From positions 1 through 34,470 of IMG/VR virus record IMGVR_UViG_2917875804_000002: a DNA stretch of 34,470 nt. One strand, written 5' to 3'. The translations under genes were made by a program, and so were the position numbers. Positions within the stretch are counted from its first letter, which is position 1; each line of letters opens with the position of its first letter. Below are positions 1 through 34,470 of the stretch, in pieces. The notes below the pieces were generated by a model. The model ran no database searches. It worked only from the letters and a program-made list of their open reading frames with translations, and was not told where the DNA came from. Source of the DNA: a virus (Duplodnaviria; Heunggongvirae; Uroviricota; Caudoviricetes).

Positions 1-634
1 TTACTGGATACTATTTGAAATAAGAAAGGAATTGCTAGGGTTATCAACGTTAGCATTAAGGCTGCTATCGCAATTATAAAGCCAGTTTTTTTTCGCAATG
101 ATTTTATTGATTTCTTTCGGAAGTCGTTTATCAAGTCCTGCAAAATCCTTTCCCATTCTAGAAAGTTGATCATCATCCAATTTATTTACGATTTTTCCTT
201 GGTAACCTTTAGTCGGTATTATTGTTTTAAATAATAACATTCGGGCTACTGCAGAATTTTGTGTCAATGAGAATGGTTCTTTTGACATATTTACAAGATA
301 TATTGAAATTATGCCATTATATCCAGGGTCAATATGCCCTGGATTCGTCATGATAATTCCATTTTTTGATAGTGTGTTTCTTGGGAATATTACACCAGCT
401 AAATTTTTTTGCAAGTTGGAATTTTTCATTTAACTCTAATATTACAGTTTCCCCTGGCATCAGGATATGGTTGTTACGTGTTTTTTTATTGTCTTGACAG
501 TCTGGTATATGTATTGTTTTTACAGAGAGATCAATGCTTGCAGATTGAACTTTAAATGTTCCATTTAATACCGTTAATGGATCAAAAATGTTGCCTCGCT
601 GAATTTCATCATTGATTTCTATTTCAGACAGCAT
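1..634 (-). CDS. dCTP deaminase/dUTPase-fold protein with C-terminal extension (cargo); reading frame broken by apparent 1-nt insertion in T7 run 404-410
   Basis: ORFs 329..634 and 1..429 overlap in different frames; N-part MLSEIEINDEI...NGTFKVQSASIDLSV and C-part NLAGVIFPRNTLSKNGIIMTNPGHIDPGYNGIISIYLVN resemble E. coli Dcd by eye (RIDPGWSG-type motif); RBS-like AGGA upstream of ATG at 634; strongly AT-rich. Confidence 0.6.
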
Positions 635-697
635 ATCAAAATCCTATATTTGTAAAGTTATTATAAATTAGCCAGAGGGTTTTTTATTACTGCATCT

Positions 698-1675
698 TCA
701 AGATGCTCTGGGGAAAAAATGTGCATAAATCATAGTCATTTTTATATCAGAGTGGCCTAAAATATCTCGTAAAACCAAAATATTACCACCATTCATCATA
801 AAATGGCTGGCGAATGTATGGCGCAGAACGTGGGTGCATTGGCCCTCTGGTAACTCAATGTCAGCTCGCTTTACTGCTCGTTCAAAGGCTTTTCTGCAAG
901 GAGTGAATAACTTCCCTCTGTTCTTAGGGAGTTCGTCATACAGATCCTGAGATATCGGCACGGTACGGTTTTTCTTGCCCTTAGTCTTGGTATAGGTGAT
1001 CCGGTATTTCGATAACTGATGGCCCTGCAGATTTTCGGCTTCACTCCAGCGCGCGCCGGTGGCCAGGCATATTTTTGCAATTAAAAGTAGACTGGGGTTT
1101 TGAGAATCAGCACAGGCATCCAGCAGACGTTTAATTTCTTCCGGGGTCAGGAACGCCAGTTCACCCTCAGCAATTTTAAATGTTGGCAGCCCGGCAAGCG
1201 GATTGGGGGCTGACCAGTGGCCCAACTTTTTCAGTGTGCCAAAAACAGATGATAGGTTGCGCTGTTCAAGGTTTACAGTGCGGGGCTTAACGGGCGACAT
1301 AAGCGTGCCCTCTTCATTTCGCACTTCACCTTTTAGCCGCGCTTCTCGGTATTTAGTAAAATCACCGGCTGTCAGCTCTGAGGCGATGGGATCGCCTAGA
1401 CCATTACAGATAATTCTAAGTTTCGCCATGAGGCGCTTGGGGTCTGCGAGTGTTTGACCATACAGGGAATACCACTGCTCAATTAATTCTGATAGGTGTC
1501 GCCGATCTTCCTTTTCCCCCAGCCATGGCTTTTTGTTCACTTCTTCCATTGTGAAGCTTTCAAAAGCAATGGCTTCGCCTTTCGTAGCAAATTGCTTACG
1601 CACGCGCTTGCCATTGCGTCCATGGGGATAGCACTCGCACAACCATTTACCGTTTGGCTGTTTTCTGACAGTCAT
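698..1675 (-). CDS. int: tyrosine site-specific integrase (P2/186 Int family)
   Basis: 325-aa ORF; C-terminal catalytic region HVLRHTFASHFMMNGGNILVLRDILGHSDIKMTMIYAHF with R/H/R/Y signature; position next to repressor. Confidence 0.9.
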   Translation of the reverse strand: MTVRKQPNGKWLCECYPHGRNGKRVRKQFATKGEAIAFESFTMEEVNKKPWLGEKEDRRHLSELIEQWYSLYGQTLADPKRLMAKLRIICNGLGDPIASELTAGDFTKYREARLKGEVRNEEGTLMSPVKPRTVNLEQRNLSSVFGTLKKLGHWSAPNPLAGLPTFKIAEGELAFLTPEEIKRLLDACADSQNPSLLLIAKICLATGARWSEAENLQGHQLSKYRITYTKTKGKKNRTVPISQDLYDELPKNRGKLFTPCRKAFERAVKRADIELPEGQCTHVLRHTFASHFMMNGGNILVLRDILGHSDIKMTMIYAHFFPRAS

Positions 1676-1677
1676 GT

Positions 1678-2310
1678 TTAGATACTCTTTATTACTTTGA
1701 CTGCACGCCCAATAACTTCCACATCATCAGTAGAGCACTCGAAAGACGCTTCATCTTGATTTACTACAATCTTATTGCCGGGAATCCGCATGATTTTTGC
1801 AACAATAATCATTCCATCAATATTGATAAGCCAGAATCCATTGCTGACCTGTTTAATTGATTTATCGATGAGATAACAATTAGTAGGGGTTTCTAAGAAC
1901 ATCAATTCTTCATAATCTGCAGGTAATATGCTGTGGTCTAGGAAAATCTCTTCATCAATACTGAGTTGTCCATTCTCCAGGGTTCCTTTAGGAATAGCTG
2001 GAGTTATGAGTTTGGATAACGGTTTAATTGCTTGTTTGTTCTCATTATGAGAACTTTTCTCAGGCTCAGCTCCTCCTTTCATGCTTCCCTGTCCTGTAGC
2101 TAACCAAAGCAACGAAACACCGGTTTCTAGTGCGCACTGAATTATCCAGTCAGCAGGAAAGCTGTCACGTAACACTCTGTTTGCCATAGTGCTTTTTGAG
2201 ACATTCAGGTGCTCGCTTAATGCCTGCTTAGTTGTGAATCCATAAGCCTCAAGCAGCCTTTCAATAGCTGCCTTACCTCCCGTATCGGAACCCATTCTGA
2301 TGTTTAACAT
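1678..2310 (-). CDS. cI: CI-type lysogeny repressor (186 CI-like, N-terminal HTH)
   Basis: 210-aa ORF directly upstream of int on same strand, divergent from apl/cII; HTH-like segment TTKQALSEHLNVSKSTMANRV. Confidence 0.75.
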   Translation of the reverse strand: MLNIRMGSDTGGKAAIERLLEAYGFTTKQALSEHLNVSKSTMANRVLRDSFPADWIIQCALETGVSLLWLATGQGSMKGGAEPEKSSHNENKQAIKPLSKLITPAIPKGTLENGQLSIDEEIFLDHSILPADYEELMFLETPTNCYLIDKSIKQVSNGFWLINIDGMIIVAKIMRIPGNKIVVNQDEASFECSTDDVEVIGRAVKVIKSI

Positions 2311-2432
2311 TGGTGATCTCCATTTGACAATCTTGAATCAAGATCGTAATGTCTTCATGTCTCTTGATGTGAGAGTTTAAGAGACGGGCTAAAAACGAAC
2401 TAACACGCACACAAAGTAAGAGATATTGCACT
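2311..2432. promoter_or_regulatory. lysis/lysogeny switch region with divergent promoters (TTGACA at 2324-2329 as candidate -35 of rightward promoter)
   Basis: Intergenic region between divergently oriented cI and apl; TTGACA followed about 17 nt later by an A/T-rich -10-like hexamer. Confidence 0.35.
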
Positions 2433-2676
2433 ATGAGCACTGATATTTCAATTCGTGTACCAAAAGAGATGGCTACGCCTGCAGAGTTCGCGGAATGGGA
2501 AGGTATCTCCCGCGGCTCCGTGTATCAAAAAATTCACCATGGTCAGCTTGCTAAATACATGGTCAAGAAAGAAAAAAAACAAAGGCCGCGTAAGCCTGCG
2601 TTATTTAATGTACAAAACCGATCAGGTCCGTGAATCCCTCGGTCATTCCAACTTCCGCGTCATTGTTGGTAAGTAA
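2433..2676 (+). CDS. apl: Apl/Cox-type excisionase-transcriptional regulator; frame broken in A8 run 2572-2579
   Basis: ORFs 2433..2633 and 2455..2676 overlap; N-part has HTH-like ATPAEFAEWEGISRGSVYQKI; first gene of rightward early operon. Confidence 0.55.
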
Positions 2677-2708
2677 GTTCAATTATGAGAACTTTCTAAG
2701 GGGGTAGC

Positions 2709-3218
2709 ATGTTTGATTATAAGATTTCCAAACACCCGCATTTTGATGAAGCCTGTAGAGCTTTTGCACTTCGTCACAATATGGCGAAGCTGGCAGAACG
2801 TGCAGGAATGAATGTCCAGACTTTGCGAAACAAACTCAACCCAGATCAACCGCATCAGCTCAATGCGCCAGAAATCTGGCTGCTTACCGATCTGACTGAA
2901 GATTCAACGCTGATAGATGGTTTTCTGGCACAGATTCACTGCCTGCCATGTGTACCGATTAATGAGGTAGCAAAAGAGAAACTGCCGCATTACGTCATGA
3001 GTGCAACCGCAGAGATCGGGCGTGTTGCTGCAGGTGCGGTATCTGGCGATGTAAAAACCAGTGCAGGTCGTCGTGATGCTATCAGCAGCATTAACTCTGT
3101 AACACGACTGATGGCGCTGGCTGCTGTTTCATTGCAGGCCCGTTTACAGGCTAATCCTGCGATGGCGAGTGCAGTTGATACCGTGACTGGCCTCGGTGCT
3201 TCATTCGGTTTGCTGTGA
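2709..3218 (+). CDS. cII: phage regulatory CII-family protein (186 CII-like)
   Basis: 169-aa ORF, same length class and position as 186 CII; RBS GGGGG upstream of ATG. Confidence 0.7.
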   Translation: MFDYKISKHPHFDEACRAFALRHNMAKLAERAGMNVQTLRNKLNPDQPHQLNAPEIWLLTDLTEDSTLIDGFLAQIHCLPCVPINEVAKEKLPHYVMSATAEIGRVAAGAVSGDVKTSAGRRDAISSINSVTRLMALAAVSLQARLQANPAMASAVDTVTGLGASFGLL

Positions 3219-3225
3219 GGTGCTT

Positions 3226-3426
3226 ATGCTTACGAAAGAACCATCATTTGCATCGCTGCTGGTAAAGCAAAGCCCGGCAATGCACTACGGTCACGGCTGG
3301 ATCATGGGTGAGGATGGTAAACGCTGGCATCCATGCCGTTCACAAGATGAATTGCTGGCAGAACTATCTACGAAAAAACGGGGGAACAAATGGCTATTGA
3401 AGGCGCTGCGGCGACTGTTCCATTAA
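3226..3426 (+). CDS. small early-operon protein of unknown function (fil/dhr region)
   Basis: ORF with GAGG RBS 5 nt upstream of ATG 3226; position equivalent to 186 fil/dhr genes; function not recognisable. Confidence 0.35.
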   Translation: MLTKEPSFASLLVKQSPAMHYGHGWIMGEDGKRWHPCRSQDELLAELSTKKRGNKWLLKALRRLFH

Positions 3427-3731
3427 GCCCCGGTGAACGCCTGAATGGACTTAATCATATTGCGGAGTTAAGGGCGAAAGTTTTTGGTCTTAATATTGAG
3501 TCAGAGCTTGAGCGGTTTATTAAAGATATGCGTGATCCACGGGATATTAATAGCGAACAAAATAAACGGGCACTCGCTGCCATATTCTTTATGGCAAAAA
3601 TTCCAGCTGAACGTCATAGCATCAGCATTAATGAGCTGACCACTGACGAAAAGCGGGAGTTGATTAAAGCAATGAATCATTTTCGTGCAGTGGTGAGCTT
3701 ATTTCCCAGACGGCTAACCATGCCGAATTAA
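3390..3731 (+). CDS. early-operon hypothetical protein (start uncertain; may be joined to preceding ORF if an indel is present near 3370-3395)
   Basis: 113-aa ORF overlapping previous ORF by 37 nt in another frame; A6 and G5 runs in overlap. Confidence 0.35.
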   Translation: MAIEGAAATVPLSPGERLNGLNHIAELRAKVFGLNIESELERFIKDMRDPRDINSEQNKRALAAIFFMAKIPAERHSISINELTTDEKRELIKAMNHFRAVVSLFPRRLTMPN

Positions 3732-3798
3732 CCAACTAATGAAATTAATGGCGTAAACCCGCCGGGCATCCCTTTATCTAAATTCAGGAGAATTGATT

Positions 3799-4032
3799 AT
3801 GCGTAATATTGAAACCCTCACGACTAAAACCGGACCGGATGACGCAGGGCTTAATATTTTACTGACAGAGGCTCGTCTGGAAGAACGCCGGGCAAGGGCT
3901 GAAGCAATGGCAGCTCGCCTTGATAGCCTGGCGTGTCATATCACATCCCGCCAGCTAAACCACGTCGAAGCGGCAGAACTGCTGCGTGTGACTGCTGAAG
4001 CAATCCAGAACGAAGCGCAGGAGATCCACTGA
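3799..4032 (+). CDS. small early-operon hypothetical protein
   Basis: ATG at 3799 preceded by AGGAG (3786-3790); 77 aa, helical-looking, charged. Confidence 0.4.
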   Translation: MRNIETLTTKTGPDDAGLNILLTEARLEERRARAEAMAARLDSLACHITSRQLNHVEAAELLRVTAEAIQNEAQEIH

Positions 4033-4259
4033 TGGCTGATGCAATGGATCTCGTACAGCAGCGCGTTGAAGAAGAACGCCAGCGCCATATCTGTGCTGCC
4101 CGTGCTAAAACACCGGGCGTGTCCCGCGTGCTTTGCATTGAGTGTGAAGCGCCAATTCCGCCAGCACGCCGCCGCGCCATTCCGGGTGTGCAGCTTTGCA
4201 TTACCTGTCAGGAAATCGCAGAGCTGAAAGGTAAACATTACAACGGAGGTGCTGTATGA
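4032..4259 (+). CDS. TraR/DksA-family C4-type zinc-finger protein
   Basis: 75 aa with CIECEAP...CITCQ (CxxC-N17-CxxC) spacing typical of TraR/DksA zinc ribbon. Confidence 0.7.
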   Translation: MADAMDLVQQRVEEERQRHICAARAKTPGVSRVLCIECEAPIPPARRRAIPGVQLCITCQEIAELKGKHYNGGAV

Positions 4260-5113
4260 GCACCATCCTGAAATGGGCGGGAAATAAAACCGCCATTATG
4301 TCCGAACTGAAAAAACATCTTCCTGCTGGCCCGCGACTGGTTGAACCTTTCGCGGGTTCCTGTGCAGTGATGATGGAGACGGATTACCCCAGCTATCTGG
4401 TTGCGGATATTAATCCTGATTTAATCAATCTCTATAAAAAGGTTGCTGCTGATTGTGAGGCGTTTATATCTAGCGCCAGAATTTTGTTTGAGGAAGCAAA
4501 CAGGGAGGTGGCTTATTACAACATAAGGCAGGAGTTTAATTACTCCACTGAAATTACTGATTTCATGAAAGCGGTATATTTCCTGTATCTCAATCGTCAC
4601 GGTTACCGTGGTTTATGTCGCTATAACAAGAGCGGGCATTTCAACATTCCCTACGGTAATTATAAAAATCCGTATTTCCCTGAAAAAGAAATTCGCGCAT
4701 TTGCAGAAAAGGCCCAGCGAGCAACGTTTATCTGCGCCAGCTTTGATGAAACGCTGGCGATGTTGAAGGCGGGGGATGTGGTGTATTGCGATCCGCCGTA
4801 TGACGGTACGTTTTCCGGCTATCACACTGACGGCTTCACTGAAGATGACCAGTATCACCTGGCATCTGTTCTTGAACATCGGTCATCAGAAGGACATCCG
4901 GTCATTGTTTCTAACAGTGACACATCCCTGATCCGTTCGCTGTATCGCAATTTTACTCACCACTACATCAAGGCAAAACGCAGCATCGGCGTAGCAGCTG
5001 GTGAGAGTAAATCTGCAACAGAAATCATCGCTGTTTCTGGGGTGCGCTGCAGGGTGGGATTTGATCCTTCGCGTGGCGTGGATAGTTCTGCCGTGTACGG
5101 AGTGCGTGCATGA
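4256..5113 (+). CDS. dam: DNA adenine methyltransferase (Dam-like, D12 class N6-adenine MTase)
   Basis: N-terminal KWAGNK and EPFAGSCAV (AdoMet motif I), DPPY catalytic motif ([10 protein letters not shown]). Confidence 0.85.
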
Positions 5114-7524
5114 GCCATGCTGATATGAACAACTGCAGCGGCTTTAACGAGGCCGCCGCAGCATTCTCATGGAACAGCCCGAAAAAGGCCATTAACCCTT
5201 ATCTGGACCCGGCAGAAGTTGCGCCGGTTTCTGCGCTTTCAAACCTGATCACTCTGTACGCTACCGATAACGAGCAGGAACAACTGCGCCGCGAGGCACT
5301 GAGTGATCAGGTCTGGGAGCGTTATTTCTTTAATGAATCCCGTGATCCTGTCCAGCGCGAAATGGAGCAGGATAAGCTCATTAGCCGGGCAAAGCTGGCG
5401 CATGAGCAGCAGCGTTTTAATCCGGATATGGTCATTCTGGCGGACGTCAACGCCCAGCCTTCCCATATCAGCAAGCCGCTGATACAACGTATTGAATACT
5501 TCAGCAGCCTGGGCAGGCCAAAGGCTTATTCCCGCTATTTACGTGAGACGATTAAGCCATGTCTGGAACGACTGGAGCATGTACGCGACAGTCAGCTATC
5601 TGCATCTTTTCGCTTTATGGCAAGCCATGAAGGGCTGGACGGCCTGCTGATCCTGCCTGAAATGAGTCAGGATCAGGTGAAACGCCTGTCCACCCTGGTA
5701 GCTGCGCATATGAGTATGTGCCTTGATGCAGCTTGTGGCGATTTGTATGCCACCGATGACGTTAAGCCAGAAGAAATCCGCAAGACATGGGAAAAGGTGG
5801 CAGCGGAAACCCTGCGTCTGGATGTCATCCCGCCTGCGTTTGAGCAACTCCGCCGGAAAAGAAACCGCCGTAAACCCGTGCCCTATGAACTCATTCCGGG
5901 GTCGCTGGCGCGTATGCTGTGCGCCGACTGGTGGTATCGGAAATTGTGGAAGATGCGTTGCGAATGGCGGGAAGAGCAGTTGCGTGCTGTTTGCCTGGTC
6001 AGCAAAAAAGCATCTCCCTATGTCAGCTATGAAGCCGTGATGCATAAACGTGAGCAGCGCCGTAAGTCGCTGGAGTTTTTCCGTTCTCATGAACTGGTGA
6101 ACGAAGACGGCGACACGCTGGACATGGAGGATGTGGTAAACGCCAGCAGCAGCAACCCTGCGCATCGCCGCAATGAGATGATGGCCTGTGTTAAAGGTCT
6201 GGAGCTTATCGCGGAAATGCGCGGTGACTGCGCCGTTTTCTACACCATCACCTGTCCGTCACGTTTCCATTCCACGCTAAATAACGGCAGGCCCAACCCG
6301 ACTTGGACAAATGCGACGGTAAGACAAAGCAGTGATTATCTGGTCGGCATGTTTGCTGCATTTCGTAAGGCGATGCACAAAGCCGGGTTGCGCTGGTATG
6401 GCGTGCGGGTGGCTGAGCCGCATCATGACGGCACAGTTCACTGGCACCTGTTGTGTTTCATGCGCAAAAAAGACCGCCGCGCCATTACTGCATTGTTGCG
6501 TAAGTTTGCTATCCGTGAAGACCGCGAGGAGCTGGGTAATAACACGGGGCCACGCTTTAAGTCTGAGCTGATAAACCCGCGCAAAGGAACGCCGACTAGC
6601 TACATCGCGAAATACATCAGTAAGAACATTGACGGGCGTGGTCTGGCTGGCGAGATCAGCAAGGAAACGGGTAAATCTCTGCGTGATAACGCTGAATACG
6701 TTAATGCCTGGGCGTCTCTGCATCGTGTTCAGCAATTCCGCTTCTTTGGCATTCCGGGGCGTCAGGCTTACCGTGAACTGCGATTGCTGGCTGGTCAGGC
6801 GGCAAGGCAACAGGGTGACAAAAAAGCAGGTGCGCCGGTACTGGATAACCCGCGCCTTGATGCCATTCTGGCTGCAGCTGATGCTGGTTGTTTTGCCACC
6901 TACATCATGAAGCAGGGCGGCGTACTGGTTCCCCGTAAATATCACCTCATCAGAACCGCTTATGAAATCAACGAAGAGCCGACCGCCTATGGCGATCACG
7001 GCATTCGTATTTATGGCATCTGGTCACCCATTGCAGAGGGCAAAATCTGCACTCATGCCGTGAAGTGGAAAATGGTTCGTAAGGCCGTTGACGTTCAGGA
7101 GGCGGCAGCCGACCAGGGCGCTTGCGCCCCTTGGACTCGTGGCAATAACTGTCCCCTTGCTGAAAATTTGTACCAACAAGGGAAAGACAAATCAGCTGAT
7201 GGGGATACCAGAACGGATATCACCCGCATGGATGACAAGGAGTTGCACGATTACCTGCACAGTATGAGCAAAAAAGAGCGCCGGGAACTGGCAGCAAGGT
7301 TACGCCTGGTTAAACCGAAACGGCGTAAAGACTACAAACAGCGAATTACAGACCATCAGCGACAGCAGATCGTCTATGAGCTGAAGTCCAGAGGATTTGA
7401 TGGTAGCGAGAAAGAGGTCGATTTACTCCTTCGCGGCGGCAGTATTCCGTCAGGAGCAGGCCTGCGTATCTTCTATCGGAACCAGCGTTTGCAGGAAGAT
7501 GATAAGTGGCGGAACCTGTATTAA
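5110..7524 (+). CDS. A: replication initiation endonuclease (P2/186 gene A, rolling-circle initiator)
   Basis: 804-aa ORF at the position of gene A; HxH-type metal motif TVHWHLL; start overlaps dam stop. Confidence 0.85.
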
Positions 7525-7618
7525 TTACGCTGGTTAACAATTAATACTCTAAATAATAAGCAAAGGGATAAATCCTATTGATTTTAAAAAACCTTTTTAC
7601 TTTAACGATATTATTATG

Positions 7619-7638
7619 TACTGTATGTAAAACCAGTG
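7619..7638. promoter_or_regulatory. LexA box (SOS operator) upstream of small ORF + DinI-like gene
   Basis: TACTGTATGTAAAACCAGTG contains CTG-N10-CAG (7621-7636) and matches about 14/20 of the E. coli consensus TACTGTATATATATACAGTA; located about 50 nt upstream of ATG 7684. Confidence 0.5.
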
Positions 7639-7683
7639 GTTAAGTATACAGTATTATCTACCCACAGTGAGATAGGAGGGAAG

Positions 7684-7872
7684 ATGCAGGATTATTTTTT
7701 AGAGTCGTTGAAACTCCAGCGAATTGATTTTTTTCTTAAGCTTGTAGTGGCCAGTGAATGTAGTGATCAGGAAAAAGAGCTTGCGCTGCTTTGGATTTCA
7801 GAACTGACGGATGAACTCATGGCAAAAATCAGAACCCACGAATATAACCGCTCAATGGATGTTGTTAACTGA
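7684..7872 (+). CDS. small SOS-controlled protein, possible Tum-type antirepressor analogue
   Basis: 62-aa ORF with AGGAGG RBS (7673-7678); position equals 186 tum (LexA-regulated operon before the DinI homologue). Confidence 0.4.
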   Translation: MQDYFLESLKLQRIDFFLKLVVASECSDQEKELALLWISELTDELMAKIRTHEYNRSMDVVN

Positions 7873-7882
7873 GGGGTAATTT

Positions 7883-8116
7883 ATGCGCATTGAAATAATG
7901 ATCGATAAAGAGCAGAAGATTAGCCAGTCTACCCTGGACGCCCTTGAATCCGAGCTTTACCGCAATCTGCGCCCCCTGTATCCCAAAACGGTAATTCGCA
8001 TCCGCAAAGGTAGCTCTAACGGTGTGGAACTGACCGGACTGAAACTGGACGAAGAAAAAAAACAAGTGATGAAAATTATGCAGCAGGTATGGGAAGACGA
8101 CAGCTGGCTGCATTAA
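7883..8116 (+). CDS. DinI-family protein
   Basis: 77 aa MRIEIMIDKEQKISQSTLDALESELYRNLRPLYP...IMQQVWEDDSWLH closely parallels E. coli DinI by eye (MRIEV...WE..D.W). Confidence 0.75.
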   Translation: MRIEIMIDKEQKISQSTLDALESELYRNLRPLYPKTVIRIRKGSSNGVELTGLKLDEEKKQVMKIMQQVWEDDSWLH

Positions 8117-8229
8117 GAAACGTTGCCCCCAGGAGGATTCATTCTGATGGGGGCTGGTTTGGGCAACGAGTGAAACGAGGCGTAAAGTGGTCGGCCTGTT
8201 GGCAGCGTTGAAAAGCGAAAGCCGCAATA

Positions 8230-8649
8230 CTATAAATTAGTTTTTATTAGATAGTGCCTTTGTGCCCCTGCTTTAGGGAAATCAGGTAATGACATTTGAA
8301 GTATATAACCCTGTTTTTCATAAAAAGGGAGCGCCTGGAAGCTAAATGTATCGACAAGGCCATGAATACAACCGTTCATCACACCTTCTTTCTCAGCCAT
8401 GCTCATAAGTTTGCTACCCAAACCGCCACTCCGTGCTGATTCACTCACCCAAAGATAATCAATACACAGCCATGGACCTTTCCTGTCCGCAATTAACCCA
8501 CCTACCATCTCTCCGATTTCATTTCTGCAGTAGACACCGATCTGTCCATTTTTACTAAAATCGATAAACTGAGCATTGTAGCTTCTTAGCCCCGCTAACA
8601 GTTCTTCTCTATCATATTCAGTAACTTTATGAACTACTTGAATGTTCAT
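8230..8649 (-). CDS. GNAT-family N-acetyltransferase (cargo at the old/tin-equivalent position)
   Basis: 139 aa; acetyl-CoA binding motif region [12 protein letters not shown]; AT-rich; oriented opposite to early operon, just inside cos. Confidence 0.7.
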
Positions 8650-8964
8650 ACATATCCGTTTTAGTGATTATTTTATTCAGTGCTAAATGTTATAGATAAG
8701 TTTACTTTATGTTTCAATGTATTGTTGTAAATTTAATCAATTTACCATTTCCGGGTCCGTTCCTTGCTCACAGCGAACCTTTAGCTTTGTTAGCTCGAAT
8801 ATGTCGGTTTTTAAGTGGTCAATCAGATACGTACCTTCACCCCACTCGTTAGTGCATGTCTATGCCGCATGAATCCGCATGATCGTTTGAGGATCGTTTT
8901 TGCTGAGGCCCCCCAGAACTGGCGGGCTTTTGCTTATGTCATGCAGGTGCATGAAAACCACTAC

Positions 8965-8983
8965 ATAAAGCGGGCAGGCGTGG
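8965..8983. other. cos-like cohesive-end sequence of P2/186 family
   Basis: GGCGTGGCGGGGATACGAG: first 13 nt match my recollection of the 186/P2 19-nt cohesive end (GGCG[T/A]GGCGGGGAAAGCA[T/C]); GC-rich island in AT-rich surroundings, located between gene A side and portal side. Confidence 0.4.
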
Positions 8984-9084
8984 CGGGGATACGAGCGCGC
9001 GCGGGCCATAGAACTAACTTATTGTATCTTGTAAACATTTGAGCATGTTGTAAGGAACAAAACCCTAATGTTATCATCAAAAAA

Positions 9085-10369
9085 ATGTTAGTTGGTTTAG
9101 AAGGAATGATGATGCAAAAGCAAAGGGTTTCTCAAGTATTCGTTCCCGGAGGTATGCCAAAGTTAACTTATGTTGAACGGACTGGGGGCGAGATAAAAGA
9201 AAGACTTGAGAGTGCAAAAGATAATTTGTGTAAGTTGGTTACCTTGACGGGACAAACCAAATCCGGAAAGACTGTACTTACACAAATGGTGTTTCCCTTT
9301 ACTGATCCGAATGTCATATGGATTGATGGTGGCGGTATTGCTGTCGAAAATGATATTTGGGAGCAAGTTTTAGACAAATTAGATATTTACACTAATGAGG
9401 AGGTCAACGTTTCTGATTCCTCATCAACTAATATCTCAGGCAAGGTTCATGCATCTGGTAGTGCCCTTGTTGTAAAAGGAGGAGGAGAGGCAGGGGTTTC
9501 GCAGACCGATGGGTCTTCTAAAGGTAAAAAAAAATGCAAGAACGATTACCCCAAAAAATGCGGCGATTAAAGCCTTAGCAGATAGTCAGGCTAGCCTTAT
9601 TATTGATGACTTTCATTACTTAGATAGAGAAATGCAGGGCAGCTTTGTAAGAGCAGTAAAGCCTTTAGTGTTTCATGGTGTACCTGTAATATTAATTGCT
9701 ATTCCACATAGAAGATACGATGCGATAAAAGTTGAGAGGGAGATTACTGGAAGATTAGAAAATATAATGATGCCATATTGGTCAGAAGATGAATTAAAAC
9801 AGATTGCATCATCGGGTTTTCCTCTTTTAAATATATCTGTATCTCAAGACGTTATAGACTTGCTTGCATCTGAAGCTTTAGGTAGCCCACATTTAATGCA
9901 AGAATTTTGCAAAAGTTTGTGTGCTGCTCATTCAATAAAAGAAACATCTGAGCAGACAGTGACAATATCTTCTATTGATGACTCACTGTTTAGAAATGTA
10001 GCTGAATCAACAGGGAAAGTGGTATTCGATAAATTAGCAACTGGCCCTCGCCAACGTTCCGATAGGTTGCCTCGTTTATTAAAGAATGGCGAGAGAGTTG
10101 ATATTTATAAAGTTGTCTTATATGCACTCTCTAACATGAAACCAGGAATGCAAACTATTCAGTATGAAGAGTTACGTACTGCTATTAGAGAAATAGTCGC
10201 AGAAACACCTCCCCAGGCTAATGAGGTTACACGAGTTCTTGAAAAAATGAGCGAGATCGCATCTAGTGAAGAGGCTTCAACACCGGTTATAGATTGGGAG
10301 AGAGAAGAACAAAAACTACATATTACCGATCCATTTTTTGCGTTTTACCTAAAATGGCGTGATCATTAA
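9085..10369 (+). CDS. P-loop NTPase of unknown family (cargo); frame broken in A9 run 9526-9534; true start probably ATG 9106-9112
   Basis: ORFs 9085..9570 and 9509..10369 overlap by 62 nt; Walker A GQTKSGKT in N-part, Walker B-like LIIDDFHYL in C-part; AT-rich; GAAGGA RBS before ATG triplet. Confidence 0.6.
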
Positions 10370-10374
10370 AAACG

Positions 10375-10400
10375 ACAGAACCGTCATATGACGGTTCTGT
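10375..10400. terminator. perfect 26-bp palindrome between convergent NTPase and portal genes, probable bidirectional terminator
   Basis: ACAGAACCGTCAT/ATGACGGTTCTGT, perfect 13+13 inverted repeat, flanked by A-run upstream and T/A-rich stretch downstream. Confidence 0.45.
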
Positions 10401-10409
10401 ATAATTTCA

Positions 10410-11445
10410 TTATGACCCTGCTAGGTAATACTTATCGAAAATAATAACTCTCTCGCCAAGCCAGTCGTTTAGTTCTTCCATTTGCTTCTGTAATGGCATT
10501 AATTCGTTCCGTACAAAAACTCGACTCGCCTTCTCCACATCCCCAAAACCCCCAACATTATTCGGCATTATCCCCATCATTTGCGGCGGCACGCGGTGTG
10601 CCGCCATCATGTCATCCCGGCTCACGTTCTTGATGTTCAGAAATTCATCCTTCGCTGCGACTTCTGACAACGGGATGATCTGAAGCCCGTCTTTTTTTGC
10701 CATTAGGCGAGTACATAAACAGGTTGCGGAAGTTACCAGGACCTTTGGCACTTTTCATCGCGTTGCGGAGATTGTTCACATCCTCCTGATTCTGCGCGGC
10801 ATCGGTCATATACATGATGAAGCCTGCATGGCTGCCGTTGATGTAATATTTGCGTCGGAACAGCGTGGCGGACTCATTGAGCAGGGCGGACGGAATGGCA
10901 GAAAGATAGCCGGGCAGGCCGTAGATCTCCTGGTTAATGTCCGGTTCCATCAGATGAAAAATGCTGCCTTTCGTGAACTGATACGGCTGGGTTGTCATAC
11001 CGTATTGCACAAACCAGTAGGTATCCAGGTCTAACCCGCGTCGGGTGTATTTTGCCAGAGCAGGCTCAAGGGCGATAACTTCACCGAAGCGGTTCGTGCG
11101 TTTCTCCAGGTAGGCGTTACCAAATACCAGATAGTCCTGCACAAAACGTGAAAAAGCCTGCTGGCTGAGCAGCGGGTGGGGGATGTAGGTACTGGTCAGA
11201 ATGTTGCATTTCACCGCAATTGGTGAACTGTGATGCACGGCGGCGCGGAAGGTGCGCGCCAGTCCGTCAAAGCTTACTGGCGGCTCATACCAGCGATCTG
11301 TCTGTACGCATTCCACATAGTCCAGTAGTTCGCGGCGGTCCAGAACAGGAACGGGATCACCGAAGCTGAATGCTTCGGCTGTAGTTTGACTTTTATGCTG
11401 GATCTGGTTCGTCGACGCAGCGCGGTTCTTCTTACTCTTTCCCAT
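10410..11445 (-). CDS. Q: portal (capsid portal protein, P2 gpQ-like); frame broken in T7 run 10691-10697
   Basis: ORFs 10645..11448 and 10410..10751 overlap; combined length about 345 aa; convergent partner of terminase, position next to cos. Confidence 0.85.
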
Positions 11446-13211
11446 CAAAAAATCTCCACAATATTACTGGTATTGGCGGACTCGCCCTGCAGTGGTTCGT
11501 TAAACAGTGCGTGCATTGTTGCCCAGGCCAGATCGGCGTGGCTGGCTTCTTCGCTGCGGCTGGCTTCATAGGTTGGGCGGTTGCCACTGGCGGTGGTTGC
11601 GCGACGGATTGCCATGAATGACTGCGCAATGTCGGTGTGCCCGGCGTCAAACTCCAGACGGCGGTGGCTGATAATGTCGTAGGCCTTGAGTACCAGGGCG
11701 TTTTTAACGTTGGGGTTGTAGACAAACTCCCGGACGGCAGGAAAGAACGCTTTCACGTTCTCGTAAACCCCGTGACCAACGCCGGTTGAGTCGATACCGA
11801 TATAAGTCACGTTGTACTGTTCGGTCAGTTTTTTGATGGCGTCAGCCTGGGCGCGGAAGTCCATCCCGCGCCACTGGTGACGCTCAAGAATGCGGAACTT
11901 ACCACCCGGCACGGCTGGCGGTGCCACCACCACGCATCCGGCGCTGTCGCCGTTTTGCGTACCTTTTGCCGGGTCATAACCGATCCACACTTCGCGCCAG
12001 CCAAACGGGCGCAGCGCCAGTGCATGAAAGTCGGTCCAGACTTCCCAACTGTCCACCATGCACGCCTGCAGCTCGCTGAGCGGAAACACGGACGCGAGAT
12101 CGTCCACAAACTCGCACATCAGCAGGTTCTGGTATTCGTCCGGGCTGTACTCCATGCGCAACTGGTCGAGGTCGAACAGGTTACAGCCGCCGCGCACCGC
12201 ATCTTCCACGGTGACTATCTGGCGGTACTGCCCGTCTGCGCACAGCAGGCCGGGGGCCAGATTGCTGTGGGACAGGTCGATGTCCACCTTATCGGCTTTG
12301 TTGCGCCCACGGTTGAACAGCGCACCGGACCAGAATGGATAAGCACTGTGGGTCAGACTGGATGGCGTGGAAAAATAGGTCTGCCGCCATTTTTTGTGAA
12401 TAGCCATACCGGAAGCCACTTTGCGCAGCTCCTGGAATTTCGGGATCCAGAAATATTCATCCAGATACAAGTTGCCGTGGTAACTCTGGGCCGTGCGGGC
12501 ATTGGTTCCGAGGAAGTAAAGCGTGGCCCCATTAGGAAGCACCATCGGATCGCCTTTCAGCTCCACCTCCACTTCTTTGGCGAAGTCGATGATGTACTGC
12601 TTAAAGACGTGGGCCTGTGCCTTACTGGCGGAAAGGAAAATCTGGTTACGTCCGGTCAGCAGGGCGTCAATCAGGGCTTCACGGGCAAAATAGAAGGTCG
12701 CGCCGATCTGGCGTGACTTCAGCAGGTTGCGGATGCGGTTGGTTTTTCCGGCTTCCCACCAGTGGCGCTGGTAGTTGAACATGGAGGAATGAAAGATTTC
12801 TTCCAGCTTCTCAATCTGTTCATCGGTGAAAACATTCTTTTCCGGCTGACGGCGCGGGCCTTTGTTACGGTTGGCGACGTTAGGGTTTAAGTCGGCTTCG
12901 TTGCCGCCATTGTTAAACTTACCGATCCGCGCATGGCGCTCCGACTGGCGCGCCAGCAGGTCAATCTCTTTGAAATCTTTCCCTTCTTTGTGCTCCTTCA
13001 TAATGAGCTGGCAGTAGCGTGCGGCGGTGGTGAGCTGCATCTGATCCAGCGGCCCATAGTCACCCCACTTGTCGCGTTTTTTCCAGCTGTGAACGGTTGC
13101 AACTTTCTCGCCCAGCATTTCAGCAATGCGGGCTACGCGGTATCCCTGAAAGTACAGCAGCATGGCCTGCCGACGGGGATCGAGATCTGCGGGTGTCAGT
13201 GTGGTGTTCAT
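11445..13211 (-). CDS. P: terminase large (ATPase) subunit, P2 gpP-like
   Basis: 588-aa ORF upstream of portal on same strand, divergent from scaffold gene. Confidence 0.9.
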   Translation of the reverse strand: MNTTLTPADLDPRRQAMLLYFQGYRVARIAEMLGEKVATVHSWKKRDKWGDYGPLDQMQLTTAARYCQLIMKEHKEGKDFKEIDLLARQSERHARIGKFNNGGNEADLNPNVANRNKGPRRQPEKNVFTDEQIEKLEEIFHSSMFNYQRHWWEAGKTNRIRNLLKSRQIGATFYFAREALIDALLTGRNQIFLSASKAQAHVFKQYIIDFAKEVEVELKGDPMVLPNGATLYFLGTNARTAQSYHGNLYLDEYFWIPKFQELRKVASGMAIHKKWRQTYFSTPSSLTHSAYPFWSGALFNRGRNKADKVDIDLSHSNLAPGLLCADGQYRQIVTVEDAVRGGCNLFDLDQLRMEYSPDEYQNLLMCEFVDDLASVFPLSELQACMVDSWEVWTDFHALALRPFGWREVWIGYDPAKGTQNGDSAGCVVVAPPAVPGGKFRILERHQWRGMDFRAQADAIKKLTEQYNVTYIGIDSTGVGHGVYENVKAFFPAVREFVYNPNVKNALVLKAYDIISHRRLEFDAGHTDIAQSFMAIRRATTASGNRPTYEASRSEEASHADLAWATMHALFNEPLQGESANTSNIVEIF

Positions 13212-13256
13212 GGCACAAACCTACAGCCTTGAATGAAGGCTTTCCCCGCCTGCGGT

Positions 13257-13274
13257 TTGTGTGGTTGTCGGTAC
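13257..13274. promoter_or_regulatory. candidate Ogr/B-type late activator site (TGT-N12-ACA) in P/O divergent promoter region
   Basis: TGTGTGGTTGTCGGTACA, about 88 nt upstream of O start. Confidence 0.4.
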
Positions 13275-13353
13275 AAATACCGCGCATTGTTTCACTACCC
13301 CCATCACCGCAACCATAAGGCTCCAGTAAGTTATTTCTAACGGAGCACGGCTC

Positions 13354-14187
13354 ATGACAGTGAAAGCAAAGCGTTTTCGCATCGGGGTGGAAGGTGCCAC
13401 CACCGACGGACGCGAAATCCAGCGTGAATGGCTGGAACAGATGGCAGCCAGCTACAACCCGGCGGTGTATACCGCGCTGATTAACCTTGAGCACATCAAG
13501 TCTTATCTCCCGGACAGCACCTTTAACCGTTACGGCAAGGTGACGGCGCTGTTTGCTGAAGAAATCACGGAAGGCCCGCTGGCAGGCAAGATGGCGCTGT
13601 ATGCCGACGTTGAGCCAACGGAGTCCCTGGTGGAATTGGTGAAAAAAGGCCAGAAATTATTCACCTCTATGGAAGTCAGCCCGAAGTTCGCTGATACGGG
13701 CAAAGCCTACCTGGTCGGCCTGGCTGCCACTGATGACCCTGCCAGTTTGGGTACGGAAATGCTGACATTCAGCGCCAGTGCAGCCCATAACCCGCTGGCA
13801 AACCGCAAGCAGAATCTCGCCAATCTCTTTACCGCCGCAGAGGAAACGGTGATCGAACTGGAAGAAATCCAGGAGGACAAACCGTCCCTGTTTGCCCGTG
13901 TCACGGCGCTGTTTACCAAAAAAGAGCAGTCCGACGATGCCCGGTTCTCTGATGTGCATAAGGCCGTGGAGCTGGTCGCCACTGAGCAGCAAAACCTGAG
14001 CGCACGCACCGAAAAATCCCTGTCTGAGCAGGAAGAACGTCTGTCTGAGCTGGAGACTGCCCTGCAGGCACAGCAGACCGCCTTTAACGAACTGGTGAAT
14101 AAGCTGAGTCATGAAGACAGCCGCCAGGACTACCGCCAGCGTGCAACAGGCGGTAACGCCCCCGCTGACACTCTGACCAATTGCTGA
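13354..14187 (+). CDS. O: capsid scaffolding protein, P2 gpO-like
   Basis: 277 aa; position and N-terminal MTVKAKRFRIGVEGATTDGREI typical of gpO. Confidence 0.9.
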   Translation: MTVKAKRFRIGVEGATTDGREIQREWLEQMAASYNPAVYTALINLEHIKSYLPDSTFNRYGKVTALFAEEITEGPLAGKMALYADVEPTESLVELVKKGQKLFTSMEVSPKFADTGKAYLVGLAATDDPASLGTEMLTFSASAAHNPLANRKQNLANLFTAAEETVIELEEIQEDKPSLFARVTALFTKKEQSDDARFSDVHKAVELVATEQQNLSARTEKSLSEQEERLSELETALQAQQTAFNELVNKLSHEDSRQDYRQRATGGNAPADTLTNC

Positions 14188-14203
14188 TGGAGCACAAAAC
14201 CTG

Positions 14204-15262
14204 ATGAAGAAGAATACCCGCTTTGCTTTTAACGCTTACCTGCAGCAGCTGGCGCGTCTGAACGGTGTGGCAGTTGAAGAACTGTCCAGCAAGTTCACTG
14301 TAGAGCCGTCTGTGCAGCAGACGCTGGAAGACCAGATCCAGCAATCCGCCGCATTCCTGACGCTGATTAATGTCACGCCAGTGACTGAGCAGTCTGGTCA
14401 GTTGCTGGGGCTGGGTGTTGGCAGCACCATTGCCGGAACCACTGATACCACCGCAAAAGAGCGTGAGCCTGTCGATCCGACGCTGATGGTCGATGTGGAA
14501 TATAAATGCGAGCAGACCAACTTTGACACGGTGCTGACCTACGCGAAGCTGGACCTGTGGGCGAAGTTTCAGGATTTCCAGGTGCGTATCCGTGACGCCA
14601 TCGTGAAACGTCAGGCACTGGACCGCATCATGATCGGCTTTAACGGCGTGAAGCGTGCGAAAACCTCCAACCGTAGCGAAAACCCGCTGCTGCAGGATGT
14701 GAACAAAGGCTGGCTGCAGAAAATCCGTGAGGATGCACCGGATCACGTCATGGGCAGCACCACCACGGGCGGTGAAACCACACCGGGCGCAGTGAAAGTC
14801 GGCAAAGGTGGCGAATATGCCAACCTGGACGCTGTAGTGATGGATGCGGTCAATGAGCTTATCGACGTGGTCTACCAGGACGATGACGATCTGGTGGTGA
14901 TTTGCGGTCGTGAACTGCTGTCTGACAAGTATTTCCCGCTGGTCAACAAAGAGCAGGAAAACAGTGAAAAACTGGCTGCCGATATGATCATCAGCCAGAA
15001 ACGCATGGGTGGCCTGCAGGCCGTGCGTGCGCCATTCTTCCCGCCGAATGCGCTGCTGATCACCCGTCTGGATAACCTGTCCATCTACTGGCAGGAAGAC
15101 ACCCGCCGCCGTTCAGTTATCGACAACCCGAAACGTGACCGGATTGAAAACTTTGAATCCGTTAACGAAGCCTATGTGGTTGAGGACTACCGCTGCGCAG
15201 CACTGGTGGAAAACATCCAGATTGGCGATTTTAGCGCCGCTGCAGCAGAAGCCGGAGCGTAA
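14204..15262 (+). CDS. N: major capsid protein, P2 gpN-like
   Basis: 352 aa; strong by-eye similarity to P2 N (RFAFNAYL..., FTVEPSVQQTL, NGVKRA, IVNKEQ). Confidence 0.9.
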   Translation: MKKNTRFAFNAYLQQLARLNGVAVEELSSKFTVEPSVQQTLEDQIQQSAAFLTLINVTPVTEQSGQLLGLGVGSTIAGTTDTTAKEREPVDPTLMVDVEYKCEQTNFDTVLTYAKLDLWAKFQDFQVRIRDAIVKRQALDRIMIGFNGVKRAKTSNRSENPLLQDVNKGWLQKIREDAPDHVMGSTTTGGETTPGAVKVGKGGEYANLDAVVMDAVNELIDVVYQDDDDLVVICGRELLSDKYFPLVNKEQENSEKLAADMIISQKRMGGLQAVRAPFFPPNALLITRLDNLSIYWQEDTRRRSVIDNPKRDRIENFESVNEAYVVEDYRCAALVENIQIGDFSAAAAEAGA

Positions 15263-15265
15263 CCC

Positions 15266-15916
15266 ATGAGCCTGAGTCCCGCACGGCAGCATCGCCTGCG
15301 CGTTCAGGCTGAACAGGCCGCTCGTGAGGGTGGCAGTGTTCGCCACGCGTCGGGCTATGACCTGATGCTGCTGCAACTGGCGGAAGACCGCCGCCGTCTC
15401 AAGGGCGTTCAGTCCACGGTCAAAAAAGCGGAAATCAAAGTGGAGCTGCTGCCGAAGTACGCCGCCTGGGCGGAGGGTGTCCTGGCTGCCGGAGGCGCTC
15501 AACAGGATGACGTGCTGATGTACGTGATGCTGTGGCGCATTGATGCCGGAGATTATGCCGGGGCGCTGGAGATTGGGCGTCATGCTCTGCGTCATGGCTG
15601 GGTGATGCCGCTGGGTAACCGCAACGTGCAGACCGTGCTGGCAGAGGAAATGGCAGACGCGGCACAGAGCGCAATGCTTGCCACTACCGGCTTTGATGTC
15701 GATCTGTTGCTGCAGACGCTGGAGCTGACAGATGGTCTGGATATGCCGGACCAGTCACGGGCGCGTCTGCATAAAGCGATTGGCGCTGTCCTGAGTGAAA
15801 GTAATCCGGCTTCCGCCCTTAATCATCTCAACCATGCGTTACAGCTCGATCCCCGCTGTGGCGTGAAAAAAGACAAACAGCAGCTGGAGCGCAGACTGCG
15901 CAATGACAGCCGCTGA
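15266..15916 (+). CDS. M: terminase small (endonuclease) subunit, P2 gpM-like
   Basis: 216 aa; MLWRIDAGDYAGALEIGRHAL resembles P2 M (MLWRLDTGDIAGALEIARYAL). Confidence 0.85.
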   Translation: MSLSPARQHRLRVQAEQAAREGGSVRHASGYDLMLLQLAEDRRRLKGVQSTVKKAEIKVELLPKYAAWAEGVLAAGGAQQDDVLMYVMLWRIDAGDYAGALEIGRHALRHGWVMPLGNRNVQTVLAEEMADAAQSAMLATTGFDVDLLLQTLELTDGLDMPDQSRARLHKAIGAVLSESNPASALNHLNHALQLDPRCGVKKDKQQLERRLRNDSR

Positions 15917-16011
15917 CAGAACGTGCCCCCGCGCACGGGCGGCACGGGGTGGCGAAAGGCACTGCCACATCAAAACCCCGTCCACCGCCCTCTATTTCAG
16001 GAGAAAGCAGC

Positions 16012-16476
16012 ATGAAGTTTGTTGCGCCAGAACAGGCACCGGAACAGGCGGAAATCATCAGGAATACGCCGTTCTGGCCTGATGTGGACTTGTCGGAGTT
16101 TCGCAGTGTCATGCGCACTGACGGCACGGTGACGCAGCCGCGTTTAAAGCAGGTTGCGCTGTCGGCAATTTCGGAGGTCAACGCAGAGCTGTATGAGTTT
16201 CGCAGACGCCAGCAGATGCTGGGGTATGCCTCGCTGGCAGAGGTTCCGGCAGAACAGCTGGACGGCAAAAGTGAGCGCATTCAGCACTATTTCAACGCGG
16301 TTTACTGCTGGGCACGCGCCATGCTCAACGAACGATACCAGGACTATGACGCCACGGCATCCGGTGTGAAGCGAGGCGAGGAACTGGCGGAAGCCAGCGG
16401 TGATTTATGGCGTGACGCCCGCTGGGCCATCAGCCGGGTGCAGGATGCGCCGCACTGCACAGTGGAGCTTATCTGA
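16012..16476 (+). CDS. L: head completion/stabilisation protein, P2 gpL-like
   Basis: ATG 16012 with AGGAG RBS; position between M and X. Confidence 0.8.
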   Translation: MKFVAPEQAPEQAEIIRNTPFWPDVDLSEFRSVMRTDGTVTQPRLKQVALSAISEVNAELYEFRRRQQMLGYASLAEVPAEQLDGKSERIQHYFNAVYCWARAMLNERYQDYDATASGVKRGEELAEASGDLWRDARWAISRVQDAPHCTVELI

Positions 16477-16679
16477 TGAAAGTGCGAGCGCATCAGTATG
16501 ACACGGTGGATGCACTTTGCTGGCGTCATTACGGGCGCACGCAGGGTGTCACGGAGCAGGTACTGAAGGCAAATCCGGGGCTTGCCGAATACGGCCCCTT
16601 TTTACCTCACGGGCTGCAGGTGGAGCTGCCGGACATTCCGACCACCACCACCGTGCAGACCGTCCAGCTATGGGACTGA
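16476..16679 (+). CDS. X: tail protein X (LysM-like), P2 gpX-like
   Basis: 67-aa ORF, start overlaps L stop. Confidence 0.8.
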   Translation: MKVRAHQYDTVDALCWRHYGRTQGVTEQVLKANPGLAEYGPFLPHGLQVELPDIPTTTTVQTVQLWD

Positions 16680-16682
16680 ATT

Positions 16683-16898
16683 ATGACGCTTGAGCGAATC
16701 AGCGCCTTTATCACGTACTGCATCGCCGTTGTGCTGGCCTGGCTGGGCGATTTGTCCATCAAGGATGCCTCAACGCTGGGCGGTCTGATGATTGGTGTGC
16801 TGATGCTGGCTATCAACTGGTACTACAAACATAAAGCCTACCAGCTTCTGCGCGACGGGCAGATCTCGCGGGAGGACTATGAATCCATCAATCGTTAA
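16683..16898 (+). CDS. class II holin (two predicted TM helices), likely pinholin
   Basis: 71 aa with two hydrophobic segments ISAFITYCIAVVLAWLG and LGGLMIGVLMLAINWYY, charged C-terminus; directly precedes lysozyme. Confidence 0.65.
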   Translation: MTLERISAFITYCIAVVLAWLGDLSIKDASTLGGLMIGVLMLAINWYYKHKAYQLLRDGQISREDYESINR

Positions 16899-17391
16899 AC
16901 GCTGCCTTGTCGGGACCGTGCTGGCTATTGCTGCCACGCTGCCGGGTTTTCAGCAGCTTCACACCTCCGTGGAGGGGCTGAAACTGATTGCCGATTACGA
17001 AGGTTGTCGTCTGCAGCCGTATCAGTGCAGCGCGGGTGTCTGGACCGACGGCATTGGTAATACGTCGGGCGTCATTCCCGGCAAAACCATTACGGAGCGA
17101 CAGGCAGCAGAAGGGCTGATCTCCAACGTGCTGCGTGTGGAGCGGGCGCTGGAAAGGTGTATGAAGCAACAGCCGCCGCAGAAGGTGTATGACGCTGCGG
17201 TGTCGTTTGCCTTCAACGTGGGTACGGGCAATGCCTGCAGTTCCACGCTGGTGAAATTGCTCAATCAGCGGCGCTGGGCGGATGCGTGCCGACAGTTGCC
17301 GCGCTGGGTGTATGTAAAAGGTGTGTTTAATCAGGGGCTGGATAACCGCCGTGCGCGGGAGATGGCCTGGTGCTTACAGGGAGCAAACTGA
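16879..17391 (+). CDS. endolysin, GH24 (T4-lysozyme-like) with probable N-terminal SAR signal-anchor
   Basis: EGLKLIADYEGCRLQPYQCSAGVWTDGIGNT matches E-x8-D-x5-T catalytic arrangement; N-terminal LVGTVLAIAATLPGF is a weakly hydrophobic Gly/Ala/Thr-rich segment. Confidence 0.8.
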   Translation: MNPSIVKRCLVGTVLAIAATLPGFQQLHTSVEGLKLIADYEGCRLQPYQCSAGVWTDGIGNTSGVIPGKTITERQAAEGLISNVLRVERALERCMKQQPPQKVYDAAVSFAFNVGTGNACSSTLVKLLNQRRWADACRQLPRWVYVKGVFNQGLDNRRAREMAWCLQGAN

Positions 17392-17392
17392 A

Positions 17393-17770
17393 ATGAAAAA
17401 GAAATTAATCAGCGGACTGTTTCTGATGTTCTGGATGGCGCTGTTGATCGCAGCAATGGTGTATCCGCAGGGGATTTTTCCGGTACTGGCAGCGTCCGGT
17501 GTCTGGGTAGCCTGTCTGCTGACATGGGCGGTAATTCCGGTAGCACTGGCTGCGTTAATTAAGAACGGCCCGTTCTGGCAGGAGTTGAGGGCATTTTTGC
17601 TAAAGACCATTACCCGAAAAGAAAACGTATTTATCAGCTGGGTGATGCGATTGCTGATTGTCGTCAGTTTCGCCTGGACGGGGTGGGCCATTACCCTGGT
17701 CTTTTATCTGCTGACCGTTATTGCCTTCCGGATCACCCGTAACCAGATGGCGCAACAGGTAGCAGCATGA
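17393..17770 (+). CDS. lysA: LysA-like integral membrane lysis-timing protein
   Basis: 125 aa, four hydrophobic helices, RBS-free tight coupling after lysozyme. Confidence 0.55.
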   Translation: MKKKLISGLFLMFWMALLIAAMVYPQGIFPVLAASGVWVACLLTWAVIPVALAALIKNGPFWQELRAFLLKTITRKENVFISWVMRLLIVVSFAWTGWAITLVFYLLTVIAFRITRNQMAQQVAA

Positions 17771-18195
17771 ACCGGTTGCTGCTGGTTGTGCTGGCGTTAT
17801 TACTGGCGGCGCTGGGCTGGCAGACGTGGCGGCTGGCTGATGCCAGCCAGACCATCAGCACGCAGGCAGACGAGCTGCAGAGCAAAAGCCAGGCACTGGC
17901 AAAGAGCAACAGCCAGCTTATCAGCCTGTCCATTCTGACTGAAACCAACAACCGGGAGCAGGCGCGGCTCTATGCCGAAGCAGAACAGACCAGCGCGCTG
18001 CTGAGTCAACGACAACACCGGATCGAGGAACTGAAACGTGAGAACGAGGATTTACGCCGCTGGGCTGATACTCCTTTGCCTGCTGACATTATCCGGCTGC
18101 GGAAACGCCCGGCATTCACCGGAGGTGCAGCTTACCGTCAGTGGCTGTCCGCGAGTGACGCCGTGTCGGCTGGATCAGACAGCGCCGCACACTAA
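17767..18195 (+). CDS. lysB: LysB, Rz-like inner-membrane spanin
   Basis: N-terminal TM segment LLLVVLALLLAALGW, coiled-coil-like middle, position. Confidence 0.7.
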   Translation: MNRLLLVVLALLLAALGWQTWRLADASQTISTQADELQSKSQALAKSNSQLISLSILTETNNREQARLYAEAEQTSALLSQRQHRIEELKRENEDLRRWADTPLPADIIRLRKRPAFTGGAAYRQWLSASDAVSAGSDSAAH

Positions 18196-18328
18196 CGGTG
18201 ATCTGAACGCGTTGCTGGATGAAACGGAGGCCGCCTGGGCGGTCTGTGCAGACAAAGTGGACATGATTATTGCGTGTCAGGAGCGAAATAGTGAACAAAC
18301 CACAATCCCTGCGCCACGCCCTCAATAA
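18038..18328 (+). CDS. lysC: LysC, Rz1-like outer-membrane lipoprotein spanin (overlaps lysB in another frame)
   Basis: Lipobox LTLSGC after hydrophobic signal; embedded/overlapping arrangement typical of Rz/Rz1. Confidence 0.55.
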   Translation: MRTRIYAAGLILLCLLTLSGCGNARHSPEVQLTVSGCPRVTPCRLDQTAPHTNGDLNALLDETEAAWAVCADKVDMIIACQERNSEQTTIPAPRPQ

Positions 18329-18722
18329 AGCAGTGCCTTATGTCCGCAATAACCCGGACAAACTGCATCTGTTTGTGGATAACGGTTCGCTGGTTGCCAC
18401 GGGGGCCAGCTCCATGTCATGGGAGTACCGTTATACCCTCAACGTGGTGATTGAGGATTTCAGCGGCGACCAGAATCTGCTGATGGCCCCAGTTTTGCTG
18501 TGGCTGCGTGATAACCAGCCCGATGCCATCAATAACCCGGCGTTACGGGAAAAACTATTCACCTTTGAGGTGGATATTTTGCGCAACGATGTCTGTGATA
18601 TCAGCCTTAACCTGCAACTGACGGAGCGTGTGCTGGTCAGCACTGACGGCAGTGTGTCGAGTGTTGAAGCTGTAGCGGAACCCGATGAACCTGAAGAAAT
18701 GTGGACGGTGAAACGTGGCTGA
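18291..18722 (+). CDS. R: tail completion protein R
   Basis: GTG 18291 preceded by AGGAG; similarity to P2 R (LHLFVDNGSL..., YRYTLNVV, LNLQLTERVLVS). Confidence 0.8.
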   Translation: MNKPQSLRHALNKAVPYVRNNPDKLHLFVDNGSLVATGASSMSWEYRYTLNVVIEDFSGDQNLLMAPVLLWLRDNQPDAINNPALREKLFTFEVDILRNDVCDISLNLQLTERVLVSTDGSVSSVEAVAEPDEPEEMWTVKRG

Positions 18723-19161
18723 ACTGCAGAAGGTGGACGACTGGCTGAGTGCTTTGCTGGCGAATCTGGAACCAGCCGCAAGAAGCCGCATGATGCGCCA
18801 GCTGGCGCAGGAACTGCGCCGGACACAGCAGCAGAATATCAGAATGCAGCGCAATCCAGATGGCAGCAGTTATGAACCGCGACGGGTAACAGCACGCAGT
18901 AAAAAGGGGCGCATCAAACGTCAGATGTTTACAAAGCTGCGCACCACAAAATACCTGAAAACTGCCGCCAGCGCCGATTCTGCCAGCGTGCAGTTTGAAG
19001 GTAAGGTGCAGCGCATTGCCCGCGTTCACCATTACGGCCTGCGTGATCGCGTCAGTCGTAAAGGGCCGGAGGTCCGCTATGCTGAGCGTCGCCTTCTGGG
19101 TGTAAATGATGATGTTGAGGCAATGACCCGTGACATGATTTTGCAATGGCTGGCGGGGTGA
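18715..19161 (+). CDS. S: tail completion protein S
   Basis: 148-aa ORF, GTG start overlapping R stop; position. Confidence 0.8.
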   Translation: MAELQKVDDWLSALLANLEPAARSRMMRQLAQELRRTQQQNIRMQRNPDGSSYEPRRVTARSKKGRIKRQMFTKLRTTKYLKTAASADSASVQFEGKVQRIARVHHYGLRDRVSRKGPEVRYAERRLLGVNDDVEAMTRDMILQWLAG

Positions 19162-19165
19162 TCTT

Positions 19166-19183
19166 TGTATCAGCACTGATACA
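19166..19183. promoter_or_regulatory. near-palindromic TGT-N12-ACA element upstream of V (candidate late-activator site, or S terminator)
   Basis: TGTATCAGCACTGATACA; fits the TGT-N12-ACA pattern; spacing to V ATG is short so function ambiguous. Confidence 0.35.
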
Positions 19184-19229
19184 AGTTGCAGCACTGCCGC
19201 CTTTCTTCCCCTGATGGCAACCTTTCCCT

Positions 19230-19808
19230 ATGAACGCACAATTAACCGAAATCATGCGCCTTATCACCAACCTGATACGCACAGGTGTAGTCACCGAAGT
19301 GGACAGGGCAAACTGGCTGTGTCGGGTGAAAACGGGCGACCTTGAAACCAACTGGATTAACTGGCTGACACTGCGCGCGGGCAAATCGCGCACCTGGTGG
19401 AAACCGTCTGTGGGCGAGCAGGTTGTGCTGTTCAGCCTGGGTGGCAATCTGGAAACCGCGTTTGCCCTGCCTGCTGTCTACTCAAATCAGTTTCCGCCAC
19501 CTTCAGACTCTGAGGACGGCAACGTGGTTGAGTACCCGGACGGTGGCTGGTTTGAATACGAACCCGCTACCGGGCGCTGGTATGTCAGGGGCATCAAATC
19601 CATGGTCATTGAGGCTGCCGACAACATCACCCTGAAAACCAGTGAGTTTGTACTGGAGGCTGACCGCACACGCATTAACAGTGAAGTGGTGATCAATGGT
19701 GGAGTTACCCAGGGCGGCGGAGCGATGAGTTCTAACGGGATCGTGGTTGATGCGCATCAGCATACTGGCGTCCTGAAAGGCGGCGATACAACCGGAGGCC
19801 CGGTATGA
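19230..19808 (+). CDS. V: baseplate spike/assembly protein V
   Basis: 192-aa ORF at head of baseplate operon. Confidence 0.85.
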   Translation: MNAQLTEIMRLITNLIRTGVVTEVDRANWLCRVKTGDLETNWINWLTLRAGKSRTWWKPSVGEQVVLFSLGGNLETAFALPAVYSNQFPPPSDSEDGNVVEYPDGGWFEYEPATGRWYVRGIKSMVIEAADNITLKTSEFVLEADRTRINSEVVINGGVTQGGGAMSSNGIVVDAHQHTGVLKGGDTTGGPV

Positions 19809-20164
19809 CGCTTTATATTGGGATGAACAATACCAGCGGTAAAGCCATTACTGATATTGACCATCTGCGCCAGTCAGTGCGGGACATTCTGCTGACGCCG
19901 CAGGGTAGCCGCATTGCCCGCCGGGAATATGGTTCCCTGCTGTCGGCACTGATAGACCAGCCACAAAATCCGGCGTTACGCCTGCAGGTCATGTCGGCAG
20001 TGTATGTGGCGCTGAGTCGCTGGGAGCCACGGCTGACGCTGGATTCCATCACCATAAACAGTAATTTTGACGGTTCAATGGTGGTGGAGCTGACCGGGCG
20101 GCGTAATAGCGGTGTGCCTGTTTCCCTTTCCGTATCAACAGGAGCAGAGAATGGCAGTGATTGA
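19805..20164 (+). CDS. W: baseplate protein W (gp25-like)
   Basis: 119 aa, overlaps V stop. Confidence 0.85.
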   Translation: MTLYIGMNNTSGKAITDIDHLRQSVRDILLTPQGSRIARREYGSLLSALIDQPQNPALRLQVMSAVYVALSRWEPRLTLDSITINSNFDGSMVVELTGRRNSGVPVSLSVSTGAENGSD

Positions 20165-21059
20165 CCTTTCGCAGTTACCTGCGCCGCAAATTGTGGATGT
20201 GCCGGACTTTGAGACGCTGCTTGCCGAACGCAAGGCAGAATTTGTGGCGCTTCATCCGAAAGATGAGCAGGAAGCAGTGATGCGTACGCTGGAACTGGAA
20301 TCTGAACCCGTTACCAAATTGTTGCAGGAGAACGCTTACCGTGAGTTGCTTCTGCGCCAGCGCATTAACGAAGCCGCGCAGGCGGTGATGGTGGCTTATG
20401 CCATAGGGAGCGATCTGGACCAGCTCGCTGCCAATTACAACGTGAAACGCCTGACGGTGACGCCTGCTGATAATGACGCTGCACCGCCCGTTGCGGCTGT
20501 GATGGAAAGCGATGAAGCGTTACGCCTGCGTGTGCCTGCAGCCTTTGAGGGGCTTTCAGTTGCGGGGCCAACCGCAGCTTATGAATTTCATGCCCGAAGC
20601 GCCGACGGTCGGGTGGCGGATGCCAGTGCAACCAGTCCGGCACCTGCAGAGGTGGTGCTGACTGTTCTTAGCCGCGAAGGCGATGGAACAGCAGAAAAAG
20701 ACTTGCTGGATGTGGTGGAGAAAGCCCTGAACAGTGAGAACGTCCGCCCGGTGGCTGACCGTCTGACGGTTCGCAGCGCAGAAATCATCCCGTACCGCGT
20801 GGAAGCCACCATTTTTCTCTATCCGGGACCGGAAGCAGAGCCGGTAATGGCAGCGGCAAAAGCCAGTCTGCAGAAGTACATCGCCAGTCAGACGCGTCTT
20901 GGCCGGGATATTCGCCGTAGCGCCATCTTTGCCGCCCTGCATGTTGAGGGTGTGCAGCGTGTGGAGCTGGCTTCGCCGCTGGCGGATGTGGTCCTGAACA
21001 AAACACAGGCGGCATCATGTACGCAGTGGAGCGTAACCAACGGAGGAACGGATGAATAG
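20151..21059 (+). CDS. J: baseplate protein J
   Basis: ATG 20151 with GGAG RBS; about 302 aa. Confidence 0.85.
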   Translation: MAVIDLSQLPAPQIVDVPDFETLLAERKAEFVALHPKDEQEAVMRTLELESEPVTKLLQENAYRELLLRQRINEAAQAVMVAYAIGSDLDQLAANYNVKRLTVTPADNDAAPPVAAVMESDEALRLRVPAAFEGLSVAGPTAAYEFHARSADGRVADASATSPAPAEVVLTVLSREGDGTAEKDLLDVVEKALNSENVRPVADRLTVRSAEIIPYRVEATIFLYPGPEAEPVMAAAKASLQKYIASQTRLGRDIRRSAIFAALHVEGVQRVELASPLADVVLNKTQAASCTQWSVTNGGTDE

Positions 21060-21657
21060 TCTGCTGCCACCGGGTTCAACTTCACTGGAGCGCCGACTGG
21101 CGCAAACCTGCAGCGGGATTTCTGATTTGCAGGTGCCGCTGCGTGACTTGTGGAATCCAACGACCTGTCCGATCAGTTTCCTGCCTTATCTCGCCTGGGC
21201 GTTCTCTGTGGATCGCTGGGACGAGGGCTGGACAGAAAGCGTCAAGCGCCAGGTAGTGAAGGATGCTTTTTATATTCATCAGCATAAAGGAACCACCAGT
21301 GCCGTGCGGCGGGTGGTGGAGCCGTTCGGCTTCCTGATCCGCATTATTGAGTGGTGGCAGACCGGAGAGACACCGGGCACGTTTCGCCTGGACATCGGCG
21401 TGCAGGATCAGGGCATCACTGAAGATACCTATTTAGAACTTGAGCGGCTAATAAGCGATGCCAAACCATGTAGCCGTCACATGATCGGCATGTCCATCAA
21501 TCTGCAGACCAGCGGTCCGCATTGGGTGGGGGCCGCCAGCTATCTTGGCGAAGAAATCACGATCTATCCGTATATCAACGAAACAATTATTTCTGGCGGC
21601 ACCGCGCATGAAGGCGGGGCGGTCCATGTTATTGACATAATGAGAGTGAATCCATGA
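21052..21657 (+). CDS. I: baseplate/tail protein I
   Basis: 201 aa, overlapping J stop and H start. Confidence 0.85.
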   Translation: MNSLLPPGSTSLERRLAQTCSGISDLQVPLRDLWNPTTCPISFLPYLAWAFSVDRWDEGWTESVKRQVVKDAFYIHQHKGTTSAVRRVVEPFGFLIRIIEWWQTGETPGTFRLDIGVQDQGITEDTYLELERLISDAKPCSRHMIGMSINLQTSGPHWVGAASYLGEEITIYPYINETIISGGTAHEGGAVHVIDIMRVNP

Positions 21658-23080
21658 GCACAAAATTTTATACCCTGCTGACGGATATTGGCGCGGCGAA
21701 ACTTGCCAGCGCCGCCGCGCTCGGTGTGCCTTTAAAAATTACCCATATGGCGGTCGGCGATGGCGGCGGAACATTGCCAACGCCGGACGCAAAGCAGACT
21801 GCACTGGTAAATGAGAAACGCCGGGCTGCGCTGAATATGCTCTATATCGACCCGCAGAACAGCAGTCAGATTATTGCTGAACAGGTGATCCCTGAAAACG
21901 AGGGTGGTTGGTGGATACGTGAAGTGGGCCTGTTTGATGAGTCAGGGGCATTGATTGCCGTGGGAAACTGCCCGGAAAGCTATAAGCCGCAACTAGCTGA
22001 AGGCAGCGGGCGCACCCAGACCGTGCGCATGGTGCTGATTACCAGCAGTACCGATAATATCACACTGAAAATTGACCCTTCAGTGGTGCTGGCAACCCGC
22101 AAGTATGTGGATGACAAGGTGCTTGAGCTTAAGGTGTATGTGGATGACCTGATGGCAAAGCATCTTGCTGCTGCAGATCCTCATACGCAGTATGCGCCCA
22201 AAGACAGCCCAACATTGACTGGCACGCCGAAAACGCCAACAGCACCGGCGGGAACTAACACGACTCAGATTGCTAGCACGGCATTTGTGCAGGCGGTGGT
22301 CACTGCGCTAAATAACGCACTGGCGTTGAAAGCTCCACTGGCAAATCCGGCCCTGACCGGAACGCCGACGGCTCCGACTGCAGCGCAGACGGCGAACAAT
22401 ACGCAGATTGCCACCACGGCATTTGTGAAAGCGGCAGTTGCGAGATGGTCGGTTCATCGCCGGAGGCGCTGGATACGTTAAATGAATTGGCTGCTGCGCT
22501 GGGGAATGATCCTAACTTTGCGACAACAGTAATGAGTGCGCTGGCGGGAAAAATGAACAAAGCAGCTAATGGCGCTGATATTGCCGATGTTTCTGCTTTT
22601 CTAAAAAACCTTCATCTTGGGGAGGGCAGTGCGTTGCCAGTCGGTGTTCCTGTTCCGTGGCCTACTGCAATACCGCCGGAAGGTTGGTTGAAGTGTAATG
22701 GAGCATCATTCAGTTCCTCGCAATATCCGAAACTGGCGCAGGTTTATCCGTCATTAAAATTACCAGATCTACGCAGTGAGTTTATTCGCGGCTGGGACGA
22801 TGGGCGTGGCGTAGACGCTGGACGTCAGGTTCTAACGTCTCAGACTGATGCTATGCAGCCGATTATCGGCTCCATTGGCTATGGTACAAACGGTATGTTT
22901 ACTTATGCTGATGGAGCTTTTACGGGTATAGATCGTGAAAGCGGAGACGGTATTGTTACACAGGCAACAAGCATCTCACAATATAAACAGGCTCACTTAG
23001 ATTCAATTACGATAACACGAACAGCGGCAGAAACACGTCCACGGAATATTTCATTTAATTACATTGTGAGAGCAGCATAA
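21654..23080 (+). CDS. H: tail fibre protein H; frame broken by 1-nt deletion near 22440-22445
   Basis: ORFs 21654..22481 and 22445..23080; conserved N-terminal MSTKFYTLLTDIGAAKLA and AFVKAAVA...VGSSPEALDTLNELAAALGNDPNF collar motif split across frames. Confidence 0.75.
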
Positions 23081-23676
23081 TGACAGAAGCGAAACTAAAT
23101 AATGAGTTTATAGCTGTGGAATCTGGCAATATAACGGTGTTTAACTTTGATATTGAAACTCGTGAATATCTTTCTTCTAGTGTTGAATTTCTTGCTGTAG
23201 GGGTTGGGATTCCTGCTAATTCATGCATTGATATGCCGGGTAAAAGTAAAAAAGGGTTAACCATTTGCCGGACTAAGGATCTTACCGCGTGGGAATATAT
23301 TGCTGATCATCGAGGTGAGACTGTTTACAGCACCGAAACTGGCAAAAAAATAGCTGTAACAGTGCTCGGCGATTACCCAGAAAAAACTACGAAACTACCT
23401 CCTGCTACACCATACGATAAGTGGAACGGTAGTGCATGGGTGACAGATACCGAGGTGCAGCACGAGGTTGACGTGGAAACTGCTGATCAGAAGAAAGCGG
23501 AGCTTCTGGCAAAGGCTCAGCTAACAATCAATCTATGGCAGACAGAACTACAATTAGGAATTATCAGTGATGAAGATAAAGTCAGACTAATCACCTGGAT
23601 GAATTACATCAAAGCGGTGCAGTTGGTAGACACGTCAACTGCGCCAGATATAACGTGGCCGAGGAAGCCCGAGTGA
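23080..23676 (+). CDS. G: tail fibre assembly protein (gpG/Tfa-like chaperone)
   Basis: 198 aa immediately after H, start overlaps H stop. Confidence 0.75.
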   Translation: MTEAKLNNEFIAVESGNITVFNFDIETREYLSSSVEFLAVGVGIPANSCIDMPGKSKKGLTICRTKDLTAWEYIADHRGETVYSTETGKKIAVTVLGDYPEKTTKLPPATPYDKWNGSAWVTDTEVQHEVDVETADQKKAELLAKAQLTINLWQTELQLGIISDEDKVRLITWMNYIKAVQLVDTSTAPDITWPRKPE

Positions 23677-23700
23677 CTGAGAATTAAATGGTTAGTATCA

Positions 23701-23742
23701 TCCTCCCCCACACTGCCTATATGGTATGAATACGAGGGGGAG
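23701..23742. terminator. hairpin (CCTCCCCC ... GGGGGAGG) followed by T-rich tract after tail-fibre operon
   Basis: 8-bp GC-rich arms with long loop, then CTGTTTGTTGTCTGTTTCTGTG. Confidence 0.3.
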
Positions 23743-23802
23743 GCTGTTTGTTGTCTGTTTCTGTGATAATATTAGATTCTCGTTTTTTAATAAAAAATCA
23801 AT

Positions 23803-24813
23803 ATGAAAGAGAATAAAATACGTTCTGCCGATGGCGTGAGAGGTTTCGCTTTGATGATTGTTGTGGTGATGCATGCTACGGGACTATTCTTTCCCTCACT
23901 TCATGATCATCTCGGAGGTACGGGGCAGCCCGGTGTTTGGTTGTTTTTTGTTCTTAGCGCCTTTTTGTTGACACATAAATTTATTAATTCTGGTTTTTCG
24001 TTTTTGAATGTGTTGAGTTATCTTTTAGGGCGAACAATAAGGATATTACCGATTTTTTATATTGCAGTATTAATTTATTACCTTATGGGATTTTATGATT
24101 TAGAGAAAATGAAATCGATAATTTCATTTGATAGTACTTACATCCATTTCTGGACTATTCCGATAGAATTCAAGTTTTACTTTTTGTTGCCGATTGTGGT
24201 TTATCTCGCATCTAGTATCCAGAAAGTTGCAGGTAGAAAATATTCTTTGTTGTTTTTGATATTGTTAACCTTAGCGTTCGCTTTTATATACCCTTATACG
24301 GATGACGAAATCAACGGTAGGCTACCGTATTACATTCCTGTTTTTATGTATGGAATTATAATTGCGTTTATGTATAACTATTTTCAAATTAAAATATCAT
24401 CTCTCGTTAGTGATGGGGTGTCAATTGCGATTATATTAATATTTATAATGTTGACCCCTCCTTTTCAGGGGGCTAATGGTTGGCTGGGTAATAAATTTGT
24501 GGTATTAGGGCCATTTATTGCTCTCTTTGTATATTTGCAAGTAAATTCCAGTGGGTATGTAAGCGCGGTTTTATCTTCAAAAATCATGGCGGATTTGGGG
24601 AAATATAGTTTTTCAATTTATTTGTTTCATATAATGATAATTTTTATTGTTTATCCTAAATTTTTGGATAATGTTACTGCATACTTAGTTACTATAGCTT
24701 TATGTATTGGCGGTGGGGCTATTGCCTATCATTGCATTGAATCTCCCTTGGAATCGTTCAGACATAAGCTTATGAAAAGAATAACGCAGGCTTATCAGAA
24801 TCAAAATATTTAA
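23803..24813 (+). CDS. acyltransferase family 3 integral membrane protein (OafA/Oac-like O-acetyltransferase), cargo at Z/fun-equivalent locus
   Basis: 336 aa, about 10 hydrophobic segments, N-terminal RGFALMIVVVMH (conserved His in first TM), very AT-rich, own upstream region. Confidence 0.75.
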   Translation: MKENKIRSADGVRGFALMIVVVMHATGLFFPSLHDHLGGTGQPGVWLFFVLSAFLLTHKFINSGFSFLNVLSYLLGRTIRILPIFYIAVLIYYLMGFYDLEKMKSIISFDSTYIHFWTIPIEFKFYFLLPIVVYLASSIQKVAGRKYSLLFLILLTLAFAFIYPYTDDEINGRLPYYIPVFMYGIIIAFMYNYFQIKISSLVSDGVSIAIILIFIMLTPPFQGANGWLGNKFVVLGPFIALFVYLQVNSSGYVSAVLSSKIMADLGKYSFSIYLFHIMIIFIVYPKFLDNVTAYLVTIALCIGGGAIAYHCIESPLESFRHKLMKRITQAYQNQNI

Positions 24814-24825
24814 GTAAAAGCAAAA

Positions 24826-24854
24826 AAGGCTCTCGTCAACCGACGAAGCCTTTT
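24826..24854. terminator. imperfect hairpin plus T-run downstream of acyltransferase
   Basis: AAGGCTCTCGTC-AACC-GACGAAGCC followed by TTTT. Confidence 0.35.
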
Positions 24855-24947
24855 AAAACGAGTATTAATTCCCGTCCTGTAAAGTGCCCCCTATCCCAGA
24901 ACAACGTTTTTAGTTATCAACGCCGTTCCGAAAATTTCCTGCGACGT

Positions 24948-24965
24948 TGTGTGATTAACCGTACA
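24948..24965. promoter_or_regulatory. candidate Ogr/B-type late activator site (TGT-N12-ACA) for the FI-FII-E-T-U-D operon
   Basis: TGTGTGATTAACCGTACA, 77-94 nt upstream of FI ATG. Confidence 0.45.
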
Positions 24966-25041
24966 ACGCACATCAGCTGTCTGCATGGCGTAATCAATAC
25001 AACATAGGGCGAAGCCTAAACCAATCAGGAGGTTCGCCACT

Positions 25042-26215
25042 ATGGCTCAGGATTACCACCACGGGGTGCGCGTTGTTGAAGTCAACGAAGGCACCCGATC
25101 TATTACCACGGTGAGCACCGCCATCGTGGGCATGGTCTGCACGGGCGATGATGCCGATGCAAAAAATGTTTCCTCTTAATAAACCCGTGCTGATCACTGA
25201 TGTACTGACCGCCAGCGGTAAAGCGGGTGAGTCCGGCACGCTGGCCCGTTCGCTGGATGCCATCGCTGACCAGGCAAAACCCGTGACCGTTGTTGTGCGT
25301 GTGCCACAGGGTGAAACGGAAGAAGAAACCACAACCAATATCATTGGCGCAGTGACCGCCGAGGGTAAAAAAACAGGCATGAAAGCCCTGTTATCTGCCC
25401 AGACACAGCTCGGCGTTAAACCGCGCATTCTCGGCGTGCCAGGTCACGATAACAAAGCCGTTGCTACTGAGTTGCTGAGTGTGGCGCAAAGCCTGCGTGG
25501 GTTTGCCTACCTGTCAGCGTATGGCTGCAAGACGGTACAGGAGGCGATCACTTACCGTGAAAATTTCAGCCAGCGCGAAGGAATGCTGATCTGGCCTGAC
25601 TTTACTGGCTGGGACACGGTGCTGAATGCCGAAGCAACGGCATATGCCACCGCCCGTGCGCTTGGTCTGCGTGCCAAAATTGATGAGCAGACCGGGTGGC
25701 ACAAAAGCCTGTCCAACGTGGGCGTGAACGGTGTCACCGGAATTTCTGCAGATGTGTTCTGGGATCTGCAGGACCCGGCAACCGATGCAGGTCTGCTGAA
25801 CCAGAACGACGTCACCACGCTTGTGCGTAAAGACGGTTTCCGCTTCTGGGGTTCTCGCTGCCTGAGTGATGACCCGCTCTTTGCCTTCGAAAACTACACC
25901 CGCACGGCGCAGGTGCTGACGGACACAATGGCAGAAGCGCACATGTGGGCAGTGGACAAACCGCTGAACCCGTCGCTGGCGCGCGACATTATCGAGGGCA
26001 TCCGCGCCAAAATGCGCAGCCTGGTCAGTCAGGGGTATCTCATTGGTGGTGATTGCTGGCTGGACGAGTCGGTGAACGACAAAGACACGCTGAAAGCCGG
26101 AAAACTCACCATCGACTATGACTACACGCCAGTGCCGCCACTTGAAAATCTGATGCTGCGTCAGCGCATCACCGATCAGTACCTGGTGAATTTTGCCAGC
26201 CAGGTCAGCGCGTAA
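25042..26215 (+). CDS. FI: tail sheath protein FI; frame broken in A6 run 25160-25165
   Basis: ATG 25042 with GGAGG RBS gives [34 protein letters not shown] then frame switches to ORF 25148..26215 ([13 protein letters not shown]...), both parts closely parallel to P2 FI. Confidence 0.85.
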
Positions 26216-26224
26216 GGGGACAAC

Positions 26225-26740
26225 ATGGCTTTACCACGCAAATTAAAACATCTGAACCTGTTTAACGACGGGAACAACTGGCAGGGGATCGTAGAGTCTC
26301 TGACGCTGCCGAAATTCACCCGCAAATATGAGAAGTATCGCGGCGGCGGAATGCCGGGTGCAGTGGATGTGGATCTGGGGCTTGATGACAGTGCTCTGGA
26401 CACAGAATTTTCCATTGGTGGTACTGAACTGCTGCTGTTTAAACAGATGGGCAAAGCCACGGTGGATGGCATCCAGTTGCGCTTTACCGGCTCTATCCAG
26501 CGTGATGATACCGGGGAAGTACAGGCCGTGGAGCTTGTGGTGCGTGGACGTCACAAAGAAGTGGACTCCGGCGAGTGGAAGACGGGCGAAAGCAACACCA
26601 CCAAAGTGACCAGTACCAACAGTTACGCGAAGCTGACTATCAATGGTGAGGTGCTCTATGAAGTGGACCTTATCAACATGGTGGAAATTGTGGACGGTGT
26701 GGACCTGATGGAAGCGCACCGCAACGCCCTCGGCCTCTGA
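26225..26740 (+). CDS. FII: tail tube protein FII
   Basis: 171-aa ORF following sheath. Confidence 0.9.
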   Translation: MALPRKLKHLNLFNDGNNWQGIVESLTLPKFTRKYEKYRGGGMPGAVDVDLGLDDSALDTEFSIGGTELLLFKQMGKATVDGIQLRFTGSIQRDDTGEVQAVELVVRGRHKEVDSGEWKTGESNTTKVTSTNSYAKLTINGEVLYEVDLINMVEIVDGVDLMEAHRNALGL

Positions 26741-26751
26741 TGTATCTGAAC

Positions 26752-26769
26752 GGCGCGGAATGCCGCGCC
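26752..26769. other. GC-rich stem-loop between FII and E (GGCGCGG-AATG-CCGCGCC)
   Basis: 7-bp perfect GC stem, 4-nt loop, weak U tract; possible attenuator or RNA stability element. Confidence 0.3.
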
Positions 26770-26794
26770 AGAACCCAATTTACAGGACAGAAAA

Positions 26795-27097
26795 ATGAGT
26801 GATAAGCAGACTGAAAAGACCATTCAACTGGATACTCCCATCATGCGCGGTAAAACAGAAATTACCGAAATTGTGTTGCGTAAACCGCAGTCCGGTGCGC
26901 TGCGCGGCACACGCCTGCAGGCCATTATGGATATGGATGTGAACGCGATGATGACCGTGATCCCCCGCATCTCCAGTCCGGCACTGACTGCACAGGAAAT
27001 TGCAGAGCTGGACCCGGCAGATCTCACTGCCATGTCGGTTGAGGTTGTCACTTTTTTGTTGAAGAAGTCGGTGCTTGCCGGTTTACCGACAGCCTGA
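26795..27097 (+). CDS. E: tail assembly chaperone E
   Basis: 100-aa ORF before tape measure gene. Confidence 0.8.
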   Translation: MSDKQTEKTIQLDTPIMRGKTEITEIVLRKPQSGALRGTRLQAIMDMDVNAMMTVIPRISSPALTAQEIAELDPADLTAMSVEVVTFLLKKSVLAGLPTA

Positions 27098-27231
27098 CGG
27101 TTGACGATCTGGTGGCTGATATCGCCACCATCTTTCACTGGCCGCCATCCGTTACTGACGTTATGCCGCTGACCGAAGTGCTGGAATGGCGGTATAAAGC
27201 GATTCAGAGAAGCGGGGCCAGCCATGAGTGA
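26795..27231 (+). CDS. E+E' extended tail chaperone made by programmed -1 translational frameshift
   Basis: Slippery heptamer T_TTT_TTG in zero frame at 27052-27058; -1 frame stays open to TGA 27229-27231 overlapping the T start ATGAGTGA. Confidence 0.6.
27052..27058 (+). other. slippery sequence TTTTTTG for E/E' -1 frameshift
   Basis: X_XXY_YYZ heptamer in frame with E, about 40 nt before E stop. Confidence 0.6.
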
Positions 27232-30200
27232 CAATAACCTGCGTCTGCAGGTGATTCTGAATGCGGTTGACAAGCTCACCCGCCCATTTCGATCCGCGCA
27301 GGCCAGTTCAAGAGAACTGGCTGCTGCTGTCAAACAATCCCGCGATGCAATAAAGCAGCTTGATCAGGCCGGGAGCAGTCTGGACAGCTTCCGAAAGCTG
27401 CAGGCAGAAAATCAGAAATTAGGCGACAGGCTGAACTATGCCCGCCAGCGTGCAAATTTACTCAGTCATGAACTGGGATCAATGGGGCCGCCTTCGCAAC
27501 GTCAGGTTGTTGCTCTGGGCCGTCAACGGCTGGCTGTTCAGCGCCTGGAAGAACGCCAGAAAAAGCTGCAGCAGCAGACGGCGCTTGTGCGTGCAGAACT
27601 TTATCGTGCTGGTATTTCAGCTAATGATGGCGCCAGTGCGACGGCCCGCATTACCCGTGAAACGATGCGTTATAACAGGCAGCTTTCTGAGCAGGAAGCG
27701 AGGTTACGACGTGTCGGGGAGCAACAGCGAAAAATGCACGCCGCCCGGGGGGCTTACGCCAGGCGTCTTGAGGTAAGGGATCGTATTGCCGGGGCCGGAG
27801 CCACTACCACGACTGCAGGGCTGGCAATGGGCGCACCAGTGATGGCGGCAGTAAAAAGCTATACCAGCATGGAAGATGCCATGAAAGGTGTGGCAAAGCA
27901 GGTCAATGGTCTGCGTGACGATAATGGCAACCGCACTGCACGTTTTTATGAAATGCAGGATGCCATCAAGGCTGCCAGCGAACAGCTGCCGATGGAAAAC
28001 GGTGCGGTGGACTTCGCTGCACTGGTTGAAGGTGGGGCGCGCATGAACGTCGCAAACCCTGACGACAGCTGGGAAGACCAGAAACGTGATCTGCTGGCCT
28101 TCGCCAGCACGGCAGCAAAGGCGGCAACAGCCTTTGAGCTGCCAGCGGATGAACTGTCAGAAAGTCTGGGAAAAATCGCCCAGCTCTACAAAATCCCTAC
28201 CCGCAATATTGAACAGCTCGGTGATGCGCTGAACTATCTGGATGATAACGCCATGTCGAAAGGGGCAGACATCATTGATGTCATGCAACGCCTGGGCGGT
28301 GTGGCTGATCGTCTGGATTATCGTAAAGCGGCGGCGCTGGGTTCCACCTTCCTGACACTGGGTGCTGCGCCGGAGGTTGCAGCCAGTGCAGCAAACGCGA
28401 TGGTGCGTGAATTGTCCATTGCCACCATGCAAAGCAAGAGTTTCTTTGAAGGAATGAATCTGCTGAAACTCAATCCTGAAGTGATTGAAAAGCAGATGAC
28501 GAAGGATGCGATGGGAACTATCCAGCGCGTACTGGAGAAGGTGAATGCACTGCCGCAGGATAAACGTCTGTCTGCCATGACCATGTTGTTTGGTAAAGAG
28601 TTTGGCGATGACGCGGCGAAACTGGCAAACAACCTGCCGGAACTGCAGCGCCAGCTAAAACTGACAGCGGGCAATGATGCGCTCGGCTCCATGCAGAAAG
28701 AATCTGACATTAACAAGGACTCACTTTCTGCGCAGTGGTTGCTGGTCAAAACCGGAGCGCAGAACACCTTCAGCAGCCTGGGCGAAACGCTGCGCCAGCC
28801 GCTGATGGATATTCTGTACACGGTGAAAAGCGTCACGGGGGCGTTGCGCCGCTGGGTGGAAGCTAACCCGGAACTGACGGGCACACTGATGAAAGTAGCG
28901 GCTGTTGTGGCTGCGGTTACCGTAGGCCTCGGCACCTTAGCGGTGGCGCTGGCTGCAGTGCTGGGGCCGCTGGCAGTGATCCGTCTGGGATTCTCTGTGC
29001 TGGGTATCAAAACGTTACCTTCCGTTACGGCAGCAGTAACCCGAACCAGCAGCGCGTTGTCCTGGCTGGCTGGCGCACCACTGGCACTGCTGCGACGCGG
29101 GCTTGCTTCATCGGGCAACGCAGCGGGTTTACTTACTGCGCCGTTGTCGTCTTTGCGTCGCACGGCATCACTGACGGGGAATGTCCTGAAAACTGTAGCA
29201 GGTGCGCCGGTTGCACTTTTGCGGTCTGGATTATCCGGTTTACGTGCTGTTGCTGTGATGTTTATGAATCCACTGGCAGCACTACGCGGTGGGCTGGCTG
29301 CCGCAGGCGCGGTGCTGCGTGTGCTCGCATCCGGCCCGCTGGCGATGTTGCGCATTGCCCTGTATGCCGTATCTGGTCTGTTAGGTGCTCTGCTCAGTCC
29401 GATAGGTCTTGTGGTTACTGCACTGGCGGGCGTGGCGCTGGTTGTCTGGAAATACTGGCAACCCATCACCGCATTTCTCGGTGGCGTGGTGGAAGGATTC
29501 AAAGCGGCGGCAGGTCCCATCAGTGAAGCATTCGAACCACTTAAGCCTGTGTTTCAGTGGATTGGCGACAAAGTGCAGGCGTTGTGGGGCTGGTTTACTG
29601 ATCTGCTGACGCCCGTTAAGTCGACCTCTGCCGAACTGCAGAGCGCAGCGGCAATGGGGCGACGATTCGGGGAGGCACTGGCGGAAGGGCTGAATATGGT
29701 CATGCATCCGCTGGACTCCCTGAAATCCGGCGTTTCCTGGTTGCTGGAGAAACTCGGCATTGTCAGTAAAGAGGCCGCAAAGGCAAAACTACCGGAAAGC
29801 GTGACGCGTCAGCAACCTGCGACGGTGAATGCAGACGGTAAAGTGATGATGCCATCGGGTGATTTTCCGTCATGGGGATATGGCTTTGCGGGTATGTATG
29901 ACAGCGGCGGCTATATCCCGCGTGGGCAGTTTGGCATCGTCGGTGAAAACGGGCCGGAAATTGTTAACGGCCCGGCAAACGTGACCAGCCGGAGAAATAC
30001 AGCTGCACTGGCTGCCGTTGTCGCCGGAATGATGGGTGTTGCTGCCGCGCCAGCAGAGCTTCCACCGTTGCATCCTTTGGCGCTTCCCGCGAAAGGCGGT
30101 GAAGCGATGGTGAGTCGTGCAGCTACTGTGCCGCCCATTTACCGGATTGAAGCACCGACGCAGATCATCATCCAGACACAGCCAGGACAAAGTGCGCAGG

Positions 30201-30301
30201 ATATTGCGCGGGAGGTGGCCCGCCAGCTTGATGAACGTGAACGCAGGCTGAAGGCAAAAGCCAGGAGTAACTACAGCGATCAGGGGGGATACGACGCATG
30301 A
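27224..30301 (+). CDS. T: tail tape measure protein T
   Basis: 1025-aa ORF, coiled-coil-rich N-terminus and Ala/Gly/Leu-rich hydrophobic middle, position. Confidence 0.9.
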   Translation: MSDNNLRLQVILNAVDKLTRPFRSAQASSRELAAAVKQSRDAIKQLDQAGSSLDSFRKLQAENQKLGDRLNYARQRANLLSHELGSMGPPSQRQVVALGRQRLAVQRLEERQKKLQQQTALVRAELYRAGISANDGASATARITRETMRYNRQLSEQEARLRRVGEQQRKMHAARGAYARRLEVRDRIAGAGATTTTAGLAMGAPVMAAVKSYTSMEDAMKGVAKQVNGLRDDNGNRTARFYEMQDAIKAASEQLPMENGAVDFAALVEGGARMNVANPDDSWEDQKRDLLAFASTAAKAATAFELPADELSESLGKIAQLYKIPTRNIEQLGDALNYLDDNAMSKGADIIDVMQRLGGVADRLDYRKAAALGSTFLTLGAAPEVAASAANAMVRELSIATMQSKSFFEGMNLLKLNPEVIEKQMTKDAMGTIQRVLEKVNALPQDKRLSAMTMLFGKEFGDDAAKLANNLPELQRQLKLTAGNDALGSMQKESDINKDSLSAQWLLVKTGAQNTFSSLGETLRQPLMDILYTVKSVTGALRRWVEANPELTGTLMKVAAVVAAVTVGLGTLAVALAAVLGPLAVIRLGFSVLGIKTLPSVTAAVTRTSSALSWLAGAPLALLRRGLASSGNAAGLLTAPLSSLRRTASLTGNVLKTVAGAPVALLRSGLSGLRAVAVMFMNPLAALRGGLAAAGAVLRVLASGPLAMLRIALYAVSGLLGALLSPIGLVVTALAGVALVVWKYWQPITAFLGGVVEGFKAAAGPISEAFEPLKPVFQWIGDKVQALWGWFTDLLTPVKSTSAELQSAAAMGRRFGEALAEGLNMVMHPLDSLKSGVSWLLEKLGIVSKEAAKAKLPESVTRQQPATVNADGKVMMPSGDFPSWGYGFAGMYDSGGYIPRGQFGIVGENGPEIVNGPANVTSRRNTAALAAVVAGMMGVAAAPAELPPLHPLALPAKGGEAMVSRAATVPPIYRIEAPTQIIIQTQPGQSAQDIAREVARQLDERERRLKAKARSNYSDQGGYDA

Positions 30302-30783
30302 TGATGGTGCTGGGATTGTACGTGTTTATGCTGCGCACCGTGCCGTATCAGGAACTGCAGTATCAACGCAGCTGGCGACATGCGGCTAACAGCCGGGTAA
30401 ATCGTCGTCCGTCCACGCAGTTTCTGGGACCGGACAACGACATGCTGACGCTTTCCGGTGTTCTTATGCCGGAGATAACAGGCGGCAGGCTGTCGTTGCT
30501 GGCACTTGAGCAGATGGCAGAACAGGGGAAAGCATGGCCCCTGATTGAAGGTAGCGGCACGATTTACGGCATGTATGTGATTGAGGGACTGAATCAGACT
30601 AAAACGGAGTTTTTCCGCGACGGTATGCCGCGCCGGATTGAGTTCACCCTGTCGCTCAAACGGGTGGATGAATCCCTGTCCGATATGTTCGGTGATCTCA
30701 GTGCGCAACTGAATAATCTGCAGGGAACGGCAACATCTGCCTTAAGCGATATCAGTAAAACGGTGGGAGGGCTTCTGTCGTGA
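30298..30783 (+). CDS. U: tail protein U
   Basis: 161 aa, start overlaps T stop. Confidence 0.85.
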   Translation: MMMVLGLYVFMLRTVPYQELQYQRSWRHAANSRVNRRPSTQFLGPDNDMLTLSGVLMPEITGGRLSLLALEQMAEQGKAWPLIEGSGTIYGMYVIEGLNQTKTEFFRDGMPRRIEFTLSLKRVDESLSDMFGDLSAQLNNLQGTATSALSDISKTVGGLLS

Positions 30784-31880
30784 ATTTCAGCTCTGAACTG
30801 CTTAACAAAGGCAACAAAACTCCGGCATTCAGCATCAGTATTGAAGGCAGGGATATCACCACTGTGCTGGACAACCGCCTGATGGGGCTGACGCTGACGG
30901 ATAACCGGGGATTTGAAGCGGACCAGCTTGATCTGGAGCTTGACGACGCCGATGGAAAAATCGTGCTGCCGCGCCGTGGTGCGGTCATTACGCTGGCGCT
31001 GGGCTGGAAGGGGCAGCCGCTTTTCCCGAAAGGGGCATTCACGGTGGACGAGATTGAACACACTGGCGCACCGGACCGCCTGACTATCCGGGCGCGAAGT
31101 GCTGATTTTCGTGAAACGCTGAATACCCGCCGTGAAAAGTCGTGGCACAAGACCACCGTTGGGGAAGTGGTGAAGGAAATAGCTGCGCGGCACAAACTGA
31201 AGATGGCACTGGGTAAAGACCTGTCAGATAAACCCGTGGAACATATAGACCAGACCAATGAGAGTGACGGCAGTTTTCTGATGCGGTTGGCGCGCCAGTA
31301 CGGTGCTATTGCGTCGGTGAAAAATGGCAATCTGTTATTCATCCGACAGGGACAGGGTAAAAGCGCCAGCGGTAAACCACTACCGGTGATCACTATCACA
31401 CGCAAGGACGGCGACAGTCACCGCTTTACCCTAGCAGATCGCGGAGCCTATACGGGCGTAATTGCCAGTTGGTTGCATACCCGCGAACCCGTGAAGAAAG
31501 AAAGCACCACGGTGAAGCGTAAGCGCAGGACCGCAAAGCAGAAGAAAGAGCCGGAAGCGAAGCTGGGCGATTACCTGGTGGGTACGGATGAAAACGTGCT
31601 GGTACTTAATCGCACTTATGCCAACCGGAGCAACGCTGAACGGGCAGCGAAAATGCAGTGGCAACGCCTGCAACGCGGCGTTGCGTCATTCTCGCTACAA
31701 CTGGCGGAAGGGCGGGCGGATCTCTACACGGAAATGCCTGTGAAGGTCAGTGGCTTTAAACAGCCAATAGATGATGCGGAATGGACCATTACCACCCTGA
31801 CGCATAATGTCAGCCCGGATAACGGTTTTACGACCAGTATTGAACTTGAAGTGAAAATTGATGATCTTGAAATGGAATAA
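30780..31880 (+). CDS. D: tail protein D (late control gene D)
   Basis: 366 aa, GTG start overlapping U stop. Confidence 0.85.
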   Translation: MNFSSELLNKGNKTPAFSISIEGRDITTVLDNRLMGLTLTDNRGFEADQLDLELDDADGKIVLPRRGAVITLALGWKGQPLFPKGAFTVDEIEHTGAPDRLTIRARSADFRETLNTRREKSWHKTTVGEVVKEIAARHKLKMALGKDLSDKPVEHIDQTNESDGSFLMRLARQYGAIASVKNGNLLFIRQGQGKSASGKPLPVITITRKDGDSHRFTLADRGAYTGVIASWLHTREPVKKESTTVKRKRRTAKQKKEPEAKLGDYLVGTDENVLVLNRTYANRSNAERAAKMQWQRLQRGVASFSLQLAEGRADLYTEMPVKVSGFKQPIDDAEWTITTLTHNVSPDNGFTTSIELEVKIDDLEME

Positions 31881-31948
31881 ATGGTTCTCAATATTGATAT
31901 TTTGTGTATCATTGCATTGATTCTGATAGCAAAGGTAGGGATCTGGAT

Positions 31949-32167
31949 ATGATGAATTGTCCAAAGTGTGGTCATGCGGCGCACACAAGGAGCAGTTTTC
32001 AAGTAACGGAAAGCACCAAAGAGCGTTACTGCCAGTGCCAAAATATTAACTGCGGGAGCACTTTTGTTACCCATGAAACAGTGGTCCGGTTTATTGTGAC
32101 ACCTGCATTGATCGCTACAGCCCCTCCACATCCATCGCTAGGAGGTCAGGGGCATATGAATTTTTGA
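31949..32167 (+). CDS. ogr: Ogr/B-type zinc-finger late-gene transcription activator
   Basis: MMNCPKCGHAAHTRSS...CQCQNINCGSTF; CxxC-N22-CxxC zinc finger as in P2 Ogr/186 B. Confidence 0.8.
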   Translation: MMNCPKCGHAAHTRSSFQVTESTKERYCQCQNINCGSTFVTHETVVRFIVTPALIATAPPHPSLGGQGHMNF

Positions 32168-32175
32168 GAAAGAGA

Positions 32176-32195
32176 ACCTGCTACGGCAGGTTTTT
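32176..32195. terminator. bidirectional rho-independent terminator between convergent ogr and WYL/BRCT gene
   Basis: ACCTGC-TACG-GCAGGT stem-loop flanked by A-run on the left and TTTTT on the right. Confidence 0.6.
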
Positions 32196-32677
32196 ATTCA
32201 TCTGGGATCTCACCTGTTTCAAGAAAATGTATAAAGCCAGGCTCATCTATGATGATAGTGCCTTTCATCCTTGCTGCCGATACTTTTGATGGGCCTGCAT
32301 TGTAACCGCAGCAGAGCATCTGAAGGTTTTGGGTTACAGAGGTTCTTACCGTTAATCCTTGTTCATTCGCCTTATCAACCAACCTTTCTTTATCTGCTTT
32401 CTTAAATCCGGTGAAACACACATCGAATGTATTTTTTTTTCGGGCCAGACTGCTTAGTGAGGTGTGAGTAGTTTTCGGGGAGGAATGTCTCGCATTCCTG
32501 AATGGCTTGTTCTTGTGAATCGTATTGTTTAAGAATGCGGTCTTTTCGGAAGGTTTTTATTCGGTCGGTGTTCTTACAAATGCCCTGTATATGATTTTCG
32601 CTATAACTGATGCTCTGTATTGAGTGAACACCGATACGACCATTTGCATTAATGTAAACAAAGTGAAGTTCTTCCAT
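32194..32677 (-). CDS. small protein with N-terminal WYL-like domain and C-terminal BRCT-like domain; frame broken in T9 run 32432-32440
   Basis: ORFs 32402..32677 and 32194..32421; N-part FVYINANGRIGVHSIQSISYSENHIQGICKNTDRIKTFRKDRI follows the WYL-domain pattern (F.Y..G...I.....H/W..G.C....R.FR.DRI); C-part FTGFKKADKERLVDKANEQGLTVRTSVTQNLQMLCCGYNAGPSKVSAARMKGTIIIDEPGFIHFL resembles a LigA-type BRCT by eye; AAGAGG RBS. Confidence 0.5.
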
Positions 32678-32703
32678 GTGAAACCTCTTGGCTTGATTTC
32701 AAG

Positions 32704-32742
32704 ATGGCGACAGGCAAGACGGACGCAAAACTCTGTCGCCAT
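32704..32742. repeat. perfect 10-bp inverted repeat (ATGGCGACAG ... CTGTCGCCAT) in the leader of the WYL/BRCT gene
   Basis: Arms at 32704-32713 and 32733-32742 with 19-nt spacer, 27-64 nt upstream of the start codon at 32677. Confidence 0.5.
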
Positions 32743-32761
32743 TTTGCCGCCACTACCAAAG

Positions 32762-32794
32762 AAAAAGGGGCTACGCCTTCACGTAACCCCTTGA
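32762..32794 (-). terminator. ssrA rho-independent terminator
   Basis: On minus strand GGGGTTACG-TGAAGG-CGTAGCCCC followed by TTTTT, immediately downstream of tmRNA CCA end. Confidence 0.55.
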
Positions 32795-32800
32795 TTTATT

Positions 32801-33163
32801 TGGTGGAGCTGGCGGGAGTTGAACCCGCGTCCGAAATTCCTACATCCTCGGTACTACATGCTTAGTCAGTCTTTACATTCGCTTGCCAGCTGCGGACAGA
32901 CACGCCACTAACAAACTAGCCTGATTAAGTTTTAACGCTTCAACCCCAGGCTGGGCTTCCACGCGATCTCTTTTGGGTTTGACCTCTCTTGATCCCCGTC
33001 CTAAGAGCGGAGGCTAGGGAGAGAGGGCTCTAAGCAGGTTATTAAGCTGCTAAAGCGTAGTTTTCGTCGTTTGCGACTATTTTTTGCGGCTTTTTACGAG
33101 GCCAACCGCCCCTCGGCATGCACCTTGGGTTTCGCAAATCCCGTCGAATCCAGAATCAGCCCC
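32801..33163 (-). ncRNA. ssrA: tmRNA (SsrA RNA)
   Basis: 363 nt; reverse complement begins GGGGCTGATTCTGGATTCGACGGG and ends CCAGCTCCACCA, matching E. coli tmRNA essentially throughout. Confidence 0.95.
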
Positions 33164-33377
33164 AATGTGTAACGTTAAGTATACCAGATTTTTGAGCGCC
33201 ATGACTAGCCCCAAAGGCGTTATCATCCTGGAATTAGCGCCTGCATAGTATGATTTTTCTTCGATTAAGCAATGGGATGGCTACATCAATGTCAGATTTG
33301 ACAGTCGACAAGGTGTTCATTCGCGCCACCGGATAGGGAGGCGCGGTGAAGATTTGATTAGTATCGCTTATATAGGT

Positions 33378-33861
33378 TTAACGGTGCGCGTTTTTCATGA
33401 TACGTGCTTTATCAACCTGCCATTCACGTTCTTTGATATCAGAACGTTTATCGTGTTGTTTCTTACCTTTCGCGACGCCGATTTTTACTTTGCACCAGGC
33501 ATTTTTCCAGTACAGGGAGAGCGCCACTACGGTATAACCTTCACGGTTCACTCGGCCATAGAGAGAGTCAAGTTCGCGCTGGTTGAGAAGCAGTTTGCGG
33601 GTGCGAGTAGGGTCGCACACCACGTGCGTGGAAGCCACTGCCATCGGCGTGATGTTTGCTCCAAACAGGAACGCTTCTCCGTCGCGCAGAAGGACATAGC
33701 TGTCGCTAATATTGGCTTTTCCTGCGCGCAGGGATTTAACTTCCCAGCCTTGCAGGGCAAGTCCCGCTTCGAACTCTTCTTCAATAAAGTATTCGTGACG
33801 GGCGCGCTTGTTAAGCGCGATGGTCGCTGAACCAGGTTTATGTGCTTTTTTTCTTCGTCAT
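33378..33861 (-). CDS. smpB: SsrA-binding protein SmpB; frame broken by extra base in T7 run 33846-33852 (expected A6 after ATGACGAAG)
   Basis: ORF 33378..33644 is identical by eye to the E. coli SmpB C-terminal 88 aa; N-terminal MTKKK start codon at 33861 is out of frame by one nucleotide. Confidence 0.85.
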
Positions 33862-33993
33862 AAGCGTCGTGAATCATCGGTAATCTGAAATCGAAAATAC
33901 CCCATATCAATCCTGCGGGGGACAAGGCTCTATCTTAGCATGAACCGGATGTTACCCAGCGTCGGGATAGCGTTTTTTTTTACGGCAGGATAA

Positions 33994-34470
33994 ATGATAT
34001 TATTTGTTGGATTTTTGTTGATGGAAATTGTTATGCCTCAGATTAGCCGGACCGCACTGGTACCCTACAGCGCGGAGCAAATGTATCAGTTAGTGAATGA
34101 CGTTCAGTCTTATCCTCAGTTTTTACCAGGGTGCACTGGAAGCCGGATTCTGGAGTCCACTCCTGGGCAGATGACCGCTGCGGTAGATGTGTCTAAGGCT
34201 GGGATCAGCAAAACGTTTACTACCCGCAACCAATTGACCAGTAACCAAAGTATTCTGATGAGTCTGGTTGATGGACCGTTTAAGAAATTGATCGGCGGCT
34301 GGAAGTTTACGCCGTTGAGCCAGGACGCGTGCCGTATTGAGTTTCATCTCGACTTTGAGTTTACCAATAAGTTGATTGAACTCGCCTTTGGTCGCGTGTT
34401 TAAAGAGCTGGCAGCTAATATGGTGCAGGCTTTTACTGTTCGTGCAAAAGAGGTCTACAGTGCCAGGTAA
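33994..34470 (+). CDS. ratA: RatA/PasT (YfjG) SRPBCC-family ribosome-association toxin homologue
   Basis: 158 aa, MPQISRTALVPYSAEQMYQLVNDVQSYPQFLPGC...; divergent from smpB as in E. coli K-12; window ends exactly at its stop codon. Confidence 0.85.
   Translation: MILFVGFLLMEIVMPQISRTALVPYSAEQMYQLVNDVQSYPQFLPGCTGSRILESTPGQMTAAVDVSKAGISKTFTTRNQLTSNQSILMSLVDGPFKKLIGGWKFTPLSQDACRIEFHLDFEFTNKLIELAFGRVFKELAANMVQAFTVRAKEVYSAR

What the first reader, a model, noticed from the sequence alone, without database searches (positions are those of the whole stretch)
1..697. AT-rich dCTP-deaminase/dUTPase-fold gene with a novel C-terminal tail next to the integrase
Seen in sequence: joined across a T7 run (404-410), ORFs 329..634 and 1..429 give a protein of about 210 aa whose first 150 aa follow the trimeric Dcd/Dut fold (HIDPGYNG core motif) and whose last 60 aa (LDDDQLSRMGKDFAGLDKRLPKEINKIIAKKNWLYN...) have no obvious counterpart in housekeeping Dcd. 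It lies directly downstream of int on the same strand with its own RBS, is far more AT-rich than the phage backbone, and no attL copy separates it from int, so it appears to be prophage cargo at the attachment end. By eye, the position aligned to the catalytic Glu of E. coli Dcd (VLEFYN) reads SIYLVN, hinting at an inactive or mechanistically different member. Established knowledge: depleting or editing the dNTP pool (dCTP deaminase, dGTPase) is a recognised anti-phage strategy, and phage Dut-like proteins moonlight as signalling proteins. Inference: a candidate nucleotide-depletion, nucleotide-sensing or exclusion gene.
Basis: partly seen in the sequence, partly recalled or inferred. Interest (0 to 1): 0.6.

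Follow-up and report, generated by a model that had tools for sequence, protein, structure and literature searches.

The report
Membrane-anchored Dut-like gene paired with ThyX
The gene next to the prophage integrase is real but was misread because of sequencing frameshifts: it encodes a membrane-anchored dCTP-deaminase/dUTPase-fold protein without the deaminase residue, always partnered with an unusual thymidylate-synthase (ThyX) gene, and this undescribed two-gene cassette travels on phages, conjugative elements and defence islands across many bacterial phyla.

Summary
The gene is real, and the catalytic Glu of Dcd is indeed replaced (Tyr here; no Glu in any of the ~280 homologues examined). 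The "novel tail" is half artefact. The window carries two +1 homopolymer insertions and is cut inside the gene. Intact alleles in two E. coli genomes encode 261 aa: a Dcd/Dut fold, a conserved D-F…R linker, one transmembrane helix and a C-terminal coiled coil.

The gene is prophage cargo. The attL copy, an ssrA 3' fragment, lies beyond a second gene, thyX, that the window lacks.

The pair is a conserved cassette of about 477 clusters at 50% identity, found in Proteobacteria, Acidobacteriota, Actinomycetota, Cyanobacteria and others. A thymidylate-synthase-type gene sat beside the Dcd-like gene in every locus with enough flanking DNA. All 54 partners and the 120 closest ThyX homologues have Gln in place of the Arg that reads uracil O4. 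In one prophage ThyX is replaced by a ThyA carrying Asn177→Asp, the known dCMP switch.

Contexts are the integrase–att slot of P2-like phages, ICEs, type I R-M islands and Tal-type dCTP deaminase genes.

My best reading, which is inference, is an uncharacterised conflict module that diverts deoxycytidine nucleotides. No publication was found.

The parts
1..634 (-). First ~210 of 261 codons of the membrane-anchored Dcd/Dut-fold gene ('DCD-TM'). After correction it is identical to E. coli WP_053891068.1. The window is cut inside the gene, so the last 51 codons and the partner thyX lie left of position 1.
   Evidence: The DNA is 99.4-99.7% identical to two E. coli chromosomes that have an intact 786-nt CDS. 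Pfam DCD and dUTPase. phrog_1663 at 4.7e-28 covers aa 2-241.
404..410 (.). T7 homopolymer (A7 on the coding strand), a +1 insertion relative to the intact alleles (A6).
   Evidence: Alignment A1; blastn indel list.
85..92 (.). T8 homopolymer, a +1 insertion relative to the intact alleles (T7).
635..697 (-). int-DCD-TM spacer with RBS AGGA at 642-645. No terminator-like or promoter-like site was found on the minus strand. Homology to other Felsduovirus/Elveevirus phages ends at about 676.
   Evidence: Sequence; promoter/terminator scan; phage megablast.
698..1675 (-). P2/186-type tyrosine integrase. Its C-terminus is shortened in the window by a +1 insertion in the A-run at 709-714.
1678..2310 (-). 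CI-type repressor on the same strand as int and the cassette. The order cI-int-DCD-TM-thyX suggests expression in the lysogen, which is inference.
32801..33163 (-). ssrA (tmRNA), the integration target. Its 3' end (35-mer at 32811-32845) is the att repeat, and its second copy lies left of thyX in the E. coli relatives.
   Evidence: ARAGORN; pattern search; flank alignment A5.

Best explanation
Window 1-634 is the first four fifths of a 261-codon gene. It is probably intact in the organism, and the two frameshifts are probably homopolymer sequencing errors. The protein has a cytoplasmic trimer-type Dcd/Dut-fold domain, a conserved D-F...R linker, one transmembrane helix and a coiled coil of about 55 aa on the outer side.

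It is the first gene of a conserved two-gene cassette. The second gene is a special ThyX in which the Arg that hydrogen-bonds uracil O4 is always Gln. Here the cassette is cargo between int and attL of an ssrA-integrated Fels-2/186-like prophage. It is probably co-transcribed with cI and int.

Proposed mechanism (inferred, not shown): the cassette is an accessory conflict or anti-phage module that acts on deoxycytidine nucleotides.
- The Dcd-fold protein has lost deamination but keeps the dUTPase-type Asp. It would bind dCTP and hydrolyse it to dCMP.
- The partner (ThyX-Gln, or ThyA-Asn177Asp in one phage) would add a one-carbon group at C5 of dCMP.
- The net effect would be to drain dCTP irreversibly into a 5-modified dCMP.
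- The membrane anchor would serve for control or localisation.
For: Shown:
- Fold and missing residues. The Dcd catalytic Glu position is Y/T/C/A/S/V, and none of the ~280 homologues examined has Glu there (24, 96, 141 further representatives; the first two sets overlap). The motif IV Gln is absent. The motif II Arg is Pro in most members. The Dut-type Asp and the TNPGH-DPG-Y-G signature are near-invariant in 141 representatives found by a full-HMM search.
- Architecture. A transmembrane segment is present in 88/89 and 123/126 members. The AF2 model (pLDDT 81) shows one long helix at 173-243.
- Obligate pairing. ThyX lies next to the gene in every locus with enough flanking DNA, across many phyla. 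It is usually abutting or overlapping the Dcd-like gene.
- ThyX signature. All 54 of 54 partners and 120 of 120 best ThyX homologues read ...SQ[LM]SQQY. The canonical Arg (Mtb Arg107, Tm Arg90) contacts C4=O and the phosphate of dUMP.
- Non-orthologous replacement. In prophage L078 the partner is a ThyA-family enzyme with Asn177 replaced by Asp and Cys146 kept. It comes with a PfkB kinase orthologous to the kinases that follow ThyX-Gln in three other loci. From established knowledge, Asn177Asp switches thymidylate synthase to dCMP, and T4 dCMP hydroxymethylase has Asp179.
- Context. The cassette sits in the int-att slot of P2-like phages, which holds varied cargo and is reported as a defence hotspot. 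It also occurs in an ICE and beside GmrSD/AAA_15, in a P. aeruginosa island with nSTAND and helicase genes, after type I R-M genes, and within two genes of a Tal-type dCTP deaminase defence gene in 3 of 37 loci. NUDIX and MazG genes are inserted in the Acidobacteria variant.
- It is redundant for housekeeping. It is present in only 2 of 5426 complete E. coli genomes.
Against: - No experiment exists, and defence is guilt by association. Many neighbours are ordinary metabolic genes, and PADLOC has no model for either protein.
- The phosphate-binding residues of dUTPases (motif II Arg/Ser, motif IV Gln, motif V) are not conserved, so triphosphate hydrolysis is not assured. The domain could only bind a ligand.
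- ThyX chemistry activates N3-deprotonated dUMP. Cytosine is a harder substrate without a nucleophile, and Gln can still donate a hydrogen bond to uracil O4.
- The partner passes the NCBIfam thyX equivalog cutoff (154.8 against 87.9).
- The ThyA-Asp replacement is a single case.
- The transmembrane helix and coiled coil are not explained by a pure pool-draining enzyme.
Confidence: 0.4

Rival explanations
1. Ordinary auxiliary metabolic module. A dUTPase-like enzyme supplies dUMP, and ThyX makes dTMP to boost thymidylate supply for the phage or host, as in many lytic phages.
For: ThyX passes TIGR02170 and keeps the RHR, Ser, Tyr, Arg172 and Arg199 equivalents. The Dut-type Asp and the deoxyribose-gating Tyr/Phe are conserved. 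Phages often carry Dut, Dcd and ThyX genes. PHROG annotates the family as dCTP deaminase.
Against: The Arg-to-Gln change is invariant in the ThyX partners. The Dut/Dcd catalytic Ser, Gln and Glu are lost. A transmembrane helix and coiled coil are conserved. The cassette occurs in ICEs, R-M and defence islands rather than replication modules. It sits in a temperate phage downstream of cI-int. ThyX is replaced by a dCMP-type ThyA in L078.
Confidence: 0.2
2. Sensor-effector abortive-infection protein. The Dut-fold domain is a catalytically dead sensor of a phage-made or imbalanced deoxynucleotide. Ligand binding orders the D-F...R arm and drives the three transmembrane helices to permeabilise the membrane. 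ThyX-Gln makes or removes the ligand.
For: Most catalytic residues are lost while the nucleotide-pocket residues remain. The conserved D-F...R segment sits where dUTPase motif V closes over the substrate, directly before the transmembrane helix. Established knowledge: phage dUTPases act as signalling proteins, and membrane-spanning effectors are common in defence.
Against: A single transmembrane helix per chain and a strictly conserved Asp argue for catalysis. An enzymatically near-complete ThyX would not be needed. NUDIX, MazG and PfkB partners point to a metabolic pathway.
Confidence: 0.12
3. Base-modification pathway for the element's own DNA, acting as anti-restriction. The cassette makes 5-methyl- or 5-hydroxymethyl-dC nucleotides that are incorporated into phage or ICE DNA. 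This would be analogous to the T4 gp56-gp42-gp1 route.
For: The parts list (NTP pyrophosphatase-like, thymidylate-synthase-like, kinase) mirrors phage hypermodification pathways. ThyA-Asp177 plus a PfkB kinase lie in a prophage next to tail genes. The cassette is carried by mobile elements.
Against: The two-gene form has no dNMP kinase or modified-dNTP-tolerant polymerase. The cassette also sits in chromosomal defence islands and next to R-M systems. It lies in the lysogenic transcription unit rather than with the replication genes. The transmembrane anchor is unexplained. T4 gp56 is not homologous.
Confidence: 0.13
4. One reading: a dCTP-deaminase-type nucleotide-depletion enzyme that converts dCTP to dUTP.
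For: Dcd fold. Co-location with Tal-type dCTP deaminase defence genes in 3 loci.
Against: The catalytic Glu is absent in every member examined. It is below the TIGR02274 cutoff. It is unrelated in fold to the zinc-dependent Tal-type deaminase and has no PADLOC hit.
Confidence: 0.03
5. In this particular strain the gene is a dead pseudogene, meaning the frameshifts are real. This reading can be true together with any of the functional readings above.
For: Two frameshifts lie within 634 nt. One neighbouring homopolymer also varies between the two E. coli genomes.
Against: All five indels in 3.4 kb are +1 insertions in A/T runs, and they also hit int and the cox-like gene. The portal gene and a PDC-S59 homologue are split too. 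This pattern fits sequencing error, because a prophage with all of these broken would be unlikely to keep 99.7% identity elsewhere.
Confidence: 0.12

Closest known systems
Bifunctional dCTP deaminase-dUTPase (Dcd-Dut; B. halodurans 4xjc, M. tuberculosis 2qlp/2qxx, M. jannaschii 1ogh) and E. coli Dcd (1xs1)
   Same: Same beta-fold (Foldseek E 1e-11 to 1e-8). Shared IDPG(Y/F)xG motif with the hydrolytic Asp. A G(Y)QG-type segment follows the core.
   Different: The catalytic Glu, the motif Ser and the Gln are replaced family-wide. It has its own invariant TNPGH signature and D-F...R motif. It adds a transmembrane helix and a coiled coil. It scores far below the NCBIfam cutoffs.
Trimeric dUTPase (Dut, PF00692)
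   Same: Motif I (S-x-D) and motif III (Asp, aromatic residue, Gly) are conserved. Pfam dUTPase 1e-12.
   Different: Motif II Arg-Ser, motif IV Gln and the glycine-rich motif V are missing. The protein is membrane-anchored.
Flavin-dependent thymidylate synthase ThyX (M. tuberculosis 3gwc/2af6), for the partner gene
   Same: 40% identity. RHR...S..Y motif, Tyr, His and Arg172/Arg199 equivalents are kept. It scores above the TIGR02170 cutoff.
   Different: Mtb Arg107 (Tm Arg90), which contacts uracil C4=O, is Gln in all 174 clade members examined. One extra residue follows RHR. The gene is always linked to the Dcd-like membrane protein.
Nucleotide-depletion defences (Tal-type dCTP deaminase, dGTPase)
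   Same: Same presumed target, the deoxynucleotide pool and dCTP in particular. Found within two genes of the cassette in 3 of 37 loci, once directly after thyX.
   Different: Unrelated folds (zinc cytidine deaminase with a kinase-like N-terminus). No PADLOC model hits either cassette protein. No experimental evidence exists for the cassette.
T4 hydroxymethyl-dC pathway (gp56 dCTPase, gp42 dCMP hydroxymethylase, gp1 kinase)
   Same: Functional analogy only: NTP pyrophosphatase, then a thymidylate-synthase-family enzyme acting on dCMP, then a kinase. The L078 ThyA has the Asp found in gp42-type enzymes.
   Different: gp56 is an all-alpha dUTPase_2 protein and is not homologous (hhalign probability 0.1). 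The usual partner is ThyX, not ThyA. The kinase is PfkB-type and is present in only a few loci.
DefensePredictor system DS-4 (ThyA-type thymidylate synthase, adenylate kinase, base-hypermodification protein, TIR)
   Same: An experimentally validated anti-phage system built from phage-like pyrimidine-modifying enzymes (PMC13092281).
   Different: Different proteins: a PF00303 thymidylate synthase, no Dcd/Dut-fold membrane protein and no ThyX. WP_053891067 and WP_053891068 were not found in the supplementary text that is held.

Membership tests
dCTP deaminase Dcd (TIGR02274 / PF22769) | Trimeric Dcd/Dut beta-fold | tested here: met
   Pfam DCD 5.9e-15. The AF2 model matches 4xjc, 2qlp and 1xs1.
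dCTP deaminase Dcd (TIGR02274 / PF22769) | Catalytic Glu (E. coli Glu138) that activates the deaminating water | tested here: not met
   Tyr in this protein. T, Y, C, A, S or V, and never Glu, in any of the ~280 homologues examined.
dCTP deaminase Dcd (TIGR02274 / PF22769) | Score above the curated equivalog cutoff | tested here: not met
   56.2 bits against a cutoff of 92.8.
Trimeric dUTPase (PF00692 / TIGR00576) | Motif III catalytic Asp and deoxyribose-gating aromatic residue | tested here: met
   HIDPGY. Asp in 141/141 and Tyr/Phe in 140/141 of the unbiased representatives.
Trimeric dUTPase (PF00692 / TIGR00576) | Motif II Arg/Lys-Ser, motif IV Gln and C-terminal glycine-rich motif V | tested here: not met
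   The motif II Arg position is Pro in 135/141. The motif II Ser position is S/A/N/T. The motif IV Gln position is T/R/S. No RGxxGFGS motif is present and a D-F...R segment stands in its place. NCBIfam scores are 45.5 and 40.7 bits against cutoffs of about 103.
Trimeric dUTPase (PF00692 / TIGR00576) | dUTP (or dCTP) pyrophosphatase activity | not testable with these tools
   Needs an enzyme assay.
ThyX, flavin-dependent thymidylate synthase (partner gene) | ThyX motif RHRX7-8S and a score above the TIGR02170 cutoff | tested here: met
   RHRAGFSYSQLS. 154.8 bits against 87.9. Pfam Thy1 2.6e-48.
ThyX, flavin-dependent thymidylate synthase (partner gene) | Conserved Arg after the motif Ser (S-x-R-Y; Mtb Arg107, Tm Arg90) that contacts uracil O4 and the phosphate | tested here: not met
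   Gln in 54/54 partners and in 120/120 closest homologues. The role of the Arg is taken from PMC9571937 and PMC11940539.
Tal-type dCTP deaminase defence gene (PADLOC PDLC02373) | Zinc cytidine-deaminase domain (HAE...PCxxC) with a kinase-like N-terminus | tested here: not met
   Neither cassette protein has a PADLOC hit. Such genes are neighbours of the cassette, not homologues of it.
Cargo of the integrase-att hotspot of P2-like prophages | Lies between int and the att repeat, with different genes in the same slot in related phages | tested here: met
   The ssrA 3' repeat lies left of thyX. Other cargo occupies the slot in RE-2010, Cartapus, LF82 and strain 120899. The same slot is filled by the cassette in 7 IMG/VR prophages. 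The hotspot is reported in 10.64898/2026.02.27.708500.
Anti-phage defence system (generic) | Protection against phage when expressed | not testable with these tools
   Only association with defence genes is shown.

The most novel reading that the evidence does not exclude
The partner enzyme would be the first ThyX-family (flavin-dependent) enzyme that works on a cytosine nucleotide, adding a methyl or hydroxymethyl group at C5 of dCMP. It would be fed by a membrane-anchored Dcd-fold dCTP pyrophosphatase. Together they would form a widespread mobile immune module that disables phage replication by converting dCTP into a dead-end modified nucleotide, possibly triggered through the membrane-spanning and periplasmic part.
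Probability: 0.25. Interest if true: 0.85.

Novelty: new variant of a known kind. Interest (0 to 1): 0.66.

Why it matters
If the reading holds, three things follow.
- It defines an undescribed, phylum-spanning two-gene system of about 477 clusters at 50% identity, built from two textbook pyrimidine enzymes. Each has been re-tooled at the residue that decides chemistry or substrate.
- It would add a new route to nucleotide-pool immunity.
- It could reveal a new ThyX reaction. That is relevant because ThyX is an antibacterial drug target and its mechanism is still debated.

The hypothesis can be tested directly with two small proteins and clear point mutants: Gln to Arg in ThyX, Asp101 to Ala in the Dcd-like protein, and deletion of the transmembrane helix.

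Even if the cassette proves metabolic, a membrane-tethered Dut-fold protein strictly coupled to ThyX has not been described.

On the practical side, this shows that homopolymer errors in this assembly created a false C-terminus.

Tried and rejected
- An att site between the gene and int was rejected. The ssrA 35-mer occurs only once in the window, at 32811-32845, and the 63-nt spacer has no copy. The repeat lies left of thyX in the relatives.
- A routine chromosomal dcd orthologue was rejected.
- Homology to the T4 gp56 dCTPase, which I had recalled from memory, was tested and rejected. gp56 is Pfam dUTPase_2, and hhalign gives probability 0.1.
- PADLOC v2 has no model for either protein.
- Literature searches on thyX, dCTP deaminase, anti-phage, defence island and prophage found no description.
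- The thymidylate synthase in the DefensePredictor paper is a different, ThyA-based system, and its 'dUTPase' candidate is a MazG-C/aGPT-Pplase system.
- An own promoter or terminator between int and the gene was not detected by the consensus scan. This is weak evidence either way.
- N-terminal extensions in five longer family members, including a 611-aa one, have no Pfam domain.
- I looked for a universal third gene. None is universal. PfkB, NUDIX, MazG and the Tal-type deaminase are each lineage-restricted.
Full report
**1. What is in the window**

On the minus strand, an ATG at 634..632 follows an AGGA at 642-645. It lies 63 nt downstream of a P2/186-type integrase (698-1675), which in turn follows a CI repressor (1678-2310). 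Region 1-750 is 30-33% GC, while the rest of the phage is about 45-55%.

Megablast finds the same 700 nt in only 2 of 5426 complete E. coli genomes, at 99.4-99.7% identity. There it is one intact 786-nt CDS, WP_053891068.1, annotated 'dCTP deaminase domain-containing protein'.

The three-way alignment shows that the window differs by two +1 insertions. One is A7 against A6 on the coding strand (window T-run 404-410). The other is A8 against A7 (window T-run 85-92).

The window is cut at about codon 210 of 261.

The true continuation is TGFIIAIAALMLTLITLAIPFLFQIV, a transmembrane helix. A coiled-coil-like tail of about 55 aa follows.

All five indels in the first 3.4 kb are +1 insertions in A/T homopolymers. 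They also shorten int and break the cox-like gene. The portal gene and a hotspot gene are split too. I therefore regard the frameshifts as probable sequencing errors.

The host flank is only 90-96% identical to E. coli, so the source is a divergent Escherichia.

**2. It is prophage cargo, and it has a partner**

In both E. coli genomes the gene is followed after 2 nt by thyX (WP_053891067.1). Left of thyX the two genomes are unrelated. They become identical exactly at a 45-nt copy of the 3' end of ssrA. The complete ssrA gene is at window 32801-33163, and the same 35-mer lies at 32811-32845.

The element is thus an ssrA-integrated Fels-2/186-like prophage. Both genes lie inside the att repeats, between int and attL.

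Homology to phages RE-2010, Cartapus and Fels-2 stops at about window 676. Those phages, the LF82 prophage and E. coli strain 120899 carry other genes in this slot: a 401-aa protein annotated as RES/NAD+-binding in Cartapus, or a 222-aa hypothetical protein.

Seven IMG/VR prophage contigs have the same int → Dcd-like → thyX order. Their Dcd-like proteins are 48-100% identical to P0001, the 97%-identical allele that headed the query alignment.

A 2026 preprint reports the integrase-att interval as a minor defence hotspot of P2-like phages.

No terminator-like site separates int from the gene. Expression from the lysogenic cI-int transcript is plausible, but this is inference.

**3. The protein**

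- *Family matches.* Pfam gives DCD 5.9e-15 and dUTPase 1e-12 over aa 52-137. NCBIfam dCTP_deam scores 56 bits against a cutoff of 92.8. PADLOC finds nothing. PHROG 1663 ('dCTP deaminase') covers aa 2-241, including the tail.
- *Structure.* An AF2 model (pLDDT 81) has the Dcd/Dut beta-core, two short helices, and one long helix at 173-243. Foldseek's best PDB matches are bifunctional dCTP deaminase-dUTPases (4xjc at E 1e-11; 2qlp/2qxx), followed by E. coli Dcd.
- *Active-site alignment.* HMMER alignments put Tyr where Dcd has the catalytic Glu. They put Asn at the motif Ser, Arg at the motif IV Gln, and keep the hydrolytic Asp.
- *Family-wide pattern.* Across 96 family members, and across 141 further cluster representatives found by a full-HMM search of 1.84 billion proteins, the Glu position is never Glu (T, Y, C, A, S or V). 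The Gln position is T, R, S or K. The motif II Arg is mostly Pro. In contrast S-x-D, TNPGH-(I/V)-DPG-(Y/F)-x-G, N-M and a D-F...R segment are nearly invariant.
- *Membrane anchor.* A hydrophobic 19-mer follows D-F...R in 88/89 and 123/126 proteins.
- *Family size.* There are 477 clusters at E ≤ 1e-30.
- *Caveat.* For the 51 genome loci the TNPGH[IV]DPG motif was itself the search key. Its invariance is meaningful only in the HMM-derived sets.

**4. The pairing**

A ThyX gene was found next to the Dcd-like gene in every locus with enough flanking DNA, with one exception described in section 5. The taxa are Enterobacterales, Pseudomonas, Shewanella and Neiella, Alphaproteobacteria, Acidobacteriota, Actinomycetota, Nostoc, Verrucomicrobiota and Myxococcota, plus marine metagenomes. 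ThyX is usually abutting or overlapping on the same strand.

The partners are about 50-76% identical to one another even where the Dcd-like proteins are only 23-30% identical. They are 40% identical to M. tuberculosis ThyX.

All 54 partners, and all 120 best ThyX homologues in the 5.8-billion-protein set, read RHRxGxxxSQ(L/M)SQQY. The canonical motif is S-x-R-Y. That Arg (Mtb Arg107, Tm Arg90) is described as conserved, as hydrogen-bonding dUMP C4=O and the phosphate, and as lying next to the catalytic Tyr.

**5. A natural replacement experiment**

In prophage contig L078 the Dcd-like membrane protein has no ThyX. Instead it is flanked by a ThyA-family enzyme (Pfam 5e-78) and a PfkB kinase.

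Aligned to E. coli ThyA, Cys146 is kept, but the segment LGLPFN177IA reads LGLPLDVA. From established enzymology, Asn177/229 is the determinant that excludes dCMP. The Asn-to-Asp mutant prefers dCMP, and T4 dCMP hydroxymethylase carries Asp179.

The PfkB kinase is orthologous to the kinases that directly follow ThyX-Gln in loci L025, L040 and L052 (E 1e-34 to 1e-53). A fourth PfkB gene, partial at a contig end, follows ThyX-Gln in L008.

Two unrelated one-carbon transferases thus occupy the same module, and each is altered at the residue that reads the pyrimidine C4 substituent. This is the main reason I propose a cytosine nucleotide as the substrate. It rests on one replacement case and on inference.

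**6. Context**

- A Citrobacter ICE, and an island with a DNA methylase, GmrSD and AAA_15/DUF3696.
- A P. aeruginosa island with S8 peptidase/AAA, NYN, a 1708-aa helicase and an nSTAND protein.
- A small marine integrative element, again directly after its integrase and next to NERD, PLD-helicase and MC2/CTD6 genes.
- Directly after type I R-M genes, twice.
- Among 146 immediate neighbours in 37 diverse loci, the only recurrent defence hit of note is the Tal-type dCTP deaminase (PADLOC PDLC02373, E 8e-154). It occurs in 3 loci, once immediately after thyX. UvrD/GajB-like, NERD-UvrD, DRT and PDC candidates also occur, but so do ordinary metabolic genes.
- Acidobacteria insert NUDIX and MazG-like genes between the two cassette genes.

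**7. Interpretation**

*Shown:*
- The architecture of the protein.
- The loss of the deaminase residue.
- The obligate pairing with ThyX.
- The ThyX Arg-to-Gln signature.
- Carriage on mobile elements and in defence-type contexts.

*Inferred:*
- The Dcd-fold domain still binds dCTP or dUTP and hydrolyses it through the retained Asp.
- The partner modifies dCMP at C5.
- The outcome is diversion of the dCTP pool, in the manner of known nucleotide-depletion immunity.
- The membrane-spanning part provides control or localisation.

*Rivals:*
- A plain dUTPase plus ThyX thymidylate module.
- A dead-enzyme sensor with a membrane effector.
- A base-modification pathway for the element's own DNA.

**8. 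Novelty**

No paper describing this pair was found. The nearest validated relative in concept is DS-4 of DefensePredictor, which uses a ThyA-type synthase with a kinase and a TIR domain.

I rate the finding as a new variant of a known kind (nucleotide-directed conflict systems). Its function remains unproven.

Noticed in passing
window 9085-10369 (+): In the classical P2 gpA-portal hotspot, two overlapping ORFs (9085-9570 and 9509-10369) match consecutive parts (profile positions 4-137 and 147-403 of 428) of the PADLOC candidate defence protein PDC-S59. It appears to be one gene split by a frameshift.
   Followed up: partly
window 7865-8649 (-): A GNAT acetyltransferase (8230-8649) is followed by a 120-aa ORF with no Pfam hit, in the same hotspot. 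It may be a GNAT-type toxin-antitoxin pair.
   Followed up: no
window 23803-24813 (+): An Acyl_transf_3 family acyltransferase sits among the tail genes. It could be an O-antigen acetylase-type lysogenic-conversion gene.
   Followed up: no
window 709-714, 2387-2391, 2565-2572, 10686-10693; portal ORFs 10410-10751 and 10645-11448: There are further +1 homopolymer insertions relative to close relatives. They shorten int, break the cox/apl-like gene and split the portal gene. The assembly seems to have systematic homopolymer errors.
   Followed up: partly
L001 5855-9190; L032 3977-7319; L053 4813-8173: A trio of a serine recombinase and two ParB/RepB-like genes recurs within a few kb of the cassette in E. 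coli TUM12355, an Acidobacteria MAG and a Pseudomonadota MAG. It may be a mobile element or system that shares insertion neighbourhoods with the cassette.
   Followed up: no
L011 204-1409; L012 1769-2974; L013 2746-3951: In phages RE-2010 and Cartapus and in the LF82 prophage, the int-att slot holds a 401-aa protein that Cartapus annotates as a RES/NAD+-binding protein. This is another uncharacterised candidate cargo or defence gene.
   Followed up: no
L001 (NZ_CP134376 1231-1244 kb) and L002: The two E. coli prophages that carry the cassette are decayed. The replication endonuclease, portal and tape-measure genes are truncated, and TUM12355 lacks the equivalent of window ~11.2-27.9 kb. Yet both keep identical, intact cassette proteins, int and cI, which hints at retention by selection.
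   Followed up: partly
L021-L023, L028, L032, L041, L044: An Acidobacteriota variant of the cassette has a NUDIX hydrolase (with a weak WGR-like region) and a 350-aa MazG-like protein between the Dcd-like gene and thyX.
   Followed up: partly
window 32700-34470: The host flank (ssrA, smpB, ratA, yfjF) is only 90-96% identical to all 5426 complete E. coli genomes. The window probably comes from a non-coli or divergent Escherichia lineage.
   Followed up: partly

Follow-up and report, generated by a model that had tools for sequence, protein, structure and literature searches.

Assemblies built from Ion Torrent data carry homopolymer indels that give rise to frameshifts, with an error rate that goes up with the length of the run and with adenine as the worst affected base (PMC12046094). 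The draft genome of Escherichia cryptic clade II strain E4208 (PDIC00000000) was obtained on this platform from 35-400 nt single-end reads at 45x coverage and was assembled with MIRA and SPAdes (PMC6639607), and clade II genomes were used in a follow-up study by the same group to seek functional divergence (PMC7716201). The window analyzed here, by which we mean the entire stretch of 34,470 nt, is 100% identical to a contig of strain E4208, GenBank PDIC01000038.1, and the 17,524 nt compared contain neither a mismatch nor a gap. The window contains a series of frame breaks that are far beyond chance, and an initial annotation made from the letters alone had taken them for errors rather than pseudogenes. 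We agree with that reading, given the Ion Torrent source record and a sibling assembly that is in-frame at 13/13 sites.

The P2-like phages (Peduoviridae), including Escherichia phage Cartapus and phages of the P2/186 type that occupy ssrA, are collinear in gene order with the prophage that fills most of the window (positions 661-32677). Cartapus is the closest named phage, at 94.9% identity over 81% of the query. The prophage encodes integrase, CI, cox, CII, replication genes up to gpA, portal, terminase, capsid, lysis functions, baseplate, tail fibre H, sheath, tube, E/E', T, U, D and ogr in that order, followed by a BRCT-like cargo gene. It differs from the P2-like phages in its cargo, which includes thyX and a dcd-like gene beside int, a GNAT gene and a PDC-S59-like gene before the portal gene, an Acyl_transf_3 gene after the tail-fibre genes, and the BRCT-like gene after ogr. 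The integration site is the host tmRNA gene ssrA (32801-33163, minus strand), and one copy of a 46-bp att repeat, which corresponds to the 3' end of ssrA, is at 32800-32845; the left copy lies outside the window, ~1.1 kb before position 1. Once the run-length errors between 661 and 32677 are removed, all genes of the prophage are full length, and the corrected locus is an apparently intact, ordinary P2-like prophage at ssrA with a few cargo genes.

The sibling assembly, GCA_005781195.1, has a contig (VATR01000031.1) that spans the window from end to end without a single substitution in 34.5 kb and differs from it at 13 runs only, each by a single base. Homopolymer compression makes the two sequences the same over 25,409 runs, leaving the order of the bases unchanged. 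Of the 13 differences, 12 add one base to an A/T run, three are intergenic, and those outside the intergenic regions break nine genes, one of them twice. The mix of lesions expected of pseudogenes (substitutions, nonsense codons, larger deletions and IS insertions) was not seen between window and sibling, where 1-nt run-length changes are the only type of difference. The true run lengths and the intact product sizes quoted below are those of GCA_005781195.1.

At the left end of the window, the dcd-like gene (positions 1-634, minus strand, with its 3' end past the left window edge; 261 aa intact; Pfam DCD match, E 5.9e-15, dCTP deaminase-like) is the one that is broken twice, by a T8 at 86-93 that is T7 in both the sibling and E. 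coli TUM12355, and by a T7 at 404-410 in place of T6. The adjacent minus-strand integrase gene (661-1675; 337 aa intact) has A6 for A5 at 714-719, which alters the last ~19 codons and leaves a 325-aa open reading frame in the window. An A5 for A4 lies in the intergenic region between CI and cox (2391-2395), and the plus-strand cox/apl gene (2433-2676; 80 aa intact) is split by an A8 for A7 at 2572-2579. On the plus strand, an A7 for A6 at 9079-9085 ends in the A of the start codon of an AAA-like NTPase gene and thus sits upstream of the coding frame, where it is harmless to the gene. The NTPase gene itself (9085-10369; 427 aa intact; PADLOC PDC-S59 match, E 2.9e-36) is divided into open reading frames of 161 aa and 286 aa by an A9 for A8 at 9526-9534.

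Among the structural genes, the minus-strand portal gene (10410-11445; 344 aa intact) is split by a T7 for T6 at 10692-10698, and the plus-strand tail sheath FI gene (25042-26215; 390 aa intact) by an A6 for A5 at 25161-25166; the initial annotation had placed both runs one base too far left (10691-10697 and 25160-25165), and its positions for the second dcd-like run, the cox/apl and NTPase runs, and the BRCT-like and smpB runs described next were exact. The break that it had put near 22440-22445 in the plus-strand tail fibre H gene (21654-23080; 475 aa intact) corresponds to a missing C at 22441, where the window has a single C and the sibling CC, such that GCC is read as GC and the gene is split into open reading frames of 275 aa and 211 aa. 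This is the sole -1 event and the sole break outside an A/T run. At the right end, the minus-strand BRCT-like cargo gene (32194-32677; 160 aa intact) is split by a T9 for T8 at 32432-32440. This gene was first labelled WYL/BRCT; its match to Pfam BRCT is a weak one that falls short of the cut-off (E 9e-4), and no evidence of a WYL domain was found. The host smpB gene (33378-33861, minus strand; 160 aa intact) has a T7 for T6 at 33846-33852, a +1 event in codons 4-5; as had been described, ATG ACG AAG on the minus strand runs into seven A, compared with six in relatives. Finally, a T9 for T8 lies between smpB and ratA (33973-33981). All eight of the frame breaks first listed are therefore present in the sequence, but the list was incomplete, since nine genes and 13 sites are affected; the five sites that it lacked, all +1, are the first dcd-like run, the integrase run and the three intergenic runs.

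The rate of +1 events rises with the true length of the A/T run, from 1/206 at 4 nt (0.5%) through 2/84 at 5 nt (2.4%), 4/36 at 6 nt (11%) and 2/6 at 7 nt (33%) to 3/4 at 8 nt (75%), and none was found in the 128 G/C runs of at least 4 nt in the window. Coding sequence holds 9 of the 12 A/T events, where run content predicts 85% (p = 0.41). Coding and non-coding runs are affected in proportion to run content, and no trace of selection is visible, not even in the conserved host smpB gene. The left flank of the window on the same contig holds 8 further +1 A/T events in 4.9 kb, and in window and flank together 20 of the 21 indels in 39.4 kb are +1. This AT-rich flank, which carries thyX, would have been expected to contain 2.1 events from the rate model rather than the 8 observed; since the model under-predicts the flank, the per-length rates are rough and a genome-wide extrapolation from them is good to an order of magnitude only.

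The direction of the changes was assigned with five more distant E. coli references, ten E. coli loci retrieved by an exact look-up of the RatA protein, and Escherichia species representatives. The RatA look-up, intended to carry the source contig on into the essential host genes grpE and nadK, gave nothing but unrelated E. coli loci, as RatA is too common a protein; the ten loci served only as controls for the T6 and T8 runs in smpB and between smpB and ratA. Complete E. coli genomes reached at best ~95% identity, which is enough for polarity but too distant to exclude real divergence, a limit that was resolved when exact-protein look-ups turned up the 0-SNP sibling. The run lengths of the sibling recur in the E. 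coli references, prophage and host, and in the Escherichia species representatives, which makes the window the outlier, and the agreement between sibling and references extends to the three non-coding sites. The sole exception among the relatives compared is the cox run of TUM12355, which is one base shorter, in the opposite direction to the window. Across 185,579 species-representative genomes, the T6 allele of smpB was found in 101 matching stretches and the T7 allele in none. GCA_005781195.1 may be a different isolate despite the 0 SNPs over 34.5 kb. A second data set, Logan assembly SRR8835205, has the sibling run lengths at the three sites that it covers; the run lengths of the window are absent from the 0-SNP sibling and, at three sites, from SRR8835205, and either of these may come from a strain other than E4208.

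Logan assembly SRR6148339, which is probably built from the E4208 read run, has the three indels of the window that fall in its range, plus two extra one-base deletions, which marks the calls as unstable. This recurrence indicates that the indels are systematic in that read set, and we infer that the E4208 reads are themselves ambiguous at these runs. Hits in the look-ups made with frameshifted protein fragments were confined to PDIC01 and Logan assembly SRR6148339. A further hint comes from the density of annotated genes, which is 1.016 CDS per kb in E4208 versus 0.91-0.93 in the 100x genomes of the same announcement (PMC6639607), although the trend of CDS density with coverage over the 16 announced strains is weak (Spearman rho -0.50, p = 0.05) and is suggestive rather than decisive.

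The breaks are almost certainly sequencing errors, because the window comes from an Ion Torrent draft and an otherwise identical assembly has every gene intact. To judge from the sequence comparisons, they are very probably run-length miscalls that became fixed in the consensus of the 45x single-end E4208 draft. In flow chemistry each homopolymer gives one signal, and since that signal is not cleanly proportional to run length, long runs are miscounted. Here, one base too many would have been called systematically in A/T runs and one too few at a CC, and a miscount in a coding region shifts the frame and leads gene callers to report two fragments. In the real DNA, smpB is most likely normal and the P2-like prophage at ssrA intact. 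The proposal that these are assembly errors is right in that they appear to be artefacts, but base-calling or consensus errors describes them better than assembly errors in the narrow sense. Similarly, the attribution to a long-read or pyrosequencing-type method was correct as to the flow principle and the weakness at homopolymers that Ion Torrent shares with pyrosequencing, but the platform is a short-read one.

An alternative possibility, which we regard as very improbable, is that the changes are genuine mutations and that E4208 carries a decayed, defective prophage and is smpB-null as a result of slippage in A/T runs, for instance in a mismatch-repair-deficient lineage. E. coli does not strictly require smpB, and the recurrence of three indels in SRR6148339, taken alone, is also expected of real mutation. 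Moreover, slippage indel rates in mismatch-repair-deficient E. coli climb steeply with homopolymer length (PMC8510543). The mutational spectrum of such cells, however, comprises 30,061 substitutions and 5,324 indels (PMC8510543), under which 13 indels in 13 changes have P = 2e-11 and the 21 indels in 39.4 kb P = 5e-18. Genuine mutation also fits poorly with the nearly uniform +1 direction, with the equal treatment of coding and non-coding runs, with a platform known for exactly such errors and with the missing T7 allele of smpB in the species representatives. Lesions inherited by related strains were not seen, the fragments looked up being confined to the two assemblies named above. The rates observed here, if applied to ordinary host DNA, would give ~0.3 indels per kb and well over 1000 indels per genome, as an order of magnitude, which is hard to square with a free-living isolate. 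It is similarly hard to credit that E4208 truly carries the +1 insertions through a mutational process that acts on A/T runs without substitutions and that inactivated the prophage and smpB very recently; if true, such a +1 process acted in an environmental isolate of Escherichia clade II.

Still further from what we would expect is that the runs are functional slippery sites, either contingency loci for phase variation or signals for programmed frameshifting, ribosomal or transcriptional, at which the out-of-frame state is native and is decoded into the full-length product. Runs of 9 nt of A or T can support transcriptional slippage, and the window does contain a genuine programmed -1 site, the TTTTTTG at 27052-27058 of the P2 E/E+E' tail chaperone genes, but this E/E' site is the only place where a conserved two-frame arrangement was found. 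With the exception of the TUM12355 cox run, every relative examined with comparable sequence at the site (the sibling with its 0 SNPs, and E. coli prophages and hosts of ~95% identity) has the in-frame length at all nine genes, so the out-of-frame state is not conserved; in addition, intergenic runs are equally affected, and one of the breaks, from CC to C, involves no slippery run. An under-calling of runs in GCA_005781195.1, with the window being correct, deserves equally little credence. Two drafts alone cannot show which of them errs, but the run lengths of the sibling yield nine full-length genes and match those of the five E. coli references, the ten loci from the RatA look-up and the Escherichia representatives, non-coding sites included. 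Miscalled run lengths in the E4208 draft thus stand as the best explanation.

The value of this result is for quality control only. The E4208 assembly cannot be trusted at face value on whether genes are intact, how many pseudogenes exist, how complete a prophage is or whether a function has been lost, and the same caution probably applies to other low-coverage Ion Torrent drafts of the BioProject.

When set against known error systems, the window resembles slippage in mismatch-repair-deficient cells in having one-base indels in mononucleotide runs with a steep length dependence (PMC8510543), and it departs from that system in that ~5.6 substitutions accompany each indel there and none is found in the window. 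454 pyrosequencing shares the flow principle and the type of error, whereas the platform behind the window is Ion Torrent, with its pH detection. The closest likeness is to Ion Torrent homopolymer errors, which are single-base, rise with run length, affect A/T most and produce spurious split genes. Both insertions and deletions are described in the Ion Torrent literature, whereas the events in the window are almost purely +1 (12/13, or 20/21 with the flank); this near-exclusive direction is stronger than in the mixed errors usually described for the platform. The per-run rate in the window, at 75% for 8 nt, is also very high.

The frame breaks that interrupt genes along the window are almost certainly a sequencing artefact, with no biological feature behind them. 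A P2-like prophage fills the window, running from its integrase end (integrase, 661-1675, minus strand) through ogr (31949-32164) to a BRCT-like gene (32194-32677), and is followed by host ssrA (32801-33163, minus strand), smpB, and ratA. When translated proteins annotated in a related E. coli prophage were searched against the window, nearly all reference proteins with a counterpart in the window gave a full-length single match, except in part of the tail-fibre region, and a mid-gene frame switch was seen in seven: integrase, cox/apl, portal, H, sheath, the BRCT-like protein, and smpB. Neither the dcd-like gene nor the NTPase gene is carried by this reference; both are likewise split when judged by other E. 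coli records. All eight of the frame-break sites named in the initial annotation were found in the window; its portal and sheath runs were placed one base off, and the break it put near 22440-22445 in tail fibre H is real, the lesion being a missing C at 22441.

Exact-protein look-ups with the tape-measure protein and the replication protein led to two contigs, PDIC01000038.1 and VATR01000031.1. The latter (assembly GCA_005781195.1; here called the sibling) spans the entire window. There are no substitutions between the window (34,470 nt) and the sibling (34,459 nt), and the two are identical over 25,409 runs once homopolymers are collapsed. Run length is unequal at exactly 13 runs. The window is one base longer at 12 of these, every one of them an A or T run (86-93, 404-410, 714-719, 2391-2395, 2572-2579, 9079-9085, 9526-9534, 10692-10698, 25161-25166, 32432-32440, 33846-33852, and 33973-33981), and the sole run that is one base shorter lies at 22441, where the sibling has CC and the window has C. 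In the sibling, gene calls recover a full-length product for each of the nine genes affected (dcd, 261 aa; int, 337; cox, 80; NTPase, 427; portal, 344; H, 475; sheath, 390; BRCT-like, 160; smpB, 160). The initial observation of frame breaks is confirmed, and it now covers nine genes and 13 sites. The Logan assembly of SRR8835205 has the sibling run length at all three of the sites that it covers.

It could be argued that the miscounts sit in the sibling and that the window is correct, but this reading is excluded because the outgroups agree with the sibling. These comprised five more distant E. coli prophage or host references, ten E. coli loci obtained via a ratA look-up, and representatives of the Escherichia species E. 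coli, E. albertii, E. ruysiae, and E. whittamii. The sibling run length also occurs in the distant references wherever the site is covered and alignable, three non-coding sites included; the portal run in the E. coli references is C followed by T5 rather than T6. The clear exception is the cox run of TUM12355, which is shorter still than that of the sibling. When 185,579 species-representative genomes were scanned for exact matches, the T7 allele of smpB found in the window had none and the in-frame T6 allele had 101 matching stretches. Given the sibling run lengths in the outgroups and the lack of a match to the smpB T7 allele in that scan, it is the window that departs from the rest. The E. 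whittamii type strain is among the species representatives that match the smpB T6 pattern. The TUM12355 cox run (within 5429-5670 of the locus taken from NZ_CP134376.1, a complete RefSeq record) is A6 and not A7, and the gene is annotated as frameshifted; the run is therefore either miscounted or truly variable there, in the opposite direction to the window.

The window and PDIC01000038.1 (GCA_004745305.1) show 0 mismatches and 0 gaps across the 17,524 nt compared. PDIC00000000 is Escherichia cryptic clade II strain E4208, an intertidal sediment isolate from Hong Kong; its genome was read on Ion Torrent (45x, single-end, read lengths 35-400 nt), and MIRA and SPAdes were used for the assembly (PMC6639607). 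Against 5,426 complete E. coli genomes, the best identity for the host flank and prophage is only ~95%, a level that fits a source in Escherichia cryptic clade II rather than in E. coli proper. Judging by accession numbering, SRR6148339 is probably the E4208 run. Its Logan assembly has the same three indels as the window within its range, together with two further single-base deletions: A3 to A2 at 18103, whereby lysB and lysC become one 186-aa ORF, and C2 to C1 at 25492, which gives the sheath gene a second break. Run-length calls from this read set are thus unstable between assemblers. Those frameshifted protein fragments that were looked up were found in PDIC01 and the SRR6148339 Logan assembly only.

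Ion Torrent homopolymer indels lead to frameshifts in assemblies, with accuracy falling as runs lengthen and adenine being the worst affected (PMC12046094). The rate of added bases in the window climbs with the true length of the A/T run, from 1/206 at 4 nt to 2/84 at 5, 4/36 at 6, 2/6 at 7, and 3/4 at 8, and none of 128 G/C runs of at least 4 nt differs from the sibling. Coding and non-coding runs are affected about as often as their share of runs predicts: coding sequence holds 9 of the 12 A/T events, versus 85% expected from run content (p = 0.41). Left of the window on the same contig, 4.9 kb holds eight further one-base A/T gains, mostly in the AT-rich thyX and confined to 1.2 kb (positions 3600-4801 of PDIC01000038.1), and thyX is reduced to fragments of 82 and 113 aa. 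The window's per-length rates predict 2.1 events in this flank, so very AT-rich sequence may have a higher error rate. The GC-rich gabD, lhgO, and csiD of the host have no events; the rate model predicts 0.4 for them.

That the run-length changes are real mutations in E4208 is highly improbable, because slippage mutations bring substitutions with them and here there are none. Mismatch-repair-deficient E. coli mutation-accumulation lines yielded 30,061 substitutions versus 5,324 indels (PMC8510543); under that spectrum, 13 indels out of 13 differences have a probability of ~2e-11, and extending the count to the 21 events of the whole contig stretch examined lowers it to ~5e-18. Also unlike natural decay are the near-exclusive gain of one base, the absence of a selection signal in a conserved host gene, and the density, extrapolated to ~0.3 events in each kb of ordinary host DNA. 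Programmed frameshifting or phase variation at these runs is excluded, since the out-of-frame state is conserved in none of the relatives compared and intergenic runs are struck equally. The window's one genuine programmed site is TTTTTTG at 27052-27058 (plus strand), the conserved frameshift of the P2-type tail chaperone; it lies late in gene E (26795-27097), E' being read in the -1 frame (27112-27228), and is the same in window and sibling. For the 13 runs, the initial reading of errors and not pseudogenes is supported, and the platform responsible can now be named as Ion Torrent.

The underlying locus is a P2-like prophage that appears intact, with the 3' end of ssrA as its integration site. 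The element is flanked by direct copies of 46 bp from that end of ssrA (32800-32845 in the window and 3764-3809 in the sibling). The left att copy lies outside the window, ~1.1 kb left of position 1, and so thyX and the dcd-like gene are inside the element, between att and integrase; neither thyX nor the dCTP-deaminase-like gene had a PADLOC match. The cargo includes a protein that is only weakly BRCT-like, a GNAT acetyltransferase gene (8230-8649, minus strand), and a gene for a 427-aa AAA-like protein (9085-10369, plus strand; 13975-15258 in corrected form in the sibling) that is split by the A9 run. For the 427-aa protein, PADLOC gives a match to the candidate defence family PDC-S59 (E 2.9e-36), and Pfam gives weak, below-cut-off matches to AAA_22 and AAA_16. 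A further cargo gene, Acyl_transf_3 (23803-24813, plus strand; Pfam E 2.2e-26), comes after the tail-fibre assembly gene and ahead of the sheath gene.

The nearest named phage is Escherichia phage Cartapus (94.9% identity, 81% of the query). The GNAT and AAA-like genes share a variable cargo slot between DinI and portal, which in related E. coli prophages is occupied by other genes, for example those for DUF2971, DprA, a P-loop NTPase, or an HNH endonuclease. From ~22296 on, the C-terminal part of H and the tail-fibre assembly gene differ from those of the E. coli relatives, which at the position of the Acyl_transf_3 gene carry an invertible tail-fibre cassette and a recombinase.

What the first reader, a model, noticed from the sequence alone, without database searches (positions are those of the whole stretch)
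9043..10400. Orphan P-loop NTPase inserted between cos and the portal gene: candidate single-gene anti-phage module
Seen in sequence: two overlapping ORFs (9085..9570, 9509..10369) that join across an A9 run into one protein of about 425 aa, with Walker A GQTKSGKT, a low-complexity Gly/Ser loop, a Walker B-like LIIDDFHYLD about 110 aa later and a long helical C-terminal half. The gene is AT-rich against the GC-balanced phage core and ends in a perfect 26-bp palindrome. Established knowledge: P2-family prophages carry defence genes (old, tin and others) in the variable region around cos. Inference: it sits on the portal side of the cos-like sequence at 8965, where P2 and 186 have almost nothing. 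No nuclease, TOPRIM or other effector domain is visible, and the N-terminus does not resemble the OLD/Gabija/PARIS ABC-ATPase pattern as far as I can judge by eye.
Basis: partly seen in the sequence, partly recalled or inferred. Interest (0 to 1): 0.65.

Follow-up and report, generated by a model that had tools for sequence, protein, structure and literature searches.

The report
Frameshifted candidate defence ATPase, P2 hotspot
The two overlapping reading frames are one roughly 419-residue ATPase gene, probably broken by a homopolymer sequencing error, that belongs to an already catalogued but untested candidate anti-phage family (PADLOC PDC-S59) and sits in the known cargo hotspot of P2-like prophages.

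Summary
ORFs 9085-9570 and 9509-10369 become one gene if the A9 run (9526-9534) is read as A8. Three complete E. coli genomes carry that intact gene, and it differs from the joined window protein at one residue.

The break is probably an artefact. The window, which matches Escherichia sp. E4208, has at least five uncompensated +1 insertions in A/T runs, and these also split the portal, the tail sheath and a dCTP-deaminase-like gene.

The protein is not an orphan. It matches the PADLOC model PDC-S59 over its full length (E = 2.7e-36). PDC-S59 is one of 145 untested "guilt-by-embedding" defence candidates.

The predicted fold is an ORC/Cdc6-STAND-type AAA+ ATPase with a lid and a C-terminal winged helix. 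A hypervariable disordered loop sits in the insert after strand 2. No effector domain is present.

The family is rare, about 420 residues long, and 40-57% identical across more than 20 phyla. It has no conserved neighbouring gene.

In Escherichia and Salmonella it recurs as several divergent alleles in the same slot between cos and the portal gene. That slot lies inside the published gpA-gpQ hotspot of P2-like phages.

A defence role is plausible, at about 0.55-0.6, but it is untested. The mechanism I give is inferred.

The parts
8978..8996 (.). cos-like 19-nt core GGCGTGGCGGGGATACGAG. The backbone shared with other P2-like prophages ends about 7 nt further on, near 9003.
   Evidence: This stretch is invariant in alignment A4 across prophages with four different cargos. 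Window 8900-9002/9015 matches 1281 E. coli records. The resemblance to the P2/186 cohesive-end sequence is from memory and was not tested.
9004..10409 (+). Cargo module: 5' leader, ATPase gene and terminator. The variable DNA continues into the last 15-30 codons of the portal gene.
   Evidence: Sequence diverges by cargo type immediately after 9003 (A4). It diverges again through roughly 10410-10500 (A3 and A5). GC is 37.9% in 9001-10000.
9048..9077 (+). Sigma-70 promoter-like site TTGTAA-18-TATCAT with a TG extension.
   Evidence: Consensus scan, 9 of 12 matches. The number of such sites in the region is no higher than in shuffles, so this is weak evidence.
9110..9534 (+). ATPase CDS, 5' part. 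The mechanical ORF listing gives 9085-9570. The likely true start is ATG 9110, preceded by AAGGA.
   Evidence: ORF list. Homologues begin at MMQKQ or MxKYR. The Salmonella copy shares GGAxxxATGATGCAAA.
9250..9273 (+). Walker A motif GQTKSGKT.
   Evidence: Read from the sequence. T55, G56, T58, K59, G61 and K62 are invariant in 34 homologues.
9382..9559 (+). Hypervariable Gly/Ser/Thr/Lys-rich loop (residues ~100-158) inside the helix-extension-helix insert after strand 2.
   Evidence: Almost no conserved columns in alignment A1. pLDDT is below 50 for residues 105-151. dN is about three times that of the rest of the gene, but omega is 0.09-0.32.
9526..9534 (+). A9 homopolymer. Intact alleles have A8, and an E. 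albertii allele has A7.
9535..10369 (+). ATPase CDS, 3' part, in the +1 frame. The mechanical ORF listing gives 9509-10369. Stop codon TAA at 10367-10369.
9596..9625 (+). Walker B motif LIIDDFHYLD, of the hhhhDD + aromatic type seen in STAND NTPases.
   Evidence: Read from the sequence. I173, D174, D175, F176, H177 and Y178 are invariant.
9701..9715 (+). IPHRR after strand 4, a candidate sensor-1 / arginine motif.
   Evidence: I206, P207, H208 and R209 are invariant and R210 nearly so. The functional assignment is inferred from its position in the AF2 model.
9881..9892 (+). GSPH in the lid, at the position of the RuvB/ORC 'G(T/S)PR' sensor-2 motif or the STAND GxP motif.
   Evidence: S267, P268 and H269 are invariant. 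The profile alignment to RuvB places GsPhlmq opposite GtPRia.
10375..10400 (.). 26-nt palindrome, an intrinsic terminator hairpin between the convergent ATPase and portal genes.
   Evidence: Terminator scan: 11-bp stem, 4-nt loop and a T run on the minus strand. The stem is conserved in E. coli and Salmonella copies. Prophages with other cargos have different hairpins at this point.
10410..11448 (-). Portal gene Q, split here into 10410-10751 and 10645-11448 by an extra T in the T7 run at 10692.
   Evidence: The gene is an intact 1035-nt CDS in NCTC9064 and SW071618.

Best explanation
**What it is**
Window 9004-10409 is a single-gene cargo module in the cos-proximal gpA-gpQ hotspot of a P2/186-like prophage. 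It encodes one ~419-residue protein of the PADLOC candidate family PDC-S59. The fold is an ORC/Cdc6-STAND-type AAA+ ATPase: an alpha/beta core, a lid and a C-terminal winged helix. A disordered, hypervariable loop sits in the helix-extension-helix insert after strand 2. There is no enzymatic effector domain and no partner gene.

**The split**
The split into two ORFs comes from one extra A in an A8 run. This is most likely a homopolymer sequencing or assembly error.

**Most likely function (inferred, not shown)**
The gene is expressed from its own promoter in the lysogen and acts as a stand-alone anti-phage module.

**Proposed mechanism (inferred)**
- ATP binding drives a switch or oligomerisation, as in ORC/Cdc6, TnsC/MuB and STAND proteins.
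- The trigger or scaffold would be a phage nucleic-acid structure or a phage protein.
- The variable loop and the basic GPRQRSDR/winged-helix region would provide the contact surface.
- The assembled form would block phage replication or packaging directly, or engage a host factor.
- In the rare TIR-fused relatives, the same switch would activate the TIR domain.
For: **Identity**
- Full-length PDC-S59 match: E = 2.7e-36, residues 7-418 against model positions 4-403 of 428.

**One gene**
- Intact single CDS in three E. coli genomes, with one amino-acid difference from the joined window protein.
- Homologues are about 420 residues throughout.

**Artefact**
- All uncompensated indels against the NCTC9064 prophage are +1 insertions in A/T runs in the window. 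They break the ATPase, portal and sheath genes.
- A fifth such insertion breaks the dCTP-deaminase-like gene.

**Fold**
- AF2 model: pLDDT 75, pTM 0.66.
- Foldseek top hits: Orc1-DNA complex 2v1u, ORC1, RFC and CED-4.
- Catalytic motifs are invariant.

**Stand-alone**
- No neighbouring gene family recurs in more than 3 of 80 loci from different species.

**Context**
- Same slot in Salmonella prophages and in 8 of 9 close IMG/VR contigs.
- Alleles 71-86% identical sit beside near-identical terminases, which indicates cargo swapping.
- The hotspot is known to hold defence genes (PMC9122126). The cos-to-portal side holds a retron Ec78-type system in strain N10.
- PDC families were defined from genes embedded in BREX, DISARM or type I RM loci.
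- Some neighbours elsewhere are RM methylases, SspA/DndA, AriA, viperin and PglW.
- One close homologue and one distant homologue carry TIR domains.
- Distribution is sporadic: 299 of 185,579 species genomes, across more than 20 phyla.
Against: - No experiment exists for this family. I found no paper text naming PDC-S59, and it is not among the PDC candidates tested in PMC12881386.
- The defence-island signal outside P2 is only partial. Eight of nine large flanking proteins have no PADLOC hit, and many neighbours are housekeeping genes.
- The P2 hotspot also carries non-defence cargo such as partition systems and toxins.
- Conservation of about 56% identity across phyla is unusual for a sensor that binds fast-evolving phage proteins.
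- The variable loop shows relaxed constraint, not demonstrable positive selection.
- The TIR fusion in the close family is a single sequence on a 2-kb contig.
- Pfam AAA_22 is below its gathering score for this protein: 23.1 against 27 bits.
- The copy in this window is frameshifted. If that is real, the gene is inactive here.
Confidence: 0.55

Rival explanations
1. The A9 allele is real. The gene is then a recent pseudogene, or a slip-strand on/off (contingency) locus in a decaying prophage. The two ORFs might be made separately, or full-length protein might be partly restored by transcriptional slippage on the A9 run.
For: - An independent A7 allele at the same tract exists in E. albertii, seen on several contigs including a 4.7-Mb chromosome. 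The tract is therefore a genuine mutational hotspot.
- Both fragments are deposited as proteins of Escherichia sp. E4208.
- RNA polymerase slippage on runs of nine or more A's in E. coli is established knowledge (from memory: Wagner et al. 1990; Tamas et al. 2008).
Against: - The tract is not conserved. The Salmonella allele has A6, and the V. cholerae and Dryocola copies have no run of six or more A's at that position.
- About 145 contigs carry the intact A8 form.
- The window has four further +1 insertions in A/T runs, two of them in essential structural genes (portal and sheath). Natural decay would not be expected to produce only +1 homopolymer insertions.
Confidence: 0.2
2. The protein is not a defence factor. 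It is a maintenance or replication accessory of mobile elements: an ORC/Cdc6-like DNA-binding ATPase acting as an initiator, loader or partition-type factor for the prophage or island that carries it.
For: - The best structural matches are replication initiators, clamp loaders and transposition target selectors.
- Distant relatives (26-37% identity) in other viral contigs lie near DnaB helicase, DnaT-domain and methylase genes.
- About a quarter of P2 hotspots carry partition systems.
Against: - The gene is dispensable and swappable among P2-like prophages whose replication module (gpA) is otherwise the same. It is present in only 10 of 5426 E. coli genomes, while 1276 carry the cos region.
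- It has no conserved partner, origin-like repeats or helicase beside it in 80 loci.
- The V. cholerae copy is solitary between housekeeping genes, next to a transposase.
- TIR fusions and embedding in BREX/DISARM/RM loci point to immunity.
Confidence: 0.12
3. It is a phage-benefiting counter-defence or superinfection-exclusion factor aimed at specific competitors or host systems, rather than a general host-protective immune sensor.
For: - It is carried next to cos in temperate phages.
- Hotspot genes are known to mediate competition between P2-like phages.
- High sequence conservation would fit a conserved host target.
Against: - Most family members are chromosomal in genomes from many phyla, with no phage context.
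- Only 17 of 2.9 million IMG/VR contigs carry a relative over most of its length (two further matches cover only the last ~20 residues), as does 1 of 50,697 phage records.
- Known anti-defence proteins are usually small and phage-restricted (general knowledge).
Confidence: 0.08

Closest known systems
PADLOC PDC-S59 (single-gene 'phage defence candidate', Payne et al., bioRxiv 10.1101/2024.01.29.577857)
   Same: Full-length HMM match at E = 2.7e-36. Single-gene architecture. The fusion variants match the same model.
   Different: Nothing structural; this is the family. The family itself is untested: it is one of 145 candidates predicted from embedding in BREX, DISARM or type I RM loci. The copy in this window carries a frameshift.
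Archaeal/eukaryotic Orc1/Cdc6 initiators (e.g. PDB 2v1u, 2qby, 1fnn) and the uncharacterised archaeal ATPases PABY2304 (2qen) and SSO1545 (2fna)
   Different: - Only 12-16% identity, and no significant sequence match to PDB.
- Walker B is DD rather than DE.
- The sensor-2 position holds His rather than Arg.
- The insert carries a ~45-residue disordered hypervariable loop.
- The third winged-helix helix, at the recognition-helix position, is acidic.
- Distribution is sporadic and mobile, not a replication gene.
BREX ORC/Cdc6-type ATPases BrxC and stand-alone BrxD
   Different: - No PADLOC BrxC or BrxD model matched at E <= 1.
- BrxC is 1200-1300 residues and works inside a multi-gene system.
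- BrxD is tightly linked to the BrxHI helicase.
- This protein has no partner.
STAND / NLR-like Avs and bNACHT antiviral ATPases
   Different: It lacks both defining outer modules: there is no N-terminal effector and no C-terminal repeat sensor. It is about 419 residues, against usually more than 1000.
P2 Old, Gabija GajA and PARIS AriA (ABC-type ATPase defence proteins of the same hotspot)
   Same: P-loop ATPases carried as cargo next to cos in P2/P4-type elements.
   Different: The fold class differs: those are ABC ATPases with a TOPRIM or other nuclease partner. No match to those models, and the fold search returns AAA+ proteins only.

Membership tests
PADLOC PDC-S59 | Significant, near full-length match to the family HMM | tested here: met
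   E = 2.7e-36, 123.5 bits, residues 7-418 against model positions 4-403 of 428. It was the only PADLOC model at E <= 1.
PADLOC PDC-S59 | Single-gene system with no obligatory partner | tested here: met
   In 80 loci from different species, no flanking gene family occurs in more than 3 loci. In P2-like prophages the gene upstream of cos varies: HNH, GNAT, DUF6236 or none.
PADLOC PDC-S59 | Anti-phage activity | not testable with these tools
   The family is listed among 145 untested candidates. No paper text names PDC-S59, and it is not among the PDC candidates tested in PMC12881386.
ORC/Cdc6-STAND clade of AAA+ ATPases | Walker A GxxxxGK[ST] and an acidic Walker B on a five-stranded alpha/beta core | tested here: met
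   GQTKSGKT and LIIDD are invariant in 34 homologues. The AF2 core shows strands 51-55, 77-81, 170-174, 201-204 and 224-228.
ORC/Cdc6-STAND clade of AAA+ ATPases | Helix-extension-helix (initiator-specific) insert after strand 2 | tested here: inconclusive
   The model has helix 88-99, a hairpin at 104-108/149-153 with a disordered tip, then helix 156-167 before Walker B. The topology fits, but the tip has pLDDT below 50 and no residue-level superposition was available.
ORC/Cdc6-STAND clade of AAA+ ATPases | Helical lid followed by a C-terminal winged helix | tested here: met
ORC/Cdc6-STAND clade of AAA+ ATPases | Pfam AAA_22 or AAA_16 above the gathering score | tested here: inconclusive
   Window protein: AAA_22 23.1 bits against a cutoff of 27, and AAA_16 17.8 against 32.6. 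Family member P0216: AAA_16 43.4 and AAA_22 39.5, both above cutoff. Many homologues carry precomputed PF13401 or PF13191 hits.
STAND NLR-like antiviral proteins (Avs / bNACHT) | Tripartite architecture: effector, NTPase, large repeat sensor | tested here: not met
   About 419 residues, with no N-terminal effector and no C-terminal repeats.
ABC-ATPase defence proteins (OLD / GajA / AriA) | ABC ATPase fold with a TOPRIM or nuclease partner or domain | tested here: not met
   No PADLOC, Pfam or NCBIfam hit to these families. Structural neighbours are AAA+ proteins only. No partner gene.
Cargo of the P2-like gpA-gpQ (cos-proximal) hotspot | Lies between replication gene A and portal gene Q, next to cos, with variable occupancy among related prophages | tested here: met
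   gpA lies at 5110-7524, cos at 8978-8996 and the portal gene at 10410-11448. The same interval holds a retron Ec78-type system in one E. coli prophage and a gene pair that includes a STAS-like domain protein in another. Hotspot definition is from PMC9122126.
Programmed frameshift / phase-variable contingency gene | Slippery tract conserved among homologues | tested here: not met
   A8 occurs only in the Escherichia allele. The Salmonella allele has A6 at this site, and allele 2 and more distant homologues encode different residues there.

The most novel reading that the evidence does not exclude
PDC-S59 proteins would be a minimal, effector-less immune module: a ~420-residue ORC/Cdc6-STAND ATPase that is sufficient on its own to exclude phages. 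It would act by ATP-driven assembly on a phage DNA structure or replication intermediate, rather than through any enzymatic effector. The hypervariable insert loop would set specificity. The almost invariant remainder (about 56% identity from Enterobacteria to Cyanobacteria, Planctomycetes and CPR bacteria) would reflect contact with a universal target.
Probability: 0.2. Interest if true: 0.65.

Novelty: new member of a known kind. Interest (0 to 1): 0.35.

Why it matters
If the family does defend against phages, it would be one of the smallest ORC/STAND-type immune proteins. It would also be a clean test of how such an ATPase can protect a cell without a nuclease, NADase, protease or membrane effector.

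The family is experimentally convenient. It is a single 1.26-kb gene, and natural alleles of 71%, 86% and 100% identity occupy the same slot in closely related P2-like prophages.

For annotation, the practical points are:
- WP_240726021 and WP_240726022 are two halves of one gene.
- The E4208 prophage probably carries several homopolymer errors.
- The cos-to-portal interval should be treated as part of the known hotspot.

Tried and rejected
**Profile and sequence searches**
- NCBIfam gave only a meaningless BrxF hit at E = 0.16.
- A profile search of PDB sequences gave only marginal RuvB lid matches at E = 0.035.
- PHROGs gave only an unknown-function family, phrog_6841.

**Structure searches**
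- The AFDB Foldseek library was unavailable.
- The BFVD viral fold search gave only generic clamp-loader and AAA+ hits.

**Hidden partners**
- Rfam found nothing but tmRNA.
- There are no direct repeats flanking the cargo.
- No conserved neighbouring gene was found.

**Selection on the loop**
- omega is 0.09-0.32 and dS is saturated, so there is no evidence for positive selection.

**TIR fusions**
- Querying with the fused protein returned only itself as a fusion. This evidence is thin.

**Large neighbours**
- I tested nine large flanking proteins as possible BREX, DISARM or RM components. Eight had no PADLOC hit.

**Literature**
- The P4-hotspot 'AAA_22/NB-ARC' entry in Rousset Table S1B is a different protein.
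- Whether the single-gene 'AAA_22' P2 loci in their Table S5A (WP_032286573) are this family could not be verified.
- PDC-S59 appears in no paper text or held supplement.

**Rejected readings**
- Programmed frameshifting or phase variation, because the tract is not conserved.
- ABC-ATPase (OLD/PARIS/Gabija) kinship.
- A special role for the palindrome beyond transcription termination.
Full report
**1. Observation**

The two ORFs exist as described: 9085-9570 in frame 1 and 9509-10369 in frame 2. The run at 9526-9534 is exactly A9. Deleting one A gives a continuous ORF.

That joined protein differs at a single residue (V138L) from WP_244574139.1. WP_244574139.1 is annotated as one 1284-nt CDS in three complete E. 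coli genomes: NCTC9064, SW071618 and ZH177.

Homologues and the Salmonella copy start at MMQKQ, so the real start is probably ATG 9110. That gives about 419 residues.

The remaining details check out:
- Walker A GQTKSGKT at 9250-9273.
- Walker B LIIDDFHYLD at 9596-9625.
- A low-complexity stretch between them.
- Low GC, 38.8% against 50.9% for the window.
- A 26-nt palindrome at 10375-10400.
- A cos-like core at 8978-8996.

**2. The frameshift**

The two fragments are exact matches to proteins deposited for Escherichia sp. E4208 (WP_240726021 and WP_240726022). This identifies the probable source of the window.

I aligned the window to the related NCTC9064 prophage. Every uncompensated indel is a +1 insertion in an A/T homopolymer in the window:
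- A7 against A6 at 9079.
- A9 against A8 at 9526.
- T7 against CT5 at 10692, which splits the portal gene.
- A6 against A5 at 25161, which splits the tail sheath gene.

A fifth case lies in the dCTP-deaminase-like gene at 1-634. Removing one A from an A run there restores a 210-residue ORF.

A one-directional error confined to homopolymers, which also disables two essential virion genes, points to a sequencing or assembly artefact rather than natural decay.

The tract is nevertheless a real mutational hotspot. E. albertii carries an independent A7 allele on several contigs.

The tract is not conserved. The Salmonella allele has A6 and others have no run. I therefore reject programmed frameshifting or designed phase variation.

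If A9 were real, transcriptional slippage on the run could still yield some full-length protein. This rests on established knowledge and was not tested here.

**3. What the protein is**

*Profile searches*
- PADLOC gives one hit, PDC-S59: E = 2.7e-36 over the full length.
- Pfam gives only sub-threshold AAA_22 and AAA_16 hits.
- NCBIfam gives nothing useful.

*What PDC-S59 is*
- They were derived from genes embedded in BREX, DISARM or type I RM loci (Payne et al., bioRxiv 10.1101/2024.01.29.577857).
- I found no paper text naming PDC-S59.
- It was not among the PDC candidates tested in a later study (PMC12881386).

*Predicted structure*
- The AlphaFold2 model was built from 34 homologues (pLDDT 75, pTM 0.66). 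It shows an AAA+ alpha/beta core, a helical lid and a C-terminal winged helix. Residues 105-151 and 209-220 are disordered.
- Foldseek against PDB is led by the Orc1-DNA complex 2v1u, ORC1, RFC subunits and CED-4.

*Motifs*
- The motifs have a STAND/ORC flavour: a DD Walker B followed by aromatics, invariant IPHRR after strand 4, and invariant GSPH in the lid at the position of the RuvB GTPR sensor 2.
- The insert after strand 2 matches the helix-extension-helix feature described for this clade (PMC12839542). Its tip is the low-complexity loop.

It is not an ABC ATPase of the OLD, Gabija or PARIS kind.

**4. The family**

*Size and spread*
- There are more than 1900 homologues in the 90%-identity collection.
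- In 1.84 billion representatives there are 620 clusters at E <= 1e-30 and 2305 at E <= 1e-3.
- 299 of 185,579 species genomes encode a relative.
- The 80 best loci span more than 20 phyla, including CPR bacteria and one archaeal MAG, at 39-71% identity.

*Conservation*
- Length is almost always about 420 residues.
- Conservation is very high, about 56% identity between Enterobacteria and Cyanobacteria or Planctomycetes, everywhere except residues ~100-158, which are hypervariable.
- Among P2-slot alleles, dN in the loop is about three times that of the rest. Omega stays at 0.09-0.32, so only relaxed constraint is shown.

*Neighbours*
- No neighbouring gene family recurs in more than 3 of 80 loci.
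- Immediate neighbours include RM methylases, SspA/DndA, AriA, viperins, PglW, restriction enzymes and integrases.
- They also include plain housekeeping genes.
- Eight of nine large flanking proteins have no PADLOC hit.
- The defence-island signal is therefore present but partial.

*Rare fusions*
- A C-terminal TIR/SEFIR-like domain: one sequence in the close family, plus a distant TIR-domain relative on a Gloeothece plasmid.
- A second STAND/ATPase_2-like NTPase, in P0216 and P0219.

**5. Genomic setting**

The backbone shared by P2-like prophages ends at about 9003, immediately after the cos core. Downstream sequence depends on the cargo (A4).

At the other end, the terminator stem belongs to the cargo. 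It is conserved in E. coli and Salmonella copies, and other cargos bring their own hairpins (A3). Variability extends into the last 15-30 portal codons (A5).

The same gene sits in the same place, convergent with and about 40-50 nt from the portal stop codon:
- in Salmonella prophages, with an 86%-identical allele found on hundreds to thousands of contigs;
- in 8 of 9 close IMG/VR contigs.

A second E. coli allele (416 residues, about 71% identical) lies beside terminase genes 99.8% identical to those next to allele 1. This shows cargo swapping between alleles.

Prevalence in complete E. coli genomes is low: 3 genomes for allele 1 and 7 for allele 2, out of 5426. In contrast, 1276 genomes carry the cos region.

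The slot itself is not new:
- Rousset et al. defined the hotspot as the whole gpA-gpQ interval around cos (PMC9122126).
- In strain N10 a retron Ec78-type system occupies the cos-to-portal side.
- In strain LR-46 a gene pair that includes a STAS-like domain protein occupies it.

Outside P2-like prophages, the V. cholerae copy is a solitary gene next to a Tn5-like transposase. Deposited phage genomes almost never carry the family: 1 of 50,697 records, at 28% identity.

**6. Function and mechanism**

*Shown here*
- One gene.
- Family membership.
- Fold class and intact catalytic motifs in the family.
- Stand-alone organisation.
- Recurrent hotspot cargo.

*Inferred*
- Anti-phage function, which I put at about 0.55-0.6.
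- It rests on the hotspot position, the origin of the PDC family, some defence-gene neighbours, the TIR fusions, the STAND-like motifs, the sporadic mobile distribution and the low GC.

*Mechanism (inferred by analogy, about 0.3)*
- An ATP-dependent switch or oligomerisation, as in ORC/Cdc6, TnsC/MuB or STAND proteins.
- The assembly would form on phage DNA or after sensing a phage factor.
- The variable insert loop and the conserved basic GPRQRSDR/winged-helix region would be the contact surfaces.
- The outcome would be a block of replication or packaging, or recruitment of a host factor.

The very high conservation argues for a conserved ligand, such as nucleic acid or a host protein, rather than a fast-evolving phage protein.

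*Rivals*
- A real pseudogene or slip-strand switch (0.2).
- A mobile-element maintenance or replication accessory (0.12).
- A phage-serving counter-defence or exclusion factor (0.08).

**7. Verdict**

The gene is a frameshifted copy, probably through sequencing error, of a known but unvalidated candidate defence family in a known hotspot. I therefore class it as a new member of a known kind.

It is a reasonable experimental target, because an effector-less minimal ORC/STAND ATPase would be mechanistically interesting. It is not a surprise in itself. Interest 0.35.

Noticed in passing
window 10410-11448 (-), T7 run at 10692: The portal gene Q is split into two ORFs (10410-10751 and 10645-11448) by one extra T relative to the intact 1035-nt portal genes of NCTC9064 and SW071618.
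   Followed up: yes
window 25042-26215 (+), A6 run at 25161: The tail sheath (FI) gene is frameshifted about 40 codons in by an extra A (A6 against A5 in NCTC9064). This leaves a 355-residue ORF at 25148-26215 instead of about 390 residues.
   Followed up: yes
window 1-634 (-): An AT-rich (35% GC) dCTP-deaminase/dUTPase-fold gene lies just outside the integrase (698-1675). It is also split into two ORFs, and deleting one A from an A run restores a 210-residue ORF. It may be nucleotide-depletion defence cargo in the int-att slot, but neither fragment hit a PADLOC model.
   Followed up: partly
window 8230-8649 (-): A 139-residue GNAT acetyltransferase occupies the tin/old side of cos. The same protein cluster is common in Salmonella and E. 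coli. In the three E. coli genomes with the intact ATPase, this position instead holds an HNH endonuclease, a hypothetical protein, or IS1 plus DUF6236.
   Followed up: partly
window 23803-24813 (+): An AT-rich (34-42% GC) Acyl_transf_3 family gene sits in the Z/fun slot between the tail-fibre genes and the sheath gene. It looks like an O-antigen acetylase-type lysogenic-conversion gene.
   Followed up: partly
window 32801-33163 (-): A tmRNA gene (ssrA, tag ANDENYALAA) lies next to the ogr end of the prophage, so this is presumably the integration site.
   Followed up: no
window 10087-10106 and 10439-10458: A 20-nt inverted repeat, 90% complementary, links the ATPase gene and the 3' end of the portal gene. 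Both arms encode GERV(D/I)I on their own strand. It could be chance or a trace of recombination at the cargo boundary.
   Followed up: no
P0134/P0135 and P0124 (E. albertii); same tract as window 9526-9534: An independent A7 frameshift allele of the same gene exists in Escherichia albertii, seen on several contigs including a 4.7-Mb chromosome. The A8 tract therefore mutates in both directions.
   Followed up: partly
L100, L101, L103 (IMG/VR) and H54-H60 (E. coli genomes): A second allele of the ATPase (416 residues, about 71% identical) occupies the same cos-to-portal slot. It lies next to terminase genes 99.8% identical to those beside allele 1, and the last ~16 portal residues differ with the allele.
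   Followed up: partly
P0216 and P0219 (metagenomic proteins, ~900-917 aa): Rare family members carry a C-terminal second P-loop NTPase with weak ATPase_2, ORC-CDC6-like and nSTAND matches, making a tandem ATPase variant.
   Followed up: partly

What the first reader, a model, noticed from the sequence alone, without database searches (positions are those of the whole stretch)
23677..24870. Membrane acyltransferase-3 (OafA/Oac-like) cargo at the Z/fun-equivalent hotspot between tail-fibre assembly gene and sheath late promoter
Seen in sequence: a 336-aa polytopic membrane protein with the acyltransferase-3 N-terminal signature sits in a very AT-rich block with its own upstream region and downstream hairpin. 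It is inserted exactly between G (end 23676) and the TGT-N12-ACA late-promoter element of FI (24948). Established knowledge: this family includes O-antigen and peptidoglycan O-acetylases used by temperate phages for serotype conversion and superinfection exclusion, and the G-FI junction is a known variable locus in P2-like phages. Inference: a lysogenic-conversion or receptor-masking gene.
Basis: partly seen in the sequence, partly recalled or inferred. Interest (0 to 1): 0.45.

Follow-up and report, generated by a model that had tools for sequence, protein, structure and literature searches.

The report
Prophage-borne membrane sugar acyltransferase gene
A P2-type prophage of a non-coli Escherichia carries, between its tail-fibre and tail-sheath genes, a self-contained AT-rich gene for a membrane acyltransferase that most likely acetylates a cell-surface sugar of the lysogen; this is an ordinary kind of phage cargo, with a published precedent (neaT) at the same site.

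Summary
ORF 23803-24813 (+) encodes a 336-aa, ten-helix Acyl_transf_3 (AT3-only) protein. It matches PF01757 at E 2e-26, has the catalytic motifs and a confident AlphaFold model, and is 34% GC in a 51% GC window. It lies between the tail-fibre assembly gene G and the Ogr-type late promoter of sheath gene FI.

It is a classic moron. An extended -10 element is conserved in seven diverged loci, it has its own terminator, and dN/dS is 0.06-0.11.

The idea is not new. Wiles et al. 2013 described neaT, an AT3 gene at this same "moron position 2" in E. coli CFT073 prophage phi-b0847. The window's backbone is 96-100% identical in protein to that phage. Its AT3 gene, however, is unrelated to neaT by BLAST and points the other way, so it is a second, independent AT3 lineage at this hotspot.

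Relatives of the gene (41-97% identity) always lie directly downstream of a tail-fibre/chaperone or tailspike gene. This holds in P2-like, P22-like, epsilon15-like and other prophages. In four backbones the fibre tip, chaperone and AT3 diverge together.

Surface-glycan O-acetylation that converts the lysogen or masks a receptor is the best-supported mechanism. The acceptor sugar is unknown and nothing has been tested. Verdict: a new member of a known kind, of modest interest.

The parts
22297..23080 (+). 3' part of tail-fibre gene H (receptor-binding tip, Collar domain). This is the left part of the mosaic block that differs from the phi-b0847 and 500465-1 backbones and co-travels with the AT3 gene. 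The reading frame is broken at 22440 by a 1-nt homopolymer deletion.
   Evidence: Backbone identity of 94-96% stops at 22296. The tip is 95/87/67/72% identical in L002/L007/L105/L104, in step with TAP and AT3. Pfam Collar. The indel is CC to C relative to L002/L097/L098.
23080..23676 (+). Gene G: tail-fibre assembly chaperone (TAP), 198 aa.
   Evidence: Pfam Caudo_TAP, E 2.8e-33. The same 198-aa type sits directly upstream of the AT3 gene in L002, L007, L104 and L105 at 90/74/71/71% identity. A 3' fragment of it remains fused upstream of the AT3 gene in L006.
23701..23743 (+). Hairpin CCTCCCCC...GGGGGAGG followed by a T-rich tract. It may be the terminator or insulator that ends the late V-to-G transcript. 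Evidence is weak.
   Evidence: The arms are conserved in window/L002/L006 and co-vary in L007 (CCTCCTC...GGAGGAGG). The folding energy in the window is no better than shuffles (z = -0.28).
23764..23772 (+). Extended -10 promoter-like element TGATAATAT (TG-n-TAnnnT), about 31 nt upstream of the ATG. There is no good -35.
   Evidence: TG-n-TA-n-n-n-T is retained in all seven cassette-bearing loci, down to 61% protein identity, where the rest of the spacer no longer aligns (alignment A4). Promoter function is inferred, not shown.
23803..24813 (+). AT3-only (Acyl_transf_3) membrane acyltransferase, 336 aa.
   Evidence: Identity. Motifs: R13-X10-H24, V45WLFFVLSAF54 and R77TIR80. Invariant in 26 subfamily members: H24, R77, R80, H115, W117, T118, E122, S269, S271, Y273, H276, E313, R320. 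dN/dS is 0.06-0.11.
24824..24854 (+). Intrinsic-terminator-like hairpin (AAAAAAGGCUCUCGUC-AACC-GACGAAGCCUUUU) that ends the cassette.
   Evidence: dG -16.5 kcal/mol, z = -5.15. Compensatory substitutions in L006 and L007. The distant cassettes L103 and L104 have non-homologous GC hairpins with T runs at the same place.
24948..24965 (+). TGT-N12-ACA dyad, the Ogr/Delta activator site of the P2-type late promoter for FI. This is backbone sequence, not cargo.
   Evidence: Read directly. It is conserved in L002, L006, L007 and in phage 500465-1, which has no AT3 gene. Homology to 500465-1 resumes at 24947. The role of the dyad is established knowledge of P2 late promoters.
25042..26215 (+). Tail sheath gene FI, the right-hand neighbour. 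The frame is broken at about 25161 by an extra A in an A run.
   Evidence: Pfam sheath domains. A5 to A6 relative to L097/L098. tblastn shows a frame change at codon 41.

Best explanation
The block is a phage 'moron': a self-contained, horizontally acquired gene in the G/FI variable site of a P2-like prophage, which is integrated next to ssrA in a cryptic-clade Escherichia.

The gene encodes a stand-alone AT3 acyltransferase with ten transmembrane helices. By analogy with characterised AT3 enzymes, it binds cytoplasmic acyl-CoA (probably acetyl-CoA) through the R-X10-H and RxxR motifs. It then passes the acyl group through a membrane pore onto a hydroxyl of a sugar on the periplasmic face. The most likely acceptor is an undecaprenyl-linked or nascent LPS O-antigen or a related surface glycan.

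It is probably transcribed in the lysogen from its own extended -10 promoter, independently of Ogr-driven late transcription, and stops at its own terminator.

The expected consequence is a chemically altered cell surface (lysogenic conversion). This would reduce adsorption of phages that use that glycan, possibly including phages with the co-inherited fibre tip, and could change antigenicity.

Shown here: family membership, fold, motifs, moron anatomy, purifying selection, and repeated linkage to receptor-binding-protein genes.

Inferred: the donor, the acceptor, expression in the lysogen and the phenotype.
For: - Family and fold: PF01757 E 2.2e-26 over the full length. PHROG 'O-acetyltransferase' E 4.8e-42. 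The AlphaFold2 model has pLDDT 89.5. The only convincing hit among solved structures is human HGSNAT (prob 1.0, TMq 0.51), which PMC12423673 places in one fold with AT3 (abstract).
- Motifs named as essential in the review PMC9558356 are present and invariant across 26 relatives.
- Moron anatomy: 34% GC against 51%, an extended -10 conserved in seven diverged loci, and a terminator with z = -5.15 and compensatory changes.
- Function is maintained: dN/dS is 0.06-0.11 and the ORF is intact in all seven loci. It is also intact in a decayed prophage remnant (L007).
- Context: the 97/90/79% homologues lie at the same G/FI site. The 70/71/61% homologues lie directly after fibre and TAP genes in other phage types. 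The 41-44% homologues lie directly after the tailspike in P22-like prophages and in an epsilon15/phiV10-like prophage. These are the slots of the proven converting genes Sf6 oac and phiV10 oac.
- Fibre tip, TAP and AT3 diverge in step in four backbones.
- Precedent at the same site: neaT.
Against: - There is no experimental datum for this protein or for any close relative.
- It is only 23% identical to Sf6 OacA over about half its length, and BLAST finds no similarity to phiV10 Oac or NeaT. Function is therefore transferred at family level only, and AT3 acceptors are very diverse.
- NCBIfam and PADLOC give no specific assignment.
- The RBP-AT3 match is not strict. An identical AT3 pairs with tailspikes that are only 41% identical, and L006 and L103 kept the AT3 gene after a fibre swap.
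- The promoter has no -35 or Shine-Dalgarno sequence and rests on conservation alone.
- In phage Kapi1, over-expression of an acyltransferase gene lying between the tailspike and integrase genes did not appear to reproduce the phage's LPS change. The passage read is cut off at that point, and that gene's relation to this protein was not tested.
- The studied AT3 at this hotspot, NeaT, was linked to virulence and aggregation, and its target is unknown.
Confidence: 0.6

Rival explanations
1. NeaT-like host-fitness factor. The enzyme modifies a surface glycan, but the selected benefit is altered aggregation, immune or phagocyte evasion, or niche fitness of the bacterium, not protection against phages.
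For: NeaT is an AT3 gene at the identical moron site of a prophage whose backbone is 96-100% identical in protein to the window's. It is needed for bloodstream fitness and alters aggregation and phagocyte interaction. The AT3 gene is kept intact in a dead prophage remnant (L007) and after fibre swaps (L006, L103). This fits a benefit that does not depend on the phage's own receptor.
Against: The window protein is not related to NeaT beyond family level (E 0.035-0.43). Its subfamily is tightly linked to receptor-binding-protein genes in at least five phage architectures. The two readings do not exclude each other.
Confidence: 0.25
2. The acceptor is not O-antigen but another envelope glycan: enterobacterial common antigen (WecH-like), periplasmic glucans (OpgC-like succinylation), LPS core, capsule or colanic acid, or peptidoglycan.
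For: Stand-alone AT3 enzymes act on all of these classes (review PMC9558356). P2-type fibres typically bind LPS core rather than O-antigen (my own knowledge). A 60% homologue in Ewingella is chromosomal with no phage genes beside it. One database record labels a cluster member 'OatA', but that is an automatic name.
Against: No NCBIfam equivalog model is hit. The characterised peptidoglycan O-acetylase OatA needs a fused SGNH domain, which is absent here. Every phage-borne AT3 named in the review acts on O-antigen. The homologues in P22-like phages sit beside tailspikes, which typically target O-antigen.
Confidence: 0.2
3. Silent or hitch-hiking cargo. The gene is carried along with the fibre-tip/chaperone module by recombination and is not expressed or not useful, for example because it is silenced as AT-rich foreign DNA.
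For: It is very AT-rich. Its linkage to H and G could be simple physical adjacency. There is no canonical -35 or Shine-Dalgarno sequence.
Against: dN/dS is 0.06-0.11 with saturated dS, and the ORF is intact in seven diverged loci. The catalytic motifs are invariant. The promoter element and terminators are conserved. The gene is retained when the fibre genes were replaced.
Confidence: 0.05

Closest known systems
NeaT (c0970) of E. coli CFT073 prophage phi-b0847 (Wiles et al. 2013, PMC3573123)
   Same: It is a PF01757 stand-alone acyltransferase of about 340 aa and about 30-34% GC. It lies as a single-gene moron between G and FI ('moron position 2') of a P2-like prophage. The two phage backbones are 94-96% identical in DNA and 96-100% in protein.
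   Different: There is no significant pairwise similarity (BLASTP E 0.035-0.43). neaT is on the opposite strand. The neighbouring fibre tip and G differ (30-56% identity over partial alignments). NeaT is nearer to phiV10 Oac (22%, E 6e-12), while the window protein is nearer to Sf6 OacA. This is therefore an independent acquisition, not an orthologue.
OacA of Shigella phage Sf6 (O-antigen rhamnose 2-O-acetylase; blocks the Sf6 tailspike)
   Same: It is an AT3-only protein of about 333 aa with the R-X10-H, FFxxS and RxxR motifs. It is phage-borne with its own promoter and terminator next to the receptor-binding protein gene. Homologues of the window protein at 41-44% identity occupy that same tailspike-int slot in P22-like prophages.
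   Different: It is only 23% identical over about 190-230 residues (E about 1e-4). The phage type and site differ. The acceptor of the window enzyme is unknown.
Oac of E. coli O157 phage phiV10 (O-antigen acetylation, superinfection immunity)
   Same: It is an AT3-only moron between the tail-fibre gene and the next operon. A 44% homologue of the window protein (P0010) occupies that same tail-fibre-to-lysis slot in an epsilon15/phiV10-like prophage.
   Different: BLAST detects no similarity to the window protein.
P2 Z/fun (the cargo at the G/FI site of phage P2 itself)
   Same: It occupies the same variable locus between G and FI, and it is a prophage-expressed gene that affects other phages (T5 exclusion). 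This is established knowledge, not tested here.
   Different: It is an unrelated protein. It is not an acyltransferase.

Membership tests
Acyltransferase-3 (AT3, PF01757 / IPR002656) | Significant full-length match to the Acyl_transf_3 profile | tested here: met
   E 2.2e-26, 93.1 bits (cut-off 31), covering residues 8-308 and profile positions 3-324 of 326.
Acyltransferase-3 (AT3, PF01757 / IPR002656) | About ten transmembrane helices; the TmAT fold shared with HGSNAT | tested here: met
   The AlphaFold2 model (pLDDT 89.5, pTM 0.89) has ten long hydrophobic helices. In the Foldseek search of PDB the only hits with probability 1.0 were human HGSNAT chains; the best was 8vli_B, TMq 0.51. No AT3 sequence relative is in the PDB.
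Acyltransferase-3 (AT3, PF01757 / IPR002656) | R/K-X10-H motif in TM1 (essential in OafA/OafB) | tested here: met
   R13-X10-H24. H24 is invariant and R13 is at least 90% conserved in 26 relatives.
Acyltransferase-3 (AT3, PF01757 / IPR002656) | V-x-x-F-F-x-[IVL]-S-G-[FWY] motif (the Ser is essential in Lag-1) | tested here: met
   V45-W-L-F-F-V-L-S-A-F54. All positions fit except G to A, and the Ser is invariant.
Acyltransferase-3 (AT3, PF01757 / IPR002656) | RxxR motif in the first cytoplasmic loop (essential in OacA) | tested here: met
   R77-T-I-R80, with both Arg invariant.
AT3-SGNH fused O-acetylases (OafA, OafB/GtrC, OatA) | C-terminal periplasmic SGNH domain plus an 11th TM helix | tested here: not met
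   The protein ends at residue 336, just after helix 10. Pfam finds no second domain. It is an AT3-only protein, so 'OafA-like' is right only at family level.
Phage O-antigen O-acetylases (Oac of Sf6, phiV10, SfII and others) | Demonstrated O-acetylation of the host O-antigen, with serotype conversion or superinfection exclusion | not testable with these tools
   This needs NMR or mass spectrometry of LPS and adsorption assays.
Phage O-antigen O-acetylases (Oac of Sf6, phiV10, SfII and others) | Sequence orthology to a characterised Oac | tested here: not met
   23% identity to OacA over about half the length; BLAST finds nothing against phiV10 Oac.
NeaT (nomadically evolved acyltransferase) | Sequence relationship to CFT073 c0970 | tested here: not met
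   BLASTP E 0.035-0.43 over 43-58 residues.
NeaT (nomadically evolved acyltransferase) | AT-rich PF01757 moron at P2 'moron position 2' (G/FI) | tested here: met
   The same site is used, on a near-identical backbone.
Phage moron (promoter-gene-terminator unit inserted between operons) | Own promoter and terminator, atypical composition, and absence from close relatives | tested here: met
   The extended -10 is conserved in seven loci. Terminator. GC is 34% against 51%. The gene is absent from 500465-1 and phi-b0847. Promoter activity itself was not tested.

The most novel reading that the evidence does not exclude
Fibre tip, fibre chaperone and AT3 gene form one portable 'adsorption specificity plus receptor masking' cassette that moves between unrelated temperate phage types (P2-like, other myovirus-type prophages, and an inverted-tail-module phage). 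On this reading the AT3 acetylates the very glycan that the co-inherited fibre tip recognises. A phage that acquires the cassette would gain, in one recombination event, a new host range and self-exclusion on that host. Two unrelated AT3 lineages (this one and neaT) at the same hotspot of near-identical backbones would then reflect repeated selection for that pairing.
Probability: 0.3. Interest if true: 0.55.

Novelty: new member of a known kind. Interest (0 to 1): 0.33.

Why it matters
Phage-borne surface-sugar acetylases change serotype, vaccine epitopes and phage susceptibility. They matter for serotyping, for choosing therapeutic phages and for understanding how prophages compete.

This case adds three points.
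- The P2 G/FI hotspot has been filled at least twice by unrelated AT3 genes on almost the same phage backbone.
- This AT3 subfamily is found next to receptor-binding-protein genes in many phage types.
- It often co-diverges with the fibre tip and chaperone, which gives a testable link between what a phage binds and what its lysogen masks.

The acceptor sugar is unknown. The gene is rare: it was absent from 5,426 complete E. coli genomes by megablast, although relatives at 90% identity or more occur in some E. coli, cryptic Escherichia and Citrobacter freundii.

Tried and rejected
- Megablast of the cargo DNA against the phage and complete E. coli collections found no match.
It returned only relatives at 34% identity or less in unrelated bacteria, so it gave no context information.
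- NCBIfam and PADLOC gave no hit for the AT3 protein.
- A profile search of PDB sequences gave no hit.
- Rfam on 23500-25100 gave only sub-threshold noise.
- Orthology to NeaT, Sf6 OacA and phiV10 Oac was rejected.
- The 356-aa gene call in L002 was rejected as the true start. It comes from a 1-nt spacer indel, and the ATG at 23803 is the conserved start in all loci.
- Prophage decay as the cause of the split H and FI genes was rejected. Each checked break lies at or beside a homopolymer run (four sites), and chromosomal smpB carries one too.
- The upstream hairpin is not supported as a strong structure, because its energy is no better than shuffles.
- A strict one-to-one RBP-AT3 match was rejected.
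- The P2 hotspot defence surveys (PMC9122126 and the 2026 bioRxiv preprint) do not mention acyltransferases.
Full report
**Observation**

The ORF is real. It runs from 23803 to 24813 on the + strand, starts with ATG and encodes 336 aa.

It matches Pfam Acyl_transf_3 (PF01757) over its whole length, with E 2.2e-26 and 93 bits against a cut-off of 31. It also matches PHROG 3333 'O-acetyltransferase' at E 4.8e-42.

The ORF is 33.8% GC. The window is 50.9% GC and the flanking tail genes are 53-60%.

Gene G (Caudo_TAP) ends at 23676. The TGT-N12-ACA dyad lies at 24948-24965 and is conserved in relatives, including a phage without the cargo.

The 3' hairpin at 24824-24854 is a strong terminator-like structure. 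Its dG is -16.5 kcal/mol, z is -5.15, and none of 200 shuffles folded as well. Relatives carry compensatory substitutions in it.

**What the protein is**

An AlphaFold2 model built from a 26-sequence alignment is confident, with pLDDT 89.5 and pTM 0.89, and shows ten long hydrophobic helices.

Among solved structures the only convincing fold match is human HGSNAT, with probability 1.0 and TMq 0.51. A 2025 paper (PMC12423673; abstract seen) unifies HGSNAT with AT3 proteins in one 'TmAT' fold. No AT3 sequence relative is in the PDB.

The review of AT3 proteins (PMC9558356) lists three motifs as essential, and all are present:
- R13-X10-H24.
- V45WLFFVLSAF54, which has Ala in place of the usual Gly.
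- R77-T-I-R80.

H24, R77, R80, H115, W117, T118, E122, S269, S271, Y273, H276, E313 and R320 are invariant in 26 subfamily members.

The protein ends straight after helix 10 and has no SGNH domain. It is therefore an 'AT3-only' enzyme like Oac, WbaK or Lag-1, not an OafA/OatA-type fusion.

**Anatomy of the cassette**

I aligned the spacer between the chaperone stop codon and the AT3 start in seven loci, whose AT3 proteins range from 97% to 61% identity to the window's. One block survives where everything else has diverged: TG-n-TA-n-n-n-T, an extended -10. In the window it is TGATAATAT at 23764-23772, about 31 nt before the conserved ATG. There is no good -35 and no Shine-Dalgarno sequence, so promoter function is inferred from conservation only.

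Every cassette ends in a hairpin with a T run, and in the distant loci that hairpin is non-homologous.

An upstream hairpin at 23701-23743 has co-varying arms in L007, but its folding energy is no better than shuffles. I give it little weight.

The 356-aa gene call in a 97% relative is an artefact of a 1-nt spacer indel. The ATG at 23803 is the conserved start.

dN/dS against four relatives is 0.06-0.11, and all seven ORFs are intact. This is textbook moron anatomy around a gene under strong purifying selection.

**Phage, host and sequence quality**

The backbone is a P2-like peduovirus. It is about 95% identical in DNA to Escherichia phage 500465-1 and to several Klebsiella prophages.

It is 94-96% identical in DNA, and 96-100% in protein for most structural genes, to prophage phi-b0847 of E. 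coli CFT073.

The prophage abuts the 3' end of the tmRNA gene at 32801-33163. The chromosomal flank (smpB-ratA) is only 90-95% identical to every complete E. coli genome. The exact AT3 protein is deposited as WP_135385637.1 from 'Escherichia sp. E4208 / unclassified Escherichia'. The host is therefore a cryptic-clade Escherichia.

H and FI look split in the window, and so do portal gene Q and chromosomal smpB.
- In H, FI and smpB the break is a 1-nt length difference in a homopolymer run, relative to sequences that are identical or nearly so around the break.
- In portal gene Q the break is a 1-nt difference beside a T run.

These are best read as errors in the source assembly, not as prophage decay.

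**Mosaic structure**

- Against 500465-1, homology breaks at 22296 and resumes at 24947. That phage has an invertible fibre segment and a DNA invertase in the gap.
- Against phi-b0847, homology breaks at 22296 and resumes at 25041.
- Against a more distant P2-like prophage (L002), the block from about 22000 to 25000 is 92-98% identical while the flanks are 74-88%.
- Against IMG/VR prophages L097 and L098, the block 21805-25400 is about 100% identical while the backbone is 88-97%.

The exchanged unit is therefore fibre tip + G + AT3, not the AT3 gene alone.

**Where relatives sit**

| Identity to window AT3 | Locus or protein | Position |
|---|---|---|
| 97%, 90%, 79% | L002-L005, L006, L007/L008 | G/FI site of P2-like prophages; L007 is a decayed remnant in Enterobacter asburiae that lost heads and sheath but kept H'-G-AT3 |
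| 71%, 70%, 61% | L105, L103, L104 | Directly downstream of, and co-oriented with, fibre and chaperone genes in three other phage architectures |
| 41-44% | L009-L012, vB_EcoP-611R6 | Directly after the tailspike and before int in P22-like prophages and in phage vB_EcoP-611R6 |
| 44% | L014-L016 (P0010) | Between tailspike and lysis genes in an epsilon15/phiV10-like prophage |
| 60% | Ewingella | Chromosomal, with no phage genes adjacent |

The P22-like and epsilon15-like positions are the slots of the proven converting genes Sf6 oac and phiV10 oac.

Fibre tip, chaperone and AT3 diverge in step in four backbones:

| Locus | Fibre tip | Chaperone | AT3 |
|---|---|---|---|
| L002 | 95% | 90% | 97% |
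| L007 | 87% | 74% | 79% |
| L105 | 67% | 71% | 71% |
| L104 | 72% | 71% | 61% |

The link is not absolute:
- L006 has a different fibre and chaperone. Upstream of its AT3 gene it carries a scar: a 55-bp duplicate of the FI 5' end fused to the 3' end of a window-type G.
- L103 also has a swapped fibre.
- In P22-like prophages an identical AT3 pairs with tailspikes that are only 41% identical.

**Comparison with what is known**

Wiles et al. 2013 (PMC3573123) described neaT (c0970) in CFT073. [quoted passage not shown] It is needed for fitness in bacteraemia and affects aggregation and phagocyte interaction. Its substrate is unknown.

I fetched that locus. NeaT and the window protein share no significant similarity (BLASTP E 0.035-0.43), and the two genes face opposite ways.

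The window protein is 23% identical to Sf6 OacA over about half its length, and BLAST finds nothing against phiV10 Oac.

So the kind of thing is known, as is an AT3 gene at this very site. This gene is a separate lineage and is uncharacterised. The P2 hotspot defence surveys do not mention acyltransferases.

**Mechanism**

The most likely mechanism is as follows. The enzyme is expressed in the lysogen from its own promoter. It takes acyl-CoA at the cytoplasmic face through R-X10-H and RxxR. It transfers the acyl group to a sugar hydroxyl on the periplasmic face, most probably of O-antigen or another LPS-type glycan. This changes the surface and reduces adsorption of phages that use that glycan.

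- The family and fold steps are shown here.
- The donor, acceptor, expression and phenotype are inferred.

I put the whole statement at about 0.6 and the family assignment alone at above 0.95.

Rivals:
- A NeaT-like host-fitness role, which is not exclusive of the above.
- A non-O-antigen acceptor. Peptidoglycan is unlikely without an SGNH domain.
- Silent hitch-hiking, which purifying selection and the conserved signals argue against.

**Verdict**

This is a new member of a known kind.

The modest added value is twofold: two unrelated AT3 genes occupy the same hotspot on near-identical backbones, and fibre tip, chaperone and AT3 recur together as a module.

Noticed in passing
window ~10699 (portal Q), 22440 (H), 25161 (FI), 33846-33852 (smpB); also the ORF pairs 32194-32421/32402-32677 and 9085-9570/9509-10369: Single-base indels in or beside homopolymer runs break four genes relative to intact relatives: portal Q, H, FI and the conserved chromosomal gene smpB (T7 against T6). 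Two further genes each appear as two overlapping ORFs, and each pair matches successive halves of one profile. The pattern points to homopolymer errors in the source assembly, not to a decaying prophage.
   Followed up: yes
window 2709-8126, 10489-22296 and 25041-32079, against L102 (E. coli CFT073 phi-b0847): The prophage backbone is 94-96% identical in DNA, and 96-100% in protein for most structural genes, to phi-b0847, the phage that carries neaT. The two differ only at the two P2 moron positions and at the fibre tip and G.
   Followed up: yes
window 7865-10369 (between replication gene A and portal Q, 'moron position 1'): This second cargo region holds a GNAT acetyltransferase (8230-8649, - strand), a 120-aa ORF (7865-8227, - strand), and a gene matching the PADLOC candidate defence family PDC-S59. 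In the window that gene is split into 9085-9570 and 9509-10369.
   Followed up: partly
window 32194-32677 (- strand), between ogr and the tmRNA gene: Two overlapping ORFs match successive halves of PHROG 2561 (labelled 'DNA ligase', a 167-position profile). They probably form one small gene at the prophage end, split by a frameshift.
   Followed up: no
window 32801-33163 (- strand); 698-1675 (int); 1-429: The tmRNA gene (ssrA, tag ANDENYALAA) abuts the ogr end of the prophage, while the integrase is at the far left end. The leftmost ORF is dUTPase/dCTP-deaminase-like, so the left flank may be another island rather than core chromosome.
   Followed up: partly
L006 7629-7870 (Silvania sp. MAG prophage): A recombination scar lies upstream of the AT3 gene. 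After a different fibre and chaperone pair comes a 55-bp duplicate of the FI 5' end, 98% identical to window 25044-25098. It is fused to the last ~180 bp of a window-type G. This shows the fibre genes were swapped while the AT3 gene was kept.
   Followed up: partly
L007 and L008 (Enterobacter asburiae): A heavily deleted P2-like remnant (int-CI ... H'-G-AT3 - FI fragment - D-ogr) keeps the fibre fragment, chaperone and AT3 as intact ORFs. The same contig is seen in four samples. This is compatible with retention of the cargo by the host.
   Followed up: no
L103 6950-7978 (protein P0006): The database gene call for this 70% homologue starts too late. A conserved ATG 51 nt upstream restores the MKEQKIRSADGIRGLAL N-terminus with the R-X10-H motif.
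   Followed up: yes

What the first reader, a model, noticed from the sequence alone, without database searches (positions are those of the whole stretch)
32168..32800. Small WYL-like + BRCT-like protein with an inverted-repeat leader wedged between ogr and ssrA
Seen in sequence: ORFs 32402..32677 and 32194..32421 (minus) join across a T9 run into a protein of about 160 aa. The N-terminal half fits the WYL-domain sequence pattern and the C-terminal half fits a BRCT fold. Its leader carries a perfect 10-bp inverted repeat (32704-32742), and a clean bidirectional terminator (32176-32195) separates it from ogr. Established knowledge: WYL domains are ligand-sensing modules of transcription factors that control defence islands and DNA-damage responses, often autoregulating through palindromic operators; BRCT domains bind phosphorylated or nicked DNA ends and partner proteins. 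Inference: a WYL/BRCT fusion this small at the att-proximal tip of a prophage is not a P2 or 186 core gene, and could be a sensor that couples a DNA-damage or nucleotide signal to prophage or att-site behaviour, or a standalone defence/regulatory cargo.
Basis: partly seen in the sequence, partly recalled or inferred. Interest (0 to 1): 0.6.

Follow-up and report, generated by a model that had tools for sequence, protein, structure and literature searches.

The report
Phage WYL–BRCT lysogeny gene beside ssrA
The two small ORFs are one ordinary 160-residue prophage gene, split here by a probable sequencing error, whose protein joins a single-stranded-DNA-sensing WYL domain to a phosphate-binding BRCT domain; it is common next to the repressor gene of P2/186-like phages and its function has never been tested.

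Summary
ORFs 32677..32402 and 32421..32194 (minus strand) join across a T9 run into a 160-aa protein.

**The split is almost certainly an artefact.** All 57 related loci carry T8. The window also has extra bases in homopolymers that break smpB, the portal gene and two cargo genes.

**The regulatory reading is not supported.**
- The protein has no HTH domain.
- The "leader palindrome" consists of 186-type integrase arm sites in the P' arm of attP.
- Its inverted copy is missing in 25 of 71 related leaders.

**The gene is phage-borne.** Packaged genomes (Cartapus, MLG42) carry it beside attP. It belongs to the lysogeny module: in 26 of 32 P2-like prophages from different species it follows the immunity repressor gene. 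Outside prophages it sits beside Abi and restriction genes.

**Best guess, untested:** a lysogen-expressed binder of ssDNA/5'-phosphate junctions that acts in superinfection exclusion.

The family is uncharacterised and mis-annotated as "DNA ligase". Interest is moderate.

The parts
32194..32677 (-). WYL-BRCT gene. It is 160 aa once one base of the homopolymer is removed. Start ATG at 32677-32675, stop TAA at 32196-32194.
   Evidence: ORFs. Intact 483-nt CDS in relatives. 122 homologues. phrog_2561, E=6e-77.
32432..32440 (.). T9 homopolymer (A9 on the coding strand) that splits the gene. Relatives have 8 bases here.
   Evidence: A8 in 57/57 related loci against A9 in the window only.
32453..32677 (-). 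Codes for the WYL domain: residues 1-75, a five-strand Sm-like barrel (3-52) plus two helices.
32215..32424 (-). Codes for the BRCT domain (residues 85-154 in the corrected frame), with invariant T89, G90 and K131.
32684..32689 (-). Shine-Dalgarno sequence AAGAGG, 6 nt before the ATG.
   Evidence: Read directly from the sequence.
32700..32746 (.). Inverted repeat (arms 32700-32713 and 32733-32746). Each arm contains a 186-type Int arm-site motif: TGGCGACA at 32705-32712 and its complement at 32734-32741.
   Evidence: Consensus tgccGCCActt from PMC3448106. The inverted copy is absent in MLG42-type leaders.
32733..32753 (-). Tandem pair of Int arm-type sites (GTGGCGGCAAAATGGCGACAG, 11-nt spacing). 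This is the P' arm of attP/attR.
   Evidence: Near-invariant, with G/A variation in each repeat, about 55 nt upstream of the ATG in all class B leaders aligned and in 71 loci. The matching tandem pair lies in the P arm.
32765..32792 (-). Terminator hairpin immediately after the 3' end of ssrA. It is carried by the phage attP.
   Evidence: Scan. Present in the attP of Cartapus and MLG42.
32801..32845 (-). att identity block: the last 45 nt of ssrA, duplicated in the phage attP and at attL.
   Evidence: Alignment. attL of TUM9754.
32801..33163 (-). ssrA (tmRNA), same orientation as the WYL-BRCT gene.
   Evidence: ARAGORN. Rfam RF00023, 294.9 bits.
32175..32192 (.). Hairpin terminator between the convergent genes ogr and WYL-BRCT.
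   Evidence: and the sequence.
31949..32167 (+). ogr/Delta-like late activator gene, convergent with the WYL-BRCT gene.
   Evidence: Annotated in relatives.
698..2310 (-). Integrase (698-1675) and 186-type CI repressor (1678-2310). In the circular phage this lysogenic operon points across attP toward the WYL-BRCT gene.
   Evidence: Pfam Int_N/Phage_integrase and Phage_CI_repr/Phage_CI_C. Gene order in Cartapus.

Best explanation
This is one phage gene, split in this assembly by a homopolymer overcall.

**The protein.** It is small, has no enzymatic domain and has two domains. The N-terminal WYL barrel is the module that senses single-stranded DNA in CapW, DriD and PafBC. A flexible linker joins it to a single BRCT domain of the RFC1/LigA kind with an intact phosphate-binding pocket.

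**Where it belongs.** It is part of the lysogeny module of P2/186-like phages. In most lineages it lies directly after the immunity repressor gene, often just before int. In this ssrA-integrating lineage it lies on the far side of attP. In the prophage it therefore ends up just downstream of ssrA, in the same orientation.

**The palindrome.** The 'leader palindrome' is part of the P' arm of attP (integrase arm-type sites). It is not an operator for this protein.

**Inferred mechanism.** The protein is made in lysogens and recognises DNA that combines a single-stranded stretch with a 5'-phosphorylated duplex end or nick. Such structures include gaps, resected ends and replication or annealed-cos intermediates. 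By occupying them, or by recruiting a partner through the BRCT domain, it protects the lysogen, most likely as a superinfection-exclusion or defence factor.

**Shown:** gene identity, both folds, phage origin, operon context and the nature of the repeat.
**Inferred:** the DNA ligand, expression in lysogens and the exclusion role.
For: **Artefactual split**
- A8 in 57/57 relatives.
- Other homopolymer insertions break smpB, the portal gene, a PDC-S59-like gene and a DCD-like gene.

**Folds**
- Full model pLDDT 91.8, with a low-confidence linker and pTM 0.52.
- The WYL-only model's best neighbours are PafBC, CapW-ssDNA, BrxR and DriD-ssDNA.
- Pfam WYL and BRCT hit relatives.

**BRCT class**
- The profile hits the RFC1 BRCT (7e-5) and the LigA BRCT (1e-4), aligning T-G and G-P-x-K.
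- T89, G90 and K131 are invariant in 55 sequences.
- They correspond to the Ser/Thr-Gly...Lys phosphate pocket (PMC10386641).
- The isolated RFC1 BRCT binds recessed 5'-phosphate DNA with Kd about 10 nM (PMC9293004).

**WYL ligand**
- ssDNA in CapW (PMC11662680) and in the DriD structures.

**Phage-borne**
- The Cartapus and MLG42 genomes carry attP (45 nt of ssrA, terminator, arm sites) followed by the gene.

**Operon context**
- CI then the gene, with 4-45 nt gaps, in Mannheimia PHL101, Vibrio PV94, Xenorhabdus, Pectobacterium and Y. ruckeri.
- Among 56 species-level loci, 19 have a repressor immediately upstream, 7 have one a gene away and 6 have the ogr-convergent arrangement.

**Conflict context outside prophages**
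- AbiGi-like, then the gene, then AbiTii.
- MrcB_N+HNH, then the gene.
- Mrr_cat convergent, inside an integrase/methylase island.

**Repeat**
- It matches the 186-type arm-site consensus, with tandem copies in both attP arms.
Against: - No experiment or paper addresses this family.
- DNA binding and ligand specificity rest on homology to distant domains. The same BRCT pocket can bind phosphoproteins.
- No sigma-70 promoter was found between the ssrA terminator and the ATG. Expression in this lineage is therefore unexplained.
- The gene keeps its place across very divergent phages, while true defence cargo at the neighbouring int-attP slot varies: DCD-like here, RES-like in Cartapus, none in MLG42. 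That pattern fits a phage-intrinsic role as well as it fits defence.
- The PADLOC hit covers only the BRCT part of a candidate system, PDC-S48.
- Similar-looking small proteins occur in other, non-P2 phages.
- 24 of the 56 species-level loci have no recognised P2 context.
Confidence: 0.45

Rival explanations
1. It is a DNA-damage sensor that tunes the prophage's own lysis-lysogeny decision. The WYL domain senses ssDNA. The BRCT domain contacts a partner such as CI, Int or RecA-loading factors at 5' gap junctions. The outcome is either stabilised lysogeny (less spurious SOS induction) or promoted induction or excision.
For: - It is tightly linked to the repressor and integrase genes across divergent phages, often with gaps of 0-45 nt.
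- It is more conserved than the neighbouring variable cargo.
- Characterised WYL proteins are ssDNA-triggered DNA-damage sensors.
- A relative of this prophage also carries a DinI-like gene.
Against: - 186-type phages already have a dedicated SOS route, and Cox/Apl act as directionality factors (my own knowledge).
- The family also occurs away from any prophage, beside Abi and restriction genes.
- No partner is known.
Confidence: 0.25
2. It protects phage DNA or counters host defence during infection. It would cap nicks, cohesive ends or gaps of the phage's own DNA against host nucleases or DNA-sensing defence systems, or compete with the BRCT domain of host LigA.
For: - The BRCT domain is closest to DNA-end and nick-binding BRCTs.
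- Structural neighbours among viral proteins are phage NAD-ligases and ligase B subunits.
- Small similar proteins are found in other phages.
Against: - Its position in the repressor operon, pointing away from the early lytic operon, is atypical for anti-defence genes.
- Its presence inside bacterial defence islands fits defence better than counter-defence.
Confidence: 0.15
3. One reading: a WYL-type regulator that binds the 32704-32742 palindrome and autoregulates or controls att-site behaviour.
For: The palindrome is real and lies between the ssrA terminator and the start codon. WYL domains are common in transcription factors (PMC4012209).
Against: - There is no HTH or other sequence-specific dsDNA-binding domain; the WYL barrel begins at residue 3.
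- The arms are Int arm-site motifs shared with the other arm of attP.
- The inverted copy is missing in 25 of 71 leaders with an intact gene.
- In class A phages the gene has no leader at all; it starts 4-45 nt after cI.
Confidence: 0.03
4. In this particular genome the gene is a true pseudogene, or a phase-variable gene switched off by slippage at the A8/A9 run.
For: The window as given has A9. Homopolymers of this length do slip in vivo (my own knowledge).
Against: - The same assembly has one-base homopolymer insertions in smpB, the portal gene and two other genes. That pattern points to a technical cause.
- 57/57 relatives have A8.
- Truncated database variants are noisy, multi-frameshift sequences.
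- The lysine pair encoded by the run is not conserved in orthologues.
Confidence: 0.1

Closest known systems
wHTH-WYL-WCX regulators (CapW, BrxR, DriD, PafBC)
   Same: They share an Sm-like WYL barrel, and these proteins are its closest structural neighbours. The TFRxDR-type motif is conserved. The likely ligand is ssDNA, as in CapW and DriD.
   Different: This protein has no winged HTH and no WCX dimerisation domain. The output module is a BRCT domain. It is therefore not a DNA-sequence-specific transcription factor of this family.
DNA-binding BRCT domains of RFC1 (p140) and NAD-dependent ligase LigA
   Same: These are the best sequence-profile matches. The BRCT fold is shared. The T-G...K phosphate pocket is conserved.
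   Different: Here the BRCT is a stand-alone module fused only to WYL. There is no clamp-loader AAA+ module and no ligase adenylation, OB or HhH domain. The 'DNA ligase' and 'exonuclease' annotations in PHROGs and phage records are transfers from the BRCT domain alone.
[not shown]
   Same: Like them, it is an accessory gene of a P2-like prophage in a position expected to be expressed in the lysogen. Like Tin, it would act on DNA-replication intermediates without enzymatic activity. The resemblance is functional and comes from my own knowledge.
   Different: There is no sequence or fold relationship and the location differs (repressor operon or att tip). It is much more widely conserved than those genes. 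An exclusion phenotype has not been tested.
WYL+BRCT architecture listed by Makarova et al. 2014 (PMC4012209)
   Same: It has the same two-domain combination, which that survey noted among WYL fusions.
   Different: That survey assigned no function or genomic context. The phage lysogeny-module association comes from this analysis.

Membership tests
WYL domain (Pfam PF13280) | Significant match to the Pfam WYL model | tested here: inconclusive
   The query itself gives no hit at E<=10, and the PADLOC WYL model gives only E=0.022. However, 4/55 close relatives (best 1.5e-5) and 26/62 longer relatives (best 1.2e-8) do match.
WYL domain (Pfam PF13280) | Five-strand Sm-like barrel whose nearest structures are WYL domains | tested here: met
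   [not shown]
WYL domain (Pfam PF13280) | Conserved basic/aromatic signature at the end of the barrel (R-x-F-R-x-D-R-I type) | tested here: met
   T42 is invariant, and F43, R44 and D46 are at least 90% conserved in 55 sequences. The comparison with the WYL signature rests on my own knowledge.
WYL domain (Pfam PF13280) | Binds ssDNA or another nucleic-acid ligand | not testable with these tools
   Needs binding assays.
BRCT domain (Pfam PF00533) | Match to the Pfam BRCT model | tested here: inconclusive
   The query scores E=9e-4 and 19.9 bits, just under the 21.3-bit cut-off. 38/55 and 50/62 relatives match.
BRCT domain (Pfam PF00533) | BRCT alpha/beta fold | tested here: met
   [not shown]
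BRCT domain (Pfam PF00533) | Phosphate pocket: Ser/Thr-Gly after beta1 and Lys at the start of alpha2 | tested here: met
   T89, G90 and K131 are invariant. They lie after strand 85-89 and at the start of helix 129-137. The pocket definition comes from PMC10386641.
wHTH-WYL-WCX transcription regulators (BrxR/CapW/DriD/PafBC type) | N-terminal winged helix-turn-helix DNA-binding domain | tested here: not met
   The barrel starts at residue 3 and no HTH appears in the model or in the Pfam results.
wHTH-WYL-WCX transcription regulators (BrxR/CapW/DriD/PafBC type) | C-terminal WCX extension after the WYL domain | tested here: not met
   The C-terminal half is a BRCT domain.
NAD-dependent DNA ligase (the name given in PHROGs and several phage records) | Adenylation (nucleotidyltransferase), OB and HhH domains | tested here: not met
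   The 160-aa protein matches only the last ~80 residues (the BRCT domain) of the LigA models.
186-type integrase arm-binding sites of attP | Match to the consensus tgccGCCActt | tested here: met
   Plus strand: TGCCGCCACTA at 32745-32755 and TGTCGCCATTT at 32734-32744. An inverted copy lies at 32705-32712. The consensus is from PMC3448106.
186-type integrase arm-binding sites of attP | [quoted passage not shown] | tested here: met
   The P arm carries ATGGCGRCA-N2-TTGGCGGCA in the attP of Cartapus and MLG42 and at attL of TUM9754. The P' arm carries a tandem pair next to the gene.
186-type integrase arm-binding sites of attP | Bound by the integrase N-terminal domain | not testable with these tools
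   Needs footprinting or EMSA.
Known anti-phage defence systems (PADLOC-DB 2.0) | Full-length match to a defence-system protein model | tested here: not met
   Only the BRCT part matches the C-terminus of candidate PDC-S48 (E=1.7e-7, profile positions 334-406 of 411).

The most novel reading that the evidence does not exclude
The WYL-BRCT protein would be a new kind of output for the WYL ssDNA sensor. It would have neither HTH nor enzyme domain and would read two DNA features at once: an ssDNA tract and a 5'-phosphorylated duplex end or nick. Co-expressed with the repressor, it would either exclude superinfecting phages by capping their replication or cos intermediates, or feed a RecA-independent DNA-damage signal into the prophage's decision. 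In the ssrA/tRNA-integrating lineage, integration itself could rewire its expression by placing it behind a very strongly transcribed RNA gene.
Probability: 0.3. Interest if true: 0.7.

Novelty: new variant of a known kind. Interest (0 to 1): 0.42.

Why it matters
- **Scale.** The family is large: 202 clusters at 50% identity with E<1e-30. It sits in a fixed place in the lysogeny module of many P2/186-like prophages of Enterobacterales, Vibrio, Pasteurellaceae, Pseudomonas and Burkholderia. It has no tested function and is mis-labelled as DNA ligase or exonuclease.
- **Biology.** It would extend WYL-domain biology beyond transcription factors.
- **Tractability.** It is a small, soluble two-domain protein with clear point mutants. 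Ready-made systems exist, such as the E. coli LF82 Cartapus prophage.
- **Annotation.** Genome annotators can take two points from this. The palindrome next to such genes belongs to attP. Split copies in long-read assemblies are usually homopolymer errors.

Tried and rejected
- **Programmed frameshift or transcriptional slippage at the A-run.** Rejected. The run is not conserved in orthologues. The 107-aa 'variants' in the database are noisy multi-frameshift copies of the same E. coli gene. 57/57 relatives have A8.
- **attL in the window.** Not present. No repeat of the ssrA end was found. The window starts inside the prophage, at the end of a cargo gene downstream of int.
- **Own promoter.** No sigma-70-like site was found on the minus strand between 32678 and 32800. 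No promoter-like block is conserved across divergent leaders.
- **Known RNA element in the leader.** Rfam finds only tmRNA. The leader folds well (z = -4.2), but this reflects the terminator and the arm-site palindrome.
- **Sequence-profile search of the WYL half against PDB.** It gave only non-significant PafBC/PafC hits (E 1.1-2.2). The fold search was needed.
- **Function from fused domains.** Longer relatives carry a recurrent, Pfam-less domain of about 200 aa, TM segments or tandem duplications. That domain has no homologue among neighbours of the stand-alone genes.
- **IMG/VR loci.** They were nearly all redundant E. coli prophage ends.
- **AlphaFold-database fold search.** It was unavailable.
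- **Literature.** Nothing on this protein.

Full report
**Setting.** The window is a P2/186-like (Peduoviridae) prophage inserted at the 3' end of ssrA.
- tmRNA lies at 32801-33163 on the minus strand.
- It is followed by smpB and ratA.
- To its left lie gpD (30780-31880) and ogr (31949-32167, plus strand), then the region of the finding.
- At the other end are a 186-type CI repressor (1678-2310) and an integrase (698-1675), both on the minus strand.

**Observation.**
- Minus-strand ORFs 32677..32402 and 32421..32194 overlap at a T9 run, 32432-32440.
- Deleting one base gives a 160-aa protein.
- 171 complete E. coli genomes carry the same region at 96-99% identity but one base shorter. There it is a single 483-nt CDS annotated 'hypothetical protein' or 'BRCT domain-containing protein'.
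- The inverted repeat (arms 32700-13 and 32733-46) and the hairpin between the gene and ogr (32175-92) are confirmed.

**The frameshift is almost certainly technical.**
- Against its closest relative, the right-hand 5 kb of the window shows three indels. All are an extra T in a T-run: in this gene, in smpB (33846) and in an intergenic run.
- Across the prophage, further one-base homopolymer insertions split the portal gene (10698). A dCTP-deaminase-like gene (T7 at 404-410) and a PDC-S59-like gene (A9 at 9526-34) are likewise split at homopolymer runs.
- In 57 of 57 related loci the run is A8; only the window has A9.
- Truncated 'homologues' in the protein database are noisy multi-frameshift copies of the same gene.
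- The lysines encoded by the run are not conserved, so programmed slippage is not supported.

**What the protein is.**
- An AlphaFold2 model built from 55 homologues (pLDDT 91.8) shows a five-strand barrel plus two helices (residues 3-73). A low-confidence linker follows, then an alpha/beta domain (85-154).
- A family profile hits the BRCT domains of RFC1 (7e-5) and LigA (1e-4).
- T89, G90 and K131 are invariant. They form the Ser/Thr-Gly...Lys phosphate pocket described for BRCT domains (PMC10386641).
- The isolated RFC1 BRCT binds recessed 5'-phosphate DNA tightly (PMC9293004).
- Pfam's WYL model misses the query. It does hit 4/55 close and 26/62 more distant relatives.
- There is no HTH and no catalytic domain. 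The 'DNA ligase' and 'exonuclease' labels in PHROGs and phage records reflect the BRCT domain only.
- Makarova et al. 2014 listed WYL+BRCT among WYL architectures without further analysis.
- I found no paper on the protein.

**Phage or host?** It is phage-borne.
- The genomes of Escherichia phage Cartapus and Yersinia phage MLG42 carry the gene.
- Their attP contains the last 45 nt of ssrA, then a terminator hairpin, then the repeats, then the gene.
- The same 45 nt are duplicated at attL of a related E. coli prophage.
- About 400 E. coli genomes without the gene share only the terminator segment (32739-32800).

**The palindrome.**
- Its arms contain TGGCGACA/TGTCGCCA. A further copy (TGCCGCCA) lies 11 nt away in tandem.
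- This matches the 186-type Int arm-site consensus tgccGCCActt. [quoted passage not shown]
- A tandem pair is indeed present in the P arm of Cartapus and MLG42 attP and at TUM9754 attL. A second pair lies in the P' arm next to the gene.
- Across 71 related leaders, including phages using a tRNA or a third att site, the tandem pair is conserved (G/A variation within each repeat) about 55 nt upstream of the ATG. The inverted third copy that creates the palindrome is present in 46 and absent in 25.
- The protein has no sequence-specific DNA-binding domain.
- The repeat is therefore best read as part of attP, not as an operator.

**Genomic context elsewhere.**
- In Mannheimia PHL101, Vibrio PV94, and Xenorhabdus, Pectobacterium, Yersinia ruckeri and Serratia prophages, the gene follows the immunity repressor directly or one gene away. 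It is on the same strand and often lies just before int.
- I surveyed 56 species-level loci:

| Context | Loci |
|---|---|
| CI-type repressor 6-89 nt upstream | 19 |
| Repressor one gene further upstream | 7 |
| Arrangement seen here (convergent ogr 23-33 nt downstream) | 6 |
| No P2 markers | 24 |

- In the circular form of the present lineage the order is cI, int, a variable cargo slot, attP, then the WYL-BRCT gene, all in one direction. The cargo slot is dCTP-deaminase-like here, RES-like in Cartapus and empty in MLG42.
- The gene is therefore a conserved member of the lysogeny module.
- Among the non-P2 loci examined, three lie beside Abi or restriction genes. One is AbiGi-like, then the gene, then AbiTii. 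One is MrcB_N+HNH, then the gene. One is convergent with Mrr_cat in an integrase/methylase island.
- Some relatives are fused to an unknown domain of about 200 aa, to TM segments, or are duplicated in tandem.

**Mechanism.**
- Shown: a flexible two-module protein with a WYL barrel and a phosphate-pocket BRCT, encoded in the repressor operon of temperate phages.
- Inferred from characterised relatives: the WYL module binds ssDNA and the BRCT binds a 5'-phosphorylated duplex end or nick. Together they would recognise gaps, resected ends or annealed-cos and replication intermediates.
- Other lysogen-expressed accessory genes of P2-like phages are exclusion factors (my own knowledge), and the family also occurs in defence islands. 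I therefore rank a lysogen-protective exclusion or defence role first, at about 0.35-0.45 confidence.
- A DNA-damage sensor acting on the prophage's own decision comes second (0.25).
- Protection of the phage's own DNA or counter-defence comes third (0.15).
- How the gene is transcribed in the ssrA lineage is unresolved. No promoter is evident. Read-through from ssrA in the lysogen, or from cI-int across attP in the circular phage, are the candidates.

**Verdict.** The gene is a typical member of a widespread but functionally untested family. It is a new variant among WYL sensors, of moderate interest.

Noticed in passing
window 33846-33852 (smpB, 33378-33925, minus strand): smpB is split by one extra T in a T7 run. 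All complete E. coli genomes align with two fewer bases over 33170-34470. This suggests systematic homopolymer overcalling in this assembly.
   Followed up: partly
window 10410-11448 (minus), T7 at 10692-10698: The P2-type portal gene is split into two ORFs by a one-base homopolymer insertion relative to the TUM9754 prophage.
   Followed up: partly
window 1-634 (minus), T7 at 404-410: A dUTPase/dCTP-deaminase-like gene lies downstream of int, between int and attL (which is outside the window), and is split at a homopolymer. The same slot holds a RES-domain gene in phage Cartapus and nothing in MLG42 or TUM9754. It looks like a variable cargo hotspot and may hold a nucleotide-depletion defence gene.
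   Followed up: partly
window 9085-10369 (plus), A9 at 9526-9534: Two ORFs together match the PADLOC defence candidate PDC-S59 (profile positions 4-137 and 147-403 of 428). This is one gene split at an A9 run. It lies between the replication gene and the portal gene and is absent from the TUM9754 prophage.
   Followed up: partly
window 7865-8649 (minus): A GNAT acetyltransferase ORF (8230-8649) is followed by a 120-aa ORF with no family match (7865-8227). They may form a toxin-antitoxin-like pair in the same variable region.
   Followed up: no
window 23803-24813 (plus): An Acyl_transf_3 family acyltransferase gene follows the tail-fibre genes. It may be a surface-polysaccharide-modifying lysogenic-conversion gene.
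   Followed up: no
window 33170-34470: The host flank (smpB-ratA) is at most 95.2% identical to any of 5,426 complete E. coli genomes, and mostly 90-95%. The host is probably a non-coli Escherichia. A truncated copy of the WYL-BRCT protein is recorded from E. albertii (P0040).
   Followed up: partly
window 24722-24744 and 31902-31924: A 23-nt direct repeat (TTGCCTATCATTGCATTGAATCT and TTGTGTATCATTGCATTGATTCT, 87% identical) lies just upstream of ogr and upstream of the tail sheath gene. It may be a shared promoter or activator element.
   Followed up: no
proteins P0121, P0131, P0154, P0177, P0178, P0186 (relatives): A recurrent domain of about 200 aa with no Pfam match (motifs W..AF..AL and WTQG) is fused either N- or C-terminally to the WYL-BRCT module. 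Other relatives carry TM segments or two tandem WYL-BRCT units.
   Followed up: partly
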